From: an uncultured Enterobacteriaceae bacterium
GTDB taxonomy: Bacteria > Pseudomonadota > Gammaproteobacteria > Burkholderiales > SG8-39
NCBI GenBank assembly: GCA_964477695.1
Contig: CAYZFN010000228.1
Span: 10,281 to 74,280 of the forward strand
Reading direction: 5' to 3'
Length of the DNA: 64,000 nucleotides
A model generated the notes under the pieces. It had not been told where the DNA came from. It made no database searches and saw nothing but the letters and a program-made list of their open reading frames with translations. The translations under genes and the position numbers were made by a program. This document shows, piece after piece, positions 1 through 64,000 of this stretch (its first letter is position 1; each line of letters starts with the position of its first letter).

Positions 1-1101
1 ACCGTGGACGACTTCATCGGCGAAGACGTTTCAGCGCTCGCGAGCGACGAAGCGCAGGCCGCGGGTCGGCGCGGACTGCGTGCGCTCGACGAGGTCGACG
101 AGGTATCGCTGGTGGCGGTGCCCGACATCCACATCCAGCCGGCGCCGCGGGTGCAGGAAGTCGTGGTTCCGCCGTGCATCCCGGATCCTTGCCTGCCGAC
201 GCCGGTGCTGCCGGCCACGCCGCAGCCGCGCAGCGTCGGCGATGCGCCACCGCTGTTCAGCGAGGACGAGATCTATCGCGTGCAGGCAGCCGCGGTGCAA
301 CTTTGCGAGGCGCGGCGCGACCGGATCGCGTTGCTCGATGCGCCGTTCGACGCATGCACCGGCGGCACGCTGCTCGCCGCCGCGCTGCAGAGCTGGCGCA
401 GCCGCTTCGATTCCGCCTTCGCCGCGCTGTACGCGCCCTGGGTCGGCGTGGTCGACCCGCTGCGCACGCGGCCCGGCCGCTCGCCGGATCGCCGCGCTCT
501 CACGCGGCTCGTTCCGCCGAGCGGCCACGTGGCCGGCACGTATGCGGCCACGGACGTCGCGCGCGGCGTGCACGTCGCGGCGGCGAACGAGCCGCTGGCA
601 TGGCTGCAGGACGTGTCGCTGGCGATCGACGAGGAGCGCCACGGCGTCCTCAATTCGCTGCAGGTCAACGTGATCCGCGCCCAGCCGGGACGCGGCCTGC
701 GGCTGCTCGGCGCGCGCACGCTCTCGTCCGATTCCGACTGGCGCTACGTCAACGTGCGCCGCCTGGTGTCGATGATCGGCAAAGCGCTCGGCACTTCGTT
801 GCAGTGGGCGGTGTTCGAGCCGAACGACTGGCGCACGCGCGCCAAGCTGGCGCTGGTCGCCGGCTCTTTCCTCGAGGAGCTGTGGCGGCGCGGCGCGCTG
901 GTCGGCGAGACCTCCGCGCAGGCGTATTTCCTGCGCTGCGACGACGGCAACAACCCGCCCGATGCACGCGCGCGCGGCGAGCTGCTGATGCAGATCGGCC
1001 TCGCGCCGAGCGTGCCGATGGAGTTCATCGTGGTGCGCATCGGCCGCGACGAGAACGGTCTCGCGCTGAGCGAGCAAGGCGCCCTGGGGGCCGCCGCCTA
1101 G
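1..1101 (+). CDS. Contractile-tail sheath protein, C-terminal ~366 aa (5' end lies upstream of the window)
   Basis: Frame 1 is open from nt 1 to TAG 1099-1101; the track's GTG at 4 is only the first start-like codon. The block LRLLGARTLSSDSDWRYVNVRRLVSMIGKAL..FEPND..TRAKL..FLEELWRRGAL..AYFLRCD matches the conserved sheath C-terminal domain of phage/eCIS sheaths as I recognise it. A tube gene follows 2 nt later. Confidence 0.85.
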   Translation, partial: TVDDFIGEDVSALASDEAQAAGRRGLRALDEVDEVSLVAVPDIHIQPAPRVQEVVVPPCIPDPCLPTPVLPATPQPRSVGDAPPLFSEDEIYRVQAAAVQLCEARRDRIALLDAPFDACTGGTLLAAALQSWRSRFDSAFAALYAPWVGVVDPLRTRPGRSPDRRALTRLVPPSGHVAGTYAATDVARGVHVAAANEPLAWLQDVSLAIDEERHGVLNSLQVNVIRAQPGRGLRLLGARTLSSDSDWRYVNVRRLVSMIGKALGTSLQWAVFEPNDWRTRAKLALVAGSFLEELWRRGALVGETSAQAYFLRCDDGNNPPDARARGELLMQIGLAPSVPMEFIVVRIGRDENGLALSEQGALGAAA

Positions 1102-1103
1102 CC

Positions 1104-1733
1104 ATGGCCCTCGTGCCCGACATCCTGCGAGCAGCCGGCGCGCCCGACGCGGCCGCGGCGCTGCGCGCCGACCCGCTGCTCTGCCACAACTTCATCGTCA
1201 GCGTGCTCGACTCGAGCAGCTCGCTCGCGGCCGGCATCGCGCTTTCCGCGGTCTCCGACGTGCTGCTCGGCGGCTTCGCCGAGTGCTCGGGCCTGGAGAT
1301 GACCATGAAGGTCGAGGAGTACAACGAGGGCGGCAACAACGGCGCGGTGCGCAAGTTTCCCGGCCGCATGAGCTGGGGCAACCTGGTCCTGAAGAAGGGC
1401 GTCGGCTCCTCCAGCGCCCTGTGGGACTGGGCCTACGGCTTCGCGATCGGCAAGGGCAAGCGCCGCGACGGCTTCGTCGTCCTCCTCACCGAGCTGCACG
1501 TGCCGAACAACATCTGGTACTTCCGCAACGGCCTGCCGCTCAAGTGGAGCGGGCCGTCGCTCAACGCGACGCAGAACAGCGTCGCCATCGAGTCGATGGA
1601 GATCTCGCACGAGGGCCTGTACCAGGTGCCGTTCGTCGGCGCCGCGAGCGGCCTCGCGGGGCTCGCCGCGGGCTCCATCGGCGGCGCGCTGCAGGCGGGC
1701 GTCGGTGCGGTGAGCGCGGCAGGGAATCTCTGA
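1104..1733 (+). CDS. Tail tube protein (T4 gp19-like; Afp1/Pvc1-type inner tube)
   Basis: ATG at 1104, in the frame of track ORF 174..1733. FAECSGLEMTMKVEEYNEGGNNG.VRKFPGRMSWGNLVLKKG and NATQNSVAIESMEISHEGL are typical of the conserved phage tail-region tube family. Sits directly after the sheath. Confidence 0.85.
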   Translation: MALVPDILRAAGAPDAAAALRADPLLCHNFIVSVLDSSSSLAAGIALSAVSDVLLGGFAECSGLEMTMKVEEYNEGGNNGAVRKFPGRMSWGNLVLKKGVGSSSALWDWAYGFAIGKGKRRDGFVVLLTELHVPNNIWYFRNGLPLKWSGPSLNATQNSVAIESMEISHEGLYQVPFVGAASGLAGLAAGSIGGALQAGVGAVSAAGNL

Positions 1734-1951
1734 TGCCCGAGCCGATGGAAGCCCGCGTCCGCGAGGCCACCGTGAACCTGAGCGCCGTGGACGGCGAATC
1801 GCTGCTCAGCCCGCAGCTCCTGGCCCGCGTCGTGTCGGCAGTGCTCGACGCGCTCGCCGCGCAGCGCGAAGGCGAGGCGAGCCGCCGGCGAGACACGCAC
1901 GTTCCGTGCGCTTGCCAGCACGGCGGCTGCGACGGCGGGGAGAGCGCCTGA
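1733..1951 (+). CDS. Small hypothetical protein (72 aa) inside the eCIS operon
   Basis: The ATG overlaps the tube stop (TGATG 1731-1735) and its own stop overlaps the next ATG (1949-1953). No recognisable domain; supported only by operon packing. Confidence 0.45.
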   Translation: MPEPMEARVREATVNLSAVDGESLLSPQLLARVVSAVLDALAAQREGEASRRRDTHVPCACQHGGCDGGESA

Positions 1952-2643
1952 TGCCGAACGCACGGATCCTCGTCTACTGGGACGGCCCGACCGCGACGCC
2001 GAAGGCTATCGACGTGCAGTACAACCCGGGCGAGTACACGCTCGACAAGCAGCTGCAGATCGGCGAAGCGACCATCCCCGGGCTCGACGCACCGCTGCAG
2101 CAGTTCGTACGCGGCAACGCCGAGAAGCTGACGCTCGACCTTTTCTGCGACACCACCGAGCACGGCATGGGCGAGAACGCGGTGAGCGTGACGACGGAGA
2201 CCGACAAGATCTTCCAGCTCATCCGCATCGACCCGGCGCGCCACGCGCCGCCGGTCCTCGCCTTCCTCTGGGGCCCGCAGTTCCCGGGCGGCAATATCGT
2301 TGTCGAGCAGGCGGGGCAGCGGCGCGAGGCGTTCCTGTGCGTGATGGAGAGCATCCGGCAGAAGTTCACCCTGTTCTCCCCGGACGGCGTACCGCTGCGC
2401 GCCACGCTCACCGTGTCGCTGCGCGAGTACCGCGATCTGGGCGACCAGTTCGCGCAGATCAAGCCCAGCTCGCCCGACCGCACGCACGTGCACGTGCTGC
2501 AGCAGGGCGACACGCTCGCCGCGGTGTCGCGGCGCTTCTACGACAGTCCCGCGCGCTGGCGGCCGATCGCCGACGCCAACCGCATCGAAGATCCGCGCCG
2601 CACGGCTCCCGGCGCGTTCGTACGCGTGCCGCCGCTCGACTAG
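1951..2643 (+). CDS. Tube-like N-terminal domain + C-terminal LysM protein (Afp7/Pvc7-like tube initiator/baseplate plug)
   Basis: ATG 1951. The C-terminal HVLQQGDTLAAVSRRFYDSPARWRPIADANRIEDP is a LysM motif. The N-terminal VQYNPGEYTLDK... resembles tube-fold proteins. Position between tube and hub fits. Confidence 0.8.
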   Translation: MPNARILVYWDGPTATPKAIDVQYNPGEYTLDKQLQIGEATIPGLDAPLQQFVRGNAEKLTLDLFCDTTEHGMGENAVSVTTETDKIFQLIRIDPARHAPPVLAFLWGPQFPGGNIVVEQAGQRREAFLCVMESIRQKFTLFSPDGVPLRATLTVSLREYRDLGDQFAQIKPSSPDRTHVHVLQQGDTLAAVSRRFYDSPARWRPIADANRIEDPRRTAPGAFVRVPPLD

Positions 2644-2645
2644 CC

Positions 2646-3878
2646 ATGCCTGCCGCCACGATCCTCGATGCCTCGCGCCGCTTCGGCGGGTTCTACGTGC
2701 CGCGCTTCGAGATCCGCGCCTCCGGGGCAGGCATCGACCCGGCCGTGCTGCGCGACGTCCTGCAGGTCACCTACAGCGACTCGACCACCGAGATCGACAG
2801 CTTCGACATGACGGTGAACAACTGGGACCCGCTGGCGCGCGAGTTCAAGTACGTGGGCGCCGAGCAGAAGAGCGCGCTCGGCGATACGCCCGCGCAGCGG
2901 CTGTTCAATCCGAACGCCGCGGAATTCGAGCTGCGCTTCGGCTACGGCGACGAGCTGCAGCCGGTGATGCGCGGCTTCACGGCCAGCCTCGAGCCTTCGT
3001 TCCCGTCGGGCGGCGCCTCGACGCTCACGGTGCGTGCGCTCAACGTATTGCACCGGCTGCGCACCAAGCAGAACCGCGATCACTGGCCGAACGACCGCGT
3101 GCCGCGCGGCGAGGTGAAGATCAGCCGCATCGCCGAGGACATCGGCTCGCGCCAGATCGGCGGCCGCCGCTTCCCGGTATCGGTGGCGACCGACGCGCAG
3201 GCAAAGGCGAAGGAGCCGGTGCTCGAGTACGTGGCGCAGAACAACCAGCACGACCTCGACTTCCTGCTCGAGTGGGCGCGGCACATGAGCTACGTCGTCT
3301 ACCTCGACCAGCGCACCTCGGGTGGCAAGACGCGCGAGGTGCTCTACTTCGGCCCTTCGCAGGCGCGCGGCGGCAGCGCGCCCGAGGAGGGCTACGAGCT
3401 CGAGTGGGGCAAGTCGCTCATCGACTTCACGCCCAAGCTCTCGACGGCGAACCAGCTCAGCGCAGTCGAGGTGCGCAGCCACGACCGCGAGACGAACAAG
3501 ACCATCCGCGAGCGGGCAACGCTGAACGACGTGCCCGTCAACAAGGACCTGCACGACATCGTGCGCGGCAGCGGCCCGCAGGCGTCCGACGCGAGCCGCG
3601 AGCACGTGATCACCGGCGAGCCGCAGCACGACGCGGCGCAGGCGCGCCGGCGCGCGCGCGACTTCCTGTCCGACCGGCTGAAGAAGCTCGTCGAGGCGAC
3701 CGGCACGACGATCGGGCTGCCCGACCTGCGCGCCGGCACGAAGGTGCGCATCGTCGGCCTCGGCGCGCGCTTCTCGGGGAGCTACCTGGTCACCAAGACC
3801 ACGCACAGCTTCGACGGCAACGGGTATCGCACCAAGTTCACCGCGCGGCGCGAGGCGTCGCTGAAAGGACAGGGATGA
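2646..3878 (+). CDS. Phage late control gene D-like baseplate hub (gp27/VgrG N-terminal-like)
   Basis: ATG 2646. FYVPRFEIRASG.. at the N-terminus and LPDLRAGTKVRIVGLGARFSGSYLVTKTTHSFDGNGYRTKFTARRE at the C-terminus are characteristic of the P2 gpD family. Confidence 0.8.
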   Translation: MPAATILDASRRFGGFYVPRFEIRASGAGIDPAVLRDVLQVTYSDSTTEIDSFDMTVNNWDPLAREFKYVGAEQKSALGDTPAQRLFNPNAAEFELRFGYGDELQPVMRGFTASLEPSFPSGGASTLTVRALNVLHRLRTKQNRDHWPNDRVPRGEVKISRIAEDIGSRQIGGRRFPVSVATDAQAKAKEPVLEYVAQNNQHDLDFLLEWARHMSYVVYLDQRTSGGKTREVLYFGPSQARGGSAPEEGYELEWGKSLIDFTPKLSTANQLSAVEVRSHDRETNKTIRERATLNDVPVNKDLHDIVRGSGPQASDASREHVITGEPQHDAAQARRRARDFLSDRLKKLVEATGTTIGLPDLRAGTKVRIVGLGARFSGSYLVTKTTHSFDGNGYRTKFTARREASLKGQG

Positions 3879-4669
3879 GACAGCCGGGCGTCGTGACGGG
3901 CGTAGTGAACAAGGTTGACGCGAAGCAGGGCCGCGTCATGGTCGAGTACCGCAACATCGAGGACCGGATGCTCTCGCCGTGGGCGTACATCGCCGCGCCG
4001 CTCTCGGGCAAAGGGCGCGGTGCGCTGTTCATGCCCGAAGAAGGCGACGAGGTGCTGGTGTGCTACGGCGACGAGGAGTTCGCGCGTCCCTATGTGGTCG
4101 GCTTCCTCTGGAACGGCGATCAGATCTCGCCCGAGACCGAGGCCAAGAACCGCGTCATCGTTACTCCGGGCGGGCACCAGCTGCGCTTCGAGGACAAGGA
4201 CAACGACAAGCGCGTGATCCTCAAGACCGACGGCAAGCACCAGCTGACGATGGACGACAAGAACAAGTCGGTGACCCTGGAGAGCGCCGGCCACCACAAG
4301 CTCGAGATCAAGGACAACGGCGGCACGGTCATCGTCACCACCCAGTCGGGCGGCAAGGTGACGCTCGAGGATTCGGGCAAGGCCACTGTGGAGGCCGGCC
4401 AGAACATCATTACCCTCGGTCCCGCCGGCATCACCATCCAGGCCAAGGCGGGAAAGATGAGCATCGAGTCGAGCGCACCCATGACGGTCCGCTCGAGCGC
4501 GGCGATGACCATCCAGGCCTCCGCCGCCGTGAATCTCACCGCCGGCGCCGCGCTCAACGTCAATGCCGCGCTCGCCAACTTCACCGGCGCGATCAAGTGC
4601 TCGGCGATCATCGCCCAGGCGGTGGTCGGTCTGATCTACTCGCCGAGCCGCGGCACGATCCTGCCATGA
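3875..4669 (+). CDS. gpV/gp5-like baseplate spike (OB-fold + beta-helix)
   Basis: ATG 3875 overlaps the hub stop (ATGA). GVVTGVV..VD..QGRVMVEY...SPWAYIAAPLSGKGRGALFMPEEGDEVLVCYGDEEFARPYVVGFLWNG is the gp5/gpV OB-fold signature. It is followed by short beta-helix-like repeats (HQLRFEDKDND, HQLTMDDKNKS, HKLEIKDNGG...). Confidence 0.85.
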   Translation: MRQPGVVTGVVNKVDAKQGRVMVEYRNIEDRMLSPWAYIAAPLSGKGRGALFMPEEGDEVLVCYGDEEFARPYVVGFLWNGDQISPETEAKNRVIVTPGGHQLRFEDKDNDKRVILKTDGKHQLTMDDKNKSVTLESAGHHKLEIKDNGGTVIVTTQSGGKVTLEDSGKATVEAGQNIITLGPAGITIQAKAGKMSIESSAPMTVRSSAAMTIQASAAVNLTAGAALNVNAALANFTGAIKCSAIIAQAVVGLIYSPSRGTILP

Positions 4670-5436
4670 CGCCGCTGACCGTCCCTCCGCCACGGCTCAG
4701 CTGGAAGGACGCCGGCGCGCCGCAGCTCGAGCAACAGGTCGACGTGAAGCTCGCCGCGCTGCGCTTCCCGGACGGCCTGGAAGCCACCGATGCCGAGATG
4801 CAGATCGTTGGCGCCTACGTCTATCGCACCGGCCCGGCCGGCGAGGAGCTGTGGAACGAGGCCGAGCAGCGCTGGGGCGCGGCGCCGGCCGACCTCACGG
4901 CGCTGCCGCCGCTGCCGTTCGTCTACAAGAAGGGCGACCCGCTGCCGTGGCAGGGGACGTTGATTGCCATCGGGCAGAAGGACAAGGACGGCAACGATCG
5001 CTTCGCGAAGGCCGTTGGCAACACGCCGCGCTATCGGTTGCGCGCCCATGGGCGCTTCACGCGCGACGGCGAGGATTACGCGGGGCTGAGCGCGCCCTCC
5101 GCCGACCTCGCCTTCGTCAGCGGCCTCGAGAACCAGCGCTTCAAGGTGAACATGGACCCGGACGATCCGCAGCAGGCGCAGGAGGTGACGCTGCTGCTCA
5201 GGAACTCGGCGCTCGCCTCCGCCGGCCAGGTGAAGATCACCACGAAGAACGGACAGGCGGTCGAGATCGCGAACTTCGACCCCGCCGGCAACCCGCTCGC
5301 CGCCGTGCAGCTCGCCGCCGATGGCTCGATCCATCTGAAGCCGGCGCCGGGACAGAAGATCGTGCTCGACGGCGACCTCGTGGCGCAGCACATCCGCTAC
5401 CTGCCCGCGGCCGGCGGCCCGGCGCTCGACCTCTGA
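4666..5436 (+). CDS. Hypothetical protein (256 aa) between spike and gp25
   Basis: ATG 4666 overlaps the spike stop (ATGA) and the gene ends 1 nt before the gp25 start. Codon usage matches the neighbours. No domain recognised and no PAAR motifs. Confidence 0.5.
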   Translation: MTPLTVPPPRLSWKDAGAPQLEQQVDVKLAALRFPDGLEATDAEMQIVGAYVYRTGPAGEELWNEAEQRWGAAPADLTALPPLPFVYKKGDPLPWQGTLIAIGQKDKDGNDRFAKAVGNTPRYRLRAHGRFTRDGEDYAGLSAPSADLAFVSGLENQRFKVNMDPDDPQQAQEVTLLLRNSALASAGQVKITTKNGQAVEIANFDPAGNPLAAVQLAADGSIHLKPAPGQKIVLDGDLVAQHIRYLPAAGGPALDL

Positions 5437-5437
5437 C

Positions 5438-5845
5438 ATGGACGCGCCGCTCAACCGCGAATTCCTCGGCATCGGCTGGCGCTTTCCGCTGCAGGTGACG
5501 CCCGACGGGCGCATCGCGCAATCGCGCTACGAGCAGAAGATCGAGGAATCGATCGTGCTCATCCTTTCGACCGCGCCCGGCGAGCGGCCGATGCTGCCCG
5601 ATTTCGGCTGCGGCATCCACGACTTCACCTTCGCGCCGAACGACAGCCGCACCGTCGCGCTGATCGTGCATCTCGTGCGCCAGGCGCTGACGCGCTACGA
5701 GCGGCGCGTCGATCTGCTCGACGTGGGCACCGAGGCGAGTCCCGAGGCGCCGAACCTGCTCCTCATCCGCGTCAACTACCGCGTGCGCGCGACCAACGCC
5801 ATCGGCAACCTGGTCTACCCCTTCTACATCAAGGAGAGCCGCTGA
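5438..5845 (+). CDS. GPW/gp25-family baseplate wedge protein
   Basis: 135 aa. GIGWRFPL..., IEESI.LILST.PGERPMLPDFGCGIHDF.F is the classic gp25/GPW lysozyme-like fold signature. Confidence 0.85.
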   Translation: MDAPLNREFLGIGWRFPLQVTPDGRIAQSRYEQKIEESIVLILSTAPGERPMLPDFGCGIHDFTFAPNDSRTVALIVHLVRQALTRYERRVDLLDVGTEASPEAPNLLLIRVNYRVRATNAIGNLVYPFYIKESR

Positions 5846-7905
5846 TGCCGCTGCGCGACGCATTCCCGGTTCTCGACGACCGAACCTACGACGACCTGGT
5901 CGCCGAGATCCGCGCGCGCGTCTCGCGCTACACGCCGGAATGGAAGCCGGCCTGGAACGACCTGAACGACAGCGACCCCGGCATCACGCTGGCGCAGGTG
6001 TTCGCCTGGCTCGGCGAGATGCTGCTCTACCGGATGAACCAGGTGCCGCAGCTCAACTACCTCAAGTTCCTCGAGCTGATCGGCATCGAGCTCGACCCGG
6101 CGCGCGCGGCGCGCGCCGACATCAGCTTCGCGGTGGCGCCGGACTGGACCGAGGACACGGTCGACGTGCCCGAGCGCACGCAGGTGAGCGCGAGCGGCGC
6201 CGACGGCAAGCCGGTCGTGTTCGAGACGCTGCGCCCGCTGCGCGCGATCGCGTGCGAGCTCAGGAGCGTGCAGGGCTACGACGGCGCCCAGCACCGCGAC
6301 GCTACGCCGCGCAACGCCGATCCGGGGCAGGGCTTCCAGCCCTTCGGCGAGCTGCCGCGCGAGGGGGGCGCATTGGTGCTCGGCTTCGCCCGGCAGGGCA
6401 AGCCGTTCCCCGCGGCGACTTTCGAGCTCGGCGTGTGGTGCCTGGACGGCGCATCGCCGCAGGACGGCACGAGCGCGCCACCGCGGGTACAGACCTGCGG
6501 CCCGATCGCCACGCGCGCCTATGCGCCGGCCAGCCTGCAGTGGGAAGGCTGGGACGGCGCGCGCTGGACGCCGATCGACCTGCTGAACGACGAGACGCTC
6601 GCTTTTACGCGGACCGGTTATGTGCGCCTGCGAATTCCGGCGAGCGCGAGCTTCGCGCCGGACTACGTCGGCACGTACGACCAGGGCGATAAGCTCTTCT
6701 GGCTGCGGGCACGCCTGGTGCGCGCGCAATACGAGCGGCCGCCGCTCGTGCTGGCCGTGCGCATCAACACGGTGCCGGCCGAGCAGGCGCAGACCGTGCT
6801 GAACGAGGTGCTCGGCGGCGCGAACGGTCAGCGCAACCAGAAATGGCAGCTCGCCAATGCGCCGGTCATCGCCGGCACCCTGAAGGTCGAGATCGACGAG
6901 GGGACCGACGAGCGCGCGTGGCAGGTGGTCGACGATCTCTTCGGCGCCGCGCCGAACACCCGGCAGCTCGCGCTCAACCGCGCGAGCGGCGAAGTGCTCG
7001 CCGGCGACGGCGAGAACGGCGCCATTCCGGCAGCCAACCCTTCGAACCCGGACGGCAACGTCGTGGCAGTGCAATACCGCTATGGCGGCGGCGCCGGCGG
7101 CAATGTGCCGGCGAAGGCGATCAAAAACCTGCTCACGGCGGTCGACGGCCTGGACGCAGGCAAGACCGAGAATCCGTTCCAGGCGAGCGGCGGGCTGGGC
7201 GAGGAGCTGCTCAGCGAAGCGGAGCGGCGCGCGCGCCTCTCGCTGCGCGCGCGCGAGCGCGCCGTGACGCCCGAGGATTTCGAGCTGCTTGCCGAGCAGG
7301 CCGGCAACGTGCGCCGCGCCAAGGCGCTGCCGCTCGCACATCCCCAGTTTCCTGATACCCAGGTGCCGGGCGCCATCACGGTCATCGTCGTGCCCGACGA
7401 CACGCCGCCGCAACCGCCGGGCGCAGCGCCCGCCGAGCCTACGCTGGAGGACCTGATCGGCGCGCCACCCACGCCGAGCGACGGCTTGCTGCGTACGGTC
7501 TGCGAATACCTGGACGCGCGGCGCCTGCTGACTACCGAGGTGTACGTGGTCGCGCCGGTTTACGTGCCGCTCAAGCTGTACGTGCAGGTCGTGGTCAAGG
7601 ACGACGCCGATCCGGGTGCGACGAAGCAGGCGGTGGAAATCGCGCTCGCCACGTACCTGCATCCGCTGAAAGGCGGCGACGACGGCGAGGGCTGGCCTTT
7701 CGGCGGCGCGCTGCGCTATTCGAAGATCGTGCAGCGCGCCTTCGTGGACGGCGTGGACAGCGTGCCGCAGCTCAAGCTCACGCTCGACGGCACGGAGCAG
7801 CCCGAGTGCCGCGACGTGCCGCTCAGGGCCCATGCGTTGCTCGACGTGGTGGAGCTCGAGGTGGAAACGCTCACGCTCGATGAATACGCGGAGACATCGC
7901 CTTGA
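5845..7905 (+). CDS. Baseplate J-like / gp6-like protein (Afp11-type)
   Basis: ATG overlaps the gp25 stop (TGATG 5843-5847). The N-terminus YDDLVAEIRARVSRYTPEWKPAWNDLNDSDPGITLAQVFAWLGEMLLYRMNQVP is typical of eCIS/phage baseplate J proteins. 686 aa. Confidence 0.85.
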   Translation: MPLRDAFPVLDDRTYDDLVAEIRARVSRYTPEWKPAWNDLNDSDPGITLAQVFAWLGEMLLYRMNQVPQLNYLKFLELIGIELDPARAARADISFAVAPDWTEDTVDVPERTQVSASGADGKPVVFETLRPLRAIACELRSVQGYDGAQHRDATPRNADPGQGFQPFGELPREGGALVLGFARQGKPFPAATFELGVWCLDGASPQDGTSAPPRVQTCGPIATRAYAPASLQWEGWDGARWTPIDLLNDETLAFTRTGYVRLRIPASASFAPDYVGTYDQGDKLFWLRARLVRAQYERPPLVLAVRINTVPAEQAQTVLNEVLGGANGQRNQKWQLANAPVIAGTLKVEIDEGTDERAWQVVDDLFGAAPNTRQLALNRASGEVLAGDGENGAIPAANPSNPDGNVVAVQYRYGGGAGGNVPAKAIKNLLTAVDGLDAGKTENPFQASGGLGEELLSEAERRARLSLRARERAVTPEDFELLAEQAGNVRRAKALPLAHPQFPDTQVPGAITVIVVPDDTPPQPPGAAPAEPTLEDLIGAPPTPSDGLLRTVCEYLDARRLLTTEVYVVAPVYVPLKLYVQVVVKDDADPGATKQAVEIALATYLHPLKGGDDGEGWPFGGALRYSKIVQRAFVDGVDSVPQLKLTLDGTEQPECRDVPLRAHALLDVVELEVETLTLDEYAETSP

Positions 7906-10157
7906 GCGCCGTGCTGCCGCCGACGACGCTGCCGTGGCGCGTCCCGCTCGTGCCCGAGCCGCCGCACGACCCGACCTCGCTGCTGCTCTCCGGGTGCGTC
8001 GGCCCGCGGCCGGAAATCGGCTGGGCGCTCGGGAAGCTGGACGGCCTCGAGCTCGGCGCCGGCGCGCCGGCGCTGGTGCTCCAGCCCTCGCCGGGCGCCC
8101 TGCGGCGGATGAGCGAGCCATCGGGCAGCTTCGGCGGGCTGCGCATGCCGCTCAACAGCGCCCTGGGTCCGGCGGGCGACGTGTACCTCCTCGATCCCCT
8201 CACCGCGCAGCTCAAGCGCTTCGATCCCTGCGACTGCGCCTTCTCTCCGGTGCCCTGCTTCCTGCCGCACGGCGAGCTGCGCGGCATCGCGATCTGCGGC
8301 GGCGATCTCTACGTCGCCGACGGCAGCCGTGCGCAGGTGCTGCGCTATGCGATGAACGGCTTCCTTGCCCGCGCGGCCCTGCGGCTGCCGCGCGCCGAGG
8401 CGAAGCAGCTCGGCCGGCCCTGGTCTCCGTTCGCCATCGCCTTCGACGGGCGCGGCCGCCTGTACGTGTCCGATCCCCGCAACGTCCGCATCGATGTCTT
8501 CGACGCGCAGGGCCGCTGGCGCGGCGCGCACGCAACCAGTGCGCCGCCCTGGCTGCTCGCGCTCGATTGCCGCGATCGCCTGTACGCGGTGCTTGCGCAG
8601 GTCGGCGAGCTGGCGCTCGCCACGCCAAACGACGGCTATGGCGCGCGCTGGAGCTGGTCGGCCGACGTCGCGGGTCTCGCCATCGTCGTTCTGGAAGACG
8701 CATTCCGTACGCTCGACGAACGCACCGTACGGCCGGCGGACTTCGCCCGGCCCCCCATGCCGATCGACGCGCGCGGCGAGCTGCACCTGCCTTGCACCCA
8801 GGCCGGCGCGGGCGGCGAAGCGCTGTTCGACGCGCGCGGCTTGCGGCTTCGCCCGGAAAGCCGCGCGCTCGAGGAGATCTACCTGCGAAAGGGCGAATAC
8901 CGCAGCCGCGCGCTCGACTCCGGCATCGAAGGCTGCCAATGGCATCGCGTCGAGCTGCGCGGCGCGCTGGCCGACGGCTGCGCCGTGCGCGTGCGCACGT
9001 TGTCCGCGCATGTCGAGCTCGGTGAACAAGACCTCGCGCTGCTGCCCGAAGAGGCGTGGAGCGAAGGCGGCTGGGCCGCCGCCATGGATGCCGACGGTCG
9101 CTGGGACTGCCTGGTGAAGAGCCCACCCGGTCGCTTTCTCTGGCTGCGGCTCGGGCTGTCCGGGGACGGCCATGCCACGCCGGCGCTCGACGCGGTAATG
9201 CTCGAGTTTCCGCGCCTCGGTCTGCGCCGCTACCTGCCCGCGGTGTTCGGCGCCGACCCCGCGGGCGCAGATTTCACCGATCGGTTCAGCGCGCTCTTCG
9301 ACACCACGCTGCGCTCGATCGAGCGCCGCCTCGACCGGCTCGCCGCGCTGTTCGATCCGCGCTCGGCGCCCGCCGAGCGCAAACCGGGCCGGCCGGATTT
9401 CCTGAGCTGGCTCGCTTCGTGGATCGGGCTGGCGCTCGCTCGCGACTGGCCCGAGGCGCGCCAACGCCGCTACGTCCGGGAAGCTGCGCGTCTGTACTGC
9501 CTGCGCGGTACACCGCTGGGCCTGTGGCGCCAGCTGCTGCTGTTCCTCGGCCTCGACCAGCCGCGCTGCCCCGCCGAGCGGCCGGTGCGCCGTTGCATTC
9601 CGGTTCCCCTGAATTGTGCTTCGCGGCCTGCGAAGACCGCGGTGGCGCCGCCGCCGCTGATTCTCGAGCACTTCAAGCTGCGCCGCTGGCTGCACGCCGG
9701 GCGCGGCCGGCTCGGCGAGGACTCGATGCTCTGGGGACAGAAGATCGTCAACCGCACGCAGCTCTCGGCGGGCGCGCAGGTCGGCGCCACCACGCTCACC
9801 AGCCGGCCGGACCCGTTACGCGACCCTTTCCACGTCTACGCGCACCGCTTCAGCGTATTCGTCCCGGCCCGCGTCGAGAAGAGCGACGGCGAGCGCCGGG
9901 CGCTCGAGCAGCTGCTCGCGCGCGAGGTGCCGGCGCACACGCTCTACGACGTGCGATACGTAGAGCCGCGCTTCCGCGTCGGCGTGCAGGCGATGCTCGG
10001 CCTCGACAGCGTGATAGCGCGCACGCCGAAGGACGTCTTCCTCGGCCAGAGCACGCTCGGCCGGGGATCGCTGCTCAGCCCGCCGCCGGCGCGGCGCGGC
10101 GGCCCCAGGCTGCGCGTGGGCGAGGCGCGCGTCGGCAGCACCACGGTGCTCACATGA
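7902..10157 (+). CDS. P2 gpI-like / gp7-like baseplate protein with N-terminal NHL-like repeats (Afp12-type)
   Basis: Starts at TTG 7902 (overlaps the J stop) or in-frame GTG 7911. NHL-like repeats: GDVYLLDP, GDLYVADGSRAQVLRY, GRLYVSDPRNVRIDVFD. The block FLSWLASWIGLALARDWPEARQRRYVREAARLYCLRGTPLGLWRQL matches the phage tail protein I family. Confidence 0.75.
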   Translation: MSAVLPPTTLPWRVPLVPEPPHDPTSLLLSGCVGPRPEIGWALGKLDGLELGAGAPALVLQPSPGALRRMSEPSGSFGGLRMPLNSALGPAGDVYLLDPLTAQLKRFDPCDCAFSPVPCFLPHGELRGIAICGGDLYVADGSRAQVLRYAMNGFLARAALRLPRAEAKQLGRPWSPFAIAFDGRGRLYVSDPRNVRIDVFDAQGRWRGAHATSAPPWLLALDCRDRLYAVLAQVGELALATPNDGYGARWSWSADVAGLAIVVLEDAFRTLDERTVRPADFARPPMPIDARGELHLPCTQAGAGGEALFDARGLRLRPESRALEEIYLRKGEYRSRALDSGIEGCQWHRVELRGALADGCAVRVRTLSAHVELGEQDLALLPEEAWSEGGWAAAMDADGRWDCLVKSPPGRFLWLRLGLSGDGHATPALDAVMLEFPRLGLRRYLPAVFGADPAGADFTDRFSALFDTTLRSIERRLDRLAALFDPRSAPAERKPGRPDFLSWLASWIGLALARDWPEARQRRYVREAARLYCLRGTPLGLWRQLLLFLGLDQPRCPAERPVRRCIPVPLNCASRPAKTAVAPPPLILEHFKLRRWLHAGRGRLGEDSMLWGQKIVNRTQLSAGAQVGATTLTSRPDPLRDPFHVYAHRFSVFVPARVEKSDGERRALEQLLAREVPAHTLYDVRYVEPRFRVGVQAMLGLDSVIARTPKDVFLGQSTLGRGSLLSPPPARRGGPRLRVGEARVGSTTVLT

Positions 10158-10194
10158 ACGCGAAAGCGAACGACCTGCGAGGGAGGGAAGCGCA

Positions 10195-12660
10195 ATGGGC
10201 TGCATGATCTGCCACCACGAGCACTCGGCGCTCGAGACCTGCGCGCAATGCGAGTTCGACGCTTTCGTGCGCAACCACTTCTTCACCGGGAAGATGATGG
10301 GCGCCGCCGAGTTCGCCACCGAGACGCTCTATCACTCGGACAAGATGCGCCATCACAACGTGCGCCTGCACGGCTCCGGCGTGGTGTGCGGGCTCAAGGT
10401 GCACCAGCATCCTTCCGAGGAATGCCGCAAGCGCTATGTCGTCGTCTCGCCCGGCTCGGCGCTCGACTGCTGCGGTCGCGAGATCCTGGTGGCGCAGGAA
10501 GAAATCGTCGACGTCGCGAAGAACCCTGCGCTCCTGAAGGCGCTCGACGCGGACCGGGCGCACAGCGTAACGCGGCTGCACACGCTGCAGCTCTGCGTCG
10601 CCTATCACGAATGTCCGACCGAGGATGTGCCGGTGCTCTACGACGAGTGCGGCTGCGACGACACGAAGTGCGCGCCGAACCGCATCCTCGAGTCGTTCCG
10701 CTTCGACGTTCTGGTCGACCCGCCACTGCCCGCCGCGGACCTGGTCGGCCGGGCGCCGCTCGGGGTATTCGTCGCCACCGACGAGCACGCGCTCACCGGC
10801 TTCAGCCGCACGAGCAGCTCGGGCAAGGTGCTCGCCGCCGATCCCGGCGCGCCGCTCGACCCTTCAGGCCTCGACGCCGCGAAACCGACGCGCCTCTTCC
10901 TCATCGACACGCGCTTCCGCTCGATGAAGACGCTCGCGTTCAGCGCCGCGCTACGCGCCGCGGCGCTCTCCGCCGACGGCAACTTCGTGTTTGCCGTCAC
11001 CGGCTCGCAGGCGCAGATCTTCAAGGTGGACGACGGCTCGGAGGTCGTTCCCGCCGACGCCACCAAGTTCCAGCTGCCCGCCAGCGCGACCGGGACGCTC
11101 TACGCGGCGGCCGGCAGCGGCGACGACGGCTTCGTCGTCTACTCGGCCGGCGACGGCAAAGCCTATCGCTGGAAAGCCGACGCGACGAACGGCCTCGTCG
11201 AAGCCAACCCGGGTGTAGCGGCGCTCGACGCCGATCTCTCCGGCGTCGTCGCGAGCGCCAACGCCGACACGCTGTACGCCATCACGAGCGCCGGCAAGGT
11301 CAAGCAGTACACGCTCGCCGGCGGAACGAAGGAATTCACCGTCCCTACCGCGCCCGGGGCGCTCGCCACGTTCGCGCTCGGGACCACGGCGAAGCCGCTG
11401 CTCGCGGTCGCGAGCAGCACCGACAAGAAGGTGTACCTCTTCGACCTCGGCACCGCAGCGACCGCGCCCGCCACGACGATCGACGTCGATCGGCCGCCTT
11501 TGCAGCTGGGCGCCACCGGCAGCGGGGACGACGTATGGCTGCACGTGCTCGAGGAAGAGAGCGCCCATCTCTATACACAGGCCGTATCGCTCAAGCCCCT
11601 CGCGACGGGCCTGACCAACCCGGCGCTGCTCGGCGCGCCGCGCCTTGCCGAGGACGGCGTGCGCTCGATCGTGCTCGTCTTCGAGGACGGCCAGGATGCG
11701 GTGGTGCATCCCGCCGCGCTCGCCGAGAGCGACTGCGCCGATCTCCTGTGGAAGCAGCTGGAGGGCTGCCCTGCGTGCGAGCTGCCCGACTGCGTGGTGC
11801 TCGCGACGATCGCGAACTACCAGTCGGGCATGGCGCTCGACAACGCCGCCATCGACAACCGCCTCGGCCGCCGCGTCGTTGCGAGCACCGCGACGCTGCA
11901 GGCCTGGCTGCAGTGCCTGCAGCTGAAAGGCGGCATTCCCGGTCCGAAGGGCGATCCCGGCACGCCGGGCGCGAACGGCACCAATGGGACGAATGGCACG
12001 AACGGCAGCGACGGGAAAGACGGCAAGGACGGGAAGGATGGCAAGGACGGGAAGGACGGCAAGGACGCCGTCCTCACGACCTCGGTCACGGTCGGCGATT
12101 GCTCGACGCAGCCCAAGCTGGAGCTCGACGCGAACGGCGAGCTGAAGCTCACCCTGCCGAAGTGCTGCGACGGCGACCTGACGCACGTCTGCGACATCAA
12201 CTGGAAACACGCCGATCAGCTCGACGGCAATGTCGTAAGGCAGCTCATCGTCGCGTTCGACAATCCGCTCCATCCACAGTATGTGACGCAGGCGATGCTC
12301 AGGCAGAGCTTCATCGTCGAGACGCAGCACACGCAGCTCATCGACGACCCGGCGAATCTCAGCGTGAACTGCTGGTGCCAGCTGATCGGCGAATACAGCG
12401 CGTTCGACCTCAACACGCCGTGCAAGATCGCCGACGGCGTCAAGACCGGCAGCACGATCGTCCGGGCGATCGCTTTCACGCCTTCGCCCGGATTCCAGAA
12501 GGGCAGGCTCTATCGGGTGCGCCTGCTCGGCGACTTGATCGTCGATGCGAACAGCAAGCGCGCCGTCGATGCCAATCACCTCCCGCCGTATGTGCCGGCG
12601 CGCAAGAGCGGCGACTGCATCGAAGGCGGCACCTTCCTGAGCTGGTTCCAGGGGATATGA
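10195..12660 (+). CDS. Fibre-like protein 1: Cys/His cluster + shared N-module + propeller-like repeats + collagen-like stalk + C-terminal domain
   Basis: ATG 10195 preceded by GGGAGGGAAG. N-module RNHFFTGKMMG...RLHGSGVVCGLKV is shared with the next two ORFs. Has 15 G-X-Y triplets (11932-12066). Sits after the baseplate genes. Confidence 0.7.
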   Translation: MGCMICHHEHSALETCAQCEFDAFVRNHFFTGKMMGAAEFATETLYHSDKMRHHNVRLHGSGVVCGLKVHQHPSEECRKRYVVVSPGSALDCCGREILVAQEEIVDVAKNPALLKALDADRAHSVTRLHTLQLCVAYHECPTEDVPVLYDECGCDDTKCAPNRILESFRFDVLVDPPLPAADLVGRAPLGVFVATDEHALTGFSRTSSSGKVLAADPGAPLDPSGLDAAKPTRLFLIDTRFRSMKTLAFSAALRAAALSADGNFVFAVTGSQAQIFKVDDGSEVVPADATKFQLPASATGTLYAAAGSGDDGFVVYSAGDGKAYRWKADATNGLVEANPGVAALDADLSGVVASANADTLYAITSAGKVKQYTLAGGTKEFTVPTAPGALATFALGTTAKPLLAVASSTDKKVYLFDLGTAATAPATTIDVDRPPLQLGATGSGDDVWLHVLEEESAHLYTQAVSLKPLATGLTNPALLGAPRLAEDGVRSIVLVFEDGQDAVVHPAALAESDCADLLWKQLEGCPACELPDCVVLATIANYQSGMALDNAAIDNRLGRRVVASTATLQAWLQCLQLKGGIPGPKGDPGTPGANGTNGTNGTNGSDGKDGKDGKDGKDGKDGKDAVLTTSVTVGDCSTQPKLELDANGELKLTLPKCCDGDLTHVCDINWKHADQLDGNVVRQLIVAFDNPLHPQYVTQAMLRQSFIVETQHTQLIDDPANLSVNCWCQLIGEYSAFDLNTPCKIADGVKTGSTIVRAIAFTPSPGFQKGRLYRVRLLGDLIVDANSKRAVDANHLPPYVPARKSGDCIEGGTFLSWFQGI
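11932..12066 (+). repeat. Collagen-like G-X-Y coding repeat, including six tandem 9-nt GKD units
   Basis: In-frame GIP GPK GDP GTP GAN GTN GTN GTN GSD (GKD)x6. nt 12013-12066 are six near-identical GGB-AAR-GAY units. Confidence 0.9.
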
Positions 12661-12700
12661 AGCGCACAGCAACCCCACCTTCCGTCATGGAGAACTGAAA

Positions 12701-14461
12701 ATGCCCACGGACCTCTACGCCGCGCCTCCGGTCGTGTCCCCCGGGCGCAATCCGCAGCCGGTGCCGCCCAAGCGCCCCGACCCGTGCGCCGACGACACAC
12801 CGGTGTGCCCGGCGTGCGGCGGATTGCAGTGCCTGTGCCGGCCGCGCTTCTTTCCCGGGCAGCTGCTCACCGACGAGGACCTGAATCGGCTCGAGCGCTA
12901 CGTGGTCGACAAGAACAAGCTGCATGCGCGCTACCTGCACGGCTGGGGCGTGGCATGCGGCCTCGAGGTGGTGTGCGATCCGTGCACCACGAGCAACGTG
13001 GTGGTGCGCACGGGCTACGCGCTCTCGCCCTGCGGCGACGACATCATCGTCTGCAAGGACCAGTCGGTGAACGTGTGCGAGCTGATCGACCAGTGCCGGC
13101 CGCAGACCGGCGTGGTGTGCGACCCGCCCTATAACCAGCCGCCGCGCGAGTGCCGCGACGGCACCGAGCCCTGGGTGCTCGCGATCTGCTACGACGAGCG
13201 GCCCACGCGCGGCATCACGGCGCTCACCGGCAGCACCGACACGGCGTGCTGCTCGAGCTGCACCTGCGGCGGCTCGGGATCGTGCGGCTGCGGCGGCTCC
13301 GCGAAGAAGGCTTCTGCCAAGGTATCGGGCAAAAAGGCGGCGTACCAGCCCCAGTGCGAGCCGACGCAGATCTGCGAAGGCTACCGTTTCGTCGCGTACA
13401 AGCGCCCGCCGCAAACGCCCGCCCAGCTGCCTCCGGGCCGTGCGGCCGCGGGCAACGTGGACCTGATCTTCGCCTGGATGTATGCCAACCGGGCGAAGTT
13501 CGGCCCGCTGCTCGAGCGGGTGCTCTGCTGCGTCACCGCGGCGCTCGAGCTGCAGGCCTCGTTCAGCGACCGCGGCAAGTACACGAGCGGCCAGGATGCC
13601 GCGAACGCCTACGTCGACTACCTCGATGCCCTGCGCGATTTCGCGGCGAGCTTCGCCCTGCACAACTGCACGTTCCTGGACAAGCTCACGACGGAAACGG
13701 CCGACCTCACGCCGCAGGTCGAGAACCTGCGCAAGGCGGCCGCGCTCGACGAGACGCAGAAGGCGCTGCTCACGAGTGCCCTGCAGCGCCTCGACTACAA
13801 CCTGTTCGACCTGATCGCCGAGTGCTTCTGCTCGGCGCTGCTGCCCGCCTGCCCGCCGCCCGCTCCGGACAACTGCGTGCCGCTCGCCCTCCTCACGGTA
13901 CGTACCCGCGACTGCCACGTGGTGCAGATCTGCAACTGGGAAGCCCGCAAGCTGCTCATCACCTGGCAGACCGTCGGCTACTGGCTCTCCTGGCTGCCGT
14001 GGCAGCGGCTGCGCCTGTGGATCTCGCGGCTCTGCTGCGCCGACACGCCGCGCCGCACGATCATCTGGCCGCTCATGCTGATCATCGGCATGGTGCTCAA
14101 CCAGGCGCGCGCGATGCAGGTGCGCATGGCGGCGACGGCAAACGAAGCGCCGTTGAAAGAAGCCGTGGCCGCCGACAACCTCATGGCGCATCTCGCGCAG
14201 GGCTTCGACAGCCTGCGCAGCGGCGAGGACCCGGCAGCGCCGGAATGGGCTTCACTGCTCGCGCGCTTCGCCGACGGCAGCGCGCTCTCGTCGCTCGCCG
14301 GGCCCACGGCGGTAACCCAGGCGCAGCTCGAGGCGTTGAAGGGCCAGCTCGGCCTCGACGAGCTGCGCCAGCAGGTCGAGGCGCTGCAGGGCACGCTGAA
14401 GGAATACAAGACGAACGTCGATGGCCTGCGCAACTTCATCGTGAGAGGGCCGGGAGGCTGA
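12701..14461 (+). CDS. Fibre-like paralogue 2: shared N-module, Cys-rich segments, hydrophobic stretch, C-terminal coiled coil
   Basis: ATG 12701 with GGAGAA upstream. RPRFFPGQLLTDEDLNRLERYVVDKNKLHARYLHGWGVACGLEV aligns with ORFs 10195 and 14463. Also CCSSCTCGGSGSCGCGG, WPLMLIIGMVL, and a C-terminal heptad-like QLEALKGQLGLDELRQQVEALQGTLKEYK. Confidence 0.6.
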   Translation: MPTDLYAAPPVVSPGRNPQPVPPKRPDPCADDTPVCPACGGLQCLCRPRFFPGQLLTDEDLNRLERYVVDKNKLHARYLHGWGVACGLEVVCDPCTTSNVVVRTGYALSPCGDDIIVCKDQSVNVCELIDQCRPQTGVVCDPPYNQPPRECRDGTEPWVLAICYDERPTRGITALTGSTDTACCSSCTCGGSGSCGCGGSAKKASAKVSGKKAAYQPQCEPTQICEGYRFVAYKRPPQTPAQLPPGRAAAGNVDLIFAWMYANRAKFGPLLERVLCCVTAALELQASFSDRGKYTSGQDAANAYVDYLDALRDFAASFALHNCTFLDKLTTETADLTPQVENLRKAAALDETQKALLTSALQRLDYNLFDLIAECFCSALLPACPPPAPDNCVPLALLTVRTRDCHVVQICNWEARKLLITWQTVGYWLSWLPWQRLRLWISRLCCADTPRRTIIWPLMLIIGMVLNQARAMQVRMAATANEAPLKEAVAADNLMAHLAQGFDSLRSGEDPAAPEWASLLARFADGSALSSLAGPTAVTQAQLEALKGQLGLDELRQQVEALQGTLKEYKTNVDGLRNFIVRGPGG

Positions 14462-14462
14462 T

Positions 14463-17117
14463 ATGGGCGCGCAAGACCAGCGGCCGCGGTTCTACGAAGG
14501 CCAGTACCTCGGCGCACAGGACCTGGCGGCGATCGTCGACTACCTGCGCGGCGCCGATGCGCGGCATGCGCTAGGCGCGCACACCTGGGGCATCGCGATC
14601 GGGCTCTACCTCATCGAGCGCCCGGCACCGGGCGGCGCAGACCGGCGGGAGGTGATCCTCACGCCGGGTGTCGCCTGGGACGGCTTTGGTCGAGCGATCG
14701 TGTGCACCCGCCCGACGCGCCTTGCCGAGGACCTGTTCGCCGCCATTCCCTACGACGCGCTGCTCGACGGTGCGAGCGCCAAGGGGCGCGGCGTACGCGT
14801 GTGGCTCAATTACAAGGAGACCGCGGCTCAGCTGCCTGCGCCCGGCTTCGAGAGCTGCAGCGACCAGGACCAGAACGCGCGCGTTGCCGAGAGCTTCGAC
14901 TTCGTCGTCGGCTCCTATTCCCCGGGACCGAACCGCCAGGGCAACGTCGCCATCGGCACCGAGACCCTGCAAGCCGAGGAGGCGCTGACGCGCTTCGACG
15001 GCGCGGCGCTGCCGCTATACGACGCGTCGGTGCCGCACCAGAGCTTTCCCACCGCCAAGGTGCCGCGCTGGCTTGTGCCGGTGGGCTACGTACGCTGGAT
15101 CGCGCGCGACGGCGACCTCGGCTACTTCGTCTCGCGCGACGGCGCGCCCGAGTACCGGCTCAAGGACTGCACGCGGGCTTTCCGCCGCTACATCGGCGCG
15201 GTGGTCGAGAACGTGGTCGCCGCCGACGGGGCAATCGTGCTGCAGCGGCGCGACAAGGATCCGCGCGGGCGCCACAAGCTCGCCTGGCTGCTGAACTGCG
15301 GACGCAGCGCCGACGAGCTGCTCGCCGACCTCGCCTGGGTCGAGGGCAACCTGCGCGTGGTCGGCGACGCGAAGCTCGCGCGCGGCAAGCTGCTGATGCG
15401 CGATGCCGACGGCGACGACGAAGGCGTGCCGATCTATCTCGACCGCGTCGGCGACGATCCGCAAATCGACTCGAAGAAGTGCTGCGAGGACCTCGACTCG
15501 TCGGCCGGTGGACCTTCCGCCGACGACAAGGCGAAGCAGCCGCGCGAGTTCCGCGCCGCGATCGGCAAGAAGGGCCAGAACGAGCACCGCTGGATCGTCG
15601 GCCCGGAGGTCGCGGGAGCGACGCCACAGGATCCGCCGACGCTCGCGCCGCGCTTCGTGGTGCTGAGCGGCACCGGCCACACCGACAACAAGGACAGCGA
15701 GGGCCGCGCCGGCGTCAACACGCGCGACCCGAACGCGGCGCTCGAGGTGAAGGGCGACTGGAACAAGGAGGATGGCGCGGTCCGCGTCGCCGGCACCCAG
15801 CCGACGATCCGCTACGAGGGCGGCGCGGACGTCGACAACCTGAAGTGGCTCACGCAGATCACGACGCAGCCGAAGGGCGCCTTCTGCATCGCCTACCGCA
15901 AGGCACCGGCGAACCCCGGCGACGATCCGACCTGGCCGGCGGTGGTGAACGTGCTGTCCAGCCCGGAGCGCGTGGGTATCCGCTCGGGCGATCCGAAGGC
16001 GCCGCTTGCCGTGAAGGCCGACGGCGACGCGCAGGACCTGGTCGCTTTCGAGGACAACGCCGGCGGCACGCAATGGAAGATCCGCCTCAAGCCGGACGCC
16101 AACCACACCGGCCTCACCTTTAGCGATCCCGCAAGCGGCGCCAACGCCGTCTTTCTCAAGCCGGGCGGCGACGTCGGCATCGGCACGCTCGATCCCCAGG
16201 GACGGCTTAGCGTCTACGGCAAGGTGCAGCCGGCGCAGGGCATGCTTTCCCTCTTCACCGCCTCGGCCGACATCCAGTACGACGGCGGCAACGACCAGGT
16301 TTTCATCTTCCAGCAGAGCCCGGCGGGCATTACGTCGTTCCTTGGCGCAAAGGTAGGAATCGGCGGCACCACGCCGTACGCCGCGCTTTCCGTGCGCGGC
16401 GCGGGAACGACCGAGGAGCTGGTGAGCTTCGAGAATGCGGCCGGCACGACCCGGTGGCACATCAACCAGAACCTTGCGGCGGCGCCGGTCAAGGGCTTCA
16501 ACATCGCCGAGACGGGCGTGGCCGACGGGCGGCTGTTCATCAGGCTGGGCGGCGACGTAGGCATCGGCACCTACGATCCGAAGGACCGGCTGCACGTCGC
16601 GGGAAACTTCCTGCGCGTCAACGGCGCGGGCGGCGAGCAGGCCTATATCGGCGGCGACGGCTCCTCGAACGTCTACGGCCAGGACGTGCAGATCGGCAGC
16701 GCGAAGTCCGGCGTGGGCAACGTGCACTTCTGGAACCGCGCCGACAGCGACTGGATGTGGCTGAGCTGCAAGCAGATAAGCCATATCTCGGATGCCCGGC
16801 ACAAGACGCACGTCGAGACGCTTTCGGGCGCGCTCGCCCACGTGACGCGGCTGCGTGGAGTGCGGTTCAAGTGGAAACCAGCGCGAGGATCGGACGCGCC
16901 GTCCCGGCCAGGGCTGGGCGTCATCGCACAGGAAGTCGCCGAGGTATTGCCCGAGCTCGTGCACGAGATGCGCGGCGACCTGACCGTGTCGTACGCCGAA
17001 ATGGTGCCGCTGCTGATCGAAGCGGTGAAAGAGCTGAAAGGCCAGGTCGACGAGCTGCGCGAGGAAGTGAAGCACCTTTCCGACGCCGCGCCAAAGAAGA
17101 AGGCGCCGCGCGGATAA
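14463..17117 (+). CDS. Tail fibre protein with C-terminal endosialidase-type intramolecular chaperone (peptidase S74-like) domain
   Basis: ATG 14463 after GGAGG. N-module RPRFYEGQYLGAQDL...HTWGIAIGL. Internal fibre repeats (GGDVGIGTLDPQGRLSVYG, GGDVGIGTYDPKDRLHVAG). The C-terminal 109 aa (16788-17114) reads SDARHK...LRGVRFKWK...GVIAQEV..V.PELV......V.Y..MVPLLIEAVKELK, which is the S74 autochaperone signature. Confidence 0.8.
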   Translation: MGAQDQRPRFYEGQYLGAQDLAAIVDYLRGADARHALGAHTWGIAIGLYLIERPAPGGADRREVILTPGVAWDGFGRAIVCTRPTRLAEDLFAAIPYDALLDGASAKGRGVRVWLNYKETAAQLPAPGFESCSDQDQNARVAESFDFVVGSYSPGPNRQGNVAIGTETLQAEEALTRFDGAALPLYDASVPHQSFPTAKVPRWLVPVGYVRWIARDGDLGYFVSRDGAPEYRLKDCTRAFRRYIGAVVENVVAADGAIVLQRRDKDPRGRHKLAWLLNCGRSADELLADLAWVEGNLRVVGDAKLARGKLLMRDADGDDEGVPIYLDRVGDDPQIDSKKCCEDLDSSAGGPSADDKAKQPREFRAAIGKKGQNEHRWIVGPEVAGATPQDPPTLAPRFVVLSGTGHTDNKDSEGRAGVNTRDPNAALEVKGDWNKEDGAVRVAGTQPTIRYEGGADVDNLKWLTQITTQPKGAFCIAYRKAPANPGDDPTWPAVVNVLSSPERVGIRSGDPKAPLAVKADGDAQDLVAFEDNAGGTQWKIRLKPDANHTGLTFSDPASGANAVFLKPGGDVGIGTLDPQGRLSVYGKVQPAQGMLSLFTASADIQYDGGNDQVFIFQQSPAGITSFLGAKVGIGGTTPYAALSVRGAGTTEELVSFENAAGTTRWHINQNLAAAPVKGFNIAETGVADGRLFIRLGGDVGIGTYDPKDRLHVAGNFLRVNGAGGEQAYIGGDGSSNVYGQDVQIGSAKSGVGNVHFWNRADSDWMWLSCKQISHISDARHKTHVETLSGALAHVTRLRGVRFKWKPARGSDAPSRPGLGVIAQEVAEVLPELVHEMRGDLTVSYAEMVPLLIEAVKELKGQVDELREEVKHLSDAAPKKKAPRG

Positions 17118-17120
17118 CGC

Positions 17121-18584
17121 ATGCTGCAGATCGACCGCCTGTCGCTCCAGGTGCGCAGCGCGGCCGCGCCGGAGCGTGCGGAGCGCCTCGCGCGTCGTCT
17201 GCGCGATGCAGCGGTATCCGGCATCGAGCGCAACCGCATTGCCGGCGCCCCGCCCGGCTCGCCCGCCTATCTGTTCGTCGATCGCCTTGCCTTCGCCTGC
17301 ATGGTGAGCAGCGACTGGGACGACGCGACGATCGGCGCGGCGGTGGCACGCGCGCTCGCTGGTGCACTCGCGCGGAGCCTCGAGCTCGAGGAGACCGTGG
17401 CGTTCCGGGACCGCACCGAGCTCCTCGCCGCGTTCTATTCCGCGCTGGCGGAGGGACGCGCCTGGGAGCGCTGGTGGTTCGAGGAGTTCGATGGGCTGAA
17501 GGCGCTTGCGGCTTCCGCCGCGCTGCGCACCTCGCTGATCAACGAGCGCGACGACGGCGTCGCTGCGCTCGCGCGGCTCACGGAACACTGCTTTTGTAGC
17601 GTAATGGCCGTACTCAGTGCGGGCGACGCCAGGCGTCTGCTCGAGTGGTTCACGGCGCGGCATGCGAGCGCGCGCGTCCCTGTGCTCTCTCTCTGGAAGG
17701 CGTCCGCTGCACTCGTCGCGAATTCAAGCAACGCAGTGGCAACCCTGCGCGCAGTTCTCGCGCTCGAGCGCACCACGCCGGGCGCCGCTGGCCGCGAGAC
17801 GCTGCGCGCGTTGCAGGCTATGGCGGCGTTGCGGACAGCGGCGCTGCGCGGCGAGCTGGATCTGCCGCGGCACGCCGGCTCGGCCATCGCAATCGATCTG
17901 CGGGACGCGGCCGCGAAGCTTGCCATTGGGAGCGAGTGGCTGGAAGCCCTTGGTGAAGACGACGCCGGGGCGATCTCGGACGAGCTCATTTGCCTCGCGG
18001 CCGGCGCGCCCCCTTCGGAGACGGCATCGGAACAGGCCAATCCGGTAAGGATGCGCGAGCGCCTCTTCACGCCGCACGGCGGCGCGTTCGTGCTGCTGAA
18101 GGCGCTCGACTGGCTCGGCTGGCCGAGGTCATGGGCTTCTTCCGGCCCTGGCCGGGACGAATTGGTCCGCGCGCTCTCTTGGGCGCTCGCGGTGCGCGCG
18201 CTCGTACCGCACGGCGCGCGCCAAGCGCTGAGTGATCCCGTGTTGCATGCGGCGTTCGGCCTCGAGCAGCCGCTCGCGGTCCTGAAACGCAATCGCAGGG
18301 AAGCAACCCAGGCGTTGAACCAGCGTTCTATCGTGAAAGCGGCCGACGAGCTGCTCGCCCAGTTCGCGAGCCGGGTTCCAGGCCTCGCGGGAGCGTCGGC
18401 CGGATACCTGCGGCGCAATGCGCTCGCGCTGCCCGCGAGCGTCGAGCTGCACGGCGAGCGCTGCGTGGTGCGGCTCGGCCGTGCGCCGCTGGATGTGCTC
18501 CTTGTCCTCGCCGGCGCGAAAACCGGGCGCATCGCGCTGCCCGGCGGCCCGACCCTCGAGCTGCGCGCGGAGGGTGGAGCGTGA
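17121..18584 (+). CDS. Ala/Leu/Arg-rich hypothetical protein (487 aa); positional candidate for the Afp14/Pvc14-like tail-length determinant
   Basis: ATG 17121, 3 nt after the fibre stop; its stop overlaps the GTG of the ATPase gene (GTGA 18581-18584). Composition suggests a helical protein. The call is positional only. Confidence 0.45.
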   Translation: MLQIDRLSLQVRSAAAPERAERLARRLRDAAVSGIERNRIAGAPPGSPAYLFVDRLAFACMVSSDWDDATIGAAVARALAGALARSLELEETVAFRDRTELLAAFYSALAEGRAWERWWFEEFDGLKALAASAALRTSLINERDDGVAALARLTEHCFCSVMAVLSAGDARRLLEWFTARHASARVPVLSLWKASAALVANSSNAVATLRAVLALERTTPGAAGRETLRALQAMAALRTAALRGELDLPRHAGSAIAIDLRDAAAKLAIGSEWLEALGEDDAGAISDELICLAAGAPPSETASEQANPVRMRERLFTPHGGAFVLLKALDWLGWPRSWASSGPGRDELVRALSWALAVRALVPHGARQALSDPVLHAAFGLEQPLAVLKRNRREATQALNQRSIVKAADELLAQFASRVPGLAGASAGYLRRNALALPASVELHGERCVVRLGRAPLDVLLVLAGAKTGRIALPGGPTLELRAEGGA

Positions 18585-20758
18585 ACGCACCGCTGAACGT
18601 GCAAGCAGCGCATGACGGTCCGCGCGCCGCGCGCGCCGCGCTCGACGCCGAGCTCGCGCGGCTCGACCTGCTCCTGCAGCGCGAGATCCTGCGCCTGCGC
18701 GCGCGCTACGAGCTGACGCTCGACGAGTTCCGGGGCCTTTACATCAGCGACCGCGCCGTAGACGAGCTGATCCGCGCCGCGCGCCGCGGCGACGCCGATC
18801 CGAGCGCCGAGGCGCTGACCGAGCGCGCGCGGGCCATCCTCGGCGAGCGCGAGCTCGCGCCCTTCGACGCCGCCACCCCGTGGGCCGCCCTGGCGCGCGC
18901 ACTCTGCCTGTCGAACGCCGAGCGGGATCTGGTGCTGCTGGCGCTCGCGCCCGAGCTCGAGCCGAAATACGAGACGCTGTTCGCCTATCTCAACAACGAC
19001 GTCACCCGCAAGCTCGGCACCGCGGAGCTTGCCGGGCGGCTGTTCGCCGACTCGGTGGAGGAGCGCGTCGCGCTGCGCGGCTGCCTCGCGCCGGACGCGC
19101 CGCTGATGGCGCTCGGCATCCTCGAGTTCGCGCCGGCGACACGCGATGCGCCGCGCGCGCAGCGCGGGCTGCGCCTCGCAGCGCCGCTCGTCGACTGGCT
19201 GCAGGGATTGCCGTACGTCTCGGAGCGGCTGGTGGGCATCGCGCGCCTCTCGCGCCAACAGAGCACGGTTTCGCTGCCGTCGCCCCACGCGGCGTACTAC
19301 GCGGCCGGGGACGTCTTTCCGGTACTGGTTGTAACGGCTTCCAGCGCCGAGGAAGCGCAGGACGACGCCGATCGCGGCCTCACCGTTGCCGGCGAATCGG
19401 TGCTGATGCTCGACCTGCGCGCGCTCCGCAGCGCGCAAGCCCCTATGGAGATCGGCTGCGCAGTGGAGCAGATGTGCGCGCTCTTCGGCCTGACGCTGCT
19501 TGCCGCGCCGCTCGATGCCGTGTTCGACGCCGAGGGACGCCCGCTAGAGGCGCCCGCGGCCGCGATGGAGCGCCTGTGTGTGCGGGCACGGCGCGTGGTG
19601 CTGGCCGGCGGCGCATCGCTGAGATGGCGGGAAGTGGTGGGCCGCCAGTCACGCGCGGCGCGCGCCGTGGAGCTGCGTCTGCCGCCGAGCGACGCGCTGC
19701 AGCGCGCCGCAGCCTGGCGCGAGACGCTCGGGCCGCACGCGGCCGATTTCGACGTCGAGGCGCTCGCCGACCGCTTCGCCCTCAGCGTGACGCGCATCGG
19801 CATCGCCGCGCAGCGCGCTTTCGATCGCGCCGGCTTCGATGGTCGCGCCGCGCCGACGCAGCAGGAGCTCTTCGAAGCGGCACGCGCCGCCTCGGCCGAG
19901 GGGGCCGAAGGTGTCGTGCGGCAGCTGCCGACACCCTTCTCCTGGGACGACCTGGTGGTGCCGCCGAACGTGCGCCAGCGGCTCGACGATGTGGTGCGCG
20001 CGATCGAGCTGCGGCCGAAAGTCCTCGACCAGTGGGGCTTCGCGCGCCGCACGGCGGGCGCGCGCGGCGTGAAGGTCATGTTCGCCGGCGCGAGCGGTAC
20101 CGGCAAGACCATGGCCGCGGCGATCGTTGCCCGCGCCCTCGGCCTGGAAGTGCACCGCGTGCAGCTCGCTTCCGTGGTCTCGAAGTACATCGGCGAGACC
20201 GAGAAGAACCTCGACCGCGCCTTCGACGCGGCAAACCGCTCCAACGCGGTGCTGTTCATCGACGAGGCCGACGCGCTGTTCGGCAAGCGCTCCGAGGTGA
20301 AGGACGCGCACGACCGCTACGCCAACGTCGAGACCGCGTACCTGCTGCAGAAGATGGAGGACCACGACGGCATCGTCATCCTCGCCACCAACCTCGCCGA
20401 CAACATCGACGAGGCCTTCTCGCGGCGCATGCATTTCGTGGTCGAGTTCCCGCTGCCCGATGCGGCGAGCCGCGAGCGCCTGTGGCGCGGCATGTTCCCC
20501 GCCGAAGCGCCGCGCGCCGCGAACGTCGATTTCCCTTTCCTCGCGCGCCAGTTCACGCTGGCCGGCGGCGACATCCGCAACATCGTGCTGGACGCGGCTT
20601 ACGCCGCGGCGCAGCGCAGCGCACCGATCGCAATGGGCGACCTGCTGCGCGCCGTGGCGCGCCAGCACGAGAAGCGCGGCAAGGTTCCGGGCGCGAGCGA
20701 GTTCCGCGAGTACTTCGATCTGCTCGGTAAGGCCGCCGATGTCGAACGGCAAGACTAA
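18581..20758 (+). CDS. AAA+ ATPase, Afp15/Pvc15-like (eCIS assembly/cargo-loading ATPase)
   Basis: Walker A GASGTGKT, Walker B VLFIDEADALFGKR, then ANVETAYLLQKMEDHDGIVILATN and FSRRMHFVVEFPLPD. Has a long N-terminal extension as in eCIS ATPases. Confidence 0.9.
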   Translation: MNAPLNVQAAHDGPRAARAALDAELARLDLLLQREILRLRARYELTLDEFRGLYISDRAVDELIRAARRGDADPSAEALTERARAILGERELAPFDAATPWAALARALCLSNAERDLVLLALAPELEPKYETLFAYLNNDVTRKLGTAELAGRLFADSVEERVALRGCLAPDAPLMALGILEFAPATRDAPRAQRGLRLAAPLVDWLQGLPYVSERLVGIARLSRQQSTVSLPSPHAAYYAAGDVFPVLVVTASSAEEAQDDADRGLTVAGESVLMLDLRALRSAQAPMEIGCAVEQMCALFGLTLLAAPLDAVFDAEGRPLEAPAAAMERLCVRARRVVLAGGASLRWREVVGRQSRAARAVELRLPPSDALQRAAAWRETLGPHAADFDVEALADRFALSVTRIGIAAQRAFDRAGFDGRAAPTQQELFEAARAASAEGAEGVVRQLPTPFSWDDLVVPPNVRQRLDDVVRAIELRPKVLDQWGFARRTAGARGVKVMFAGASGTGKTMAAAIVARALGLEVHRVQLASVVSKYIGETEKNLDRAFDAANRSNAVLFIDEADALFGKRSEVKDAHDRYANVETAYLLQKMEDHDGIVILATNLADNIDEAFSRRMHFVVEFPLPDAASRERLWRGMFPAEAPRAANVDFPFLARQFTLAGGDIRNIVLDAAYAAAQRSAPIAMGDLLRAVARQHEKRGKVPGASEFREYFDLLGKAADVERQD

Positions 20759-22769
20759 GGTACGGGCGTCGCAGAACCAGCCGGCGACGGCGGCGCCGAT
20801 TCCCCTCCAGCCGCTTGCGCCTGCGACGACGCCGCCTTCCGCAGGCAACCTGCAAACGTCGCGCGCGCTTGCGCCGCTTGAGCCCGACCCGCTGGCGCCC
20901 GATATCAAAGCGCGCAGCGCCGCCGAGGAGCGCGACCTGCCGAAACTGGGATTCGCCATGGGCAAGGGATCGTCGATCGAGGTCGGCGTCGATCCAACCG
21001 TGCTGATGCTCGGCCCGCGCACCCTTTTCCATGTCGCCGTTACCGCCAGCGGCAACAAAGGCATGGTCGATACGACGACCGACATCACGCTTCGCATGGA
21101 CCCGGAACAGCGCTTCGATTACGTGCCGGTCGGATCGGCTCAAGGGCGGGCAACCGGAAGCGTGACGACCATCGAAGGTCAGATGCCCGCCACGATCGGA
21201 CCTTCGAAGGCCGTGCCGACCTACCCGGTCGCGCTCGAGTACCGGCGCTCGCTTCACCTTACCGACCGCGACGGCCGGGACTGCATGGTGTCGGTGCAGT
21301 CGACGATGTATTTCACATACGACACGTGGAAGACCATGACCGCTGGGCGCACGCCCTCGCTCGACACGCTGCAGTCCCTCGCGGGCGATTTCGCCCTTAC
21401 CGGCGTGCAGATCAGAGGCTATAGCAAGGTGCTGGAGTACCACGCGGGCGCGCTGAGCAAAGAGCTGACGATCGCGCGCGCCATTGCCGACGCCGAGGCG
21501 ATCCTCGAAAACGACGACAGCCTGAAGGACGCGGCGGGGCTGCCGAAGACATTCATTGCCCTCGGCGAGACGGCCGGCGGGCAGTTCGAAAGCCTGGAAG
21601 CGGTTCTGAAGCGTCTGGACGACAAGGAGCTCGAGCGCCGTGCGAACGAGGAGGCGGTGACTCTGTCGGGGGGCGCCGTCGATCCCGAGGACAACCCGCC
21701 ACCGTGGGCCGAGGGAATGGCGAACGCGCTGGGGAAGGCCCTTCTTGTAATCGGTGCCGTGATTGTCGCCGCTTTCGTGATCAGCTTGTTGCCCGAGATC
21801 ACTTTCGGCATGGCGCTGGCGTGGATCGGCGCCTCGATCCTTGCCGGCTCATTCCTGAGTTCGCTCATCAACCGCATTCGCGAGGCGGTAGATGAAGGGA
21901 TCAGCAACCCCGCATCGGTGCTGAGCAGTGCCGTGCTCGATACGATCGGCATCGGCGGACTCTACGAGTCGATCACCGACCGATCGCTGCTTTCGGGACG
22001 GGATCTGCACCGCAGCGAAGAGGAGCGCTGGGAAGAAGGAACGAGCGGAGCGCTTACGTTCGTCATGACACTGTTCGGCACGCGTTCTACCGCGAAGCGG
22101 ATGTGGCGCGCGCCGGAGCCGCCGAGACCCGCGGCACCGAGCCCGGAACCCGCTCCCGCGCCGGAGCCGACACCGGCACCCGCAACGCCCAGCACGCCGC
22201 CCGGCCAATACACGCCGCGCGCAGGGCCGCAGTTCGTCGACGCTGCGCAGCTGGAGCGCTTGCCCGCAGACGTCGTCGAGTCGCGCGGTGCGCATCCTCC
22301 TCGGCAAGGTGCGACGCACACGGACCCGTTCAGCGGCGGGACCTACCGCGACAGCGATGTCATGTCCCGGGCAAAGACAGCGCGCTCGCTTCGCACCGGA
22401 ATCGACGCAGCGAGGGCCGAGCGCCTCGCCTATGAAGATGGCAAGGCGCGCCACTATATCGGCCTGAGAGAGCCGGGACATGCGAACGCGCCGGGACCGG
22501 ATTGCCTCTGGGCGCGCCGCAATCCGACCACGGGTCTCATGGAGATCGTGTTCGGCGACGCGACCGTCGACCCGGGCAAGACTCCGTATCGGACGCCGCC
22601 GGCCACATGGGTAGCTGAGGCAGGTCAGGCAATCCAGCAGGGTGTGCTCGACCTCGGCGACGCGGCGCTCGAGGCGGAAATCCGGACCGCCTTCGCCGCG
22701 GGGCGGTTCGTCGTCGAGACCACGCTCGTAGAGCTGCTGCCCGACGGCGTGCGCTTCACGCCGCTCTAG
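20739..22769 (+). CDS. Candidate eCIS cargo/effector 1 (676 aa): disordered leader, AGNLQT motif, hydrophobic segment, Pro-rich linker, unknown C-terminal domain
   Basis: ATG 20739 chosen; the track's 20460 start lies out of frame inside the ATPase gene. Features: MSNGKTKVRASQNQPATAAPIPLQ... leader, AGNLQTSRAL (20841-20870), TM-like LLVIGAVIVAAFVISLL / MALAWIGASILAGSFL, and PEPPRPAAPSPEPAPAPEPTPAPATPSTPP. Confidence 0.55.
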   Translation: MSNGKTKVRASQNQPATAAPIPLQPLAPATTPPSAGNLQTSRALAPLEPDPLAPDIKARSAAEERDLPKLGFAMGKGSSIEVGVDPTVLMLGPRTLFHVAVTASGNKGMVDTTTDITLRMDPEQRFDYVPVGSAQGRATGSVTTIEGQMPATIGPSKAVPTYPVALEYRRSLHLTDRDGRDCMVSVQSTMYFTYDTWKTMTAGRTPSLDTLQSLAGDFALTGVQIRGYSKVLEYHAGALSKELTIARAIADAEAILENDDSLKDAAGLPKTFIALGETAGGQFESLEAVLKRLDDKELERRANEEAVTLSGGAVDPEDNPPPWAEGMANALGKALLVIGAVIVAAFVISLLPEITFGMALAWIGASILAGSFLSSLINRIREAVDEGISNPASVLSSAVLDTIGIGGLYESITDRSLLSGRDLHRSEEERWEEGTSGALTFVMTLFGTRSTAKRMWRAPEPPRPAAPSPEPAPAPEPTPAPATPSTPPGQYTPRAGPQFVDAAQLERLPADVVESRGAHPPRQGATHTDPFSGGTYRDSDVMSRAKTARSLRTGIDAARAERLAYEDGKARHYIGLREPGHANAPGPDCLWARRNPTTGLMEIVFGDATVDPGKTPYRTPPATWVAEAGQAIQQGVLDLGDAALEAEIRTAFAAGRFVVETTLVELLPDGVRFTPL

Positions 22770-22770
22770 G

Positions 22771-25700
22771 ATGAGCGCGCCTGGCAAAGGCACGAGCAAC
22801 GCGGCGAAGGCGACACCGGCAGCGGCCACGCCGTCGCGCGCACCGGCGGCCTCGGCGTCGAAGGCGCCGACGATTCAAGCCGCGGGCAACCAGCAGACGC
22901 TGAACGTGCTCGGGCTTCGCTCGCCGCTCGGCATCCCGGTGGGCTCGCCCGGCGATGCGCACGAGCGCGAAGCCGACGAGGTGGCGGCGAAAGTCACCAG
23001 CCGCTCACCGCTGCCGGCGATCGGCGCCGCGCCGTTCTCGGTGCAGCGCAAGTGCACGAGTTGCGGCAGTCCGATGCCGGCAGCGCCGCACTTGCCCCGC
23101 TCCGGCCAGCCGCTTCCGGCCGACACGCGCGCCTACTTCGAGCCCCGCTTCGGCCGCGACTTCTCGAACGTGCGCGTGCACAGCTATCCCGTGGCGTCGG
23201 AAGGCAGCCGTCAGATCGGCGCGCGGGCCTTTACGCTCGGTACGGACATCGCCTTCGCTTCCGGCGAGTTCTCTCCCGAGAGCGCTTCGGGACAGCGATT
23301 GCTCGCGCACGAGCTCACGCACGTGGTGCAGCAGGAAGGCGGGCGAGCGCGCGTGCAGGCGGACGGCAAGCTCACCGAAGAAGACTTCGTGGTGATCCGC
23401 AAGTGGATCGAGGCAGGCGGCAGCTCGCTCGGCCTGCCCGATCCGAAGCTGCCATTGCCGACGCGGCAGCAGTTCCACCAATGGCGCTTCCAGTTCGGCC
23501 AGGCCACCGGCGTCGATCCGCTCACGCCGTTTGGCATGCCGCCCGCACGGCAGGACTATTCCGACGTCTGCCCGAACTGCCACCAGCGGCCCTGGGAAAT
23601 CCGCGCCGAGCGGGAGCGTCGGCGGGCGGAGGCGCAAGCCAAGGAGAAACAGCGCCAGCGCGAGGCGGCATGGCCGGGAATGCACCAGGCGCAGCACGAG
23701 GGCGAGCTCGCCGAACAGGCGGCGACGCTCGCCGAGGACGTCGAGACCAGCAAGCTCACCGTAGCGCAGCTGCGCCTGCAGCTCTTCGATCGCGCGCTGG
23801 CGAGGGGCACGGGCGCCGGCACGGCACCGGCGAACACGCAAATCACCGCCGCGATGCGCGATCGCTGGGCCGAAGCGGAGCAGGCCACCATCGTGCTGGA
23901 ATCGCTGTTCGTCGCGACCGCCGACGAGCTGACGAGCGAGGTTGCCGATCACGTGCGCGGCCCCTATCGCGGCTTCTACGCCACGCTCGACCCGCTGCTT
24001 GCGGCGCGCGATCTCCAGGAGCAGCGGACGAGGCAATTCGAGCAGCGAATCGCGCGCGAGCGGCAGACGTGTCCGACCGGGGCGTGCCACCAGCCGGTGC
24101 AATCGCGGCCGCAGTTTTCGGGATTCCGCGATCTCTCGCCGCAGCTCGCACCGCAGTTCGGGGCGTTCTCCGGCTTCACCCAACCCAGGCCGCTCGCCGG
24201 GCAGGAGATCGACCTTTTCGCGGCGTTCGGTGAGCGAGGACCGCGCAGCACCCGGCTCGCCGAAGCAAAGGTGCGCAACGAGAAGGCGGTGACACGCGAG
24301 GCCTGGAAACAGGTGATCCAGGACTACCGCTGGGCGGTCGCGCTCATCGACGAGCAGCTGCGCGCCGAGCTCTCGTCCGACGAGCAAGCGCGCGACATGC
24401 TCGAGCAGTTCCAGTACGCGCAGGACCTGCTCGGGCGCCAGCAGAACTTCCTGCGCGACCACCCCGACGCGCTGAAGGTGCGGGCCATCTTCTACCCGAA
24501 GAACGAGTTCATAGAGAAGACCGACGACAAAGGTGTGAAGAGCGAGGTGGCGAAGGGCATCCCGTGGCAGTTCTACCTCACGCGCACCCCCTGGGACGAC
24601 CCGCGCACGGTGCCCGGGGACTACGAGTGGCAACTGCACGACATCACGGCGCCCGTCCGCCCGGACCGCACCGTCAAGCGTCGCTACCGGATGGGCGGCG
24701 ACATCGAAGCGCTTGCGCACGAGCGCCTCGACCGCAAGCCGATCTGGGAGATGGACCCGCCGCGCGAGCTCTACGAGGAGCTCAACCACAAGGATTTCTT
24801 CCCGGAGGGCGAGCTGTACTGGATCTCGCCCATCACGGGAAAGAAGGACCACATCACCACCACTGCCTCCTGGACCTTCGGCGACTGGCTGAAGGCGATC
24901 GGCATGACCATCGCCATCCTCGGCAGCCTGATCTTTCCCCCGCTCAGCGCGGCGATGGTCGCCGCGGTTCTCGTCGGCACCACGCTCTCCATCGCCGGCA
25001 CCCTGCACCGGCTGCACGAGCAGCAGGAGCACGGCGTGGCAACCGCTGCCGACGTTGAGCGGGCAGCCTGGGACATCGTGCTCGACCTCGCGGCCATGGT
25101 GACGCTCGGGCTGGGCAAGATCGCGGTGGCCGCGCGCGCCGCGGGCGCGCTGCGCGTCGCGCAAGGCGCCGCTCGCGCCTACGTGGTCATGAAGCGCCTT
25201 AGCGTCGGATTCGACCTGATCAATCTAGGCGTCGTCACCCACGACTTCGTGGCGCAGTACCAGGCGATCCAGGGCTCGAAGATGACCGACGAGCAGAAGA
25301 AGGCCGCGCTCACCAAGCTGGTCATGTTCTCGCTGTTTTCCACCGCCCTGATCATCGTGCCGCTGCGCTCGAGCATCAAGGACCTGCGCAAAGGCGCGGC
25401 GCTCCACCTCGACGTGGATCCGGCCAATCCCAACCGGTTCGTCGCCGACTTGGAGCCCGGCGCCGACGCGGCCGGGCATGTCGCGACGCGCTCGACCGAC
25501 AAGGCGCACATCGTCGAACGCACGCGCTTCACGCATCCCGAAACCGGCGAAGAGCACAGCTTCGCCGTGTGGAGCGACGGCCGCATCACCCGCTGCAGCG
25601 AGACCCCTTGCCTGACCATCGCCGAGAGCGTGCTCACACGCCTGGACGAGCTGCGCGAGCGCATGCCGAAGAAGAGCCCGAGCCTCGGCGAGCTGCAGAA

Positions 25701-32544: not shown

Positions 32545-33645
32545 TCAGGTAGCTTTCGGCTCGGGCTTGGTAAACGCGACGATGAATTTGTCCATCGCGG
32601 CAAAGACCAGCTCGATGCTGTACCCCGCCAGGAACGCCAGCGCGAAGGGCGACAGCGACTTGAAGAAACCCTCCGCAGCAGTCGGCGCGACGAACCAGGC
32701 GACGACCATGCCCCCCAGCGTTCCGAGGCATACGCGAACGCGAAAGCCGATCAGCGACGCCTCGGTGAAGGTCCTGGTGCGGATCTCGCCCGACAGTGTG
32801 CGCAGCACATACACGCAGCTGCCCAGAAGCCCGTAGAGCAGCGGCAGTCCGTAACGCTCGACGACGTCCAACAGGACCGTGACGGACTGCGTCCGGGCGA
32901 CGTCCTCGCATAGCGAGCCGTCTCCATCTCCGCCGTCGCAAATACTTTCGACCACGCTGTTCGTATTCGGCGCCGGGGTCCAGGAAAGCAGGAAATCGAA
33001 CAAGCTCGTCCAGGTGTCGAGCAGGTGGTAGCTGGTCTTTTGCTGCAGCTTGCGGCTGTCGAGCTGGCGCTGGAGGATGCCGAGCTCGGGATCGTCGACG
33101 GCCGACGTACGGATCAGCGGACCCGATACGGTCTTGGTCAGCGGCCGGCTGCTTTTCACCGTCTGTATCTGTGACTCGAGCGCAGTGATTTGCTTCTTGT
33201 TGCTCTGGATATCGGAAATGATCGAGCTGCCGAATACCCAGTAGATCTGCACCGACAGCAGCACGACGAGAATCGCCACGATGAAGATCGTGTAGCGCCG
33301 CACCGCCCAGCGCGCCGTGGAGCTTCTGCCGACATCGATGCCGAAGAACAGGGTGTGCGCCTGCCGATGGGAGTCCATCGTGGCTCGCAAGCTCGATACG
33401 GAAACGGGACTGACCGCCTTGGCTAGCGTCTTGAAGGCCGCCCAGAAGGCGATTTCCTGCTCGTCCTTGAGGGTCACTCCCCTGACCGCGCTCGCGCATT
33501 CGACGACCGTCTTGATGACCTGGTCGTCGACATCGAGGCCTTTTTGCGCCGCGTAACCCAGCAGAATTTGCGCATCGAGGACTGCGGCGGGCAATTTGGA
33601 GCTGGAGCGGAGGTCTCCGTTCTCGCTGGCTGTTCGCTGCGCCAT
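32545..33645 (-). CDS. Four-TM membrane protein (366 aa) in the holin position of the lysis cassette
   Basis: ATG 33645 preceded by GGAAAGGGGAA. Soluble N-terminal ~110 aa, then hydrophobic helices IFIVAILVVLLSVQIYWVF, LPLLYGLLGSCVYVL, VCLGTLGGMVVAWFV, FALAFLAGYSIELVFAAM. GC lower (~55%) than the flanks. Confidence 0.55.
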   Translation of the reverse strand: MAQRTASENGDLRSSSKLPAAVLDAQILLGYAAQKGLDVDDQVIKTVVECASAVRGVTLKDEQEIAFWAAFKTLAKAVSPVSVSSLRATMDSHRQAHTLFFGIDVGRSSTARWAVRRYTIFIVAILVVLLSVQIYWVFGSSIISDIQSNKKQITALESQIQTVKSSRPLTKTVSGPLIRTSAVDDPELGILQRQLDSRKLQQKTSYHLLDTWTSLFDFLLSWTPAPNTNSVVESICDGGDGDGSLCEDVARTQSVTVLLDVVERYGLPLLYGLLGSCVYVLRTLSGEIRTRTFTEASLIGFRVRVCLGTLGGMVVAWFVAPTAAEGFFKSLSPFALAFLAGYSIELVFAAMDKFIVAFTKPEPKAT

Positions 33646-33818
33646 GATGTTCCCCTTTCCGCGATTACTCTAGAACTTTGGCGCTCGCAAACCTTGTGAC
33701 GGCCGGCACAGCCGCGGCCCGTTTTAATGCCGAGGTCGGAACGAAGAAAATTCGCGAAGAGGCTCGCGTTTAGGGGTGTGCAACGACTGCGCCGAGTCCT
33801 GCCTTATCCCGGCGTCCG

Positions 33819-35003
33819 CTAGGGCTTCGCGCCTTCCTTCAGCGAGTCGAGGACGCCGAAGAACAGCCGGAACTGCTCGCCGCGCGACGGATCGCGCGAT
33901 CCGGCGTGCACGGCGGTGTGGACGACGACGACGCGGCTCGCCGGGTCGACGAAAACCGCCTGGCCGCGCACGCCGAGCAGCGCGAAGCGGCCTTCCTCGT
34001 CGACCAGCCAGGTCTGGTAGCCGTAGCCGTTGAGGCGCGTAGCCTGGCCGACGCGCAGGTGCGGCGCATCGGGCCGCGTGGCGTCCTTCACCCATTCGGC
34101 CGGGATGATCTGCTTTCCATCCATCGCGCCGCCGTTCGCGAGCAGGAGCCCCAGCCGCCCCCAGTCGCGCAGCGTGACGTTGAGCCCCATGTAGCCGAGC
34201 TCGTACCCGCCGCCGTCGATCAGCCAGGTCGCATCCGCCTCGGCGCCCATCGGCTGCCAGATCTTCTCCGACAGGTACTCGGCGAGCGGCTTGCCGACCG
34301 CGGCGCGCACGACGAGGGAGATCACCTCGGTCTCCGCCGAGGCATAGTAGAACTTCTCGCCGGCCGGCCTTACGCGAACGTTGAAAGGCAGGACGGCCTG
34401 CACGCCGCCCGCGCCCTGCTGGAACAGCGTGCGCCGCGCGAGCTCGGTGATGTCGTCCCGGCCGTTGTACTCCTCGATGAACTTGACGCCGGAGGACATG
34501 GTGAGGAGGTGGCGCAGCCGGGTCTCGCCGTAGGGATGGCCCTTCAGCTCGGGCACGTACTGCTCTGCGCGGTCGTCGATCGAGGCGATCTTCCCCTCGC
34601 CGAGCGCGACGCCGAACAGCATCGCGACCACCGTCTTCGCCATGGAGTAGGACTGGAAGCGGTTCTCGGGCTTGCGCTCGTACTGGTAGCGCTCGACGAG
34701 GATCGTGTCGCCCTTGAGGACGAGGAGCCCGGTGTTACGGTTGTTGGCGAGGAAGCTGTCGATCGTGCCGGGCTGCCCGTTGCTCATGTAGCGCAGCGCG
34801 GGCTCGCTGCCGGCTCGCGCCAGCGCATGGGTAGCCGAGCCCTTCGCCACCCTGCGCGCCGGCGAGATCTCGTCGAAGTGGCTGAGGTTGCCGACGAGGC
34901 AGCGCGACTCGAACGGCGCGTACGCGAGCTTGCAGACCGGGTAGTGCTCGGCGCTTCCGAGCACGGCTTCGTCCGGGGCGGCGAAAGCCGTGCCCCAGAG
35001 CAA
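33819..35003 (-). CDS. Beta-lactamase-family serine hydrolase (class C/esterase-like)
   Basis: SxxK motif SMAKTVVAML, plus downstream YASAETEV and GYGYQTW blocks typical of the family. The track start is TTG 35003. An upstream in-frame CTG (35027) with AAGAAGGA would give a fuller signal peptide (RSFFLWALLWGTAFA|APDE). Confidence 0.8.
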   Translation of the reverse strand: MLWGTAFAAPDEAVLGSAEHYPVCKLAYAPFESRCLVGNLSHFDEISPARRVAKGSATHALARAGSEPALRYMSNGQPGTIDSFLANNRNTGLLVLKGDTILVERYQYERKPENRFQSYSMAKTVVAMLFGVALGEGKIASIDDRAEQYVPELKGHPYGETRLRHLLTMSSGVKFIEEYNGRDDITELARRTLFQQGAGGVQAVLPFNVRVRPAGEKFYYASAETEVISLVVRAAVGKPLAEYLSEKIWQPMGAEADATWLIDGGGYELGYMGLNVTLRDWGRLGLLLANGGAMDGKQIIPAEWVKDATRPDAPHLRVGQATRLNGYGYQTWLVDEEGRFALLGVRGQAVFVDPASRVVVVHTAVHAGSRDPSRGEQFRLFFGVLDSLKEGAKP

Positions 35004-35019
35004 AGCCCACAGGAAAAAG

Positions 35020-36870
35020 CTACGCAGCCTTGTCCTTCTTGATCGGGATCGGCCGCACGTTGAGCGCCGAGACGATCTCCGCGATTTCCTTCTGGATGAA
35101 GCGCGCGGTGATCGGCGTGCCGTCGTAGTGCAGCACCGAGATGAGGCTCGAGGGGCTGATGCCCGCGTCGTTCACGAGCAGCGTCTTCAGCTGCGCGTCC
35201 CGGTTCTGCTCGACCACGAATACCTTCGAGTGCGAGGCGACGAAGTCGAAGATCTCCTCGGGGAACGGGAAGCCGCGCACGCGCAGGGCGTTCACGAAGA
35301 TGCCGCCCTCGGCGAGCGATTCCAGCGCCTCGTGCATCGCCGGCGTGGTCGAGCCGTAATAGATGCAGCCGAAGCGCGCCGGATGCTTGGCGGGCGTGAG
35401 CATGGGGTGCGGCACCAGCTTCTTGGCGGTCTCGAACTTCTTCTGCAGCCGCTGCATGTTGTACACGTAGTCGGAGCCGGCTTCCGAGTACCCCGCGTAC
35501 GGGTTCTTGCTCGTGCCGCGCGTGAAGTAGGCGCCTTTGCTCGGGTGCGTGCCGGGCAGCGTGCGGAAGGGCACGCCGTCGCCGTCGACGTCCTTGTAGC
35601 GGCCGAAGTCCGCGCCGCCCTCGAGCATCTCCTCGGTCATCAGCTTGCCGCGGTCGTACTCGCGGCTGTCGTCCCACTTGAACGGCTCGGTCAGCCGCTG
35701 GTTCATGCCGATGTCGAGGTCGGTCATGACGAACACCGGCGTCTGCAGCCGCTCGGCGAGGTCGAACGAGAGCGCCGAGAACTCGAAGCACTCGTTCGGA
35801 TCCATGGGGAAGAGCAGCACGTGCTTCGTATCGCCGTGCGAGAGGTACGCGGCCTTCACCACGTCGGACTGCTGCGTGCGCGTCGGCATGCCGGTCGAGG
35901 GCCCGCCGCGCTGGACGTCGATGATGACCGCGGGGATCTCGGCAAAATAGGCGAGGCCGACGAACTCCGACATGAGCGAGATGCCGGGGCCGGAGGTGCT
36001 GGTGAAGGCCCGGGCGCCGTTCCAGCCCGCCCCGACCACGATGCCGATCGAGGCGAGCTCGTCCTCGGCCTGGATGATCGCGTACTTGTTCTTGCCGGTC
36101 GCCTTGTCGACGCGCAGGCGCGAGCAGTAGAACTGGAACGCCTCCGCCAGCGACGAGGACGGCGTGATCGGATACCAGGCGCATACCGTCGCGCCGCCGT
36201 ACACGGCGCCGAGCGCCGCGGCCGAGTTGCCGTCGATGAAGACCTTGTCGCCCACGTTGTAAGCGCGCTTCACCTGCAGGCCGAGCTTGTCCTTCAGGTG
36301 CTCCCGCGCGTAGTTGAGGCCGAGCTGCATCGCGTTCAGGTTCGGCTTGAGCAGCTTCTCCTTGCCCTTGTACTGCTCGCCGATCAGCTCGGCGATAACT
36401 TCGGGCTCGATGCCCATCATCCCGGCGAGCGCGCCGACATAGATTATGTTCTTGAACAGCTGCCGCTCGCGCGCGTCGGTGTAGGTCGCGTTGCAGATGT
36501 CGGTGAGCGGCATGCCCACGACGTTGATGTCGTCGCGGAACTTGGACTTCGGCAGCGGCTTGGTCGAGTCGTAGAAGAGGTAGCCGCCCGGGTCGATCTC
36601 CTTCACGTCCTGGCTCCACGTCTGCGGGTTCATCGCCACCATCAGGTCGACGCCGCCGCGCCGGCCGAGGTGGCCCTTCTCGGTCACGCGCACCTCGTAC
36701 CAGGTCGGCAGGCCCTGGATGTTCGAGGGAAAGATGTTGCGCGGCGAGACCGGGATCCCCATGCGCAGGAAGCTCTTCGCGAACAGCTCGTTCGCCGACG
36801 CCGAGCCCGAGCCGTTGACGTTGGCGAACTTGATGACGAAATCGTTGAGGGCTTCGATTCTCTGGGTCAT
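35020..36870 (-). CDS. korA: 2-oxoacid:acceptor (ferredoxin) oxidoreductase, alpha subunit (gamma domain fused)
   Basis: 616 aa. NVNGSGSASAN, GNSAAALGAVYGGATVCAWYPITPSS, FTSTSGPGISLMSEFVGLAYFAEIPAVIIDVQRGGPSTGMPTRTQQSD are KorA/OorA-type signatures. Confidence 0.9.
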   Translation of the reverse strand: MTQRIEALNDFVIKFANVNGSGSASANELFAKSFLRMGIPVSPRNIFPSNIQGLPTWYEVRVTEKGHLGRRGGVDLMVAMNPQTWSQDVKEIDPGGYLFYDSTKPLPKSKFRDDINVVGMPLTDICNATYTDARERQLFKNIIYVGALAGMMGIEPEVIAELIGEQYKGKEKLLKPNLNAMQLGLNYAREHLKDKLGLQVKRAYNVGDKVFIDGNSAAALGAVYGGATVCAWYPITPSSSLAEAFQFYCSRLRVDKATGKNKYAIIQAEDELASIGIVVGAGWNGARAFTSTSGPGISLMSEFVGLAYFAEIPAVIIDVQRGGPSTGMPTRTQQSDVVKAAYLSHGDTKHVLLFPMDPNECFEFSALSFDLAERLQTPVFVMTDLDIGMNQRLTEPFKWDDSREYDRGKLMTEEMLEGGADFGRYKDVDGDGVPFRTLPGTHPSKGAYFTRGTSKNPYAGYSEAGSDYVYNMQRLQKKFETAKKLVPHPMLTPAKHPARFGCIYYGSTTPAMHEALESLAEGGIFVNALRVRGFPFPEEIFDFVASHSKVFVVEQNRDAQLKTLLVNDAGISPSSLISVLHYDGTPITARFIQKEIAEIVSALNVRPIPIKKDKAA

Positions 36871-36874
36871 GGCG

Positions 36875-37660
36875 TTAGTTCTTGTAGGAGGCGTCGCGCG
36901 CTTCGATCTTCCTTACGAGGGCGGCGAACTCGAGCTCGCCGATGTCCGCCTGGTCGGCGAGGAACTCCTCGCCCATCTGGAATGACTGCTCGCACACGGC
37001 AGGCGAGGGAATGCGCAGCCTGGCAGCCTGCGCGGCAAGCTGGATCTCGCACGCCCGGTTCAGGCGCCAGAAGCGGATGAACGCCTCGGGGATGGTCCTG
37101 CCGATCGCGAGCAAGCCGTGGTTGCGCAGGATCAGCGCATCGTTGTTGCCTAGGCTGCGCACCAGGCGCTGGCGCTCGTCGAGCCGCATGCTCGGGCCTT
37201 CGAAGTCGTGGTACGAGAGCCGGTTCCAGAAGTTGTGCGAGTACATGTGCACCGGCAGGAGGCCTTCCTCCTGCGCCGAGACCGCCATGCCGGCGAGCGT
37301 GTGCATGTGCCAGACGCACGCCACGTCGGGCCGCGCCATGTGGATCGCCGAGTGGATGATGAAGCCGGCCTTGTTCGCGGCGTGCTCGTTCTTGCCCACC
37401 GGGTTGCCCTCGACATCGATCTTCACGAGGTTGGACGCCGTCACCTCGTCGAACGCGAGCCCGTAGGGATTGATGAGGAAATGATGCTGCGGTCCCGGCA
37501 CGCGCGCGCTGATGTGCGTGTAGATGAGCTCGTTCCAGCCCATGCGATCGGCGACGCGGTAGGCGGCGGCGAGCTGGACGCGGAGCTTCCACTCCGCCGG
37601 GTCGCGAACCAGGGACAGACCACGTTTCTCCTGCGATCGCACCGGCTTGAGGCGACTCAT
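36875..37660 (-). CDS. Class II aldolase/adducin-family protein
   Basis: ATG 37660 (MSRLKPVRSQEKRGLSLVRDPAEWKLRVQLAAAYR), overlapping the upstream stop (ATGA). THISARVPG..HFLINPYGL.F.EVTASNLVKID..G and IHSAIH..RPDV.CV.H.H are the family motifs. Confidence 0.85.
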   Translation of the reverse strand: MSRLKPVRSQEKRGLSLVRDPAEWKLRVQLAAAYRVADRMGWNELIYTHISARVPGPQHHFLINPYGLAFDEVTASNLVKIDVEGNPVGKNEHAANKAGFIIHSAIHMARPDVACVWHMHTLAGMAVSAQEEGLLPVHMYSHNFWNRLSYHDFEGPSMRLDERQRLVRSLGNNDALILRNHGLLAIGRTIPEAFIRFWRLNRACEIQLAAQAARLRIPSPAVCEQSFQMGEEFLADQADIGELEFAALVRKIEARDASYKN

Positions 37661-39480
37661 GCCGCTTTCTTGTGGTACGGCGCGGCGCGGGTGCCCGCCG
37701 GCGTCATCTCGATCAGGTACTTCTGCATGTCCCACGCGCCGGTCGGGCAGCGCTCGGCGCAAAGGCCGCAGTGCAGGCAGACGTCCTCGTCCTTGACCAT
37801 CACGCGCTTGGTCTTCAGCTCGCCCGAAACGTAGAGGTCCTGCTCCTTGTTGGGCGCCGGCGCGTTCAGGCGCTGGCGCAGGTCGGCCTCCTCGCCGTTG
37901 CCGGTGAAGGTGATGCAGTCCATCGGGCAGATGTCGACGCACGCGTCGCACTCGATGCACAGGCGATCGCTGAACACCGTCTGCACGTCGCAGTTCAGGC
38001 AGCGCTGCGCTTCTTTCCACGCAGTCGCCACGTCGAAGCCGAGCTCGACTTCCGCCTTGACGTTCTTCAGCGTCTCCTTGATGTCGCGCCAGGGCACCTT
38101 GTAGCGCGTGTCCGGGTGGATCTCGTTGTCGTAGCTCCACTCGTGGATGCCCATCTTCTGCGACATCACCGTGACGCCGGGAGCGGGACGCTCCTCGGGG
38201 TCTTCCTGGTTCAGCAGCTTGTCGATCGAGATCGCGGCGTCGTGCCCATGCGCGACGGCCCAGATGATGTTCTTCGGCCCGTAAGCCGAGTCGCCGCCGA
38301 AGAAGACGTTCGGCACGCTCGACTGGAACGTGGCCTTGTTGAGGACCGGCAGGCCCCACTTGTCGAACTGCACGCCCGAATCGCGCTCGATCCACGGGAA
38401 GGCATTCTCCTGGCCGACCGCGACCAGCACGTCGTCGCATTCGAAGAACTGGTCGGGTTCTCCCGTCTTCACCAGATCCCGTTTTCCCTTGGCGTCGTAG
38501 ACGGCTTTGACCTTCTCGAAGATCATGCCGCCGAGCCTGCCCTTCTTGATCACGAACTCCTTCGGCACGAGGAAGTTCAGGATCGGGATGCCCTCGTGCA
38601 TCGCGTCCTCTTTCTCCCACGGGCTCGCCTTCATCTCGTCGAAGCCCGAGCGCACGATAACCTTCACGTCGTCGCCGCCGAGGCGGCGCGAGGTGCGGCA
38701 GCAGTCCATGGCGGTGTTGCCGCCGCCCAGGACGATGACTCTCCTGCCGATCTTCGACGTGTGGCCGAACGACACGCTGGAGAGCCAGTCGATGCCGATG
38801 TGGATGTTGGCCGCACCCTCTTTCCTTCCCGGAATGTCGAGGTCGCGGCCGCGCGGCGCGCCCGAGCCGACGAACAGGGCGTCGAAGTCCTCCGCCATCA
38901 GCGCCTTGAGGGAGTCTATTTTCCTGTGCACAAACCGGACACCGAGGTCGAGGATGTAGCCGACCTCCTCGTCGATCACCTCCAGCGGCAGGCGGAAGCG
39001 CGGGATCTGCGACCAGATCATGCCGCCGGCGCGCGGGTCCTGGTCGAACACGGTGATGTCGTAGCCGAGCGGCGCAAGATCGCGCGCGACGGTGAGCGAG
39101 GCGGGACCCGCGCCGACGCAGGCGACCTTCTTGCCGTTCGGCCGCGCTTTCGGCAGCGCGACGCGCTGCTTGATCTCGCTCGGATCCTTGTAATCCGCGG
39201 TGACGCGCTTCAGCCGGCAGATCGCCACCGGCTCGGGCTTGGGCTGGTTCGCTTCCTCGACTCGGCCGCGGCGGCACGCGGGCTCGCAAGGACGGTCGCA
39301 AGTGCGGCCGAGAATTCCGGGAAAGACGTTCGACTGCCAGTTGACCATGTAGGCATCGGAGTAGCGTCCTGCGGCGATCAACCGGATGTATTCGGGAACG
39401 GGAGTGTGGGCGGGGCACGCCCACTGACAATCGACGACCTTGTGGAAATAATCGGGGTGCTTGATGTCGGTGGGCTGCAC
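37657..39480 (-). CDS. Glutamate synthase small-subunit-like NAD(P)H oxidoreductase with C-terminal 2x[4Fe-4S] ferredoxin domain
   Basis: GRTCDRPCEPAC, VACVGAGPASLTVARDL, VIVLGGGNTAMDC, plus CLNCDVQ...CIECDACVDICP and CLHCGLCAERCP. I prefer GTG 39480 (GAAGGAG 4 nt upstream) over the track's TTG 39510. Confidence 0.85.
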   Translation of the reverse strand: MQPTDIKHPDYFHKVVDCQWACPAHTPVPEYIRLIAAGRYSDAYMVNWQSNVFPGILGRTCDRPCEPACRRGRVEEANQPKPEPVAICRLKRVTADYKDPSEIKQRVALPKARPNGKKVACVGAGPASLTVARDLAPLGYDITVFDQDPRAGGMIWSQIPRFRLPLEVIDEEVGYILDLGVRFVHRKIDSLKALMAEDFDALFVGSGAPRGRDLDIPGRKEGAANIHIGIDWLSSVSFGHTSKIGRRVIVLGGGNTAMDCCRTSRRLGGDDVKVIVRSGFDEMKASPWEKEDAMHEGIPILNFLVPKEFVIKKGRLGGMIFEKVKAVYDAKGKRDLVKTGEPDQFFECDDVLVAVGQENAFPWIERDSGVQFDKWGLPVLNKATFQSSVPNVFFGGDSAYGPKNIIWAVAHGHDAAISIDKLLNQEDPEERPAPGVTVMSQKMGIHEWSYDNEIHPDTRYKVPWRDIKETLKNVKAEVELGFDVATAWKEAQRCLNCDVQTVFSDRLCIECDACVDICPMDCITFTGNGEEADLRQRLNAPAPNKEQDLYVSGELKTKRVMVKDEDVCLHCGLCAERCPTGAWDMQKYLIEMTPAGTRAAPYHKKAA

Positions 39481-39557
39481 GCGGCTCCTTCGGGTCTCCC
39501 TGCGGACCAACTGGTTTTTGTTGTAGTTTCAATAGTCTACTCCGGTTTGGGTACACT

Positions 39558-40661
39558 TTGCGCGTGCAAGCGAAGCTCGTTGCGGCCGCGCTCGCCGTTG
39601 CTCTCGCCGCGCCGGCGGCGCTGGCGCAGATGAAGCCGGTCGCGGGGTTCGAATGGAACGTCTATGGCCGCGTCTACCTCACCGCCGAGGCGGTCGAGTC
39701 GACGGGCGGCACGACGCCGCTTTCTTCACGCACGCGCCTCTCGGACAACTCCTCGCTCATCGGCGTGAAAGCCGAGAAGGACCTCGGCGACGGCCTTAAG
39801 GCCTGGGGTCAGCTCGAGACCGCGTTCAAGGCCGACGACACGAGCGGCGGCACGAACAGCTTCGCAAACCGCAATAGCGGCGTCGGCCTCATCGGCAAAT
39901 TCGGCAACGTGTTCCTCGGCCGCTGGGACATGCCGTTCAAGGCCACGCAGGTGCTCGCCGTCGATCCTTTCGGCGACCTGACGATCGCCGCCATGGCCGG
40001 CGTCGTGGCGCGCCAGACCGGCTTCGACAACCGGGCGAACAACGTGCTCCAGTACTGGACGCCTTCCTTGAGAGGATTCGCGGTGCGCCTGGCGATCACC
40101 AGCAACGAGGCGAAGAGCGATGCGCCGCCGGTGCCCGGGACCGCGGCCGGCGCCAATCCGAGGTTGTACGGCGGCTCGCTCGAGTGGACGAGCGGCCCGT
40201 TCTACGTCGGCTACGGGTACGAGAAGCACCGCGACTCGATCGGCAACGCGATCGCCACGCAGGGCAGCGACGAATCCGGCCACGGCGTCAGCGGCCGGTA
40301 CACGATCGGGCCGACGGAGCTTTCGGCGCAGATCGGTCGCTACCAGCGCACAGGCACGGACGCGCAGAAGTCGGGCGTGATCAACCTGCGCCGCAATTTC
40401 GACAAGCATCAGGTAATCGGCTCGTACCGCAAATCGGTGGCCGGCGGCCCCTCCGGAAGCGAGCAGCCGAAGTGCGACGGCTGGGCGCTCGCCTACCGCT
40501 ATCTCTGGGACCGCAGCCTCGACTTCATCGCCGAGCTCACCGAGGTGAGGAACAGGAGCGGCGGGCTGTGCGACTTCGGCCAGAACGGCGTGGGCGCAGC
40601 CGCCACCGCGGGCGGCGGCGACCCGAAGGGCGTGGCCGCCGGGCTTCGCTACTCGTTCTGA
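39558..40661 (+). CDS. Gram-negative general porin (trimeric beta-barrel family)
   Basis: Signal peptide KLVAAALAVALAAPAALAQ, alternating beta-strand pattern, NRNSGVGLIGKFGNVFLGRWD, C-terminal GLRYSF. Start is TTG 39558 or GTG 39564. Confidence 0.85.
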   Translation: MRVQAKLVAAALAVALAAPAALAQMKPVAGFEWNVYGRVYLTAEAVESTGGTTPLSSRTRLSDNSSLIGVKAEKDLGDGLKAWGQLETAFKADDTSGGTNSFANRNSGVGLIGKFGNVFLGRWDMPFKATQVLAVDPFGDLTIAAMAGVVARQTGFDNRANNVLQYWTPSLRGFAVRLAITSNEAKSDAPPVPGTAAGANPRLYGGSLEWTSGPFYVGYGYEKHRDSIGNAIATQGSDESGHGVSGRYTIGPTELSAQIGRYQRTGTDAQKSGVINLRRNFDKHQVIGSYRKSVAGGPSGSEQPKCDGWALAYRYLWDRSLDFIAELTEVRNRSGGLCDFGQNGVGAAATAGGGDPKGVAAGLRYSF

Positions 40662-41406
40662 GCACCGAGCGCAGGAAACGGTCGACGACCCCGATCAGCT
40701 CGTCTTCCTCGCCCTCGAAGAAGTGCTTGGCCTTCGGCACCACGACCTGGGCCGAGCCGGGCACCTTGGCGATCTCCGCCTTGCGCTCGTCCGCGCCCCA
40801 CCGCGTCACGTCCCAGTCGTGCTCGCCGAACACATCCAGCACCGGGATGTGGATGCGGTACATCTCCTCCAGGCCCTGCAGGATGCTGATGAACACCCAT
40901 GCCTTCACCGCCGGCTCCTCGCTGCGGATGAGATATTGGTTCGCCATCGTCGAGCCGAGGCTGTGCGAGACGATCGCGATGTCGCGGTAACCCTTGCGCT
41001 TCAGGAAGTCGACCGCGAGCTGGAAGCGCTCGCGCGCATCCGGATAGAGCGGGATGTAGAGCCCGAGGATCGCGGTGCTCGGCAGCACCGGCAGCTGGAT
41101 CGAGAGCGTCGCGTAGCCGAGGTCGGCGAGCCGCGTGCGCAGCGTGCCGTACAGCTCGTAGTCGGGACTCCAGCCGCGGCCGTGGGCGATGATCAGCGCG
41201 GGACGCGAGCGCTCCTTCTCGATGTAGAGGGAGAGGAAGCGGTGGCCGTTCTTCTGCTGCAGCCACACCGCCTCGCCCAGCATCAGCGTCGACTGGATGT
41301 CGTCGGCCCAGCGCTTCTCGCGCTCGTAGTCCTGCGCCGCCGCGGCGAAGCTCAGCAACAAAAGAAAAAGCCCGCCGAAGCGGGCTTTTCGTCCTGCCAA
41401 GAACAC
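40537..41406 (-). CDS. Secreted alpha/beta hydrolase-fold protein (DUF3530-like)
   Basis: Signal peptide FGGLFLLLLSFAAAAQ. ALIIAHG and nucleophile-elbow-like IVSHSLGS. The last ~40 aa (Arg-rich) are encoded antisense to the porin 3' end, so the true C-terminus is uncertain. Confidence 0.65.
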   Translation of the reverse strand: MFLAGRKARFGGLFLLLLSFAAAAQDYEREKRWADDIQSTLMLGEAVWLQQKNGHRFLSLYIEKERSRPALIIAHGRGWSPDYELYGTLRTRLADLGYATLSIQLPVLPSTAILGLYIPLYPDARERFQLAVDFLKRKGYRDIAIVSHSLGSTMANQYLIRSEEPAVKAWVFISILQGLEEMYRIHIPVLDVFGEHDWDVTRWGADERKAEIAKVPGSAQVVVPKAKHFFEGEEDELIGVVDRFLRSVLRTSSEARRPRPSGRRRPRWRLRPRRSGRSRTARRSCSSPR

Positions 41407-41407
41407 G

Positions 41408-43519
41408 CTAGACCGTCGAGGCCGCGGTGAACGGCATCTTGCGGTAGCGCTTGCCGGTGAGCGCGAACAGCGCGTTCGCCATCGTCGGCCCGAGCAATGC
41501 CATGCCCGGCTCGCCGATGCCGCCCGGCTTCTCGTCGCTCTGCACGATGACGATGTCGATCTGCGGCGTCTCGGACATGCGCGGCAGCAGGTACTGGTGG
41601 AAGTTGGTCTGCTCGACGCGGCCGTCCTTGAGCGTGATGTTGCCGTACAGCGCCGCCTGCAGCCCGAACACGACGTTGCTCTCGAGCTGCTGCATGACGA
41701 TGTTGGGGTTCACCATGCGCCCGAGGTCGACCGCCACGACCACGCGGTGCAGCTTCGGCTTGCCATCGACCAGCGACACTTCGGCGACCTGCGCCATGTA
41801 CGTGTCGTAGCCTTCCATGAGCCCGATGCCGCGCGCACGGCCCTGCGGCAGCGGCGTTCCCCAGCCCGCTTTCTCCGCCGCGGCGGTCAGCACGCGCGCG
41901 AAGCGCGGCTGCTTCTCCAGCAGCGAAAGACGGTACTGATAGGGATCCTTGCCCGCCGCGCTCGCCAACTCGTCGATGAACGACTCGTTGGCGAAAATGT
42001 TGAGCGCGTGCGACACCGAGCGGAGATAGCCGACCCGCAGGCCGGTGTCGTGGATCACCGTGCCGACCGACTGGTTCGGGATGTCGTAGGGCACGAGGAT
42101 CGCCTCGGTCATCAGCGGATCGACGCCGTCCTTGACGAGCGGCGGGAACAGCCGCGAGGTCACCGACGGCGAGCTCATTTTCAGCGCGAACACGGTCGGC
42201 TTGCCGTCCCCATCGAGGCCGCCGAACATCCGGTGCAGGCTCGCGGGACGGTAGAAGTCGTGCGTCATGTCGTCTTCGCGCGTCCAGACCAGCTTCACCG
42301 GCTTGCCGATCGCCTTCGAGATCTCGACCGCCTGCGCCATGTAGTCGAGGTCGATGCGCCGGCCGAAGCCGCCGCCGAGGAACGTGGTCTTGATGGTGAT
42401 CTGCTCGGGCTTCAGCCCCGTGATGGCGGCGGCCATGCCGAGCGCCATCTGCTGGAACTGGATCGAGCCGATCAAGACTGCGCTGTCCTTCTTGACGTCG
42501 GCGGTGAAGTTCATCGGCTCGAGCGGCGAGTGCGACAGGAACGGCAGCTCGTAGCTCGCCTCGATGCGCTTCGCCGCGCCGGTGTACGCGCTCTGCACGT
42601 CGCCCTGCTGCCGGACCTGCGCCGCCGGCCTGGACATCGCCGCGGCGAGACCCTCGGACACGGTGCTGCTCGACACCTGCTTGAGCGGACCCTCGTCCCA
42701 CTCGATCTTCAGCGTGTCGCGCGCCTTGCGCGCGCGCCACCAGCTGTCGGCCACCACGGCGACGCCGTCGCTGATCTGCAGCACGTGCTTCACTCCAGGC
42801 ATCTTCTTCGCCTGCGAGTCGTCGTAGCTCACCACCTTGCCGCCGAGCACCGGGCACTGCGCGAGCGCGGCGTACAGCATCCCGGGCAGCACGGTGTCGA
42901 TGCCGAACTTGGTCGTGCCGTTGATCTTGCCCGGCGTATCGAGGCGCTTGAGCGGCTGGCCGACGTAGCGGAACTGGCTCGGGTCCTTCAGCTTCACTTC
43001 CTTGGGCGGCGTGAGCTTGGCTGCCGCAGCAGCCAGGGAGCCGTAACTGGCTTTCTTGTTTTCGTAAGTCACAAAACCATTGGCGGCCTTGCACTCGGCG
43101 GGATCGACCTTCCACTTGGCGGCCGCCGCCTGCACGAGCATCGTGCGCGCCTGCGCGCCCGCGACGCGCAGCCGATCGTAGCCGTCGCGCACGGAGGTCG
43201 AGCCGCCCGTGATCTGGCCGCCCAGCATGCCGTTGATGTAGGCCTCGCCCGGCGGGGCGAAGTCGACCTTCACCTTGTAGATGTCGACCTCGAGCTCCTC
43301 GGCGACGAGCGTCGGCATCGCCATCACCACGCCCTGCCCCATCTCGGAGCGCGCGCAGAGGATGGTCACCTCGTTGTTCGGCGCAATGCGCACCCACGCG
43401 TTGATCGGCGAAGGCTCGGTAGCTGCGAAGGCTCCTTTGAGCGGGAGGGAAAAGCCGATGACCAGGCCGCCGCTCGCCTGCATGAAGCGGCGCCGGGAGA
43501 CGTTCTTGATCGCGCTCAT
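41408..43519 (-). CDS. Molybdopterin-binding oxidoreductase large subunit (IorB/aldehyde-oxidase-like), Tat-exported
   Basis: ATG 43519: MSAIKNVSRRRFMQASGGLVIGFSL (twin-arginine signal). GGGFGRR, HSPLEPMN and GGIGEPG motifs of the xanthine dehydrogenase family. The first 163 aa of the track's 866-aa ORF are an out-of-frame overlap with the upstream gene. Confidence 0.9.
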   Translation of the reverse strand: MSAIKNVSRRRFMQASGGLVIGFSLPLKGAFAATEPSPINAWVRIAPNNEVTILCARSEMGQGVVMAMPTLVAEELEVDIYKVKVDFAPPGEAYINGMLGGQITGGSTSVRDGYDRLRVAGAQARTMLVQAAAAKWKVDPAECKAANGFVTYENKKASYGSLAAAAAKLTPPKEVKLKDPSQFRYVGQPLKRLDTPGKINGTTKFGIDTVLPGMLYAALAQCPVLGGKVVSYDDSQAKKMPGVKHVLQISDGVAVVADSWWRARKARDTLKIEWDEGPLKQVSSSTVSEGLAAAMSRPAAQVRQQGDVQSAYTGAAKRIEASYELPFLSHSPLEPMNFTADVKKDSAVLIGSIQFQQMALGMAAAITGLKPEQITIKTTFLGGGFGRRIDLDYMAQAVEISKAIGKPVKLVWTREDDMTHDFYRPASLHRMFGGLDGDGKPTVFALKMSSPSVTSRLFPPLVKDGVDPLMTEAILVPYDIPNQSVGTVIHDTGLRVGYLRSVSHALNIFANESFIDELASAAGKDPYQYRLSLLEKQPRFARVLTAAAEKAGWGTPLPQGRARGIGLMEGYDTYMAQVAEVSLVDGKPKLHRVVVAVDLGRMVNPNIVMQQLESNVVFGLQAALYGNITLKDGRVEQTNFHQYLLPRMSETPQIDIVIVQSDEKPGGIGEPGMALLGPTMANALFALTGKRYRKMPFTAASTV

Positions 43520-43521
43520 GG

Positions 43522-43977
43522 TCAGGCTCCTTTCGCGGCTTTTTGGATCGCCGCGCGAATGCGCGGATAAGTGCCGCAGCGGCAGATGTTGCCGTCCATC
43601 GCCGCATCGATCTGCGCGTCGGTGGGGTTCGGCGTGGCGGCGAGCAGCGCTGTCGCGCTCATGATCTGGCCCGACTGGCAGTAGCCGCACTGCGGCACGT
43701 CGAGCTCGCGCCACGCGGCCTGCACGCGCTTGCCGACCGGCGTCGCGCCGACGCCTTCGATCGTCGTGACCTTCTTGCCGACCGCGGCAGACACGGGCGT
43801 GCCGCACGCGCGCACGGGCTTGCCGTCGAGATGCACCGTGCACGCCCCGCAGAGCTGCATGCCGCAGCCGAACTTCGTTCCCGTGAGATGCAGCGAATCG
43901 CGCAGGACCCAGAGCAGCGGCGTATCGGACTCGGCGTCCGCGCGCAGCTGCTTGCCGTTGACGTTCAAGGTGATCAT
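43522..43977 (-). CDS. (2Fe-2S)-binding small subunit of the Mo-hydroxylase (IorA-like)
   Basis: ATG 43977 preceded by [40 protein letters not shown]. Confidence 0.9.
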
Positions 43978-44073
43978 CGGACCTCCTCCCAGGTGGTGAT
44001 GAAACCACTCTAAGACTTGGCAGGCGCGATGTACAGGCCCGCGCCTGCCTTCCGCCCTTATAATTTTTCCCCC

Positions 44074-45021
44074 ATGTCGCAGCTCGAATCGCTTGCCCAG
44101 CATTCCCTCGTGGTCGCCGACACCGGCGACATCGAGGCGGTCGCCCGCTGGCGCCCGCAGGACGCCACCACCAACCCGTCGCTGCTGCTCGCTTCCGCCG
44201 AGGACCCGCGCTACCGGCGGCTCGTCGATGCCGCCATCCGCGAGGCGCGCGGCGATACCGCGCTCGCCATGGACGGGTTGTTCGTCCAGTTCGGGCGCGA
44301 GATCCTGAAATACGTGCAAGGTCGCGTTTCGACGGAGGTGGACGCCCGGCTGTCCTTCGACACCGAGGGGTCGATCGAGCGCGCGCAGCGCCTCATTGCC
44401 CTGTATGAAAAGCAGGGCGTGTCACGCGAGCGAGTGCTGATCAAGCTGGCGTCGACCTGGGAAGGAATCCAAGCCGCCGCGCGCCTCGAGCGCGAGGGCA
44501 TCCACTGCAACATGACGCTGCTCTTCTCGTTCGCCCAGGCGGCCGCCTGCGCCGATGCCGGCGTGACGCTCATCTCGCCGTTCGTCGGGCGCATCTACGA
44601 CTGGTACCGGCAGTCGCGCAAGGTGGACGACATCCCGGTGGCCGACGATCCCGGCGTCGCCTCGGTGGTGCGCATCTACAACTACTACAAGAAGCACGGC
44701 TACCGCACGCAGGTCATGGGCGCGAGCTTCCGCAAGACCGAGCAGATCCTCGCGCTCGCGGGCTGCGACCTCCTCACCATCGCGCCAGAGCTGCTGCAGA
44801 AGCTCGCCGCCGCGCCGGGCGCGGTCGAAAGGCGGCTCTCGCCCGACAGGGCGAAAAGCGATGCGGCGGGCAGGCTCGCGCTCGACGAGAAGGCCTTCCG
44901 CTGGCTGCAAAACGAGGACGCCATGGCGACCGAGAAGCTCGCCGAGGGCATCCGCCGCTTCGCCGCCGACGCCGGCAAGCTCGAGCGCCTGATCATCTCG
45001 CTCGCCGCCGCCGCGGCCTGA
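44074..45021 (+). CDS. tal: Transaldolase
   Basis: ATG 44074: [21 protein letters not shown]....[69 protein letters not shown]. Confidence 0.92.
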
Positions 45022-45045
45022 TTCCGGGTCACGGGCGTAACGGCG

Positions 45046-45252
45046 ATGGCGCTGTGGAAGAGGCTCTGGATCCTCTTCACCGTAATCTGGGTCGTGGTGC
45101 TGGCGCTGCAGGTCGGCACCATCCTCGCCGTCGGCGAGGAGCCGCCCGAGAAGGCGCTGCGGCCGATCGTGCTCGCGATCGTCGTGCCGGCGCTGCTGTA
45201 CCTGGTGCTCTGGGTCTGGGCGAAGTTTCGCCCGCCTGAAAAAGGTTCCTGA
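45046..45252 (+). CDS. Small membrane protein (68 aa, two hydrophobic helices)
   Basis: MALWKRLWILFTVIWVVVLALQVGTILAV...IVLAIVVPALLYLVLWVWA. No family recognised. Confidence 0.5.
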   Translation: MALWKRLWILFTVIWVVVLALQVGTILAVGEEPPEKALRPIVLAIVVPALLYLVLWVWAKFRPPEKGS

Positions 45253-45260
45253 CCCCTTTT

Positions 45261-45893
45261 CTAGCGGAACGCGAGGTTGCGCGCGCGCTGCAGCTGCGCG
45301 TCGGCGCGCTTGAGTTCGGCCTGCGCCTGGCGGCGGGCGGCGTCGCGCTCCGCGTCCTCGAGCAGCACGGGCTGCGCGACATGCGGCGCGAGCTTCTTCT
45401 CCGCCTCGGGCAGCGTGTCGAGCAGGTCGTCGAGCGCCTTCAGCGTCCTGTTGAGCTCGTAGTGGTCGCGCTCGACGTTCTTCTTCAGCTCGAGCGCGCC
45501 CTGGAACCAGCCTTCGTTGCGCCGCCTCGTGCCGCGCGCCATGTAGGCCTCCAGCGCGGCGCGGTTCGCCGCCGCCTGGCGCTCGAGCCGCTCGGCCTCG
45601 ACGCGCCGCCGCGCGATCTCGCGCGCGCTGATGATGTAGAGCTCGGCCGCCTCGGCGAGCTGCGGGTCGCGCGGTGCCTTGGCCGCCTGCAGGTTCTGGT
45701 CGAGGCGCGCCACCAGCTCGGCCGGCGCCCGCGGGGCGAGCGCCAGGCGCAGCTGGCCGGTGGTGTTGCGCAGGAGCTCGACCATCTCGCGGTCCTCGAC
45801 GTGCTTCTCCGCGACGCCGCGCGTCCAGTAGCCGGCCGCCGAGAGCACCAATACGGCGATGGCGACGGCGGCCATGAGGACGGCGCGATTCAT
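45261..45893 (-). CDS. Membrane-anchored hypothetical protein (210 aa, helical/coiled coil)
   Basis: N-terminal anchor AVLMAAVAIAVLVLSAAGYW. The remainder is charged and helical. No family recognised. Confidence 0.55.
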   Translation of the reverse strand: MNRAVLMAAVAIAVLVLSAAGYWTRGVAEKHVEDREMVELLRNTTGQLRLALAPRAPAELVARLDQNLQAAKAPRDPQLAEAAELYIISAREIARRRVEAERLERQAAANRAALEAYMARGTRRRNEGWFQGALELKKNVERDHYELNRTLKALDDLLDTLPEAEKKLAPHVAQPVLLEDAERDAARRQAQAELKRADAQLQRARNLAFR

Positions 45894-45916
45894 GCAAGGA
45901 GCATGACACGGCCGCC

Positions 45917-46939
45917 ATGCCCCAATCCGTGAACCCTTTCCGCTCCGGCGACGAAAAGATCCGGCTCGCTTCCTACCTGCTCGCCGCCATCGCCCTATGG
46001 CTGGTCCTGCAGCTCGACCTCCTGCCCGCGGTAGTCGCGGGACTCCTCGTCTACGAGCTCGTGCAGCTCATGTCGCCGCCCCTCGAGCGGCTGCGCGGCA
46101 AGCGCTCGCACAGCCTCGCGCTGGTCGCGCTGATCGTGCTCGTGATCGTCGCGCTGAGCGCGCTCGTGGTCGGCGCCGTGGCGTTCTTCAAGTCGAGCGG
46201 CGGCGTGCCGACGCTGCTGCACAAGATCGCCGAAGTGCTCGAGGCCTCGTCGGCGGCGATGCCCGATTGGCTCGCGCAGTGGGTACCGAGCGACGTGGCA
46301 AGCCTGCGCGAGACGCTGTCGCGCTGGCTGCGCGAGCATTCGCACGAGCTGCGCCGGTTCACCGGCGGCGCGGCGCGCTCGCTCGTGCACGTCATCATCG
46401 GCATGGCGATCGGCGCGATGCTGTCGCTGCGCCATGTGCAGGGATCGCGGGACCGCGCGCCGCTGGCGGCTGCGCTGAGCGAGCGCGCGCGGCGCTTCGG
46501 CGACAGCTTCGGGCGCGTCATCTTCGCCCAGGCGCGCATCTCCGCCATCAATACCGCCGCGACCGCGCTTTATGTGTTCGCGCTGCTGCCGCTCTTCGGC
46601 ATGCAGCTGCCGCTGAAAACCGCGCTCGTCGTGCTCACCTTCATTACCGGCCTCTTGCCGGTGATCGGCAACCTGATCTCGAGCACGGCAATCGTGATCG
46701 TCAGCTTCGCCGTCTCGTTCTCCGCCGGCGTTGCCTCGATCGTGTTCCTGACCGTGATCCACAAGATGGAGTACTTCCTGAATGCGCGCATCATCGGCTC
46801 GCGCGTGAACGCGCACTCCTGGGAGATGCTCGGCACGATGCTCGTGCTGCAGGCCGCGTTCGGCCTGAGCGGGCTGATCGCCGCGCCGTTCTACTACGCC
46901 TACGTGAAGCGCGAGCTGACGGAGCGCGAGCTCGTCTAG
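45917..46939 (+). CDS. AI-2E family transporter (PerM-like permease)
   Basis: 340 aa, multiple TM segments. The C-terminal block LLPVIGNLISSTAIVIVSF...HKMEYFLNARIIGSRVN...WEML is typical of the family. Confidence 0.85.
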   Translation: MPQSVNPFRSGDEKIRLASYLLAAIALWLVLQLDLLPAVVAGLLVYELVQLMSPPLERLRGKRSHSLALVALIVLVIVALSALVVGAVAFFKSSGGVPTLLHKIAEVLEASSAAMPDWLAQWVPSDVASLRETLSRWLREHSHELRRFTGGAARSLVHVIIGMAIGAMLSLRHVQGSRDRAPLAAALSERARRFGDSFGRVIFAQARISAINTAATALYVFALLPLFGMQLPLKTALVVLTFITGLLPVIGNLISSTAIVIVSFAVSFSAGVASIVFLTVIHKMEYFLNARIIGSRVNAHSWEMLGTMLVLQAAFGLSGLIAAPFYYAYVKRELTERELV

Positions 46940-46955
46940 CCCGCGCTCCCCGGCT

Positions 46956-47477
46956 TCAGGAAGCCGCGCTGCCCGCGGGCTTCAGCACGCCCTTGTGCAG
47001 GCGCACCTTGTCGCCCGCGTGCCAGGTCGGCGCGTCGGTCGAAACGACTTTCACCGAGCCGTCGTGCATGCGTACCGAGATGTCGTAGCGCTTGGTGGTG
47101 CGCGCGCTGCGCTCGATCTGGTGCCCAGCGACGCCGCCGACCACGGCGCCGATCGCCGTGCCGGCGCGGTTGCCGTCGCCGATCTCGTGGCCGATCACGG
47201 CGCCGGCGACGCCGCCCGCCACTGCGCCGACGCCGGTGCCTTTGCCCATGACGTCGACTTCCTTCACGCCGACCACTACGCCGCAGTCGCCGCAAACGGC
47301 GGCGACGCGCGTCGCCGGCTTTTCCTGCGCCTTGGCAACCGCCGGCTGCGGCTCCGCCTTCGAGCCGGGCAGGTAGCCGCCGAGGGCGGCGACCGCGAGC
47401 GCCGAGACGATGATCACGGCCGAGGCCGCGCCGGCGACGAGGGGATGCAGCCGGGGTCTTGCTTGCACGTTCTCCAT
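46956..47477 (-). CDS. Glycine-zipper 2TM domain protein (17-kDa surface-antigen-like)
   Basis: ATG 47477. CGDCGVV..VKEV, GTGVGAVAGGVAGAVIGHEIGDGNRAGTAIGAVVGGVAGHQIE, then YDISVRMHDGSVKVV. Confidence 0.75.
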   Translation of the reverse strand: MENVQARPRLHPLVAGAASAVIIVSALAVAALGGYLPGSKAEPQPAVAKAQEKPATRVAAVCGDCGVVVGVKEVDVMGKGTGVGAVAGGVAGAVIGHEIGDGNRAGTAIGAVVGGVAGHQIERSARTTKRYDISVRMHDGSVKVVSTDAPTWHAGDKVRLHKGVLKPAGSAAS

Positions 47478-47530
47478 TGCTTCGCTCCTTTTCGAACTTG
47501 GTCGAGCGGCGCGGAGAATAAATCGGCGAT

Positions 47531-48751
47531 GTGACGCGGGAGATGAAGGAGTCGACCGATGGTTCGGATGGCGGATCGAGCGGCAGAGCTTCGCGCAACA
47601 ATCCGGCATCGCTGTCGCCGGGCGGCGACGATTTCGTGATCGCGAGGTTTATCGTTCTTTACGTCGCGATGTACGCGGCGTACGGCGTCGCCTCGCCCTT
47701 TCTCCCGGCGTTCCTGCATTCGCGCGGCCTGCCGGCCGAGGCGCTCGGCGTCCTGATCGCCGCGGGCACGGCGGTGCGCCTCGCAGCCGCGCCGCTTGCC
47801 GGCCGTCTCGGCGACCGCATCCACGGCCTGCGCATCGTGCTCACCGCGAGCGCGGTCGCCGCCGCGTGCGTCACCGCAGGCTATTTCTGGTCGTACGGAT
47901 CGATCGCGCTGGCGGCGCTCTATGTCGCGCAATCGGCCGCGCTCGCGCCGACCGCGGTGCTCGCGGACGCGCTGGCGATCGGCCGCGGCTTCGAGTACGG
48001 CTGGGTGCGCGGCGCGGGCTCGGCGGCCTTCGTCGCCGGCACGCTCGTTTCCGGCCAGGCGGTCGCCGGATTCGGCCTCACGGCCATCGTCGCGCTCCAG
48101 GCGACGCTGCTCGCCGGCGAAGCGATCGCCGCGTACCGAGTGCCGGAGCGGCCGCAATTGCCTGCGTCACACCGCACGTCGCGGACGAGCGTGATCGCGC
48201 TTCTTCGCCTTCCGGTGTTCCGTAGGCTGGTCCTGGCCGCTGCGCTGGTGCTCGGCAGCCACGCGATGAACGACGCCTTCGCCGTCATCCGCTGGAGCCA
48301 GGCCGGCATCGGTCCCGCGACCTCGAGCGTGCTCTGGTCGGAAGCGGTCGCCGCGGAAGTACTGGTGTTCTTCTTCCTCGGCCCGCGGCTCGTCGCGCGG
48401 CTCACGCCAGGCGGCGCGATCGCGGCTGCAGCGATCGCCGGTGCCGTGCGCTGGGGAGTCATGGCGAGCAGCGCGAGCGTGCTCGCGGTGGCGCTGGTGC
48501 AGCCGCTGCACGGCCTCACCTTCGCGCTGCTGCACCTCGCGTGCATGCGCCTCATCGCGCGCAGCGTGCCCTCCGGCCTGGAAGGCACGGCGCAGGCGAT
48601 CTACGGGACGCTCGGCGTCGGCGCGGCGAGCGCGCTGCTCACGCTCGCCTCGGGCGTGCTGTACGGCCGCTTCGGCGCGCCCGCGTTCTGGGCGATGGCG
48701 GCGCTATGCGCCGCCGCCCTGCCCCTCGGGATGAAGCTCGCCCGCGCCTAG
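47531..48751 (+). CDS. MFS transporter (12-TM, HcaT-like)
   Basis: Hydrophobic periodicity throughout. GRLGDRIHG loop motif after TM2. Start is GTG 47531 or ATG 47543. Confidence 0.8.
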   Translation: MTREMKESTDGSDGGSSGRASRNNPASLSPGGDDFVIARFIVLYVAMYAAYGVASPFLPAFLHSRGLPAEALGVLIAAGTAVRLAAAPLAGRLGDRIHGLRIVLTASAVAAACVTAGYFWSYGSIALAALYVAQSAALAPTAVLADALAIGRGFEYGWVRGAGSAAFVAGTLVSGQAVAGFGLTAIVALQATLLAGEAIAAYRVPERPQLPASHRTSRTSVIALLRLPVFRRLVLAAALVLGSHAMNDAFAVIRWSQAGIGPATSSVLWSEAVAAEVLVFFFLGPRLVARLTPGGAIAAAAIAGAVRWGVMASSASVLAVALVQPLHGLTFALLHLACMRLIARSVPSGLEGTAQAIYGTLGVGAASALLTLASGVLYGRFGAPAFWAMAALCAAALPLGMKLARA

Positions 48752-49281
48752 TACTGGATGTCGCTGCGGCGGTTCTCGGCCCACGACTGCTCGTCGTGGC
48801 CGGTCGACTTCGGCTTCTCCTCGCCGTAGCTCACCGCCTCGAGCCGCTGCCCGTTCACGCCGAGCAGCTGCATCGCCTTGGTGACGCTTTCGGCGCGCCG
48901 CTGGCCGAGCGCGAGGTTGTATTCCTTGCTGCCGCGCTCGTCGGCGTTGCCTTCCACGCGCGCCTTCACATCGGGGTGGTCGCGCAGGAACTGCGCGTTC
49001 GCCTCGATCACCTTCTTGTCCTCGGCAGTCAGGCTCGACTTGTCGAAGTCGTAGTACACCGAGCGCGTGTCCGGCCTGCCGGCCGCGCTGCGCGCCATCG
49101 CGCCGAGCGCGCCGCTCGACGGAGCGCTGCTCGAGCTCGCGGAGCTCGTCGGCGAAGCGTTCGTCGCGCTCGACTGCGGCGTCGTCGCGGTGTCCTCGTT
49201 CTTCGATTGGGTGGCGCATCCGCCGGCGAGCACGAGCGCGAGCGGGATGCAGATCTTCAGCATGCGGGTGTCCATGTACAT
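48748..49281 (-). CDS. Pal-like OmpA-family peptidoglycan-associated lipoprotein
   Basis: Lipobox LVLAGGC. YYDFDKSSL..E....I.ANA.FL..HP....R.EGN.DERGS.EYNLALGQRRAESV...M...GV...RL...SYGEEKP. The start may be the internal ATG at 49263 (MLKICIP). Confidence 0.85.
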   Translation of the reverse strand: MYMDTRMLKICIPLALVLAGGCATQSKNEDTATTPQSSATNASPTSSASSSSAPSSGALGAMARSAAGRPDTRSVYYDFDKSSLTAEDKKVIEANAQFLRDHPDVKARVEGNADERGSKEYNLALGQRRAESVTKAMQLLGVNGQRLEAVSYGEEKPKSTGHDEQSWAENRRSDIQY

Positions 49282-49350
49282 ATCCCTCTTATAGTGTGGA
49301 AGGCGCCCGCCTCGTCGGGATCGCGGCGCGGCGCGGCGGTATTATGCGCC

Positions 49351-49360
49351 AAATATATTT
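49351..49360. promoter_or_regulatory. Perfect AT-only 10-bp palindrome AAATATATTT 6 nt upstream of the marR-family start; candidate operator/-10 region
   Basis: Read directly. It stands out in ~68% GC DNA and lies in the 85-bp divergent spacer between the Pal-like and MarR genes, next to TATTAT at 49340-49345. Confidence 0.3.
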
Positions 49361-49366
49361 CCACAA

Positions 49367-49858
49367 ATGTATCGCAGTTCTCAGAAGCAGCGCCGCATGC
49401 TCGAGGTGCTGGCGCAGTTCCGGATCATCATCCGCTCGGTGCGCCGCCATTATCAGGATGTCGAGCGGCGCGCCGGCCTGAGCGGCGCGCAGCTCTGGGC
49501 GCTCGCCGAGGTCTCGGCACAGCCCGGCCTGCAGGTCGGCGGCCTCGCCCGGGCGCTCGCCGTGCACCCATCCACGGCAAGCAACCTTGCGCGACGCTTG
49601 CATGCGCTCGGGCTGGTCAGGCGGGAACGCCAGGGGCACGACCAGCGGCATGTGCAGTTGTTCACCACCCCGCGCGGCGCAAAGGTGCTCGGCCGGGCGC
49701 CCAAGCCGTCGATCGGCGTACTGCAGCAGGCGCTCTCCGAGCTGCCGCCGGCGCGCCTGGGCGAGCTGCACGCAGCGCTCGAGCGAGTGGTCGCGCTCAT
49801 GAAGGTGAAGAGCGTGACGGCGGCGCGCGCGCTGCCGCTCTCGGACATTACCCGCTAA
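49367..49858 (+). CDS. MarR-family transcriptional regulator
   Basis: LSGAQLWALAEV...PGLQVGGLARALAVHPSTASNLARRLHALGLVRRER...DQR.V.L..T..G is a winged-helix MarR pattern. Confidence 0.85.
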   Translation: MYRSSQKQRRMLEVLAQFRIIIRSVRRHYQDVERRAGLSGAQLWALAEVSAQPGLQVGGLARALAVHPSTASNLARRLHALGLVRRERQGHDQRHVQLFTTPRGAKVLGRAPKPSIGVLQQALSELPPARLGELHAALERVVALMKVKSVTAARALPLSDITR

Positions 49859-50625
49859 ACCGCGGCGATCAGCCGCGCCAGCGTTCCCACGCCCCAGACG
49901 GTGGCGATGCCCGCAAGGATGAGCGCGACCTGCGCCACGGCCGCGCTCGGCTCGACGCGCTTGTGCAGGCCCGGGATCAGGTCGGCGATGGCGACGTACA
50001 GCATGCTCGCCGCGGCGATGCCGAGCAGCGGCGCGATCCATTCGCGCAGGCCCTGCAGCGCGAAATAGCCGGCGACGCCGCCGAGCAGCATCGCCGAGCT
50101 CGCGAGCAGGTTGTAGAAGAAGGCGCGGCGCTTGCCGTATCCGGAGTGCAGCAGCACCAGGAAGTCGCCCACCTCCTGCGGCACCTCGTGCGTGATGATC
50201 GCGAGCGCGCTCACCACGCCGAGCTCGAAGTCGGCGATGAACGCCCCGGCGATGATCACGCCGTCGACCAGGTTGTGCACGCTGTCGCCGACGATCACCA
50301 TCGGCGCCACGTGCCCTCCGGGATGCGCGTGGCCGTTGCCGTGCGCATGGCGCCACAGCAGCAGCTTCTCGAGCATGAAGAAGGCGAGGATGCCGCCGAG
50401 CACGGTCGTGGTGACGACCCCAGGGCGGGGCGCGGTCTCGAGCGCGTGCGGCAGGATCTCGAGCAGCGCCGCGGCGAGCAGCGTGCCGATCGCATAGCTC
50501 ACCAGCATCGGCAAGTCGGCCGCGCGCGCGCGGAGCGCGAACAGCGCCGCCGCCGCGACGCTGAGCACGCCGCCGACCAGGGTCGCGGCGACGATCCAGG
50601 CGAGAACGCTGCTCGTCGGGGGCAT
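49855..50625 (-). CDS. ZIP-family divalent metal (zinc) transporter
   Basis: ATG 50625 (MPPTSSVLAWIVAATLVGGVL). His-rich loop HAHGNGHAHPGGH. GDSVHNLVDGV and ITHEVPQEVGDF motifs. The upstream 41 aa of the track ORF were rejected. Confidence 0.85.
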   Translation of the reverse strand: MPPTSSVLAWIVAATLVGGVLSVAAAALFALRARAADLPMLVSYAIGTLLAAALLEILPHALETAPRPGVVTTTVLGGILAFFMLEKLLLWRHAHGNGHAHPGGHVAPMVIVGDSVHNLVDGVIIAGAFIADFELGVVSALAIITHEVPQEVGDFLVLLHSGYGKRRAFFYNLLASSAMLLGGVAGYFALQGLREWIAPLLGIAAASMLYVAIADLIPGLHKRVEPSAAVAQVALILAGIATVWGVGTLARLIAAV

Positions 50626-50654
50626 CGGGGACGCGATGATAGCGTCCCGCGCCG

Positions 50655-50831
50655 TCAGCGCGCCCGGCGCTTGCCCTTGCCCTTCCCCTTGCCCTTCCCC
50701 TTTCTCGTCGGCGCCGTCGCACCAGCCGTTGCCGACGCGTCCAGCCATTCCTTGAGCGTGGCCGGCGATACGCCGAGCAGCGTGGCAAGCGCGCTCTCGT
50801 GATCCGGGCTTTTCTTGCCGCGCCTGGGCAT
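50655..50831 (-). CDS. Possible small protein (58 aa) with HTH-like segment and (GK)5 basic tail
   Basis: Not in the track (<60 aa). My translation: MPRRGKKSPDHESALATLLGVSPATLKEWLDASATAGATAPTRKGKGKGKGKGKRRAR, stop TGA at 50655-50657. Weak SD; 29 nt upstream of the ZIP gene. Confidence 0.3.
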   Translation of the reverse strand: MPRRGKKSPDHESALATLLGVSPATLKEWLDASATAGATAPTRKGKGKGKGKGKRRAR

Positions 50832-50924
50832 GACCTAAGTTAGGGCGAAACGCTTGCGGCGTAAGCGAACAAAGGTCGGGCGGTTCTGTGACAGCTTCAC
50901 CTCCACGCGCGCGAGAATAGCGCG

Positions 50925-52004
50925 GTGACCACCGGATCGCCTGCGCTGACGCGGGTCCGCCTCGCGCGCCTGGCGCGCATCCTCGCGTTGAGCGGGCTGA
51001 TCGGCGCGCTGTACGGCAGGGGCACGGTTGACTCTTCGATCGGCGCAGCGGTCGGCGCGATCAGCGGCGCGCTCATCGGCGGCGCGATCGCCGCCATCGA
51101 GATCTTCGCGCTGCGGAGCGCAGCGTTGCGGCGGCTTGCGGCCCTGCCCTTCGCCCTGCTGATCGCGCTGAAGACCCTCGCCTACGGCTCGATCGCCGCG
51201 GCAATCGTCGGCTCGCACCTGGGCGAGCGCCTGGTCGGCGTGCCGCCCGGCTACGCGGTGGCAGAGATGCCGCGCATGGTCGGCTTCTCGCTCCTCGTCA
51301 CGCTGCTCTTCGTGATCGTGCTGCAGGCGGCCGGGCTGGTCGGCTACCGGACGTTCTCCAGCCTGCTGCTCGGCCGCTACCGGCAGCCGCGCTCCGAGCG
51401 GCGCTTCTTCCTCTTCGTCGACCTGGTCGGCTCGACCGCGCTCGCCGAGCGCGTCGGCCCGCTCGCCGCGCACCGCTTCCTCGCCGCCGTGTTCACGACG
51501 GTCGCCGAGCCGATCGCCGCCGCGGCGGGCGAGATCCATCAGTACGTGGGCGACGAGGTGGTCGTGACCTGGACCGAAGCGGGCGCATTGCCCGAGGCGC
51601 GCGCGCTGCGCTGCTTCTTCGACATGCGTGCCGCGCTCTCCGTCCGGGGCGAAGAGCTGCGCCAGCGCTTCGGCATCGCACCCGAGCTGCGCGCCGCGCT
51701 GCATGCGGGCGAGGTGGTCGCGGGCGAAGTCGGCGAGGAGCGCCGGGCGATCGTCTTCCATGGCGACGTCATGAACACCGCGGCGCGGCTCGAGCAGGCG
51801 ACGCGCGACCTGGGATGCCGCTTCATCGCCTCCGAAGAGGCGTTGCGCACGCTCGGAAAACTGGACGGCTACGACTGCCGCAGCCTGGGCACGCTGCCCC
51901 TTCGCGGACGGAGCGAACCCATTCACGCGTTTGCCGTTGAGAGGCTTTATACCGGAGAGTTGGCGGGCGCCGCCCGCTCCCAGAGCGCCGAGCGCCAGCG
52001 GTAG
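50925..52004 (+). CDS. Membrane-anchored class III adenylate/guanylate cyclase
   Basis: GTG 50925. About 4 N-terminal TM helices, then FFLFVDLVGSTALAE, YVGDEVVVTW, LHAGEVVAGEVG, FHGDVMNTAARLE. Confidence 0.85.
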   Translation: MTTGSPALTRVRLARLARILALSGLIGALYGRGTVDSSIGAAVGAISGALIGGAIAAIEIFALRSAALRRLAALPFALLIALKTLAYGSIAAAIVGSHLGERLVGVPPGYAVAEMPRMVGFSLLVTLLFVIVLQAAGLVGYRTFSSLLLGRYRQPRSERRFFLFVDLVGSTALAERVGPLAAHRFLAAVFTTVAEPIAAAAGEIHQYVGDEVVVTWTEAGALPEARALRCFFDMRAALSVRGEELRQRFGIAPELRAALHAGEVVAGEVGEERRAIVFHGDVMNTAARLEQATRDLGCRFIASEEALRTLGKLDGYDCRSLGTLPLRGRSEPIHAFAVERLYTGELAGAARSQSAERQR

Positions 52005-53191
52005 CCGATGGCGATCGTCGCAGCGAGCCCGACGCCTGCATAGAGGACCGTCGTGGCCGCGTAGCCGAGGTGGGCGATGACCGGCCCGGCGGCGAGCAGC
52101 CCGAGCGGCAGCCCCCAGATGGCGAGCATGCGGATGCCCATGACCCGGCCGCGCATCTCGTCGCTCGCCGAGCGCAGCATCACCGCCGCAAGCGGCGTCA
52201 TGCAGAAGCTCTGCGCGAACCCGGAAAGGAAGAGCAGCACGAGCCCCGGCCCCAGGGCGCGCGACTGGCCGAACGCGAGGATGATCGCGAACCACAGTGC
52301 GGCCGCCGCGAGCATGATGCGTCCCGCGCGCAGCGGCGCACGGCGCGCGCCGAGCAGGAGCGAGCCGACGAACGCGCCCGCGGCGAACGCCGCCGCCAGG
52401 TAGCCGAGGCCCGCCTGGCCGACGGCATAGACATCCTTCGCCACATACGGCAGCAGCCCGAGGAAAAAGGGGAACGCAAGCAGGTTGACGAGGAACGCGA
52501 CGCTGAAGGCGCCGAGCTGATCGGCGTTGTGCCAGACGTAGCCGACCGCCTGCTTCAAGCCAAGCAGCGCGCGCGCCGCGCCGCCGCTCGCCTGCGCTGC
52601 GCGCGGCGGCGGACCGGCGACGCCGAGCGAAAGGACGAACGCGGTCGCATACATGCCCGTCACGATGACGTACGCGGGCCCCATGCCGATCAGCGCAACC
52701 CCGGCGGTCCCCGCCAGCGCGCCCGCGATGCGCGCGGTATCCGAGGTCGTGCGCGCAATGCCGAGCGCCGCCATCAGGAGCTCGGGGCGCATCGTCTGAC
52801 CGACGAGCACGTAGCGCATGACGTTGTCCGACGGACGCATGAGGCCGGCGAGCGCCGCGATGGCGAACACGTGCCACGGCGCGAGCGCGCCGCTCAGCGT
52901 AAGCGCCATCAGCGCCGCGGCGAGCAGCGCATAGGCGGCGCGCGTCGCGCAAAGGAGAAAGCGAAAGCCGAGGCGATCGCCGAGCACGCCGAAGAACGGC
53001 GAGAAGAGCGAGCCGAGCCACACCAGCGCGCCGAGCAGCACCAGCTGCTCGACCGAGCCGGTCGTGGCCAGCACGTACCAGCCGAGGATCAGGTTCTCCA
53101 TCTCGAATGCCCACGAGGTAATGAGGTCCGCCGGCCACTGGAAGCGGAAGCTCGGTACGTGGAACGGCGCGACCAGCGACGAGGAACGCAT
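51947..53191 (-). CDS. MFS transporter (EntS/MFS_3-like)
   Basis: 414 aa, 12 predicted TM. SFRFQWPADLITSWAFEME and GVLGDRLGFR motifs. The 3' end overlaps the cyclase 3' end by 58 nt. Confidence 0.8.
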   Translation of the reverse strand: MRSSSLVAPFHVPSFRFQWPADLITSWAFEMENLILGWYVLATTGSVEQLVLLGALVWLGSLFSPFFGVLGDRLGFRFLLCATRAAYALLAAALMALTLSGALAPWHVFAIAALAGLMRPSDNVMRYVLVGQTMRPELLMAALGIARTTSDTARIAGALAGTAGVALIGMGPAYVIVTGMYATAFVLSLGVAGPPPRAAQASGGAARALLGLKQAVGYVWHNADQLGAFSVAFLVNLLAFPFFLGLLPYVAKDVYAVGQAGLGYLAAAFAAGAFVGSLLLGARRAPLRAGRIMLAAAALWFAIILAFGQSRALGPGLVLLFLSGFAQSFCMTPLAAVMLRSASDEMRGRVMGIRMLAIWGLPLGLLAAGPVIAHLGYAATTVLYAGVGLAATIAIGYRWRSALWERAAPANSPV

Positions 53192-53277
53192 CGGCGCGGC
53201 GGAAGATACACGTTAAAACCTGTGAAGCGATGCCGGTTCGCATAGCGGCTCGCGCGCGCGTCCGTACAGTGTCGTGC

Positions 53278-54486
53278 ATGCAAAGGAAGTCCGTCCCGGT
53301 CGGCGAGCTGCAGTTCGGCATGTACATCGCCGAGCTCGATCGCCCCTGGACCGATACGCCGTTCATGTTCCAGGGATTCGCGCTACGCACCGGGCAGCAG
53401 CTCGAGGCGCTGCGCAAGTACTGCCGCCATGTCTTCATCGACGTGGCGCGCAGCGAGCACGCTCCGGCCGCAGGATCGCGGGTAGCGCAGCAGTCCGCGC
53501 CGTCGAGCGCAGCCGCCTTCGGCATCCACGGCAATGCCGGCTACGCGGCGCAGGCGGATCTCGAGCACGAGATCGCGCTTGCGAGCGCCGTATACGCGAG
53601 CACGCTGCCGGCGCTCGAGCAGCTGCTGCAGCCGCTCAAGAACGGCAGCGCGAGCCTCGCCGGCCGCGACGTGCACAACATCGTGCACGAGCTCGCCGAG
53701 AGCGTGATCCGCAACCCCGATGCTTTGCTTCTCCTTTCGCGGAACCGCGACACGAGCGCACCGGCCCATGCGCGGGCGCTGCAGGTCTCGGTGGCGATGA
53801 TGGCTTTCGGCCGTTTCCTGCAGCGCGAGGGCGACGAAATCCTGCTCCTCGGGCTGCTCGGGTTACTGCAGGACGTCGGCCTGTGCCGGCTGCCGCCCGC
53901 GGCGCTCCTCGCACGCCGGGAGAACCCGAACGCCGAGGAAAGCGAGCTCATGAAGAAGCACGTCGAGCTTTCGGCGCACATCCTCGGACTTGCTTCCGGA
54001 CTGCCGCCGAGGCTCGCGTCGCTCGCGCTGCTGCACCACGAGCGGCAGGATGGCGGCGGCTATCCGCGCGGCTTGCGCGGCTACCAGATCGGCCTGCTCG
54101 GCTCGATGGCCGCCATCTGCGACGCCTACGACTCGCTGCTCGCCCCGCCGCCGCATGGCGCAGGGCACTCGCCGTCCGCGGCGGTGAAGCTGCTGCTTCA
54201 GGGGCGCGGCACGGCGTTCCACGGCCCGCTGCTCGAGCAGTTCATCCGCTGGCTCGGCGCGTTTCCGGTCGGCGCCGCGGTCGAGCTCGACTCGGGCGAG
54301 ACGGGGATCGTCGTCGCCGAGAACGTGCTGCAGCGCCTGAAGCCGAAGGTGCGCGTGCTCGCCGATCGCGCCGGCCGCCCGCTGCGGCCGCGCAGGACGG
54401 TCGACCTCGCCGTGGACCCGGGCCTGCGCATTCGCCGCACGCTGGAAGAGGGCAAGCTCGCCTTCGACGCGCGCCGGCTTTTCTAG
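53278..54486 (+). CDS. HD-GYP domain phosphodiesterase with DUF3391-like N-terminal domain
   Basis: ATG 53278: MQRKSVPVGELQFGMYIAELDRPWTDTPFMFQGF. HD-GYP core: LLGLLQDVG, HHERQDGGGYPRGL, ICDAYDSL. Confidence 0.85.
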   Translation: MQRKSVPVGELQFGMYIAELDRPWTDTPFMFQGFALRTGQQLEALRKYCRHVFIDVARSEHAPAAGSRVAQQSAPSSAAAFGIHGNAGYAAQADLEHEIALASAVYASTLPALEQLLQPLKNGSASLAGRDVHNIVHELAESVIRNPDALLLLSRNRDTSAPAHARALQVSVAMMAFGRFLQREGDEILLLGLLGLLQDVGLCRLPPAALLARRENPNAEESELMKKHVELSAHILGLASGLPPRLASLALLHHERQDGGGYPRGLRGYQIGLLGSMAAICDAYDSLLAPPPHGAGHSPSAAVKLLLQGRGTAFHGPLLEQFIRWLGAFPVGAAVELDSGETGIVVAENVLQRLKPKVRVLADRAGRPLRPRRTVDLAVDPGLRIRRTLEEGKLAFDARRLF

Positions 54487-54944
54487 CCCGCACGCGCCCT
54501 AGCGAGGGCAACCGTTACGCCGAGCAGGTACAGCAGAGCCGGCGGAACGAAGGCGAGCTCGATCGTCTGCCGGAACCGGAAATGCCAGCGAGTCGCCGTA
54601 TCGGCTTCGTAACGCAGCAGGATCGGGCGCAGATCGACCTGCGGGTACGCGCCCTGGGCGGCGACGATGAACGCTTCGTCGCCCAGGCGGGTGCGCAGGA
54701 TCTTGGCGCTGATCGGCACCATGGGATCGCCGTTGATCGTTCCCTCGATGGCGTCGGCCCAGATGCGCAGGCGATCCTCCGCGCTCTGGTACTGCCAGAG
54801 AATTGCGAACATCACGAGCGAGAGCCAGATGATCGTCGCAACGAGCCAGCTTTCGCGCCAGCCGCCGCTCAGCTTCAGGCGCTCGAGATTCGCGTGTCCG
54901 GCCAGCATACGAGAGGCAAGCCTAGGCGCCGAACCTTGCAGCAC
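54483..54944 (-). CDS. Hypothetical membrane protein (up to 153 aa, two hydrophobic helices)
   Basis: WLVATIIWLSLVMFAILW and FVPPALLYLLGVTVALA. Last gene of a 3-gene - strand set. Start ambiguous (54944 or 54908). Confidence 0.45.
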   Translation of the reverse strand: MLQGSAPRLASRMLAGHANLERLKLSGGWRESWLVATIIWLSLVMFAILWQYQSAEDRLRIWADAIEGTINGDPMVPISAKILRTRLGDEAFIVAAQGAYPQVDLRPILLRYEADTATRWHFRFRQTIELAFVPPALLYLLGVTVALARARAG

Positions 54945-54968
54945 CCCGTCGAGAACCTGCGCCGTCGA

Positions 54969-55232
54969 TCAGGAAGCGCCGTCGGCGCGGAACTGCAGGA
55001 CCTGGTCGGTGCGGTAGAGGCGATCGGCCGTGCAGTTCGGGCACGACACGCGAAACACGAGCGGACGCTTTGAAGTGAAAGGCTGCGCGCCCGCGCTCGG
55101 ATCGTCGAGCGCCGCGAAGCGCGTATGGCACGCCGTGCACTCGAAGCCGAAATACCACTTGCCGGGTTTCAGCTCGCCGGGCTTCTTTGCCGTGACGTTG
55201 TAGGTTGCCTGGAAACCGGACCCTTCGAACAC
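54969..55232 (-). CDS. Small two-CxxC (zinc-ribbon-like) protein (87 aa)
   Basis: I chose GTG 55232 because AAGGTGGAG lies 7 nt upstream. Sequence: MFEGSGFQATYNVTAKKPGELKPGKWYFGFECTACHTRF...RVSCPNCTADRLY. The longer track ORF (to 55370) overlaps the upstream gene. Confidence 0.45.
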   Translation of the reverse strand: MFEGSGFQATYNVTAKKPGELKPGKWYFGFECTACHTRFAALDDPSAGAQPFTSKRPLVFRVSCPNCTADRLYRTDQVLQFRADGAS

Positions 55233-55276
55233 GCGCGAATCTCCACCTTGCGGAGCATCTATCCTACGCGCTGTTT

Positions 55277-55924
55277 CTATTCCCTGGGCCTCGCCGCCTG
55301 CCCGGTGACGATCTCGAGTGCCGCGAAGTAAACGCTGCCGTCGGCCGGCAGGCCGTCGCCGGACAACCACCGCTCGATGTCTTCGAGTTTCACGTCGAGC
55401 GCCTCGGCCACCGCCTTTTCGCTGCCGAGAATCTCTATCGCGCGCCGCAGGGTGCGGATCTTCGGGTCTTCCGCAGCGCCCTGCGGCGGCGCGGCCGGCG
55501 GCTCGGTCGGAACGACCGCGAAGCTGAACGGCAGCCCGGCGCGCTTGATGATCGAGATGGCGAACAGCACATCGGAACGCTTTGCCACCAGCGCCTCGAA
55601 GACCTTGCCGTCATTCGCGCGCAGCTGCGTCGCTCCGTCGACGAAGCGGTACAGGACCAGGTTGACCGGAACCTGGACGCGCCTCTGGGTCACCGCGCCG
55701 ACGGTATAGACCGGCACGATGCGGGACAGGGCGCTCGCGGCGATATTGAGCGCATCTTCATAATCGCCGCGATTGACCACCGCCTTGCTCGAGGGATGGA
55801 CCTGGTGGAAGGTCGCAGCCGCTGCCAGGGAAATGGGCACGAACTCGTCCCGAGCCGCCTGCCATTGCGCTTCCACGCGCAGGCGCTCGACTTCCAGGCT
55901 TAGCTTCCGCTCCTTGTCAGACAC
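55277..55924 (-). CDS. Hypothetical protein (about 215 aa) with C-terminal HTH-like segment
   Basis: No internal ATG. GTG 55924 with GGGGGAAG upstream is the first plausible start. The N-terminal 140 aa of the track ORF are Arg/Ala/Ser junk overlapping the STAND gene. C-terminus: AIEILGSEKAVAEALDVKLEDIERWLSGDGLP. Confidence 0.45.
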   Translation of the reverse strand: MSDKERKLSLEVERLRVEAQWQAARDEFVPISLAAAATFHQVHPSSKAVVNRGDYEDALNIAASALSRIVPVYTVGAVTQRRVQVPVNLVLYRFVDGATQLRANDGKVFEALVAKRSDVLFAISIIKRAGLPFSFAVVPTEPPAAPPQGAAEDPKIRTLRRAIEILGSEKAVAEALDVKLEDIERWLSGDGLPADGSVYFAALEIVTGQAARPRE

Positions 55925-56276
55925 GTCTTCCCCCTGCGGCGGATATTGTGCGCCGTCGAACCATCCTAATGTGATCCTCGACACATAACGCACCGCGCCG
56001 GCGGTCGAAGTGCACCCGCAAGAGGTGTACGCTACGCACGGAAATGCACTATCCAGAGAAAAAGCCTTGCGTGCTGAGCGAGTTGTATTCGTTGCCGTGG
56101 TATCCGCGCAGGACGACCAGCGTTCGGGTCGCCCACGGCGAGGAAGCAAGGGCGGCGATGGCGATGCTGACTGCCAAATCGCGCTACCTGATCGATCGCG
56201 CGCGGCGCGCCATCGCGCTTTCGCATGCTCTCGTCCCCCAAGCGCGGCGCGAGGGCCCTGAACTAATCTAGCCCGG

Positions 56277-59162
56277 TCATGCGCGAGAGCGCAGCCGGCG
56301 CACGCGCGCGATCGCCTGGCCGAGCTCGGAGTGCGGTCCGGCATGAACCTCTAGCGCGATCGCCTGCGCTTCGCCGAGCAGGGCCTCGCTGAGCGCGTTG
56401 GCGCCGGCGAGCTGCTCGGTCTCCGCATGGCTGCATTTCAGTATCCCGAGGCTGAACTTGTCGGACGCCGCTTGCAGCAGATCGTGTCCCGCGCTCAGGC
56501 ACTGCCGCGCGGCAGCGAACCGGCCCTGGTGCGCATCCACCAGGGCAAGATAGCTGAGGAACTGGCCTTCCGAGCGCCGATCCTTCAGATCGCGCGCGAT
56601 CGCCAGCGCGGCCTGCAGGCCCGCTCTTGCGCGCTCGGGCTCACCCGCCGCGTCCTGAACGATGGCGAGGTTGCACAGAATGAGGCTTTCGAGCCGGGCG
56701 TTGCCGGTCTCGCGCGCCAGCGTCAGCGCGCGTTCCAGCGCCGCGGCCGCTTCGGAGCTCCTGCCCTCCAGCTGATGCAGCAGCCCGAGGTTGGAGAGCG
56801 TGTTGCCCTCCCACTGGCGATCGCCGATCTCGCGCGCCACCCCGAGCGCCGACTCGTAGAGCGCGCGCGCTTCCTTCATTTCGCCCTGCTCGATATGGAG
56901 GATGCCGAGATTGCTGAGCGTGCGGCCCTCGCGGCGCCGGTCGTTCAGGCCGCGCGAGACGTGCAACGCATTCTCGAAGTGGCGGCGCGCGTCTCCCATC
57001 TTCCCTTGCACCTCGGACAAGCTGCCCAACGCGTTATGGGCTTCCCATTCGACCGCCCGATCGACCCTGCCGGCGATCGCGAGCGCGGCCTCGAAATGGG
57101 CCTGCGCGTCGCGCATGTCTCCCTGGTTGAAGTCGAGCCAGCCGAGGCTGCTCAGTGCGCGCGCTTCGCATTTTTCGTCGGCCGAACGGCGAGCGAAACC
57201 GAGGGCATCGAGCAGATGCTTTCGCGCATCGTCCGGCTCGCCGGTCGAGGCCGAGGCGTTTCCCGCGACCCACGCCACGGTTGCCCGGGCCCTGCGATCC
57301 TCCAGCGGCAGCGATGCAACCAGCGAGGCCAGCTCGACGCCGACACGGTAGGGACCGCGCAGCTGGATCGCTGCCCACGCACCCTCGAGCGCCCGCACAG
57401 CCTCGCGGACGGCGCCGCGAGCGCAGGCACGCCGGCACGCGAGGATGAGGTTATCGATCTCGACGCAGCGATTCGCGACGGCATCGGCCTCCCCGAGCCC
57501 GGCGAAGTAGTTCCAGTGCCGCTCTTCGGCGGACGAGGCGGCGCCTGGGCCGCCGCCCGGAAAGCCAGCCTCGGCTCGCAAGTGATCCGATGCGTATTCC
57601 TGGACGCTGACGAGCAGGTCGAACCTTCCGTCGCCGCGCGTCCTGACGAACGACTTGTCGACCAGCGAGTGCACCGCTGCGGCGGGCGAATCGCCACTCG
57701 CCGCGCCTTCGGGCAGCTGCAGCACCGCTTCTGCGGATTCGAGAGAGAACCCGCCCTGAAAGACGGACAGCTGCGCGAGCGCGCACTTATCGGAGGTCGA
57801 CAAGAGGTCCCAGGACCAGTCGAACGTAGCTCGCAGCGTCGCCTGCCGGTCGCGGCGCGCGCCCGCGGAAGCGAGCAGGTTGAACCGCTCGTTCATCCGC
57901 GCGAGCAGGTCCCGGGGGCGCATCACGCGGCTTCGCGCGGCGGCGAGCTCTATCGCGAGCGGCAATCCGTCCAGCAGCTCGGCGAGCTGCGCAATGGCCT
58001 GCTCGTCGTCGTTCGTCACGTGAAACTGCTTGCACGCCGAGCGCGCACGCTCGAGGAACAGCGTCGCCGCGTCGGCGCGCGGCAGCGGCGGCAGCGCGAG
58101 CGTCTCTTCGCCGGCCAAGCCCAGCACTTCGCGCGTCGTGACGAGAAAGCGCGCGCGGCTCGCCCGGTCCAGCCATCGTCCGAGCGTTTCCTGCGCGTAT
58201 CGCGACACCTGCTCGAAATTGTCGAGGATCACCAGGCAATCGCCGCGCCCGGCGATAGCGCCGCCGAGCTGCGCGACCGGATCTTCCTTCCCGAGCGGCA
58301 CATCGAGCGCCTCGGCGACGGCCTGGGCGATACCGTCCAGGCTGCGCGCCGAGGACAGGTCGCAGAACCAGACGCCGCCCGGGAAATCGCCGAGCGAAGT
58401 CCAGGCGAACCGCTTGACCAGCCGTGTCTTGCCGCTGCCGCCGATCCCGAGCACCGAAACGAGGGAGGCTCCTTCGGCGAAGCGCGTTGCCAGATCGGCG
58501 AGATGGGGGCCCCGTCCGACGAACGTGTCGCGCTCGGGCGGGATGCGATGCTTTATGTCTCGCAACGGCAGCCAGAGGTCGGCATTGCGCACGACGCGAT
58601 AGACACTCGGGGTCTCGCCCGGCGGCGTCGGCGGCACATCGCCTTCAGCCAGCTCGAGCAGCTCTACCGGCTCCGGGATGCCCTTCAGGCGCCACCAGCC
58701 ATGCGAGCGGGTATTCAGGCTGGTCTCGCCAAGGGCCACGCGCGCCTCGGCCGTCAGCAGCGTCTGGCCGCCTTGCGCGACCGACATCACGCGCGCCGCG
58801 ATCGGCTTCGCGAGGCCATCCACTTCCAGGGGTTTTGCGCCGAGCGCGACGTCCGACGCACTGTTCTCGCGCAGCCGCACGGGGCCGACGTGCAGCCCGG
58901 CGCGTGCCTTGATCGGCACCTCGAGCGCTGTCAGCGCGCGGTGATAGGCCAGCGCATAACCGACCGCATCCGCGCCGTTGTCGAAGAGCAGCAGCATTCC
59001 GTCGCTCTTGTCGATTTCGCGCCCGCGCCATTCGCGCAGCAGATCGCGCGCCATGCGATCGTGCGCCGCCCAAAGCTTCGCCATCGCCGCGTCACCGAGG
59101 CTTGCGGAAAGCCTCGTGCTGTCGACGACGTCGGTCAGGAGCAGGGCGCGCACCACGCTCAT
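56277..59162 (-). CDS. Class III nucleotidyl cyclase domain + STAND P-loop NTPase + TPR-repeat protein (about 960 aa)
   Basis: ATG 59162 (MSVVRALLLTDVVDSTRL); the track start is 59192. Cyclase motifs: KSDGMLLLF, AGLHVGPV, DGLAKPIAARV. Walker A VLGIGGSGKTRL, Walker B-like CLVILDNFEQV. The C-terminal half is TPR-like (repeated A...Al.ia.e.gd...eg..L.nLG). Confidence 0.85.
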   Translation of the reverse strand: MSVVRALLLTDVVDSTRLSASLGDAAMAKLWAAHDRMARDLLREWRGREIDKSDGMLLLFDNGADAVGYALAYHRALTALEVPIKARAGLHVGPVRLRENSASDVALGAKPLEVDGLAKPIAARVMSVAQGGQTLLTAEARVALGETSLNTRSHGWWRLKGIPEPVELLELAEGDVPPTPPGETPSVYRVVRNADLWLPLRDIKHRIPPERDTFVGRGPHLADLATRFAEGASLVSVLGIGGSGKTRLVKRFAWTSLGDFPGGVWFCDLSSARSLDGIAQAVAEALDVPLGKEDPVAQLGGAIAGRGDCLVILDNFEQVSRYAQETLGRWLDRASRARFLVTTREVLGLAGEETLALPPLPRADAATLFLERARSACKQFHVTNDDEQAIAQLAELLDGLPLAIELAAARSRVMRPRDLLARMNERFNLLASAGARRDRQATLRATFDWSWDLLSTSDKCALAQLSVFQGGFSLESAEAVLQLPEGAASGDSPAAAVHSLVDKSFVRTRGDGRFDLLVSVQEYASDHLRAEAGFPGGGPGAASSAEERHWNYFAGLGEADAVANRCVEIDNLILACRRACARGAVREAVRALEGAWAAIQLRGPYRVGVELASLVASLPLEDRRARATVAWVAGNASASTGEPDDARKHLLDALGFARRSADEKCEARALSSLGWLDFNQGDMRDAQAHFEAALAIAGRVDRAVEWEAHNALGSLSEVQGKMGDARRHFENALHVSRGLNDRRREGRTLSNLGILHIEQGEMKEARALYESALGVAREIGDRQWEGNTLSNLGLLHQLEGRSSEAAAALERALTLARETGNARLESLILCNLAIVQDAAGEPERARAGLQAALAIARDLKDRRSEGQFLSYLALVDAHQGRFAAARQCLSAGHDLLQAASDKFSLGILKCSHAETEQLAGANALSEALLGEAQAIALEVHAGPHSELGQAIARVRRLRSRA

Positions 59163-59459
59163 GCGACCGACAGTCTGTAGTGTTTGGCGCAACGCGCCAA
59201 GCCGTTGGCGTGTTCTGCCTACCCGTCGGGCGCGCGGCGCCGTTACCTTCGCGGGCTTCCTATGGTGCTCAAGCCGACCGAGGACGAAGAACCCGTGCCG
59301 CCGTCGCTGCTGCTTCGCCTGGCCGTCGGTTCGCCCGCAGGGCTGGCCATTTTCCTCATTTGGCTTCTCTGGCGCTCCTTCGTCTCATGAAAGCGAAATC
59401 GTCAGCTACTCGTGAAAAGGTTGTTCTTCGCCGGGCCGGCGCGGCGCTAACCTTGGCCT

Positions 59460-59639
59460 ATGAAACAGAATACGGCCAAGGGGCTGTTGGAAATGATGGT
59501 GGCCTGCCTGGGCATCACGGCCGTATCCGAGCGCCTCAGGGTTCCGATCGCCATCGTGGAAGACTGGATGCGGCTCGATACTGAAATCCCCCAGCGCCGG
59601 CTGGACGACGTAGCCGGCCTTCTCGACAAGGTGCAGTAA
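59460..59639 (+). CDS. Possible small HTH-like protein (59 aa)
   Basis: Not in the track (<60 aa). My translation: MKQNTAKGLLEMMVACLGITAVSERLRVPIAIVEDWMRLDTEIPQRRLDDVAGLLDKVQ, stop TAA 59637-59639. Two hairpins and a T9 run follow immediately. Confidence 0.4.
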   Translation: MKQNTAKGLLEMMVACLGITAVSERLRVPIAIVEDWMRLDTEIPQRRLDDVAGLLDKVQ

Positions 59640-59675
59640 AAGCGCCCTTGCCCTCCCGAAATAGGGCGCTCGTCC

Positions 59676-59708
59676 GAGGCTCGGCCCCCGCCGGGCCTCT
59701 TTTTTTTT
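59676..59708 (+). terminator. Rho-independent terminator
   Basis: GAGGCTCGGC-CCC-GCCGGGCCTC (10-bp stem with one G-U pair) followed by T9 (59700-59708). A second hairpin AGCGCCCT...AGGGCGCT lies at 59641-59670. Confidence 0.7.
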
Positions 59709-59771
59709 CGGCGCGACATTTCTCGCAGCGCCGCGGTCGCTGCCCGAACTAGACTCGCCGCGGAGGCCGAC

Positions 59772-59939
59772 ATGACCATGACCCACGACATGAGCCCGGA
59801 GATGCCGGGCGCCGATCACTTTCTGAACCGAACGGGCCGGCGCCGTTTCGATTGGCTCGTTTGCTTCGTCTTTGTCGGCGGCGCTATCGCCGTCGCAGGG
59901 TTCTTTGCCCTGCTTGCCCGGACCAACGGACTGATCTGA
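59772..59939 (+). CDS. Possible small membrane protein (55 aa)
   Basis: GGAGG 5 nt upstream of ATG 59772. MTMTHDMSPEMPGADHFLNRTGRRRFDWLVCFVFVGGAIAVAGFFALLARTNGLI, stop TGA 59937-59939. Not in the track. Confidence 0.35.
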   Translation: MTMTHDMSPEMPGADHFLNRTGRRRFDWLVCFVFVGGAIAVAGFFALLARTNGLI

Positions 59940-59944
59940 CGCGC

Positions 59945-60497
59945 TCAGTAGCGTTGTGCGAGCGTAAGCAGCAACGCCGTTCCACCGAGCTGCAGCTTCT
60001 TGCTGCTCAGCTCACCAAACGTGCCGGAGAGCCAAAGGCGGCGCGCCTCGAAGCCGAGCGTTGTGCGGCTGCTGCCAATCGGGAAGGCGATCCCCGCGCG
60101 CAAGTCGCCGCCGAGGGCGTGGTCGTTTTCCTCGATCTCGCCCGAAACCGGGATAGAAAACGCCGTTCCGCTCTCTTCCGCCTTCATCGACGACAGATAG
60201 AGAGCCGCCCCGCCGCCGGCATAGAGCTCGCCACCGCCGTGCATAGGCCAGGCGTACGTGAGCCGGCCGCCGAGCCCGACCGTATTGAACGTCATCGAGC
60301 TGTCGACGGTACACGTCGAGCCGCAGCTCACTCCTTGCGGAGCGGCGTACTTGGCGTTGTATAGATTTCCCTCGACGCCTCGCCCTGCGGGCTGAAGAGG
60401 CCGAGCGAGACCCCCAGGCGCTTTCCTCGGCGCATGCCGGCGATGCAGGGGTCGCGGCAAGAAGGAGAGCAACGCCGACATGGAGATTTGTCTTCAT
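59945..60497 (-). pseudogene. Outer-membrane beta-barrel protein gene with a frame discontinuity between signal peptide and barrel
   Basis: The signal peptide MKTNLHVGVALLLAATPASPACA is in the frame starting at 60497. The barrel-like body (GNLYNAKYAAPQG...GGRLTYAW...LRAGIAFPIG...LGFEARRLW...GTALLLTLAQRY) is in the frame ending at 59945. The frames must switch around 60,370-60,420, near a C5/G5 run at 60411-60415. Confidence 0.5.
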
Positions 60498-60619
60498 GCC
60501 GGCAGCCTATTCGGCCGGCGCGAAGATCAAAATCCCAGAGTCATGGCAGAGCTGGCCTGGCTTTTGACTTGCGTCATGCCATGCGGATCGACGCCGAGCC
60601 AGAATCAACGGCACGTGCA

Positions 60620-61009
60620 ATGACCGCCTACAACACCATCCTCGTCGCAATCGATGGCAGCGAGCCTTCGGCGAGGGCGCTCGACGAAGCCGTGCGGCTG
60701 GTGAAGGCGCAGGGCGGAAAGCTGCAGATCGTGCACATCGGAGTACCGGAGGGCGGGAAGCAGATCCTCGCCGATGCGCTGAAGAGCGCGCAGCAGGCCG
60801 GCGTGCCTGCCGAGGCGAATGTGGTCGAAGGCATCGGCGGCCGCACCGCGACCTTCATCATCGACGAGGCGAATCGCTGCAGCGCCGATCTCATCGTCGT
60901 AGGCACGCACGGCCGTCGCGGCGTGCGCCGCCTGCTGGTCGGCAGCGACGCCGAAGGAATCGTGCGCAGCTCGCCGGTCCCCGTGCTAGTGGTGCACGGC
61001 GAGCAGTAG
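60620..61009 (+). CDS. Universal stress protein (UspA family)
   Basis: ATG 60620: MTAYNTILVAIDGSE.S..AL..A......G..L.IVH...; ADLIVVGTHGRRGVRRLLVGSDAEGIVRSSPVPVLVV. Confidence 0.85.
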   Translation: MTAYNTILVAIDGSEPSARALDEAVRLVKAQGGKLQIVHIGVPEGGKQILADALKSAQQAGVPAEANVVEGIGGRTATFIIDEANRCSADLIVVGTHGRRGVRRLLVGSDAEGIVRSSPVPVLVVHGEQ

Positions 61010-61019
61010 CTTCAGCGCT

Positions 61020-61364
61020 TCAGCGGCCCGAGGCTGCGGAGCGCCCTCCGCCGCGCAGGCACTCGCTCATGAAGCTCTTGCGCTGATCGCCCTTCATGTT
61101 CTTCGCGCTCGCTTCCCGGTTGCAGCTCGCCATCTTCTCCTGCTGCGCGGTGAGCTCCTTGCCGCCGTTTTCGCCTTTCAGGCAGTGGCTCATGAAGTCC
61201 TGCCGCTCCTCGCCCTTCATGTGCTTGCCGCTGGCTTGGGCGTTGCACGATTTCATGCGTTGCTGCTGGGCAGTCAAAGGCTTGTCCTGCTGTGCCCAAG
61301 CGCTCCAGGGCGCGAGAAGGGCGGCGCTGGCAGCGAAGGCGGCTGCGAATCGGACGACGGACAT
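61020..61364 (-). CDS. psiF: PsiF-repeat protein (phosphate-starvation-inducible PsiF-like), secreted
   Basis: ATG 61364. Signal peptide AAAFAASAALLAPWSAWA. Two repeats of Q..MK.CN..A..K.MKG..R..FMS.CL. Confidence 0.8.
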   Translation of the reverse strand: MSVVRFAAAFAASAALLAPWSAWAQQDKPLTAQQQRMKSCNAQASGKHMKGEERQDFMSHCLKGENGGKELTAQQEKMASCNREASAKNMKGDQRKSFMSECLRGGGRSAASGR

Positions 61365-61482
61365 GCGAGGCTCCTCTAGGTAAGTATTGCCTCGCCTGCC
61401 CCTGCAATTGGCGAGCCCGGGGAACGCTATTTGCTGGCCTATGCGCGAACCAACCCGGTTCTCGCCTAAAGGAGCGATTCGC

Positions 61483-61839
61483 ATGAACTACAACCACCTG
61501 CTCATTACCAGCGCAGTGCTGCTCTCGTCCTGCGCACTAACCGCCGGGGAAGGAAAGGACACTACGGCACGAGGTAGCGCGGCCCAGGGTGCCACCCAGG
61601 ACCAAACGCCGCAGCCCGGAAGCGCCGCAGCATCCGGCGCCGGCACAGCACCCGGGAGCACCGGCACCCAAAGCGGCGCCGAGCCGGCGGACAAGGCGTC
61701 GGGCGGCGCAACGGCCGACACCACCGCCCCCGACAAGAGTGCGGCGCCAACCGAGGGCCCGGAAGCTTCGGGCAGCAGCGGCACGCAAAGCGGGCCGAAT
61801 CCTGCCGGGTCGCCGGACAGGGCGACCGAGAAGAAGTAA
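61483..61839 (+). CDS. Low-complexity lipoprotein (118 aa)
   Basis: AAAGGAG upstream of ATG 61483. MNYNHLLITSAVLLSSC (lipobox LSSC). The rest is Gly/Ala/Ser/Thr/Pro-rich. Confidence 0.65.
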   Translation: MNYNHLLITSAVLLSSCALTAGEGKDTTARGSAAQGATQDQTPQPGSAAASGAGTAPGSTGTQSGAEPADKASGGATADTTAPDKSAAPTEGPEASGSSGTQSGPNPAGSPDRATEKK

Positions 61840-61858
61840 CGGCGGCGCGGCAACGACA

Positions 61859-61890
61859 AGAGCGGAGAGCAGTGCTCTCCGCTCTTTCTT
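61859..61890 (+). terminator. Rho-independent terminator
   Basis: AGAGCGGAGAGC-AGT-GCTCTCCGCTCT (perfect 12-bp stem) followed by TTCTT, 20 nt after the lipoprotein stop. Confidence 0.7.
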
Positions 61891-62073
61891 GTCTACGAGC
61901 AGAACCGGGGGCGCTCCTTGTCACGATTGCGCCACGCCGGGTCGTTGACGTCGGGCCATTCGTTGCGCGGCGGCGCGGCGTTTGATTCTGGTCCGTCATC
62001 AATTCACGCCTAATTTTCATGAGTGGGGAAGTTCTCCCGCAGTACGCTGAATGGCTCACAGAGGAGGAGAAAA

Positions 62074-63690
62074 ATGGTGGACAAACGGCGCTTGGTCCGC
62101 GGGTTCGCAATTTCGACGATCTCGTTGCTGGGTCTTTTGCTCAGCCATTCGATCTGGGCCGACCACGGAGGCAAGCCGCAGGTCGGATCGGTGGGCCCGG
62201 TGCCCAAGGCCGTATGCGGCCATTCCGATCACACCGAAAGCGGATTGCAGGGACAGACCACGTCGGCGGAACGCGCCGTCGTGAACGGCCATACCGACTC
62301 GGAACGCGGCTACAACTGCAATCTGCAGCTCGTCGGCCAGTTCCGGGGCGAGGGCGCCTTCTCGCAGGATGGGCCGTCGTACTTCAAGCACTGCGCCTAC
62401 ATGGCAACGGAAAACGACGCTCGGCAGGCGCACCCCGGCATCGTGGTGATCGATGTTTCGGATCCGAGGAATCCCCATGCGACCGAGTACCTCGCCGAAA
62501 CCAAGGCGGGGCTCAACCCGCACGAGAACAACAAGGTCAACCAGAAGCGCGGACTGCTCGGGCTCGCGCAAAGCAACGGGCCGAATTTCGCGGTTTACGA
62601 CCTGAACGACGATTGCGCTCACCCGAAGCTGGCGTCCACGTTCGACGTCCCCAACAGCTCGGGCCACATGGGCGGCTGGGCGGAGGACGGCAAGACCTAC
62701 TACATCGGACAGAGCTTCCGCGGCGTGAACGGCATCATGCCGATCATCGATACGACCGATCCGTACAACGCGAAGTGGCTCCTCAACTGGACGTTCACCG
62801 GCGATGGCCGGCCGCACGACCTTTCCACCAACAAGAGCGGCACGCGGATGTACTCGGGGCAACCCGGCAACTTCGGCGCCCCGTCGAACAATTCTTCGTT
62901 CGGGCCCGACGGGCTGGTGATCCTCGACGTGAGCGACATCCAGCTCCGTCGTCCCAATCCGCAGATCCTGATCGTGAGCCGGCTGTTCTGGAACGATCAA
63001 GGGCAGGCGGAACAGATGCTGCGGTTCAAGTCCCACGGACGCTGGTACATCATCAGCACCGACGAGTCCGGCGGCCAGGGCGGCGTCGGCGGCCTGGCGG
63101 CGGCCTGCGCGCGGGGAGCGTCGGCGTACGGCTATTCGAACGTCATCGACGTCACCGACGAGAACAATCCGAGGATCGTCTCCAAGATCATGCTCGAAGT
63201 GCACGATCCCGCCAATTGCTCGAAATTCCTGACCGAGCCACCGGAAGTCGGCGGCGGTGCTCTCGACTACTCGACTGAGAGATGCGGTATCGACCGTCCG
63301 AAGAATCCGACGCTGGCCGCTTGCGGCTCGAGAGGTACAGGCACGCGGGTGTACGACATCCGCGATCCGCTCCATCCCGTGGAGATCGCCTATTGGAAGG
63401 GTCCGGCTCCGAGAACGGCCTTCCTTCCCGGGTCGGGCAGCTGGTCACCCGGCGTCGATCGAACCGTCGAGAAGCAGGCGGGTCTGGTGCGCTTCGTCAG
63501 GGCACGGGGCGCGCACGGAAAAGGCGAGCTCAATCTCTGGATCGTCGGCGATGGCAACGGTTTCCAGGTGCTCCGCTTCAGCGACGAGTTCCTGAGGACG
63601 CACCGTGGCCATGAGATCATCGACGAGGCTTTGGACGACGAGCACGACGAGGGCGACGAGCACCACGAGCATCACGACCACGACGATTAA
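62074..63690 (+). CDS. Secreted LVIVD-repeat (beta-propeller) protein with acidic/His-rich C-terminal tail
   Basis: GAGGAGGAG upstream of ATG 62074. Signal peptide RGFAISTISLLGLLLSHSIWA. Repeats IVVIDVSDPRNP, FAVYDLNDDCAHP, IMPIIDTTDPYNA, LVILDVSDIQ, SNVIDVTDENNPR, TRVYDIRDPLHP. Tail DDEHDEGDEHHEHHDHDD. Confidence 0.7.
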   Translation: MVDKRRLVRGFAISTISLLGLLLSHSIWADHGGKPQVGSVGPVPKAVCGHSDHTESGLQGQTTSAERAVVNGHTDSERGYNCNLQLVGQFRGEGAFSQDGPSYFKHCAYMATENDARQAHPGIVVIDVSDPRNPHATEYLAETKAGLNPHENNKVNQKRGLLGLAQSNGPNFAVYDLNDDCAHPKLASTFDVPNSSGHMGGWAEDGKTYYIGQSFRGVNGIMPIIDTTDPYNAKWLLNWTFTGDGRPHDLSTNKSGTRMYSGQPGNFGAPSNNSSFGPDGLVILDVSDIQLRRPNPQILIVSRLFWNDQGQAEQMLRFKSHGRWYIISTDESGGQGGVGGLAAACARGASAYGYSNVIDVTDENNPRIVSKIMLEVHDPANCSKFLTEPPEVGGGALDYSTERCGIDRPKNPTLAACGSRGTGTRVYDIRDPLHPVEIAYWKGPAPRTAFLPGSGSWSPGVDRTVEKQAGLVRFVRARGAHGKGELNLWIVGDGNGFQVLRFSDEFLRTHRGHEIIDEALDDEHDEGDEHHEHHDHDD

Positions 63691-63705
63691 CAGATCGTCA
63701 GGGAT

Positions 63706-63741
63706 GGCTCTTCGGCTCGCGGTCGAAGAGCCATTTTTTTT
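63706..63741 (+). terminator. Rho-independent terminator
   Basis: GGCTCTTCG-GCTCGCGGT-CGAAGAGCC followed by ATTTTTTTT, 16 nt after the stop of the LVIVD gene. Confidence 0.75.
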
Positions 63742-63773
63742 GGGCGGATGTTTCGCGACAATCGACGCCACTG

Positions 63774-64000
63774 ATGCAATTCCTTAACCCCCAAGTCCAG
63801 AGAGACCTGGACGCCGGCGTGCCGTTGCGCCTGGATCTCGGATGCGGAGAACAGAGAAAGCAGGGTTTCTACGGGATCGACTGGGTGGATGTTCCGGGAG
63901 GCGTAGATATCCTCGCCGACCTGAATGAGCCGCTGGAGCTTCTACCCTCGGGGTGCGCGGAGCATGTCTTCTCGACCCATACGCTCGAGCACGTGCAGAA
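63774..64000 (+). CDS. Class I SAM-dependent methyltransferase, N-terminal part (runs off the 3' edge)
   Basis: ATG 63774: MQFLNPQVQRDLDAGVPLRLDLGCGEQRKQGFYGIDWVDVPGGVDILADLNEPLELLPSGCAEHVFSTHTLEHV. LDLGCG is SAM motif I and the TLEH tail is typical of type-11 methyltransferases. Confidence 0.6.
   Translation, partial: MQFLNPQVQRDLDAGVPLRLDLGCGEQRKQGFYGIDWVDVPGGVDILADLNEPLELLPSGCAEHVFSTHTLEHVQ

What the first reader, a model, noticed from the sequence alone, without database searches (positions are those of the whole stretch)
1..20758. Afp/PVC-type extracellular contractile injection system (eCIS) structural operon with split hub/spike; cap not in window
Seen: 16 co-directional ORFs with almost no spacers and repeated stop/start overlaps (TGATG 1731-1735 and 1949-1953, ATGA 3875-3878 and 4666-4669, TGATG 5843-5847, TTGA 7902-7905, GTGA 18581-18584). 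The recognisable families follow phage-baseplate order: sheath, tube, LysM, gpD, gpV, gp25, J, P2-I, fibres. The series ends in an AAA+ ATPase with a long N-terminal extension. No capsid, portal, terminase, integrase or T6SS membrane-complex genes occur anywhere in the 64 kb. Established: this gene set, and especially the Afp15-type ATPase, defines eCIS (Afp, PVC, MAC and relatives). Inference: this is a particle-forming, cargo-delivering eCIS. Its hub (gpD-like) and spike (gpV-like) are separate genes rather than one VgrG/Afp8-like fusion. The cap/terminator and any extra tube or sheath genes must lie upstream of nt 1.
Basis: partly seen in the sequence, partly recalled or inferred. Interest (0 to 1): 0.6.

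Follow-up and report, generated by a model that had tools for sequence, protein, structure and literature searches.

The report
Phage-tail-like toxin injector gene cluster
This is a gene cluster for a phage-tail-like protein injector (an extracellular contractile injection system) with its toxin cargo and a cell-lysis cassette next to it; the call is correct, but the system belongs to an already catalogued type, so it is a new example and not a new kind.

Summary
Pfam and NCBIfam confirm sheath, tube, LysM tube initiator, gp27/gpD hub, gp5/gpV spike, gp25, Baseplate_J, Tail_P2_I, three fibre-type genes and a WHD+AAA ATPase.

A 99.9%-identical metagenome contig shows what lies upstream: a Pvc16_N cap, a 485-aa unknown, a 1061-aa sheath and a 146-aa tube.

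Three refinements:
- It is not Afp/PVC (subtype Ia). Sheath and Baseplate_J are far closer to lineage II systems. The gene content matches Chen et al. 2019 subtype IIb: split afp8, one afp11, an afp6-like gene, no PAAR, and afp12/13 present.
- The split hub/spike is a published trait of subtypes IIa-c. It is conserved in four syntenic MAG loci.
- The operon does not end at the ATPase. Three putative cargo proteins follow (two DUF4157, one with Ntox4), then a conserved 226-aa gene, then a convergent endolysin/spanin cassette.

Verdict: a new member of a known kind, of modest interest. Several conserved components have no known function.

The parts
1..1101 (+). Sheath protein. This is the C-terminal 366 aa of a 690-aa sheath whose start lies upstream of the window.
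   Evidence: Phage_sheath_1 and Phage_sheath_1C. The full gene is at L002 6458-8530. The best PDB matches are Streptomyces CIS sheaths 8bky and 8bl4, at 8e-68 and 7e-67.
1104..1733 (+). Second tube-family protein, 209 aa. It is an Afp5/CIS5-like inner-tube adaptor.
   Evidence: Phage_T4_gp19 5.5e-33. TIGR02241 1.2e-29 and CIS5_fam 2.2e-24, the latter below its cutoff.
1733..1951 (+). 72-aa protein in the Afp6/Alg6 'plug' position.
   Evidence: No family hit. The assignment rests on position, and on conservation in L007 (33% over 51 aa). The Alg6 role is taken from PMC8894135.
1951..2643 (+). Tube initiator, Afp7/Alg7-like: a CIS_tube beta-barrel with a C-terminal LysM.
   Evidence: CIS_tube 5.3e-30. 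LysM at residues 176-228, 6e-6. The sequence was read.
2646..3878 (+). Baseplate hub, gp27/gpD-like. It is the N-terminal half of a split Afp8/VgrG.
   Evidence: Phage_GPD, weak. VgrG_rel positions 73-358. 9gtr_q residues 146-353, 2.9e-10.
3875..4669 (+). Central spike, gp5/gpV-like: OB fold plus beta-helix. It is the C-terminal half of a split Afp8/VgrG.
   Evidence: Phage_base_V 4.4e-17. 9gtr_q residues 378-612, 1.5e-17. VgrG_rel positions 373-532.
4666..5436 (+). Conserved 256-aa all-beta protein with two beta-sandwich domains. It sits in the slot where other eCIS carry PAAR. Its function is unknown.
   Evidence: 163 cluster representatives at E<=1e-3. AF2 pLDDT 95.8. No specific fold match in PDB or BFVD. 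No Pfam, PHROG or NCBIfam hit.
5438..5845 (+). gp25-like baseplate wedge protein (Afp9).
   Evidence: GPW_gp25 2.7e-25.
5845..7905 (+). Baseplate_J / gp6-like wedge protein (Afp11). It is the only copy in the locus.
   Evidence: Baseplate_J 6.8e-19. TIGR02243 307 bits, above its cutoff. 9gtp_1K 4.6e-65.
7902..10157 (+). Tail_P2_I / CIS12-like baseplate and fibre adaptor, with an N-terminal NHL-like repeat region.
   Evidence: Tail_P2_I 6.6e-6 and NHL 6e-4. CIS12_fam 7.5e-39 and TIGR02242 1.1e-21.
10195..12660 (+). Tail fibre 1: an N-terminal baseplate-anchor domain, a collagen-like triple-helix segment and a C-terminal domain.
   Evidence: Collagen 5.7e-7. CIS13_fam at the N-terminus, 3.3e-22. 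Fits the eBAP3-type description in PMC12923769.
12701..14461 (+). Fibre-like protein 2. It has the same N-terminal anchor domain, is Cys-rich, and has a C-terminal coiled coil.
   Evidence: The N-terminus aligns with g11 and g13. 72% identical homologue in L015. No Pfam family.
14463..17117 (+). Tail fibre 3, with a C-terminal Peptidase_S74 intramolecular chaperone domain.
   Evidence: Peptidase_S74 3.3e-15 at residues 776-834. The N-terminus aligns with g11 and g12.
17121..18584 (+). Conserved 487-aa helical protein, translationally coupled to the ATPase. Its function is unknown and it is not an evident tape measure.
   Evidence: 25 homologues, all 'hypothetical'. AF2 pLDDT 87.5, globular. 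No PDB fold or sequence match.
18581..20758 (+). Afp15-type AAA+ ATPase with an N-terminal winged-helix domain. Its likely role is cargo loading and assembly.
   Evidence: WHD 2.2e-25 at residues 21-220 and AAA 3.9e-27 at residues 499-625. The role is inferred from Alg15 and Pvc15.
20739..22769 (+). Putative cargo 1, 676 aa: a Pro/Ala-rich leader with an AGNxQT motif, a hydrophobic hairpin and a variable C-terminus.
   Evidence: Leader alignment with g17 and g18. Hydrophobic stretch at 326-377. One homologue, P0179, carries DUF4157.
22771..26628 (+). Putative cargo 2, 1285 aa: leader, DUF4157/eCIS_core (HExxH), hydrophobic and coiled segments, and a C-terminal Ntox4 toxin domain.
   Evidence: eCIS_core 3.9e-30 and Ntox4 2.1e-10. 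Hydrophobic segments. 69% identical homologue in L015.
26633..30430 (+). Putative cargo 3, 1265 aa: leader, DUF4157/eCIS_core, hydrophobic and coiled segments, and an unassigned C-terminal domain.
   Evidence: eCIS_core 5.1e-26. Shares only its N-terminal ~200 aa with g17. The C-terminus has no Pfam or PDB match.
30434..31114 (+). 226-aa protein that follows cargo 3. It is a candidate immunity or accessory protein.
   Evidence: No family hit. 43% identical homologue in the same position in L015 and L016. 56% G+C.
31156..31692 (-). Endolysin (GH108 plus PG_binding_3).
   Evidence: Glyco_hydro_108 9.5e-25 and PG_binding_3 1.4e-16. phrog_315 2.5e-40.
31704..32021 (-). Outer-membrane spanin, a lipoprotein (Rz1/LysC-like).
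   Evidence: LysC 5.2e-8. phrog_456 1.1e-9. Lipobox LLPVSIAG|C.
32018..32536 (-). Inner-membrane spanin, Rz-like: an N-terminal TM segment followed by a coiled coil.
   Evidence: phrog_739 2.3e-3, weak. Sequence features and a 4-nt overlap with the o-spanin start.
32545..33645 (-). 366-aa membrane protein that heads the lysis cassette. It is a holin candidate by position only.
   Evidence: Hydrophobic segment at 113-144 and a hydrophobic C-terminus. No family hit.

Best explanation
The region is the larger part of a roughly 39-kb locus for a lineage II contractile injection system. Its gene content matches subtype IIb of Chen et al. 2019, with the Tail_P2_I adaptor and multi-fibre baseplate described by the Levy lab.

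Proposed working, with each step marked as shown or inferred:

1. Baseplate (parts shown, arrangement inferred). A trimeric gp27-like hub (g5) and a separately encoded gp5-like spike (g6) nucleate the baseplate. They act together with the small plug-position protein (g3), the LysM tube initiator (g4) and the tube adaptor (g2). gp25 (g8), Baseplate_J (g9) and Tail_P2_I (g10) form the wedges. Three fibre-type proteins that share one N-terminal anchor domain (g11-g13) attach to the wedges.

2. Tube and sheath (parts shown in L002, arrangement inferred). The 146-aa tube protein polymerises, surrounded by the 690-aa and 1061-aa sheath proteins. The 208-aa Pvc16_N cap closes the assembly. These three genes plus the start of the 690-aa sheath lie just upstream of the window.

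3. Cargo loading (inferred by analogy with Alg15 and Pvc15). The WHD-AAA+ ATPase (g15), possibly with its coupled partner g14, loads three cargo proteins (g16-g18) into the tube lumen. Loading would use their shared disordered N-terminal leader. The two DUF4157 proteins are long, have hydrophobic and coiled segments and carry C-terminal toxin modules. They resemble tape-measure-related effectors and may substitute for the missing tape measure.

4. Release and firing (inferred from adjacency and from the presence of fibres). The convergent endolysin/spanin cassette lyses the Gram-negative producer and frees the particles. The fibres bind a target, the sheath contracts, and the spike and cargo are driven in.
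For: Gene set and order.

Upstream cap, sheath and tube: contig L002 has 3 mismatches in 2335 overlapping nt.

Lineage II affinity:
- Sheath: 8e-68 to Streptomyces CIS, against 5e-33 to Afp3.
- Baseplate_J: 4.6e-65 to 9gtp. Afp and PVC are not hit at 0.01.

Split Afp8. The split is stated as a trait of subtypes IIa-c in PMC6899500.

Synteny, including the split, is conserved in Calditrichia and Acidobacteriota MAG loci L007-L010. The distal half of the locus is conserved in L015 and L016.

Fibres: a shared N-terminal domain, a collagen segment and an S74 domain. This matches the association of Tail_P2_I with eBAP3-type fibres in PMC12923769.

Cargo:
- eCIS_core and Ntox4 domains.
- A shared leader motif.
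- The DUF4157 toxin architecture of PMC8213781.
- The tape-measure-related effector (Tme) architecture of PMC11126660.
- Leader-dependent, ATPase-dependent loading in the PROCIS preprint.

Lysis cassette.

The proteins tested elsewhere in the window include no phage head, replication or integration genes and no T6SS membrane-complex genes.
Against: - No particle, release or injection has been observed. Everything rests on sequence.
- The closest solved relatives are the S. coelicolor CIS and the Halogeometricum CIS (9ezm). The first acts in the cytoplasm and the second by cell contact, so extracellular action cannot be read from homology.
- The subtype IIb assignment rests on gene content, not on placement in the published Afp11 tree.
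- No tape measure was identified.
- Four conserved proteins have no assignable role: g3, g7, g14 and the upstream 485-aa protein.
- The link between the lysis cassette and the injector is adjacency in this one genome. The related contig L015 ends before that point.
- The cap and the extra sheath and tube genes were seen on a near-identical metagenome contig, not on the window's own molecule.
Confidence: 0.82

Rival explanations
1. A non-released contractile injection system. It would fire inside the producer or from a membrane anchor, like the Streptomyces cytoplasmic CIS, the cyanobacterial thylakoid-anchored CIS or the haloarchaeal T6SS-like CIS. The hydrophobic segments of g16-g18 would serve membrane association.
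For: The nearest solved homologues of the sheath, Baseplate_J and spike are S. coelicolor CIS components and a Halogeometricum CIS. Those systems are not classical released particles. g16-g18 carry TM-like hydrophobic stretches.
Against: The locus has three fibre-type genes with collagen and S74 modules plus a Tail_P2_I adaptor. The Streptomyces clusters lack a conventional tail fibre. A complete Gram-negative endolysin and two-component spanin cassette abuts the operon. Hydrophobic segments are also typical of ejected tape-measure-related effectors.
Confidence: 0.12
2. An R-type tailocin or defective-prophage tail. It would be a phage-tail bacteriocin released by lysis that kills by membrane puncture without protein cargo.
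For: The locus has a contractile tail gene set in P2-like baseplate order (V, W, J, I) with fibres and an adjacent lysis cassette. No head genes were found.
Against: It carries the eCIS markers that are not typical of tailocins or prophage tails: a Pvc16_N cap, a WHD-AAA+ ATPase, CIS_tube, and two eCIS_core/DUF4157 proteins, one with a toxin domain. There is no tape measure or chaperone pair between tube and hub. TIGR02243 and the CIS-family NCBIfam models match.
Confidence: 0.04
3. A type VI secretion system variant, such as T6SS-iv.
For: Sheath, tube, VgrG-like, gp25-like and AAA+ components are shared with T6SS.
Against: No TssJLM, TssA, TssK or ClpV family was detected. The locus has a cap, Baseplate_J, Tail_P2_I, fibres and DUF4157 proteins. 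Afp11 and Afp16 homologues are not seen in classical T6SS.
Confidence: 0.02

Closest known systems
eCIS subtype IIb (Chen et al. 2019, dbeCIS; PMC6899500)
   Same: afp8 is split into gp27-like and gp5-like ORFs. There is a single afp11. A small afp6-position gene is present. There is no PAAR/afp10. Divergent afp12 (Tail_P2_I) and afp13 (fibres) are present. There is no recognisable afp14. Two or three conserved genes have no known domain.
   Different: Membership was judged from gene content, not from the published Afp11 tree. The locus also has two sheath genes (one of 1061 aa), a cap-first gene order, and an adjacent spanin-containing lysis cassette. The text I read does not mention these features.
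Tail_P2_I / eBAP3-type multi-fibre eCIS (fibre catalogue, PMC12923769)
   Same: There is a Tail_P2_I adaptor. Several fibre genes share a ~150-200-aa N-terminal anchor. One fibre has a collagen-like shaft and one has an S74 chaperone domain.
   Different: The eBAP3 HMM was not available, so the anchor type is inferred. The inference rests on the description in the paper and on a sub-threshold CIS13_fam hit.
Streptomyces coelicolor CIS (subtype IId; PDB 8bky, 9gtp, 9gtr)
   Same: These are the closest solved sequences for the sheath (8e-68), Baseplate_J (4.6e-65) and the spike. DUF4157 effectors are associated with the system and there is no conventional tape measure.
   Different: In Streptomyces the VgrG-like protein is one fused 643-aa chain, there are no conventional tail fibres, the host is Gram-positive, the system acts in the cytoplasm, and it needs the membrane protein CisA. 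Here hub and spike are split, there are three fibre genes, the host is Gram-negative, and a lysis cassette is adjacent.
AlgoCIS of Algoriphagus machipongonensis (subtype Ib)
   Same: The cap is short (~200 aa, N-terminal domain only) and is followed by a second gene. A small plug-position gene lies between the tube adaptor and the LysM initiator. The sheath is large. The cargo proteins combine a disordered leader, DUF4157 and a variable C-terminal domain. There is an AAA+ ATPase.
   Different: AlgoCIS has a fused Alg8, a PAAR-like Alg10 and a tape measure Alg14. The 485-aa protein here shows no detectable sequence similarity to any PDB chain.
Afp / PVC (subtype Ia)
   Same: The overall logic is the same: tube, sheath, baseplate, fibres, ATPase, cap, and toxins at the 3' end.
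   Different: Afp and PVC have a fused Afp8, a PAAR Afp10, a tape measure Afp14, adenovirus-type fibres, and the cap at the 3' end. Sequence similarity is much lower: the sheath scores 5e-33, and Baseplate_J is not detected at 0.01.

Membership tests
eCIS superfamily (Chen et al. 2019: eight core subunit types) | Afp1/5 tube proteins | tested here: met
   Phage_T4_gp19 5.5e-33 for g2. A 146-aa gp19 protein upstream scores 4e-40.
eCIS superfamily (Chen et al. 2019: eight core subunit types) | Afp2/3/4 sheath | tested here: met
   Phage_sheath_1 and Phage_sheath_1C in g1 and in the 690-aa and 1061-aa upstream proteins.
eCIS superfamily (Chen et al. 2019: eight core subunit types) | Afp7 LysM tube initiator | tested here: met
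   CIS_tube 5.3e-30 with a C-terminal LysM 6e-6 in g4.
eCIS superfamily (Chen et al. 2019: eight core subunit types) | Afp8 VgrG-like hub and spike | tested here: met
   Present as two ORFs, g5 and g6. Together they cover one VgrG-like chain.
eCIS superfamily (Chen et al. 2019: eight core subunit types) | Afp9 gp25 and Afp11 Baseplate_J | tested here: met
   GPW_gp25 2.7e-25. Baseplate_J 6.8e-19 and TIGR02243 307 bits.
eCIS superfamily (Chen et al. 2019: eight core subunit types) | Afp15 AAA+ ATPase | tested here: met
   WHD plus AAA in g15.
eCIS superfamily (Chen et al. 2019: eight core subunit types) | Afp16 cap (DUF4255 / Pvc16_N) | tested here: met
   Not in the window. Pvc16_N 2.5e-38 at L002 690-1316, about 6.7 kb upstream of window position 1, on a contig 99.9% identical over the overlap.
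eCIS superfamily (Chen et al. 2019: eight core subunit types) | Released particles that act extracellularly | not testable with these tools
   Only indirect support: fibre genes and an adjacent lysis cassette.
eCIS subtype IIb | afp8 split into gp27-like and gp5-like ORFs | tested here: met
   Conserved in L007-L010.
eCIS subtype IIb | Single afp11 copy (IIa and IIc have two) | tested here: met
   Only g9 matches Baseplate_J or TIGR02243 among all locus proteins.
eCIS subtype IIb | afp10 / PAAR absent | tested here: met
   No PAAR hit in any locus protein. No intergenic gap exceeds 41 nt. The model of the slot protein g7 is a two-domain beta-sandwich with no PAAR-like match among the fold-search hits.
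eCIS subtype IIb | afp6 homologue present | tested here: inconclusive
   A 72-aa gene occupies the afp6 position (g3). No homology to Afp6 or Alg6 could be tested or shown.
eCIS subtype IIb | Divergent afp12 and afp13 present | tested here: met
   Tail_P2_I and CIS12_fam in g10. Fibre genes g11-g13.
eCIS subtype IIb | Placement in the IIb clade of the Afp11 tree | not tested
The PDB neighbours only indicate lineage II.
Afp/PVC-type eCIS (subtype Ia) | Single contiguous Afp8 ORF | tested here: not met
   Hub and spike are separate ORFs in different frames.
Afp/PVC-type eCIS (subtype Ia) | PAAR (Afp10) and tape measure (Afp14) present | tested here: not met
   Neither was detected. The g14 model is globular and has no tape-measure match.
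Afp/PVC-type eCIS (subtype Ia) | Closest sequence relatives are Afp and PVC components | tested here: not met
   Sheath and Baseplate_J are much closer to Streptomyces CIS.
DUF4157-type eCIS cargo / tape-measure-related effector (Tme) | N-terminal DUF4157 with HExxH, a long linker with hydrophobic and coiled segments, and a C-terminal toxin | tested here: met
   g17 has eCIS_core at 114-191 (HELTH), hydrophobic stretches at 709-869, and Ntox4 at 1142-1209. g18 has eCIS_core at 132-208 (HETAH) and hydrophobic stretches at 426-886, but its C-terminal domain is unassigned.
DUF4157-type eCIS cargo / tape-measure-related effector (Tme) | Physically loaded in the particle and ejected | not testable with these tools
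   Needs proteomics or cryo-EM of purified particles.

The most novel reading that the evidence does not exclude
I found no experimentally characterised member of subtype IIb, so this could be a useful window on that type. In it:
- a conserved two-domain beta-sandwich protein (g7) would replace PAAR at or near the spike tip;
- a conserved helical protein (g14) would work with the AAA+ ATPase;
- the long DUF4157 cargo proteins would double as the length-determining tape measure;
- a dedicated endolysin/spanin cassette would provide release.

Any of these would add a new mechanistic element to the biology of contractile injection systems.
Probability: 0.25. Interest if true: 0.5.

Novelty: new member of a known kind. 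Interest (0 to 1): 0.28.

Why it matters
The annotation value is real. The window holds a complete-looking lineage II injector from an uncultured Gram-negative bacterium with about 70% G+C. It comes with three candidate cargo proteins, three fibres and a release cassette in one contiguous stretch.

Lineage II systems are numerous but poorly characterised, and I found no solved structure or functional study for the split-spike, PAAR-less subtype. The locus also supplies modular parts of the kind used in delivery-tool engineering: a shared cargo leader, fibres of the type tied to the Tail_P2_I adaptor in the fibre catalogue, and toxin modules.

It does not overturn anything. The gene set, the split hub/spike, the DUF4157 cargo architecture and the Tail_P2_I fibre arrangement have all been published.

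Tried and rejected
- **g7 as PAAR or spike tip.** No PAAR or other Pfam, PHROG or NCBIfam hit. A confident AF2 model gave only generic Ig/Fab-like Foldseek matches (TM ~0.23) in PDB and nothing significant in BFVD. The longer homologues (~412 aa) carry no Pfam domain either. PAAR rejected; function left open.
- **g14 as tape measure.** The model is globular with many short helices, and it has no PDB sequence or fold match. Not supported.
- **Upstream 485-aa protein as an Alg16B-like cap adaptor.** No PDB sequence match at E<5. The idea rests on position only.
- **Toxin assignment for the C-termini of g18 and g16.** No Pfam or PDB hits.
- **Organism identification.** An exact look-up of the transaldolase failed. 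The plasmid/chromid search gave only ~61% identity to Ralstonia and Burkholderia. Cluster look-ups show an NCBI contig of 78,453 nt, but no record name could be retrieved. Sample accessions were not found in the literature. Organism left unidentified.
- **Sigma-54 promoter upstream of the cap gene.** There is no match better than chance. A 3-mismatch site overlaps the start of the 95-aa ORF. Not claimed.
- **Promoter and terminator scan of 20-34.5 kb.** Nothing above shuffled expectation.
- **tRNA and Rfam scans of the window.** Nothing found.
- **Conservation of the lysis cassette next to related loci.** The related contig ends just after the g19 homologue, so this stays untested.

Full report
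**1. Observation**

The window is about 70% G+C, so the mechanical ORF list contains many overlapping false frames. A third-position GC frame plot and start-codon inspection resolve one unbroken series of + strand genes.

They are 1-1101, 1104-1733, 1733-1951, 1951-2643, 2646-3878, 3875-4669, 4666-5436, 5438-5845, 5845-7905, 7902-10157, 10195-12660, 12701-14461, 14463-17117, 17121-18584 and 18581-20758. The first is cut by the window edge.

No intergenic gap exceeds 41 nt.

**2. Family assignments**

Pfam, precomputed Pfam on identical proteins and NCBIfam agree:

| Gene | Assignment | Best scores |
|---|---|---|
| g1 | sheath | Phage_sheath_1 / 1C |
| g2 | gp19-type tube | 5.5e-33; TIGR02241; sub-threshold CIS5_fam |
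| g3 | 72-aa, no family | none |
| g4 | CIS_tube with C-terminal LysM | 5.3e-30 |
| g5 | gp27/gpD-like hub | Phage_GPD (weak); VgrG_rel positions 73-358 |
| g6 | gpV/gp5 spike | Phage_base_V 4.4e-17; VgrG_rel positions 373-532 |
| g7 | 256-aa, no family | none |
| g8 | gp25 | 2.7e-25 |
| g9 | Baseplate_J | 6.8e-19; TIGR02243 307 bits |
| g10 | Tail_P2_I | TIGR02242; CIS12_fam |
| g11 | fibre with collagen segment | CIS13_fam-like N-terminus |
| g12 | fibre-like, no family | none |
| g13 | fibre with Peptidase_S74 | 3.3e-15 |
| g14 | 487-aa, no family | none |
| g15 | ATPase | WHD at 21-220, AAA at 499-625 |

The rest of the window, 33.8-64 kb, encodes ordinary metabolic, transport and signalling proteins, including a Gram-negative porin. 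The proteins tested include no capsid, portal, terminase, integrase, TssJLM or ClpV.

**3. What lies upstream**

An exact-protein look-up of g2 returned metagenome contigs that are 99.8-99.9% identical to the window. Contig L002 has 3 mismatches in 2335 overlapping nt, and window position 1 corresponds to L002 position 7430.

Reading L002 in order:
- the C-terminal end of an HTH_8 regulator
- a 95-aa gene
- a 208-aa Pvc16_N (DUF4255) cap, 2.5e-38
- a 485-aa protein with no family
- a 1061-aa sheath protein
- a 146-aa gp19 tube protein
- the full 690-aa sheath whose C-terminal half is g1

That prediction is correct. No head genes appear in that stretch.

**4. What lies downstream**

The operon does not stop at the ATPase.

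- **g16** (20739-22769) overlaps the ATPase stop by 20 nt.
- **g17** (22771-26628, 1285 aa) has eCIS_core/DUF4157 at 114-191 and an Ntox4 toxin domain at 1142-1209.
- **g18** (26633-30430, 1265 aa) has eCIS_core at 132-208.
- g17 and g18 share only their first ~200 residues, at 42% identity, including the HExxH motif. Both have central hydrophobic stretches.
- g16 lacks DUF4157. It does share the Pro/Ala-rich N-terminal leader with an AGNxQT...L motif. One of its few homologues carries DUF4157.
- **A 226-aa gene** (30434-31114) follows. It is conserved in the same position in a related locus.

A tightly packed cassette converges on this end from the minus strand:
- a 366-aa membrane protein, 33645-32545
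- an Rz-like inner-membrane spanin, 32536-32018
- a lipoprotein outer-membrane spanin, 32021-31704 (LysC 5e-8, phrog_456 1e-9)
- a GH108 + PG_binding_3 endolysin, 31692-31156 (phrog_315 2.5e-40)

This 30-34 kb stretch has lower G+C, 56-65%.

**5. Which kind of injector**

*Sequence neighbours.* Searches against the PDB put the sheath closest to the Streptomyces CIS sheaths 8bky and 8bl4 (8e-68 and 7e-67) and to 9ezm from Halogeometricum (3.6e-60). Afp3 scores only 5e-33. Baseplate_J hits the S. coelicolor baseplate chain 9gtp_1K at 4.6e-65, and no Afp or PVC chain at 0.01. So the system is lineage II, not Afp/PVC (subtype Ia).

*Published subtype traits.* Chen et al. 2019 (PMC6899500) state that afp8 is one ORF in subtypes Ia, Ib and IId but is split into gp27 and gp5 ORFs in IIa, IIb and IIc. 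IIa and IIc have two afp11 copies. afp6 survives only in IIb within lineage II, and afp10/PAAR is absent only from IIb. IIa and IIb keep divergent afp12 and afp13. afp14 is generally absent from lineage II.

*Fit.* The locus meets each testable content criterion for IIb: split afp8, one Baseplate_J, no PAAR, Tail_P2_I plus fibres, and no recognisable tape measure. It also has a small gene in the afp6 slot. Homology of that gene to Afp6 could not be tested. I could not place Afp11 in the published tree, so the subtype call rests on content.

*The split is real and ancient.* g5 and g6 map to consecutive parts of one 643-aa VgrG-like chain, residues 146-353 and 378-612 of 9gtr_q. The same two-ORF arrangement, in different frames, recurs in four syntenic loci from Calditrichia and Acidobacteriota MAGs. 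Those loci share the whole order from cap to fibres.

**6. Fibres**

g11, g12 and g13 share an N-terminal domain. g11 adds a collagen-like segment and g13 adds an S74 intramolecular chaperone domain.

The recent fibre catalogue (PMC12923769) describes exactly this arrangement. Loci with Tail_P2_I adaptors carry eBAP3- or eBAP5-anchored fibres, are proposed to carry up to four fibres per baseplate, and often have collagen shafts and S74 domains. The eBAP HMMs were not available to me, so the anchor type is inferred.

**7. Unknown conserved parts**

- **g7** belongs to a family with 163 cluster representatives, mostly 240-270 aa. Its AF2 model is very confident (pLDDT 95.8) and shows two beta-sandwich domains. 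Foldseek finds only generic Ig/Fab-like similarity in the PDB and nothing significant in BFVD. It is not PAAR.
- **g14** has 25 homologues, all unannotated. Its model is confident (pLDDT 87.5) and globular-helical, with no PDB match. It is not an evident tape measure.
- **The 485-aa cap-adjacent protein** has no PDB sequence match.

These correspond to the 'subtype-specific conserved genes without known domains' noted by Chen et al.

**8. Mechanism**

The parts list is shown. Their roles follow from established phage-tail and eCIS structural work: AlgoCIS in PMC8894135, and Streptomyces CIS in PMC10066040.

Cargo loading is inferred from the PROCIS preprint. There, a disordered N-terminal leader and the AAA+ ATPase Alg15 are required to load DUF4157-containing cargo into the tube lumen.

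g17 and g18 combine DUF4157, hydrophobic helices, coiled segments and a C-terminal toxin. This matches the tape-measure-related effector (Tme) of S. davawensis (PMC11126660). That suggests, without showing, that these proteins also fill the tape-measure role that is otherwise missing.

Extracellular release is inferred from the fibres and from the adjacent endolysin/spanin cassette. Geller et al. (PMC8213781) summarise release by lysis as the accepted model.

The main uncertainty is the mode of action. The nearest solved relatives act in the cytoplasm or by cell contact, so I keep a 12% rival for a non-released system.

**9. Novelty and verdict**

Four features are already in the literature: the gene set, the split hub/spike, the DUF4157 cargo layout and the Tail_P2_I multi-fibre baseplate. 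This is a new member of a known kind, from an unidentified Gram-negative bacterium with about 70% G+C that is seen in several JGI and SRA metagenomes.

The residual interest has three sources:
- I found no characterised member of this subtype.
- Four conserved components have no known function.
- A spanin-containing lysis cassette lies directly beside the locus. A four-term full-text search (contractile injection system, spanin, endolysin, release) returned only three papers, and none appeared from title or abstract to describe a lysis cassette dedicated to an eCIS.

Interest is 0.28.

Noticed in passing
window 31156-33645 (- strand): A complete-looking Gram-negative lysis cassette converges on the 3' end of the injector operon. 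It consists of a 366-aa membrane protein, an Rz-like i-spanin, a lipoprotein o-spanin (4-nt start/stop overlap with the i-spanin) and a GH108+PG_binding_3 endolysin. Its G+C is 62-65%, against about 70% for the operon. No canonical small holin was seen.
   Followed up: partly
window 20739-20960, 22771-23010, 26633-26890: The three putative cargo proteins share a Pro/Ala-rich N-terminal leader with an invariant AGNxQT...L motif, although g16 has no DUF4157 domain. This is a candidate system-specific loading signal.
   Followed up: partly
L002 2788-5973 (upstream of the window); L007 2440-5898: One of the two sheath paralogues is very large: 1061 aa here and 1152 aa in the Calditrichia locus. 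About 700 residues between the conserved N-terminus and the C-terminal sheath domains match no Pfam family. The Acidobacteriota locus L008 appears to have a much shorter version.
   Followed up: partly
L002 1318-2775 (upstream of the window): A 485-aa gene with no family hit lies immediately after the short (208-aa) cap gene, and it is weakly conserved in L007. Its position recalls the AlgoCIS cap adaptor Alg16B, but no sequence similarity to any PDB chain was detected.
   Followed up: partly
window 7902-8900: The N-terminal ~330 aa of the Tail_P2_I protein contains NHL-like repeats (one Pfam NHL hit at the 20-bit cutoff; further repeats are visible by eye). This suggests a beta-propeller fused to the baseplate adaptor.
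   Followed up: no
window 30434-31114: A 226-aa gene with unusually low G+C (56%) follows cargo 3. It is conserved at 43% identity in L015 and L016, even though the C-terminal ~380 aa of the g18 homologue there did not align. It may therefore not be a simple cognate immunity protein for that C-terminal domain.
   Followed up: partly
window 56277-59192 (- strand): A 971-aa STAND-type protein (AAA_22/NB-ARC-like NTPase plus many TPR repeats). It could be a regulator or a defence-type sensor. No link to the injector was examined.
   Followed up: no
window 59200-63700: A lower-G+C stretch (62-67%) holds several ORFs without Pfam hits, including a 555-aa protein at 62023-63690 and a PsiF-repeat protein at 61020-61484.
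   Followed up: no
L002 3-675 (upstream of the window): The C-terminal HTH_8 (Fis-type) end of a regulator, possibly a sigma-54 activator, and a 95-aa ORF precede the cap gene. A weak -24/-12-like sequence (3 mismatches) overlaps the start of the 95-aa ORF, but it is no better than chance.
   Followed up: partly

Follow-up and report, generated by a model that had tools for sequence, protein, structure and literature searches.

Three consecutive genes for eBAP3-type shoulder proteins form a fixed-order set next to Cis12 in a predicted eCIS locus

The eBAP3 ("eCIS baseplate anchor protein") domain was published in January 2026, together with the multi-fibre loci in which it occurs (Nachmias, Wang, Feng, Jiang & Levy, Nat Commun, PMC12923769). 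In the available text of that paper, eBAP3 is a shoulder-like domain of ~200 aa from Tail_P2_I loci, with loop-mediated attachment and up to four fibres, and modelling led its authors to propose several loop sites per Tail_P2_I protein. The same text describes rapid fibre evolution and acquisition and regards multi-fibre loci as a niche adaptation; one of its examples is a beta-propeller/collagen eBAP3 protein of A. buckelii (Aromatoleum). Three proteins of this organism, WTVH01000027.1_19, _20 and _21, are listed as eBAP3 in Supplementary Data 5, and their published homotrimer models reached a pLDDT of 85-88 (PMC12923769). The eBAP3 shoulder is related to that of Cis19/Alg19, T6SS TssK and lactococcal phage receptor-binding proteins. 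Here we describe three consecutive genes, P1, P2 and P3, found in a 64,000-nucleotide stretch of DNA that was analysed as a whole (the window), and compare their products with these systems.

The three A. buckelii proteins were orthologues of P1, P2 and P3 (48, 54 and 45% identity, respectively), with alignments that spanned most of each protein, including aa 8-818 of P1 and aa 1-622 of P3. The P1 orthologue is the published beta-propeller/collagen example and P1 has the same architecture; S74 and collagen both figure among the eBAP3-associated domains. Like the eBAP3 fibres, P1-P3 have an N-terminal anchor of ~200 aa, and they are encoded by three consecutive genes, as in A. buckelii, with a Tail_P2_I/TIGR02242 gene directly 5' and eCIS markers in the locus. 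As judged by sequence orthology, P1-P3 are eBAP3-type proteins; the original prediction was right about the shared module, which is a known domain in a known kind of locus.

Among the experimentally studied relatives, Alg19, the AlgoCIS tail fibre, is a homotrimer in which the three central helices of the shoulder hold the C-terminal loop of Alg12, as in TssG-TssK; it both binds the target and stabilises the pre-firing state (bioRxiv 10.1101/2025.10.08.681156). By analogy, it offers the best experimental guide to the working of the shoulder module. It differs in that it is the sole fibre of its system and consists, past the shoulder, of a neck, a middle domain and domains rich in Ig folds; its sequence likeness is at most marginal, with E 0.028 if chain 9wt0_a is indeed Alg19. 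Cis19 (All3314, PDB 7B5H; eBAP4), the crown of the thylakoid-anchored CIS of Anabaena, is present as six trimers per baseplate with pseudo-C3 symmetry only. Its shoulder is homologous to ours over the first ~75 aa, and its shoulder together with the following region was the best PDB match for the P2 model, but it is 1476 aa long, its shaft is bulky and its distal parts are flexible, and each locus has one such gene. In the published scheme, as given in the available text, its baseplate is of the Afp11/12 type without Tail_P2_I (PMC12923769). TssK and TssG of the T6SS (PDB 6N38, 5MWN) offer a likeness to P2, TssK having a shoulder and a helical neck and a loop-bearing TssG/Tail_P2_I-like wedge protein as partner, and more than one TssK trimer is reported per wedge (bioRxiv 10.1101/2025.10.08.681156; available text of PMC12923769). 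Finally, the adenovirus-like fibres Afp13/Pvc13 (eBAP1) share with P1-P3 the operon position and the general role of an eCIS fibre, but their anchor is helical and ~50 aa long, the shaft is of the adenovirus type and the baseplate is of a different type in the published scheme (available text of PMC12923769).

P1-P3 could not be assigned to any of these other groups. Cis19/eBAP4 proteins are recognised by homology to the first 200 aa of All3314, by a bulky shaft bearing Ig/PKD chains and by loci that lack Tail_P2_I. Only All3314 12-86 aligned with P1-P3, no PKD/Ig match was obtained and Tail_P2_I is present, so that they were rejected as Cis19/eBAP4 proteins. Pfam/NCBIfam scans of P1-P3 gave no TssK (E<=0.1), DUF6519 (PF20129, E<=0.1), adenovirus-fibre (Av_adeno_fibre or related) or phage-fibre family match, and we thus discarded T6SS TssK (the fold likeness concerns P2 alone and the locus is of the eCIS type), eBAP5/DUF6519 and Afp13/Pvc13, the N-terminus being a ~200-aa module.

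The three open reading frames had been predicted to encode 821, 586 and 884 aa, exactly as we found (Table 1). Independent gene calls on metagenome contigs gave identical lengths for P1-P3, and their third-position GC content (0.89-0.92) was typical of real genes in this window, which has 70% GC. P1 starts 38 nt past the Cis12 gene, and P3 starts 2 nt past the P2 stop; P2 and P3 are possibly translationally coupled. The locus order is sheath, CIS tube/LysM, VgrG-like, gp25, Baseplate_J and Cis12 (Tail_P2_I), followed by the triad and, 3' of it, by an unknown 487-aa ORF, an AAA+ ATPase and two large eCIS_core (DUF4157) proteins, one of them also with Ntox4. Cis12 matched NCBIfam CIS12_fam (7.5e-39, aa 388-727), TIGR02242 (1.1e-21) and Pfam Tail_P2_I; its aa 440-551 resembled PDB chain 9gtp_E and its aa 126-217 the NHL repeats of TRIM71. 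We consider it probable (roughly 80%) that the window contains an eCIS with a Tail_P2_I/TssG-like baseplate and that P1-P3 are paralogous, baseplate-attached shoulder proteins of the eBAP3 type.

Table 1. Position of Cis12, P1-P3 and their parts in the window, with the basis of each assignment.
Feature	Position	Strand	Basis
Cis12, Tail_P2_I/TssG-like baseplate wedge protein with N-terminal NHL-type propeller	7902..10157	+	NCBIfam, Pfam, PDB matches
P1, class-1 eBAP3 fibre (821 aa): shoulder, beta-propeller, collagen stalk, C-terminal domain	10195..12660	+	homology, domains, model
P1 shoulder module (aa 16 to ~200), with invariant CxxC (C16, C19)	10240..10794	+	NF053767, BLASTP
P1 beta-propeller (~aa 205-470)	10807..11604	+	AF2 model, Foldseek
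P1 collagen triple-helix stalk (aa 580-624)	11932..12066	+	Pfam, regex
P1 C-terminal Cys-containing domain (aa 640-821)	12112..12657	+	orthologue alignment, literature
P2, class-2 eBAP3 protein (586 aa): Cys-rich shoulder, helical neck, variable helical/coiled-coil C-terminus	12701..14461	+	homology, model
P2 CxxCx4CxC prefix (aa 36-46) and shoulder (aa 47 to ~235), Cys-rich insertion aa 180-200	12806..13405	+	phmmer, alignment
P2 helical neck (aa 256-380), conserved CxCxALLP motif	13466..13840	+	AF2, Foldseek, orthologues
P2 C-terminal helices (aa 434-581)	14000..14443	+	model, hydropathy
P3, class-3 eBAP3 fibre (884 aa): Cys-poor shoulder, conserved middle, VGIGT repeats, S74 chaperone	14463..17117	+	homology, domains
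P3 shoulder module (aa 7 to ~180)	14481..15002	+	NF053767, BLASTP to P1 and P2
P3 repeats VGIG(T)xDPxxxLxV, four copies (aa 504-712)	15972..16598	+	regex
P3 Peptidase_S74 intramolecular chaperone (aa 776-834), SDARHK at start	16788..16964	+	Pfam, PDB match

The original prediction proposed that a single baseplate-docking module, ~90-100 aa long and of no recognised family, is reused on three unrelated distal ends. Pairwise BLASTP showed significant similarity for all three pairs, between P1 21-190 and P2 42-251 (E 1.6e-10), P1 26-203 and P3 7-178 (E 1.3e-9), and P2 47-95 and P3 7-55 (E 5.7e-8), but together with the alignment it extended the common module to ~170-200 aa. All three proteins matched N-terminal positions 3-144 of NCBIfam NF053767 (CIS13_fam), P1 over positions 3-132 (E 3.3e-22) and P3 over positions 5-144 (E 5.7e-8). 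As the match covers only 3-144 of 392 positions and the scores of P1, P2 and P3 (79.3, 34.0 and 32.4 bits) lie below the curated cut-off of 370, they are not equivalog members of CIS13_fam and have only the N-terminal domain in common with it. A 55-sequence profile of the module reached All3314 (Cis19, 7B5H) with E 2.9e-9, and the trimeric chain 9wt0_a weakly (E 0.028). The most conserved stretch of the shoulder, RPRFFxGQxL..DL....Y...K...H, is common to P1-P3. A shoulder-like fold is predicted for all three, for P2 from the match of its model to the Cis19 and TssK shoulders and for P1 and P3 by homology.

The idea of one docking module on three distal ends was supported by the eBAP3 orthology and by homology to the N-terminal domain of Cis19, which lies close to the baseplate in the solved Anabaena structure. 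Its supposed novelty did not survive: the module is the published eBAP3 shoulder, an already characterised adaptor domain with its N-terminus within CIS13_fam and kin to the Cis19/Alg19/TssK shoulder. The distal parts were unrelated, as proposed, with no significant cross-matches between them either within the window or among 73 triads.

The proposed metal-binding Cys/His clusters in front of the P1 and P2 modules fared differently from one another. In P1, only C16 and C19 were invariant, whereas C3, C6, H7, H8 and H10 were kept in at most 34% of the orthologues; thus the CxxC alone is conserved, and a Cys/His metal cluster with the His-rich part was rejected. The orthologues align from M4, and the true start of P1 may therefore be at 10204. 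In P2, C36, C39, C44 and C46 were conserved in at least 96% of the orthologues. P3 has no such N-terminal cluster. In total, ten cysteines are invariant in the P1 shoulder among class-1 orthologues and ~20 are conserved at 90% or more in P2. The P2 cluster CCSSCTCGGSGSCGCGG, which had been placed in the distal part, lies in the alignment in an insertion inside the shared module.

From a scan of species-representative genomes, the best 80 of 479 loci, ranked on the P1 shoulder and drawn from many phyla, were compared. All three genes, in an identical order, were present in 72 of these 80 loci, and the Cis12 gene lay directly 5' of the triad in all 80. Counting the window as well, exactly three module ORFs in that order were present in 73 of 81 sources, and most of the sources with fewer were located at a contig end. 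The synteny of the whole locus was conserved among the related loci. Every shoulder had its best match in its own class (219/219); identity was 49-58% among members of one class and 27-35% across classes. The distal parts matched within their class in 90-97% of the pairs and never across classes (73 triads). The shared order, the three orthologous shoulder classes and the class-conserved distal parts indicate an old, fixed triad and not freely swapped fibres. The triad is a fixed-order orthologous set conserved across phyla, and not the outcome of free tip reshuffling. The fixed order, the three orthologous classes and the class-conserved distal parts are what is new with respect to the published work: the available text of PMC12923769 does not describe such a triad, class-specific shoulders or the conserved cysteines, and the words "cysteine", "zinc" and "disulfide" are absent from its main text. 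In a sample of 52 loci of the published eBAP3 catalogue, three genes were found in only 8 and one gene in 26.

These data bear on whether P1-P3 could be alternative fibres that compete for a single docking site, mixed particles then hedging across targets. The helix motif conserved in the shoulders of all three proteins would be compatible with a common site, as would the weight that the available text of PMC12923769 gives to rapid fibre evolution and acquisition and to multi-fibre niche adaptation. We regard competition as unlikely, since co-occurrence was strict and in fixed order in 72 of the best 80 of 479 loci, across many phyla, the shoulders remained only 27-35% identical between classes without homogenisation, and the published modelling, in the same available text, provides several loop sites per Tail_P2_I protein.

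AF2 monomer models of P1 and P2, built from shallow alignments (30 and 43 rows for the two models), were mediocre, with a mean pLDDT of 64-65 and with part of the shoulder below 50 in both. In P2, aa 271-380 were modelled with a pLDDT of 81-97. When its model was compared with Foldseek, three Cis19 chains ranked at the top (E 1.7e-5, probability 0.97), followed by six TssK entries (among them 6n38, 5mwn, 6giy, 5m30 and 5y0e) with E from 2e-3 and probabilities of 0.85-0.90; the TM-scores against Cis19 and TssK were low (0.12-0.23), so that the match rests on rank and probability. At the sequence level, phmmer aligned P2 with aa 12-77 of All3314 (7B5H, E 7.7e-5), and the class-2 profile found only All3314 among the PDB sequences, TssK not being reached. 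The neck was aligned in 70 of 72 orthologues; the C-terminal helices, among them a short hydrophobic one (aa 453-467) and, at the end of the protein, a coiled-coil-like one (aa 552-581), vary in sequence and were aligned in only ~25 of 72. No adhesin-like domain was found in P2. With its shoulder and helical neck, P2 looks like Cis19/TssK and not like an adhesin; its role as a structural element is a guess from the absence of such domains. The suggestion that one particle could display up to three receptor specificities is accordingly plausible for P1 and P3, but not for P2.

The TssK/Cis19-like fold of P2 raises a second alternative, in which P2 would hold the system on the membrane of its producer (tCIS/T6SS-like), as an anchor comparable to Cis13 of Anabaena or to TssK, instead of being part of a released particle. 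The C-terminal head of TssK binds the TssLM membrane complex, and Cis13 anchors its system through a C-terminal TM helix. The hydrophobic helix of P2, which follows charged residues, is kept in the closest proteobacterial relatives, and in two of them (L004 and L009) the segment is TM-like (hydropathy 2.17 and 1.68). In P2 itself, however, it comprises only ~13-15 hydrophobic residues and peaks at 1.50, against a threshold of 1.6 (19-residue window), and it is missing from most class-2 orthologues. Kyte-Doolittle profiles (19- and 15-residue windows) of 73 class-2 proteins showed no conserved canonical TM helix, and many apparent TM matches in the orthologues corresponded to the buried CxCxALLP helix. 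No T6SS membrane-complex family was matched by the 16 locus ORFs scanned (4-30430, those past 30430 being scanned in part). P1 and P3 bear fibre domains of the extracellular type, which TssK does not, and these domains (collagen, lectin-like propeller and S74) suggest, as do the eCIS_core/DUF4157 toxins, that the particle is released. We therefore judge a membrane-anchored system to be quite improbable.

In P1, the region that follows the shoulder was all-beta in the AF2 model (pLDDT ~80-90), and the best PDB matches found by Foldseek were WD40-type propellers (E ~1e-10). A search of PDB sequences with P1 gave nothing beyond collagen-like noise. The collagen stalk consists of 15 uninterrupted G-X-Y triplets and matched Pfam PF01391 with 29.6 bits (gathering score 27.2). 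Both the propeller-like repeats and the collagen stalk had been anticipated, and the WD40-like fold and the Pfam match bear them out. The region contains tandem DNA repeats of period 9/18 at 11968-12067. The C-terminal domain was aligned in ~40 of 72 class-1 orthologues; a domain of this type is labelled "TNFR-like" in the available text of Nachmias 2026 (PMC12923769), and it is the likely receptor-binding tip.

The fibre repeats and the S74 domain foreseen for P3 were both recovered, the former as four VGIGT-type copies and the latter as a match to PF13884 (E 3.3e-15, 56.6 bits, gathering score 22) with SDARHK at aa 776-781, the Ser...Lys catalytic motif with which such domains begin. The S74 domain also matched MYRF (7dc3, E 1.4e-6), the sole PDB sequence match for P3. 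Following the precedent of the S74 family, P3 is presumably self-cleaved at Ser776.

The collagen triple helix of P1, the S74 chaperone of P3 and the published models of the orthologues are all indicators of homotrimers. A 1:1:1 heterotrimeric P1:P2:P3 shoulder of pseudo-threefold symmetry, sending three different arms out of one socket, would accommodate the retention of exactly three adjacent paralogues, the 2-nt spacing of P2 and P3 and the merely pseudo-C3 trimers of Cis19, but we set it aside as very improbable because the collagen triple helix and the S74 chaperone each require three like chains, the orthologues have been modelled confidently as homotrimers and many loci in the eBAP3 catalogue contain just one or two such genes.

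Returning to P1-P3 as eBAP3-type proteins attached to a Tail_P2_I/TssG-like baseplate, Cis12 is, by analogy with the literature, probably the protein on which all three shoulders dock. Each protein would form a homotrimer through its own shoulder, and the three central helices of each trimer, which would correspond to the highly conserved RPRFFxGQxL stretch, would grip a loop of Cis12, as in TssK-TssG and Alg19-Alg12. Because the shoulders have been class-specific since before the loci diverged, they probably occupy three different sites per wedge, together, in a fixed geometry and without competition for one site. P1, with its lectin-like beta-propeller, flexible collagen stalk and C-terminal knob, and P3, as an S74-chaperoned fibre, would be the target-binding fibres, with tips that vary between lineages. 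P2 would be a structural crown or TssK-like element, with a possible part in stabilising the baseplate or in relaying the trigger.

In its fullest form, which we put forward tentatively and with the odds somewhat against it, the triad would be an obligatory and ancient three-part set that arose by a single triplication before this eCIS lineage spread across phyla. Each shoulder would then be specific for its own site on Cis12, giving three different trimers per wedge and 18 trimers per particle. P2 would not bind receptors but would be a TssK/crown-like piece, stabilised by metal or disulfides (~20 conserved Cys), that braces the baseplate or couples binding to firing. On this reading, the lineage would be an evolutionary bridge that links fibre-bearing eCIS to T6SS baseplates, in which each TssG holds two TssK trimers.

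Engineering is turning eCIS particles into programmable devices for protein delivery, in which the fibres determine binding. For retargeting, the question whether a baseplate of the Tail_P2_I type bears three different shoulder-anchored trimers as a fixed set, or one fibre that can be exchanged, decides which gene should be swapped, which should be kept and how many specificities a particle can have. For annotation, three "hypothetical" genes become eBAP3-type baseplate proteins; the discovery value is modest, the domain and the nearest orthologues having been published already. The family is large, with 479 genome loci in addition to the published catalogue.

The three fibre-like genes lie in a window of ~70% GC, within a contractile-injection-system locus that spans bases 4 to ~30430 and whose genes are all co-directional. 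The locus is an extracellular contractile injection system (eCIS). Its two last proteins (1285 and 1265 aa), encoded downstream of the structural genes, both carry eCIS_core (DUF4157, PF13699) near the N-terminus, with Ntox4 being C-terminal in the larger one, and are probably its cargo toxins. An identical P2 sequence was found in metagenome contigs only, and the nearest genomes to this locus in our genome scan were from Burkholderiales, Duganella, Rubrivivax and Aromatoleum.

Genes of the eCIS locus in the window (starts are approximate and some of the ORFs overlap)
Feature	Position	Strand	Remarks
Sheath	4-1101		
CIS_tube/LysM protein	1906-2643		
VgrG-related spike	2337-3878		
ORF	3979-5436		no family match
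gp25	5438-5845		
Baseplate_J/Cis11	5845-7905		
Cis12	7902-10157	+	Tail_P2_I domain
Triad P1, P2, P3	10195-17117	+	P1 10195-12660; P2 12701-14461; P3 14463-17117
487-aa ORF	17121-18584		no assigned family
AAA+ ATPase	18581-20758		Cis15-like
ORF	20760-22769		no family match
1285-aa protein	22771-26628		eCIS_core (DUF4157) and Ntox4 toxin domain
1265-aa protein	26633-30430		eCIS_core (DUF4157)

In agreement with the original prediction, the three ORFs (821, 586 and 884 aa) are real, with gene-like GC at codon positions, and have similar N-termini in pairwise BLASTP (E-values of 1.6e-10 for P1-P2, 1.3e-9 for P1-P3 and 5.7e-8 for P2-P3). The shared module (the "shoulder") extends over ~170-200 aa, however, and not over the 90-100 aa first estimated, and the three-way alignment placed the CCSSCTCGGSGSCGCGG cluster of P2, previously assigned to its distal part, in an insertion within the module. 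No cross-similarity was detected beyond it. The distal features described earlier were recovered: a WD40-like beta-propeller (~aa 205-470) and 15 collagen G-X-Y triplets (aa 580-624) in P1, and four VGIGT-type fibre repeats and an S74 chaperone, beginning with SDARHK at aa 776, in P3. The DNA encoding the collagen stalk contains tandem repeats of period 9 and 18 (11968-12067; GTN and GKD triplets), where slippage could lengthen or shorten the stalk. The Cys/His cluster proposed to precede the module held in part. Of this cluster, class 1 (the P1 orthologues) keeps only the CxxC (C16, C19) as invariant; in class 2 (P2 orthologues) C36, C39, C44 and C46 are conserved at 96% at least, and class 3 (P3 orthologues) has none. 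The class-1 alignment begins at M4 of P1, and thus the true P1 start may be the ATG at 10204 instead of 10195, which would drop one Cys from the proposed metal cluster.

All three proteins matched NCBIfam NF053767 ("CIS13 family contractile injection system protein") over its first 130-140 positions, with scores far under the curated cut-off. In single-sequence searches, P2 alone among the three matched the N-terminus of All3314 (PDB 7B5H), and a 55-sequence module profile gave a stronger match (E = 2.9e-9). All3314 is Cis19, the "crown" protein of the thylakoid-anchored CIS of Anabaena, with six trimers on the baseplate. The top PDB matches of the P2 AF2 model (mean pLDDT 64) were the three Cis19 chains, followed by T6SS TssK structures, the alignment covering shoulder and neck. 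As the TM-scores were low, we regard these matches as supporting and not as proof. Alg19 of AlgoCIS is a homotrimer whose shoulder is similar to TssK and to lactococcal phage receptor-binding proteins; the three central helices of this shoulder hold the wedge protein Alg12 by its C-terminal loop, in parallel to the TssK grip on TssG, and the Alg19 fibre acts in target-cell binding and in stabilisation of the pre-firing state (10.1101/2025.10.08.681156).

The module, not recognised as a named family in the original prediction, is, by orthology, an already characterised adaptor domain: eBAP3, one of the five N-terminal domains that Nachmias et al. (Nat Commun, January 2026, PMC12923769) defined as "eCIS baseplate anchor protein". 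According to these authors, eBAP3 is shoulder-like, has ~200 aa, occurs in 1420 genes and is tied to loci bearing Tail_P2_I, which they likened to TssG; more than one fibre gene is present in 23.4% of all loci that bear fibres. They singled out eBAP3 fibres in which a beta-propeller and a collagen helix are combined with a "TNFR-like" domain at the C-terminus, with Aromatoleum buckelii WTVH01000027.1_19 as the figure example (PMC12923769). The locus in the window matches this description on every point. One locus of our scan (L005) is a plasmid of the same A. buckelii strain, and its three genes share 48%, 54% and 45% identity with P1, P2 and P3, respectively, along most of their length. In the portion of Supplementary Data 5 (eBAP3 cluster, genome and gene; PMC12923769) covered here, WTVH01000027.1_19, _20 and _21 appear together, three consecutive eBAP3 genes are also present at other loci, and the number of eBAP3 genes in 52 loci is one (26), two (16), three (8) or four (2). 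The literature already covers the shared module, its role in docking and multi-fibre loci such as this one; the reading of one baseplate-docking module on three distal ends was right in substance but is not new. With this locus, the published class of eBAP3 multi-fibre eCIS gains a new member of metagenomic origin. What it adds beyond that is modest, namely an ancient triad of fixed order whose shoulders are class-specific and whose middle member is rich in Cys and TssK/crown-like.

The scan, with one genome per species, yielded 479 loci encoding a module relative. We have examined the best 80; as similarity to the P1 shoulder set the ranking, they describe one large clade and not all eBAP3 systems. 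Counting the window, 73 of the 81 sources have exactly three module ORFs in constant order, and most of those with fewer end at a contig edge. A Gemmatimonadaceae locus on an untruncated contig (L037, 673 kb contig) has only two, and L028 has four because its class-2 gene is split in two, possibly by a frameshift. Among the 80 loci, synteny embraces the entire neighbourhood from sheath to AAA+ ATPase. With the window included, the shoulders form three clean orthologous classes (same-class best match in 219/219), with 49-58% identity within and 27-35% between classes; distal parts match in 90-97% of within-class pairs and never between classes. The P1 propeller is common to 53/72 orthologues and the P1 C-terminal domain to ~40/72; the corresponding figures are ~70/72 for P2 aa 260-440 and only ~25/72 for its C-terminus, and ~70/72 for P3 aa 160-320 and ~19/72 for its S74 end. 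These best 80 loci belong to Proteobacteria, Acidobacteriota, Chloroflexota, Actinomycetota, Gemmatimonadota, Verrucomicrobiota, Armatimonadota and Myxococcota. Such a spread suggests that the triplication is old and that the three genes were retained as a set with variable tips.

The module is homologous to a solved baseplate-bound trimer and is found in an eCIS context, beside a Tail_P2_I neighbour and in an orthologous triad. On this basis, we propose that P1, P2 and P3 would each trimerise via their own shoulder, that the shoulder trimer would hold a loop of Cis12 (the TssG-like wedge protein encoded upstream), and that the three classes would simultaneously occupy three different sites, with P1 and P3 as putative target binders and P2 as a possible brace or signal element. 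Competition of the three proteins for one site is less likely; an old retained triad fits three non-equivalent baseplate positions and does not fit freely reshuffled fibres. A 1:1:1 heterotrimer is likewise less probable, as the collagen helix and S74 chaperone, together with the published models of trimers, point to homotrimers.

No adhesin-like domain was found in P2. Its shoulder is followed by a helical bundle well predicted by AF2 (pLDDT 81-97 over aa 271-380), which contains a conserved CxCxALLP motif, and the model continues with a beta-hairpin, then helices at the C-terminus. The coiled-coil pattern at the end of the protein is widely retained among class-2 proteins. The class-2 shoulder (P2, 12806-13405) has ~20 cysteines conserved at 90% at least, the class-1 shoulder (P1, 10240-10794) has 11 (10 invariant, C134 at 0.81) plus four conserved histidines, and the class-3 shoulder has one. 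This indicated that the cysteines are dispensable for the shoulder fold; the conserved ones probably serve as additional metal sites or disulfides. Cysteine, zinc and disulfide all go unmentioned in the main text of the 2026 catalogue (PMC12923769). P2 also has a short hydrophobic helix, IIWPLMLIIGMVL (aa 453-467, window 14057-14101), the hydrophobic stretch of the original prediction, which comes after charged residues and a conserved LCC motif. Among the orthologues, this helix is confined to the closest Beta- and Gammaproteobacterial relatives, with transmembrane-like hydropathy in two, and it was rejected as a transmembrane helix for being too short and too poorly conserved; P2 is less likely to be a membrane anchor.

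The 487-aa ORF following P3 had no match in Pfam or NCBIfam, and a counterpart occupies the same position in 65 of the best 80 of the 479 loci; by position, it could be a Cis14-type length-determining protein. Cis12 has a long N-terminal extension (7902-9050, aa 1 to ~380) that carries NHL-type beta-propeller repeats (TRIM71 NHL matches at aa 126-217), so that the wedge protein itself bears a possible binding propeller. The ORF between the spike and gp25 has relatives in only 20 of the same 80 loci. Directly after the second toxin gene, the GC content drops from ~0.70 to 0.60-0.62 (30001-34000), and ordinary metabolic genes follow, including those for a beta-lactamase-fold protein and pyruvate:ferredoxin oxidoreductase, in what appears to be the downstream boundary of this eCIS island.
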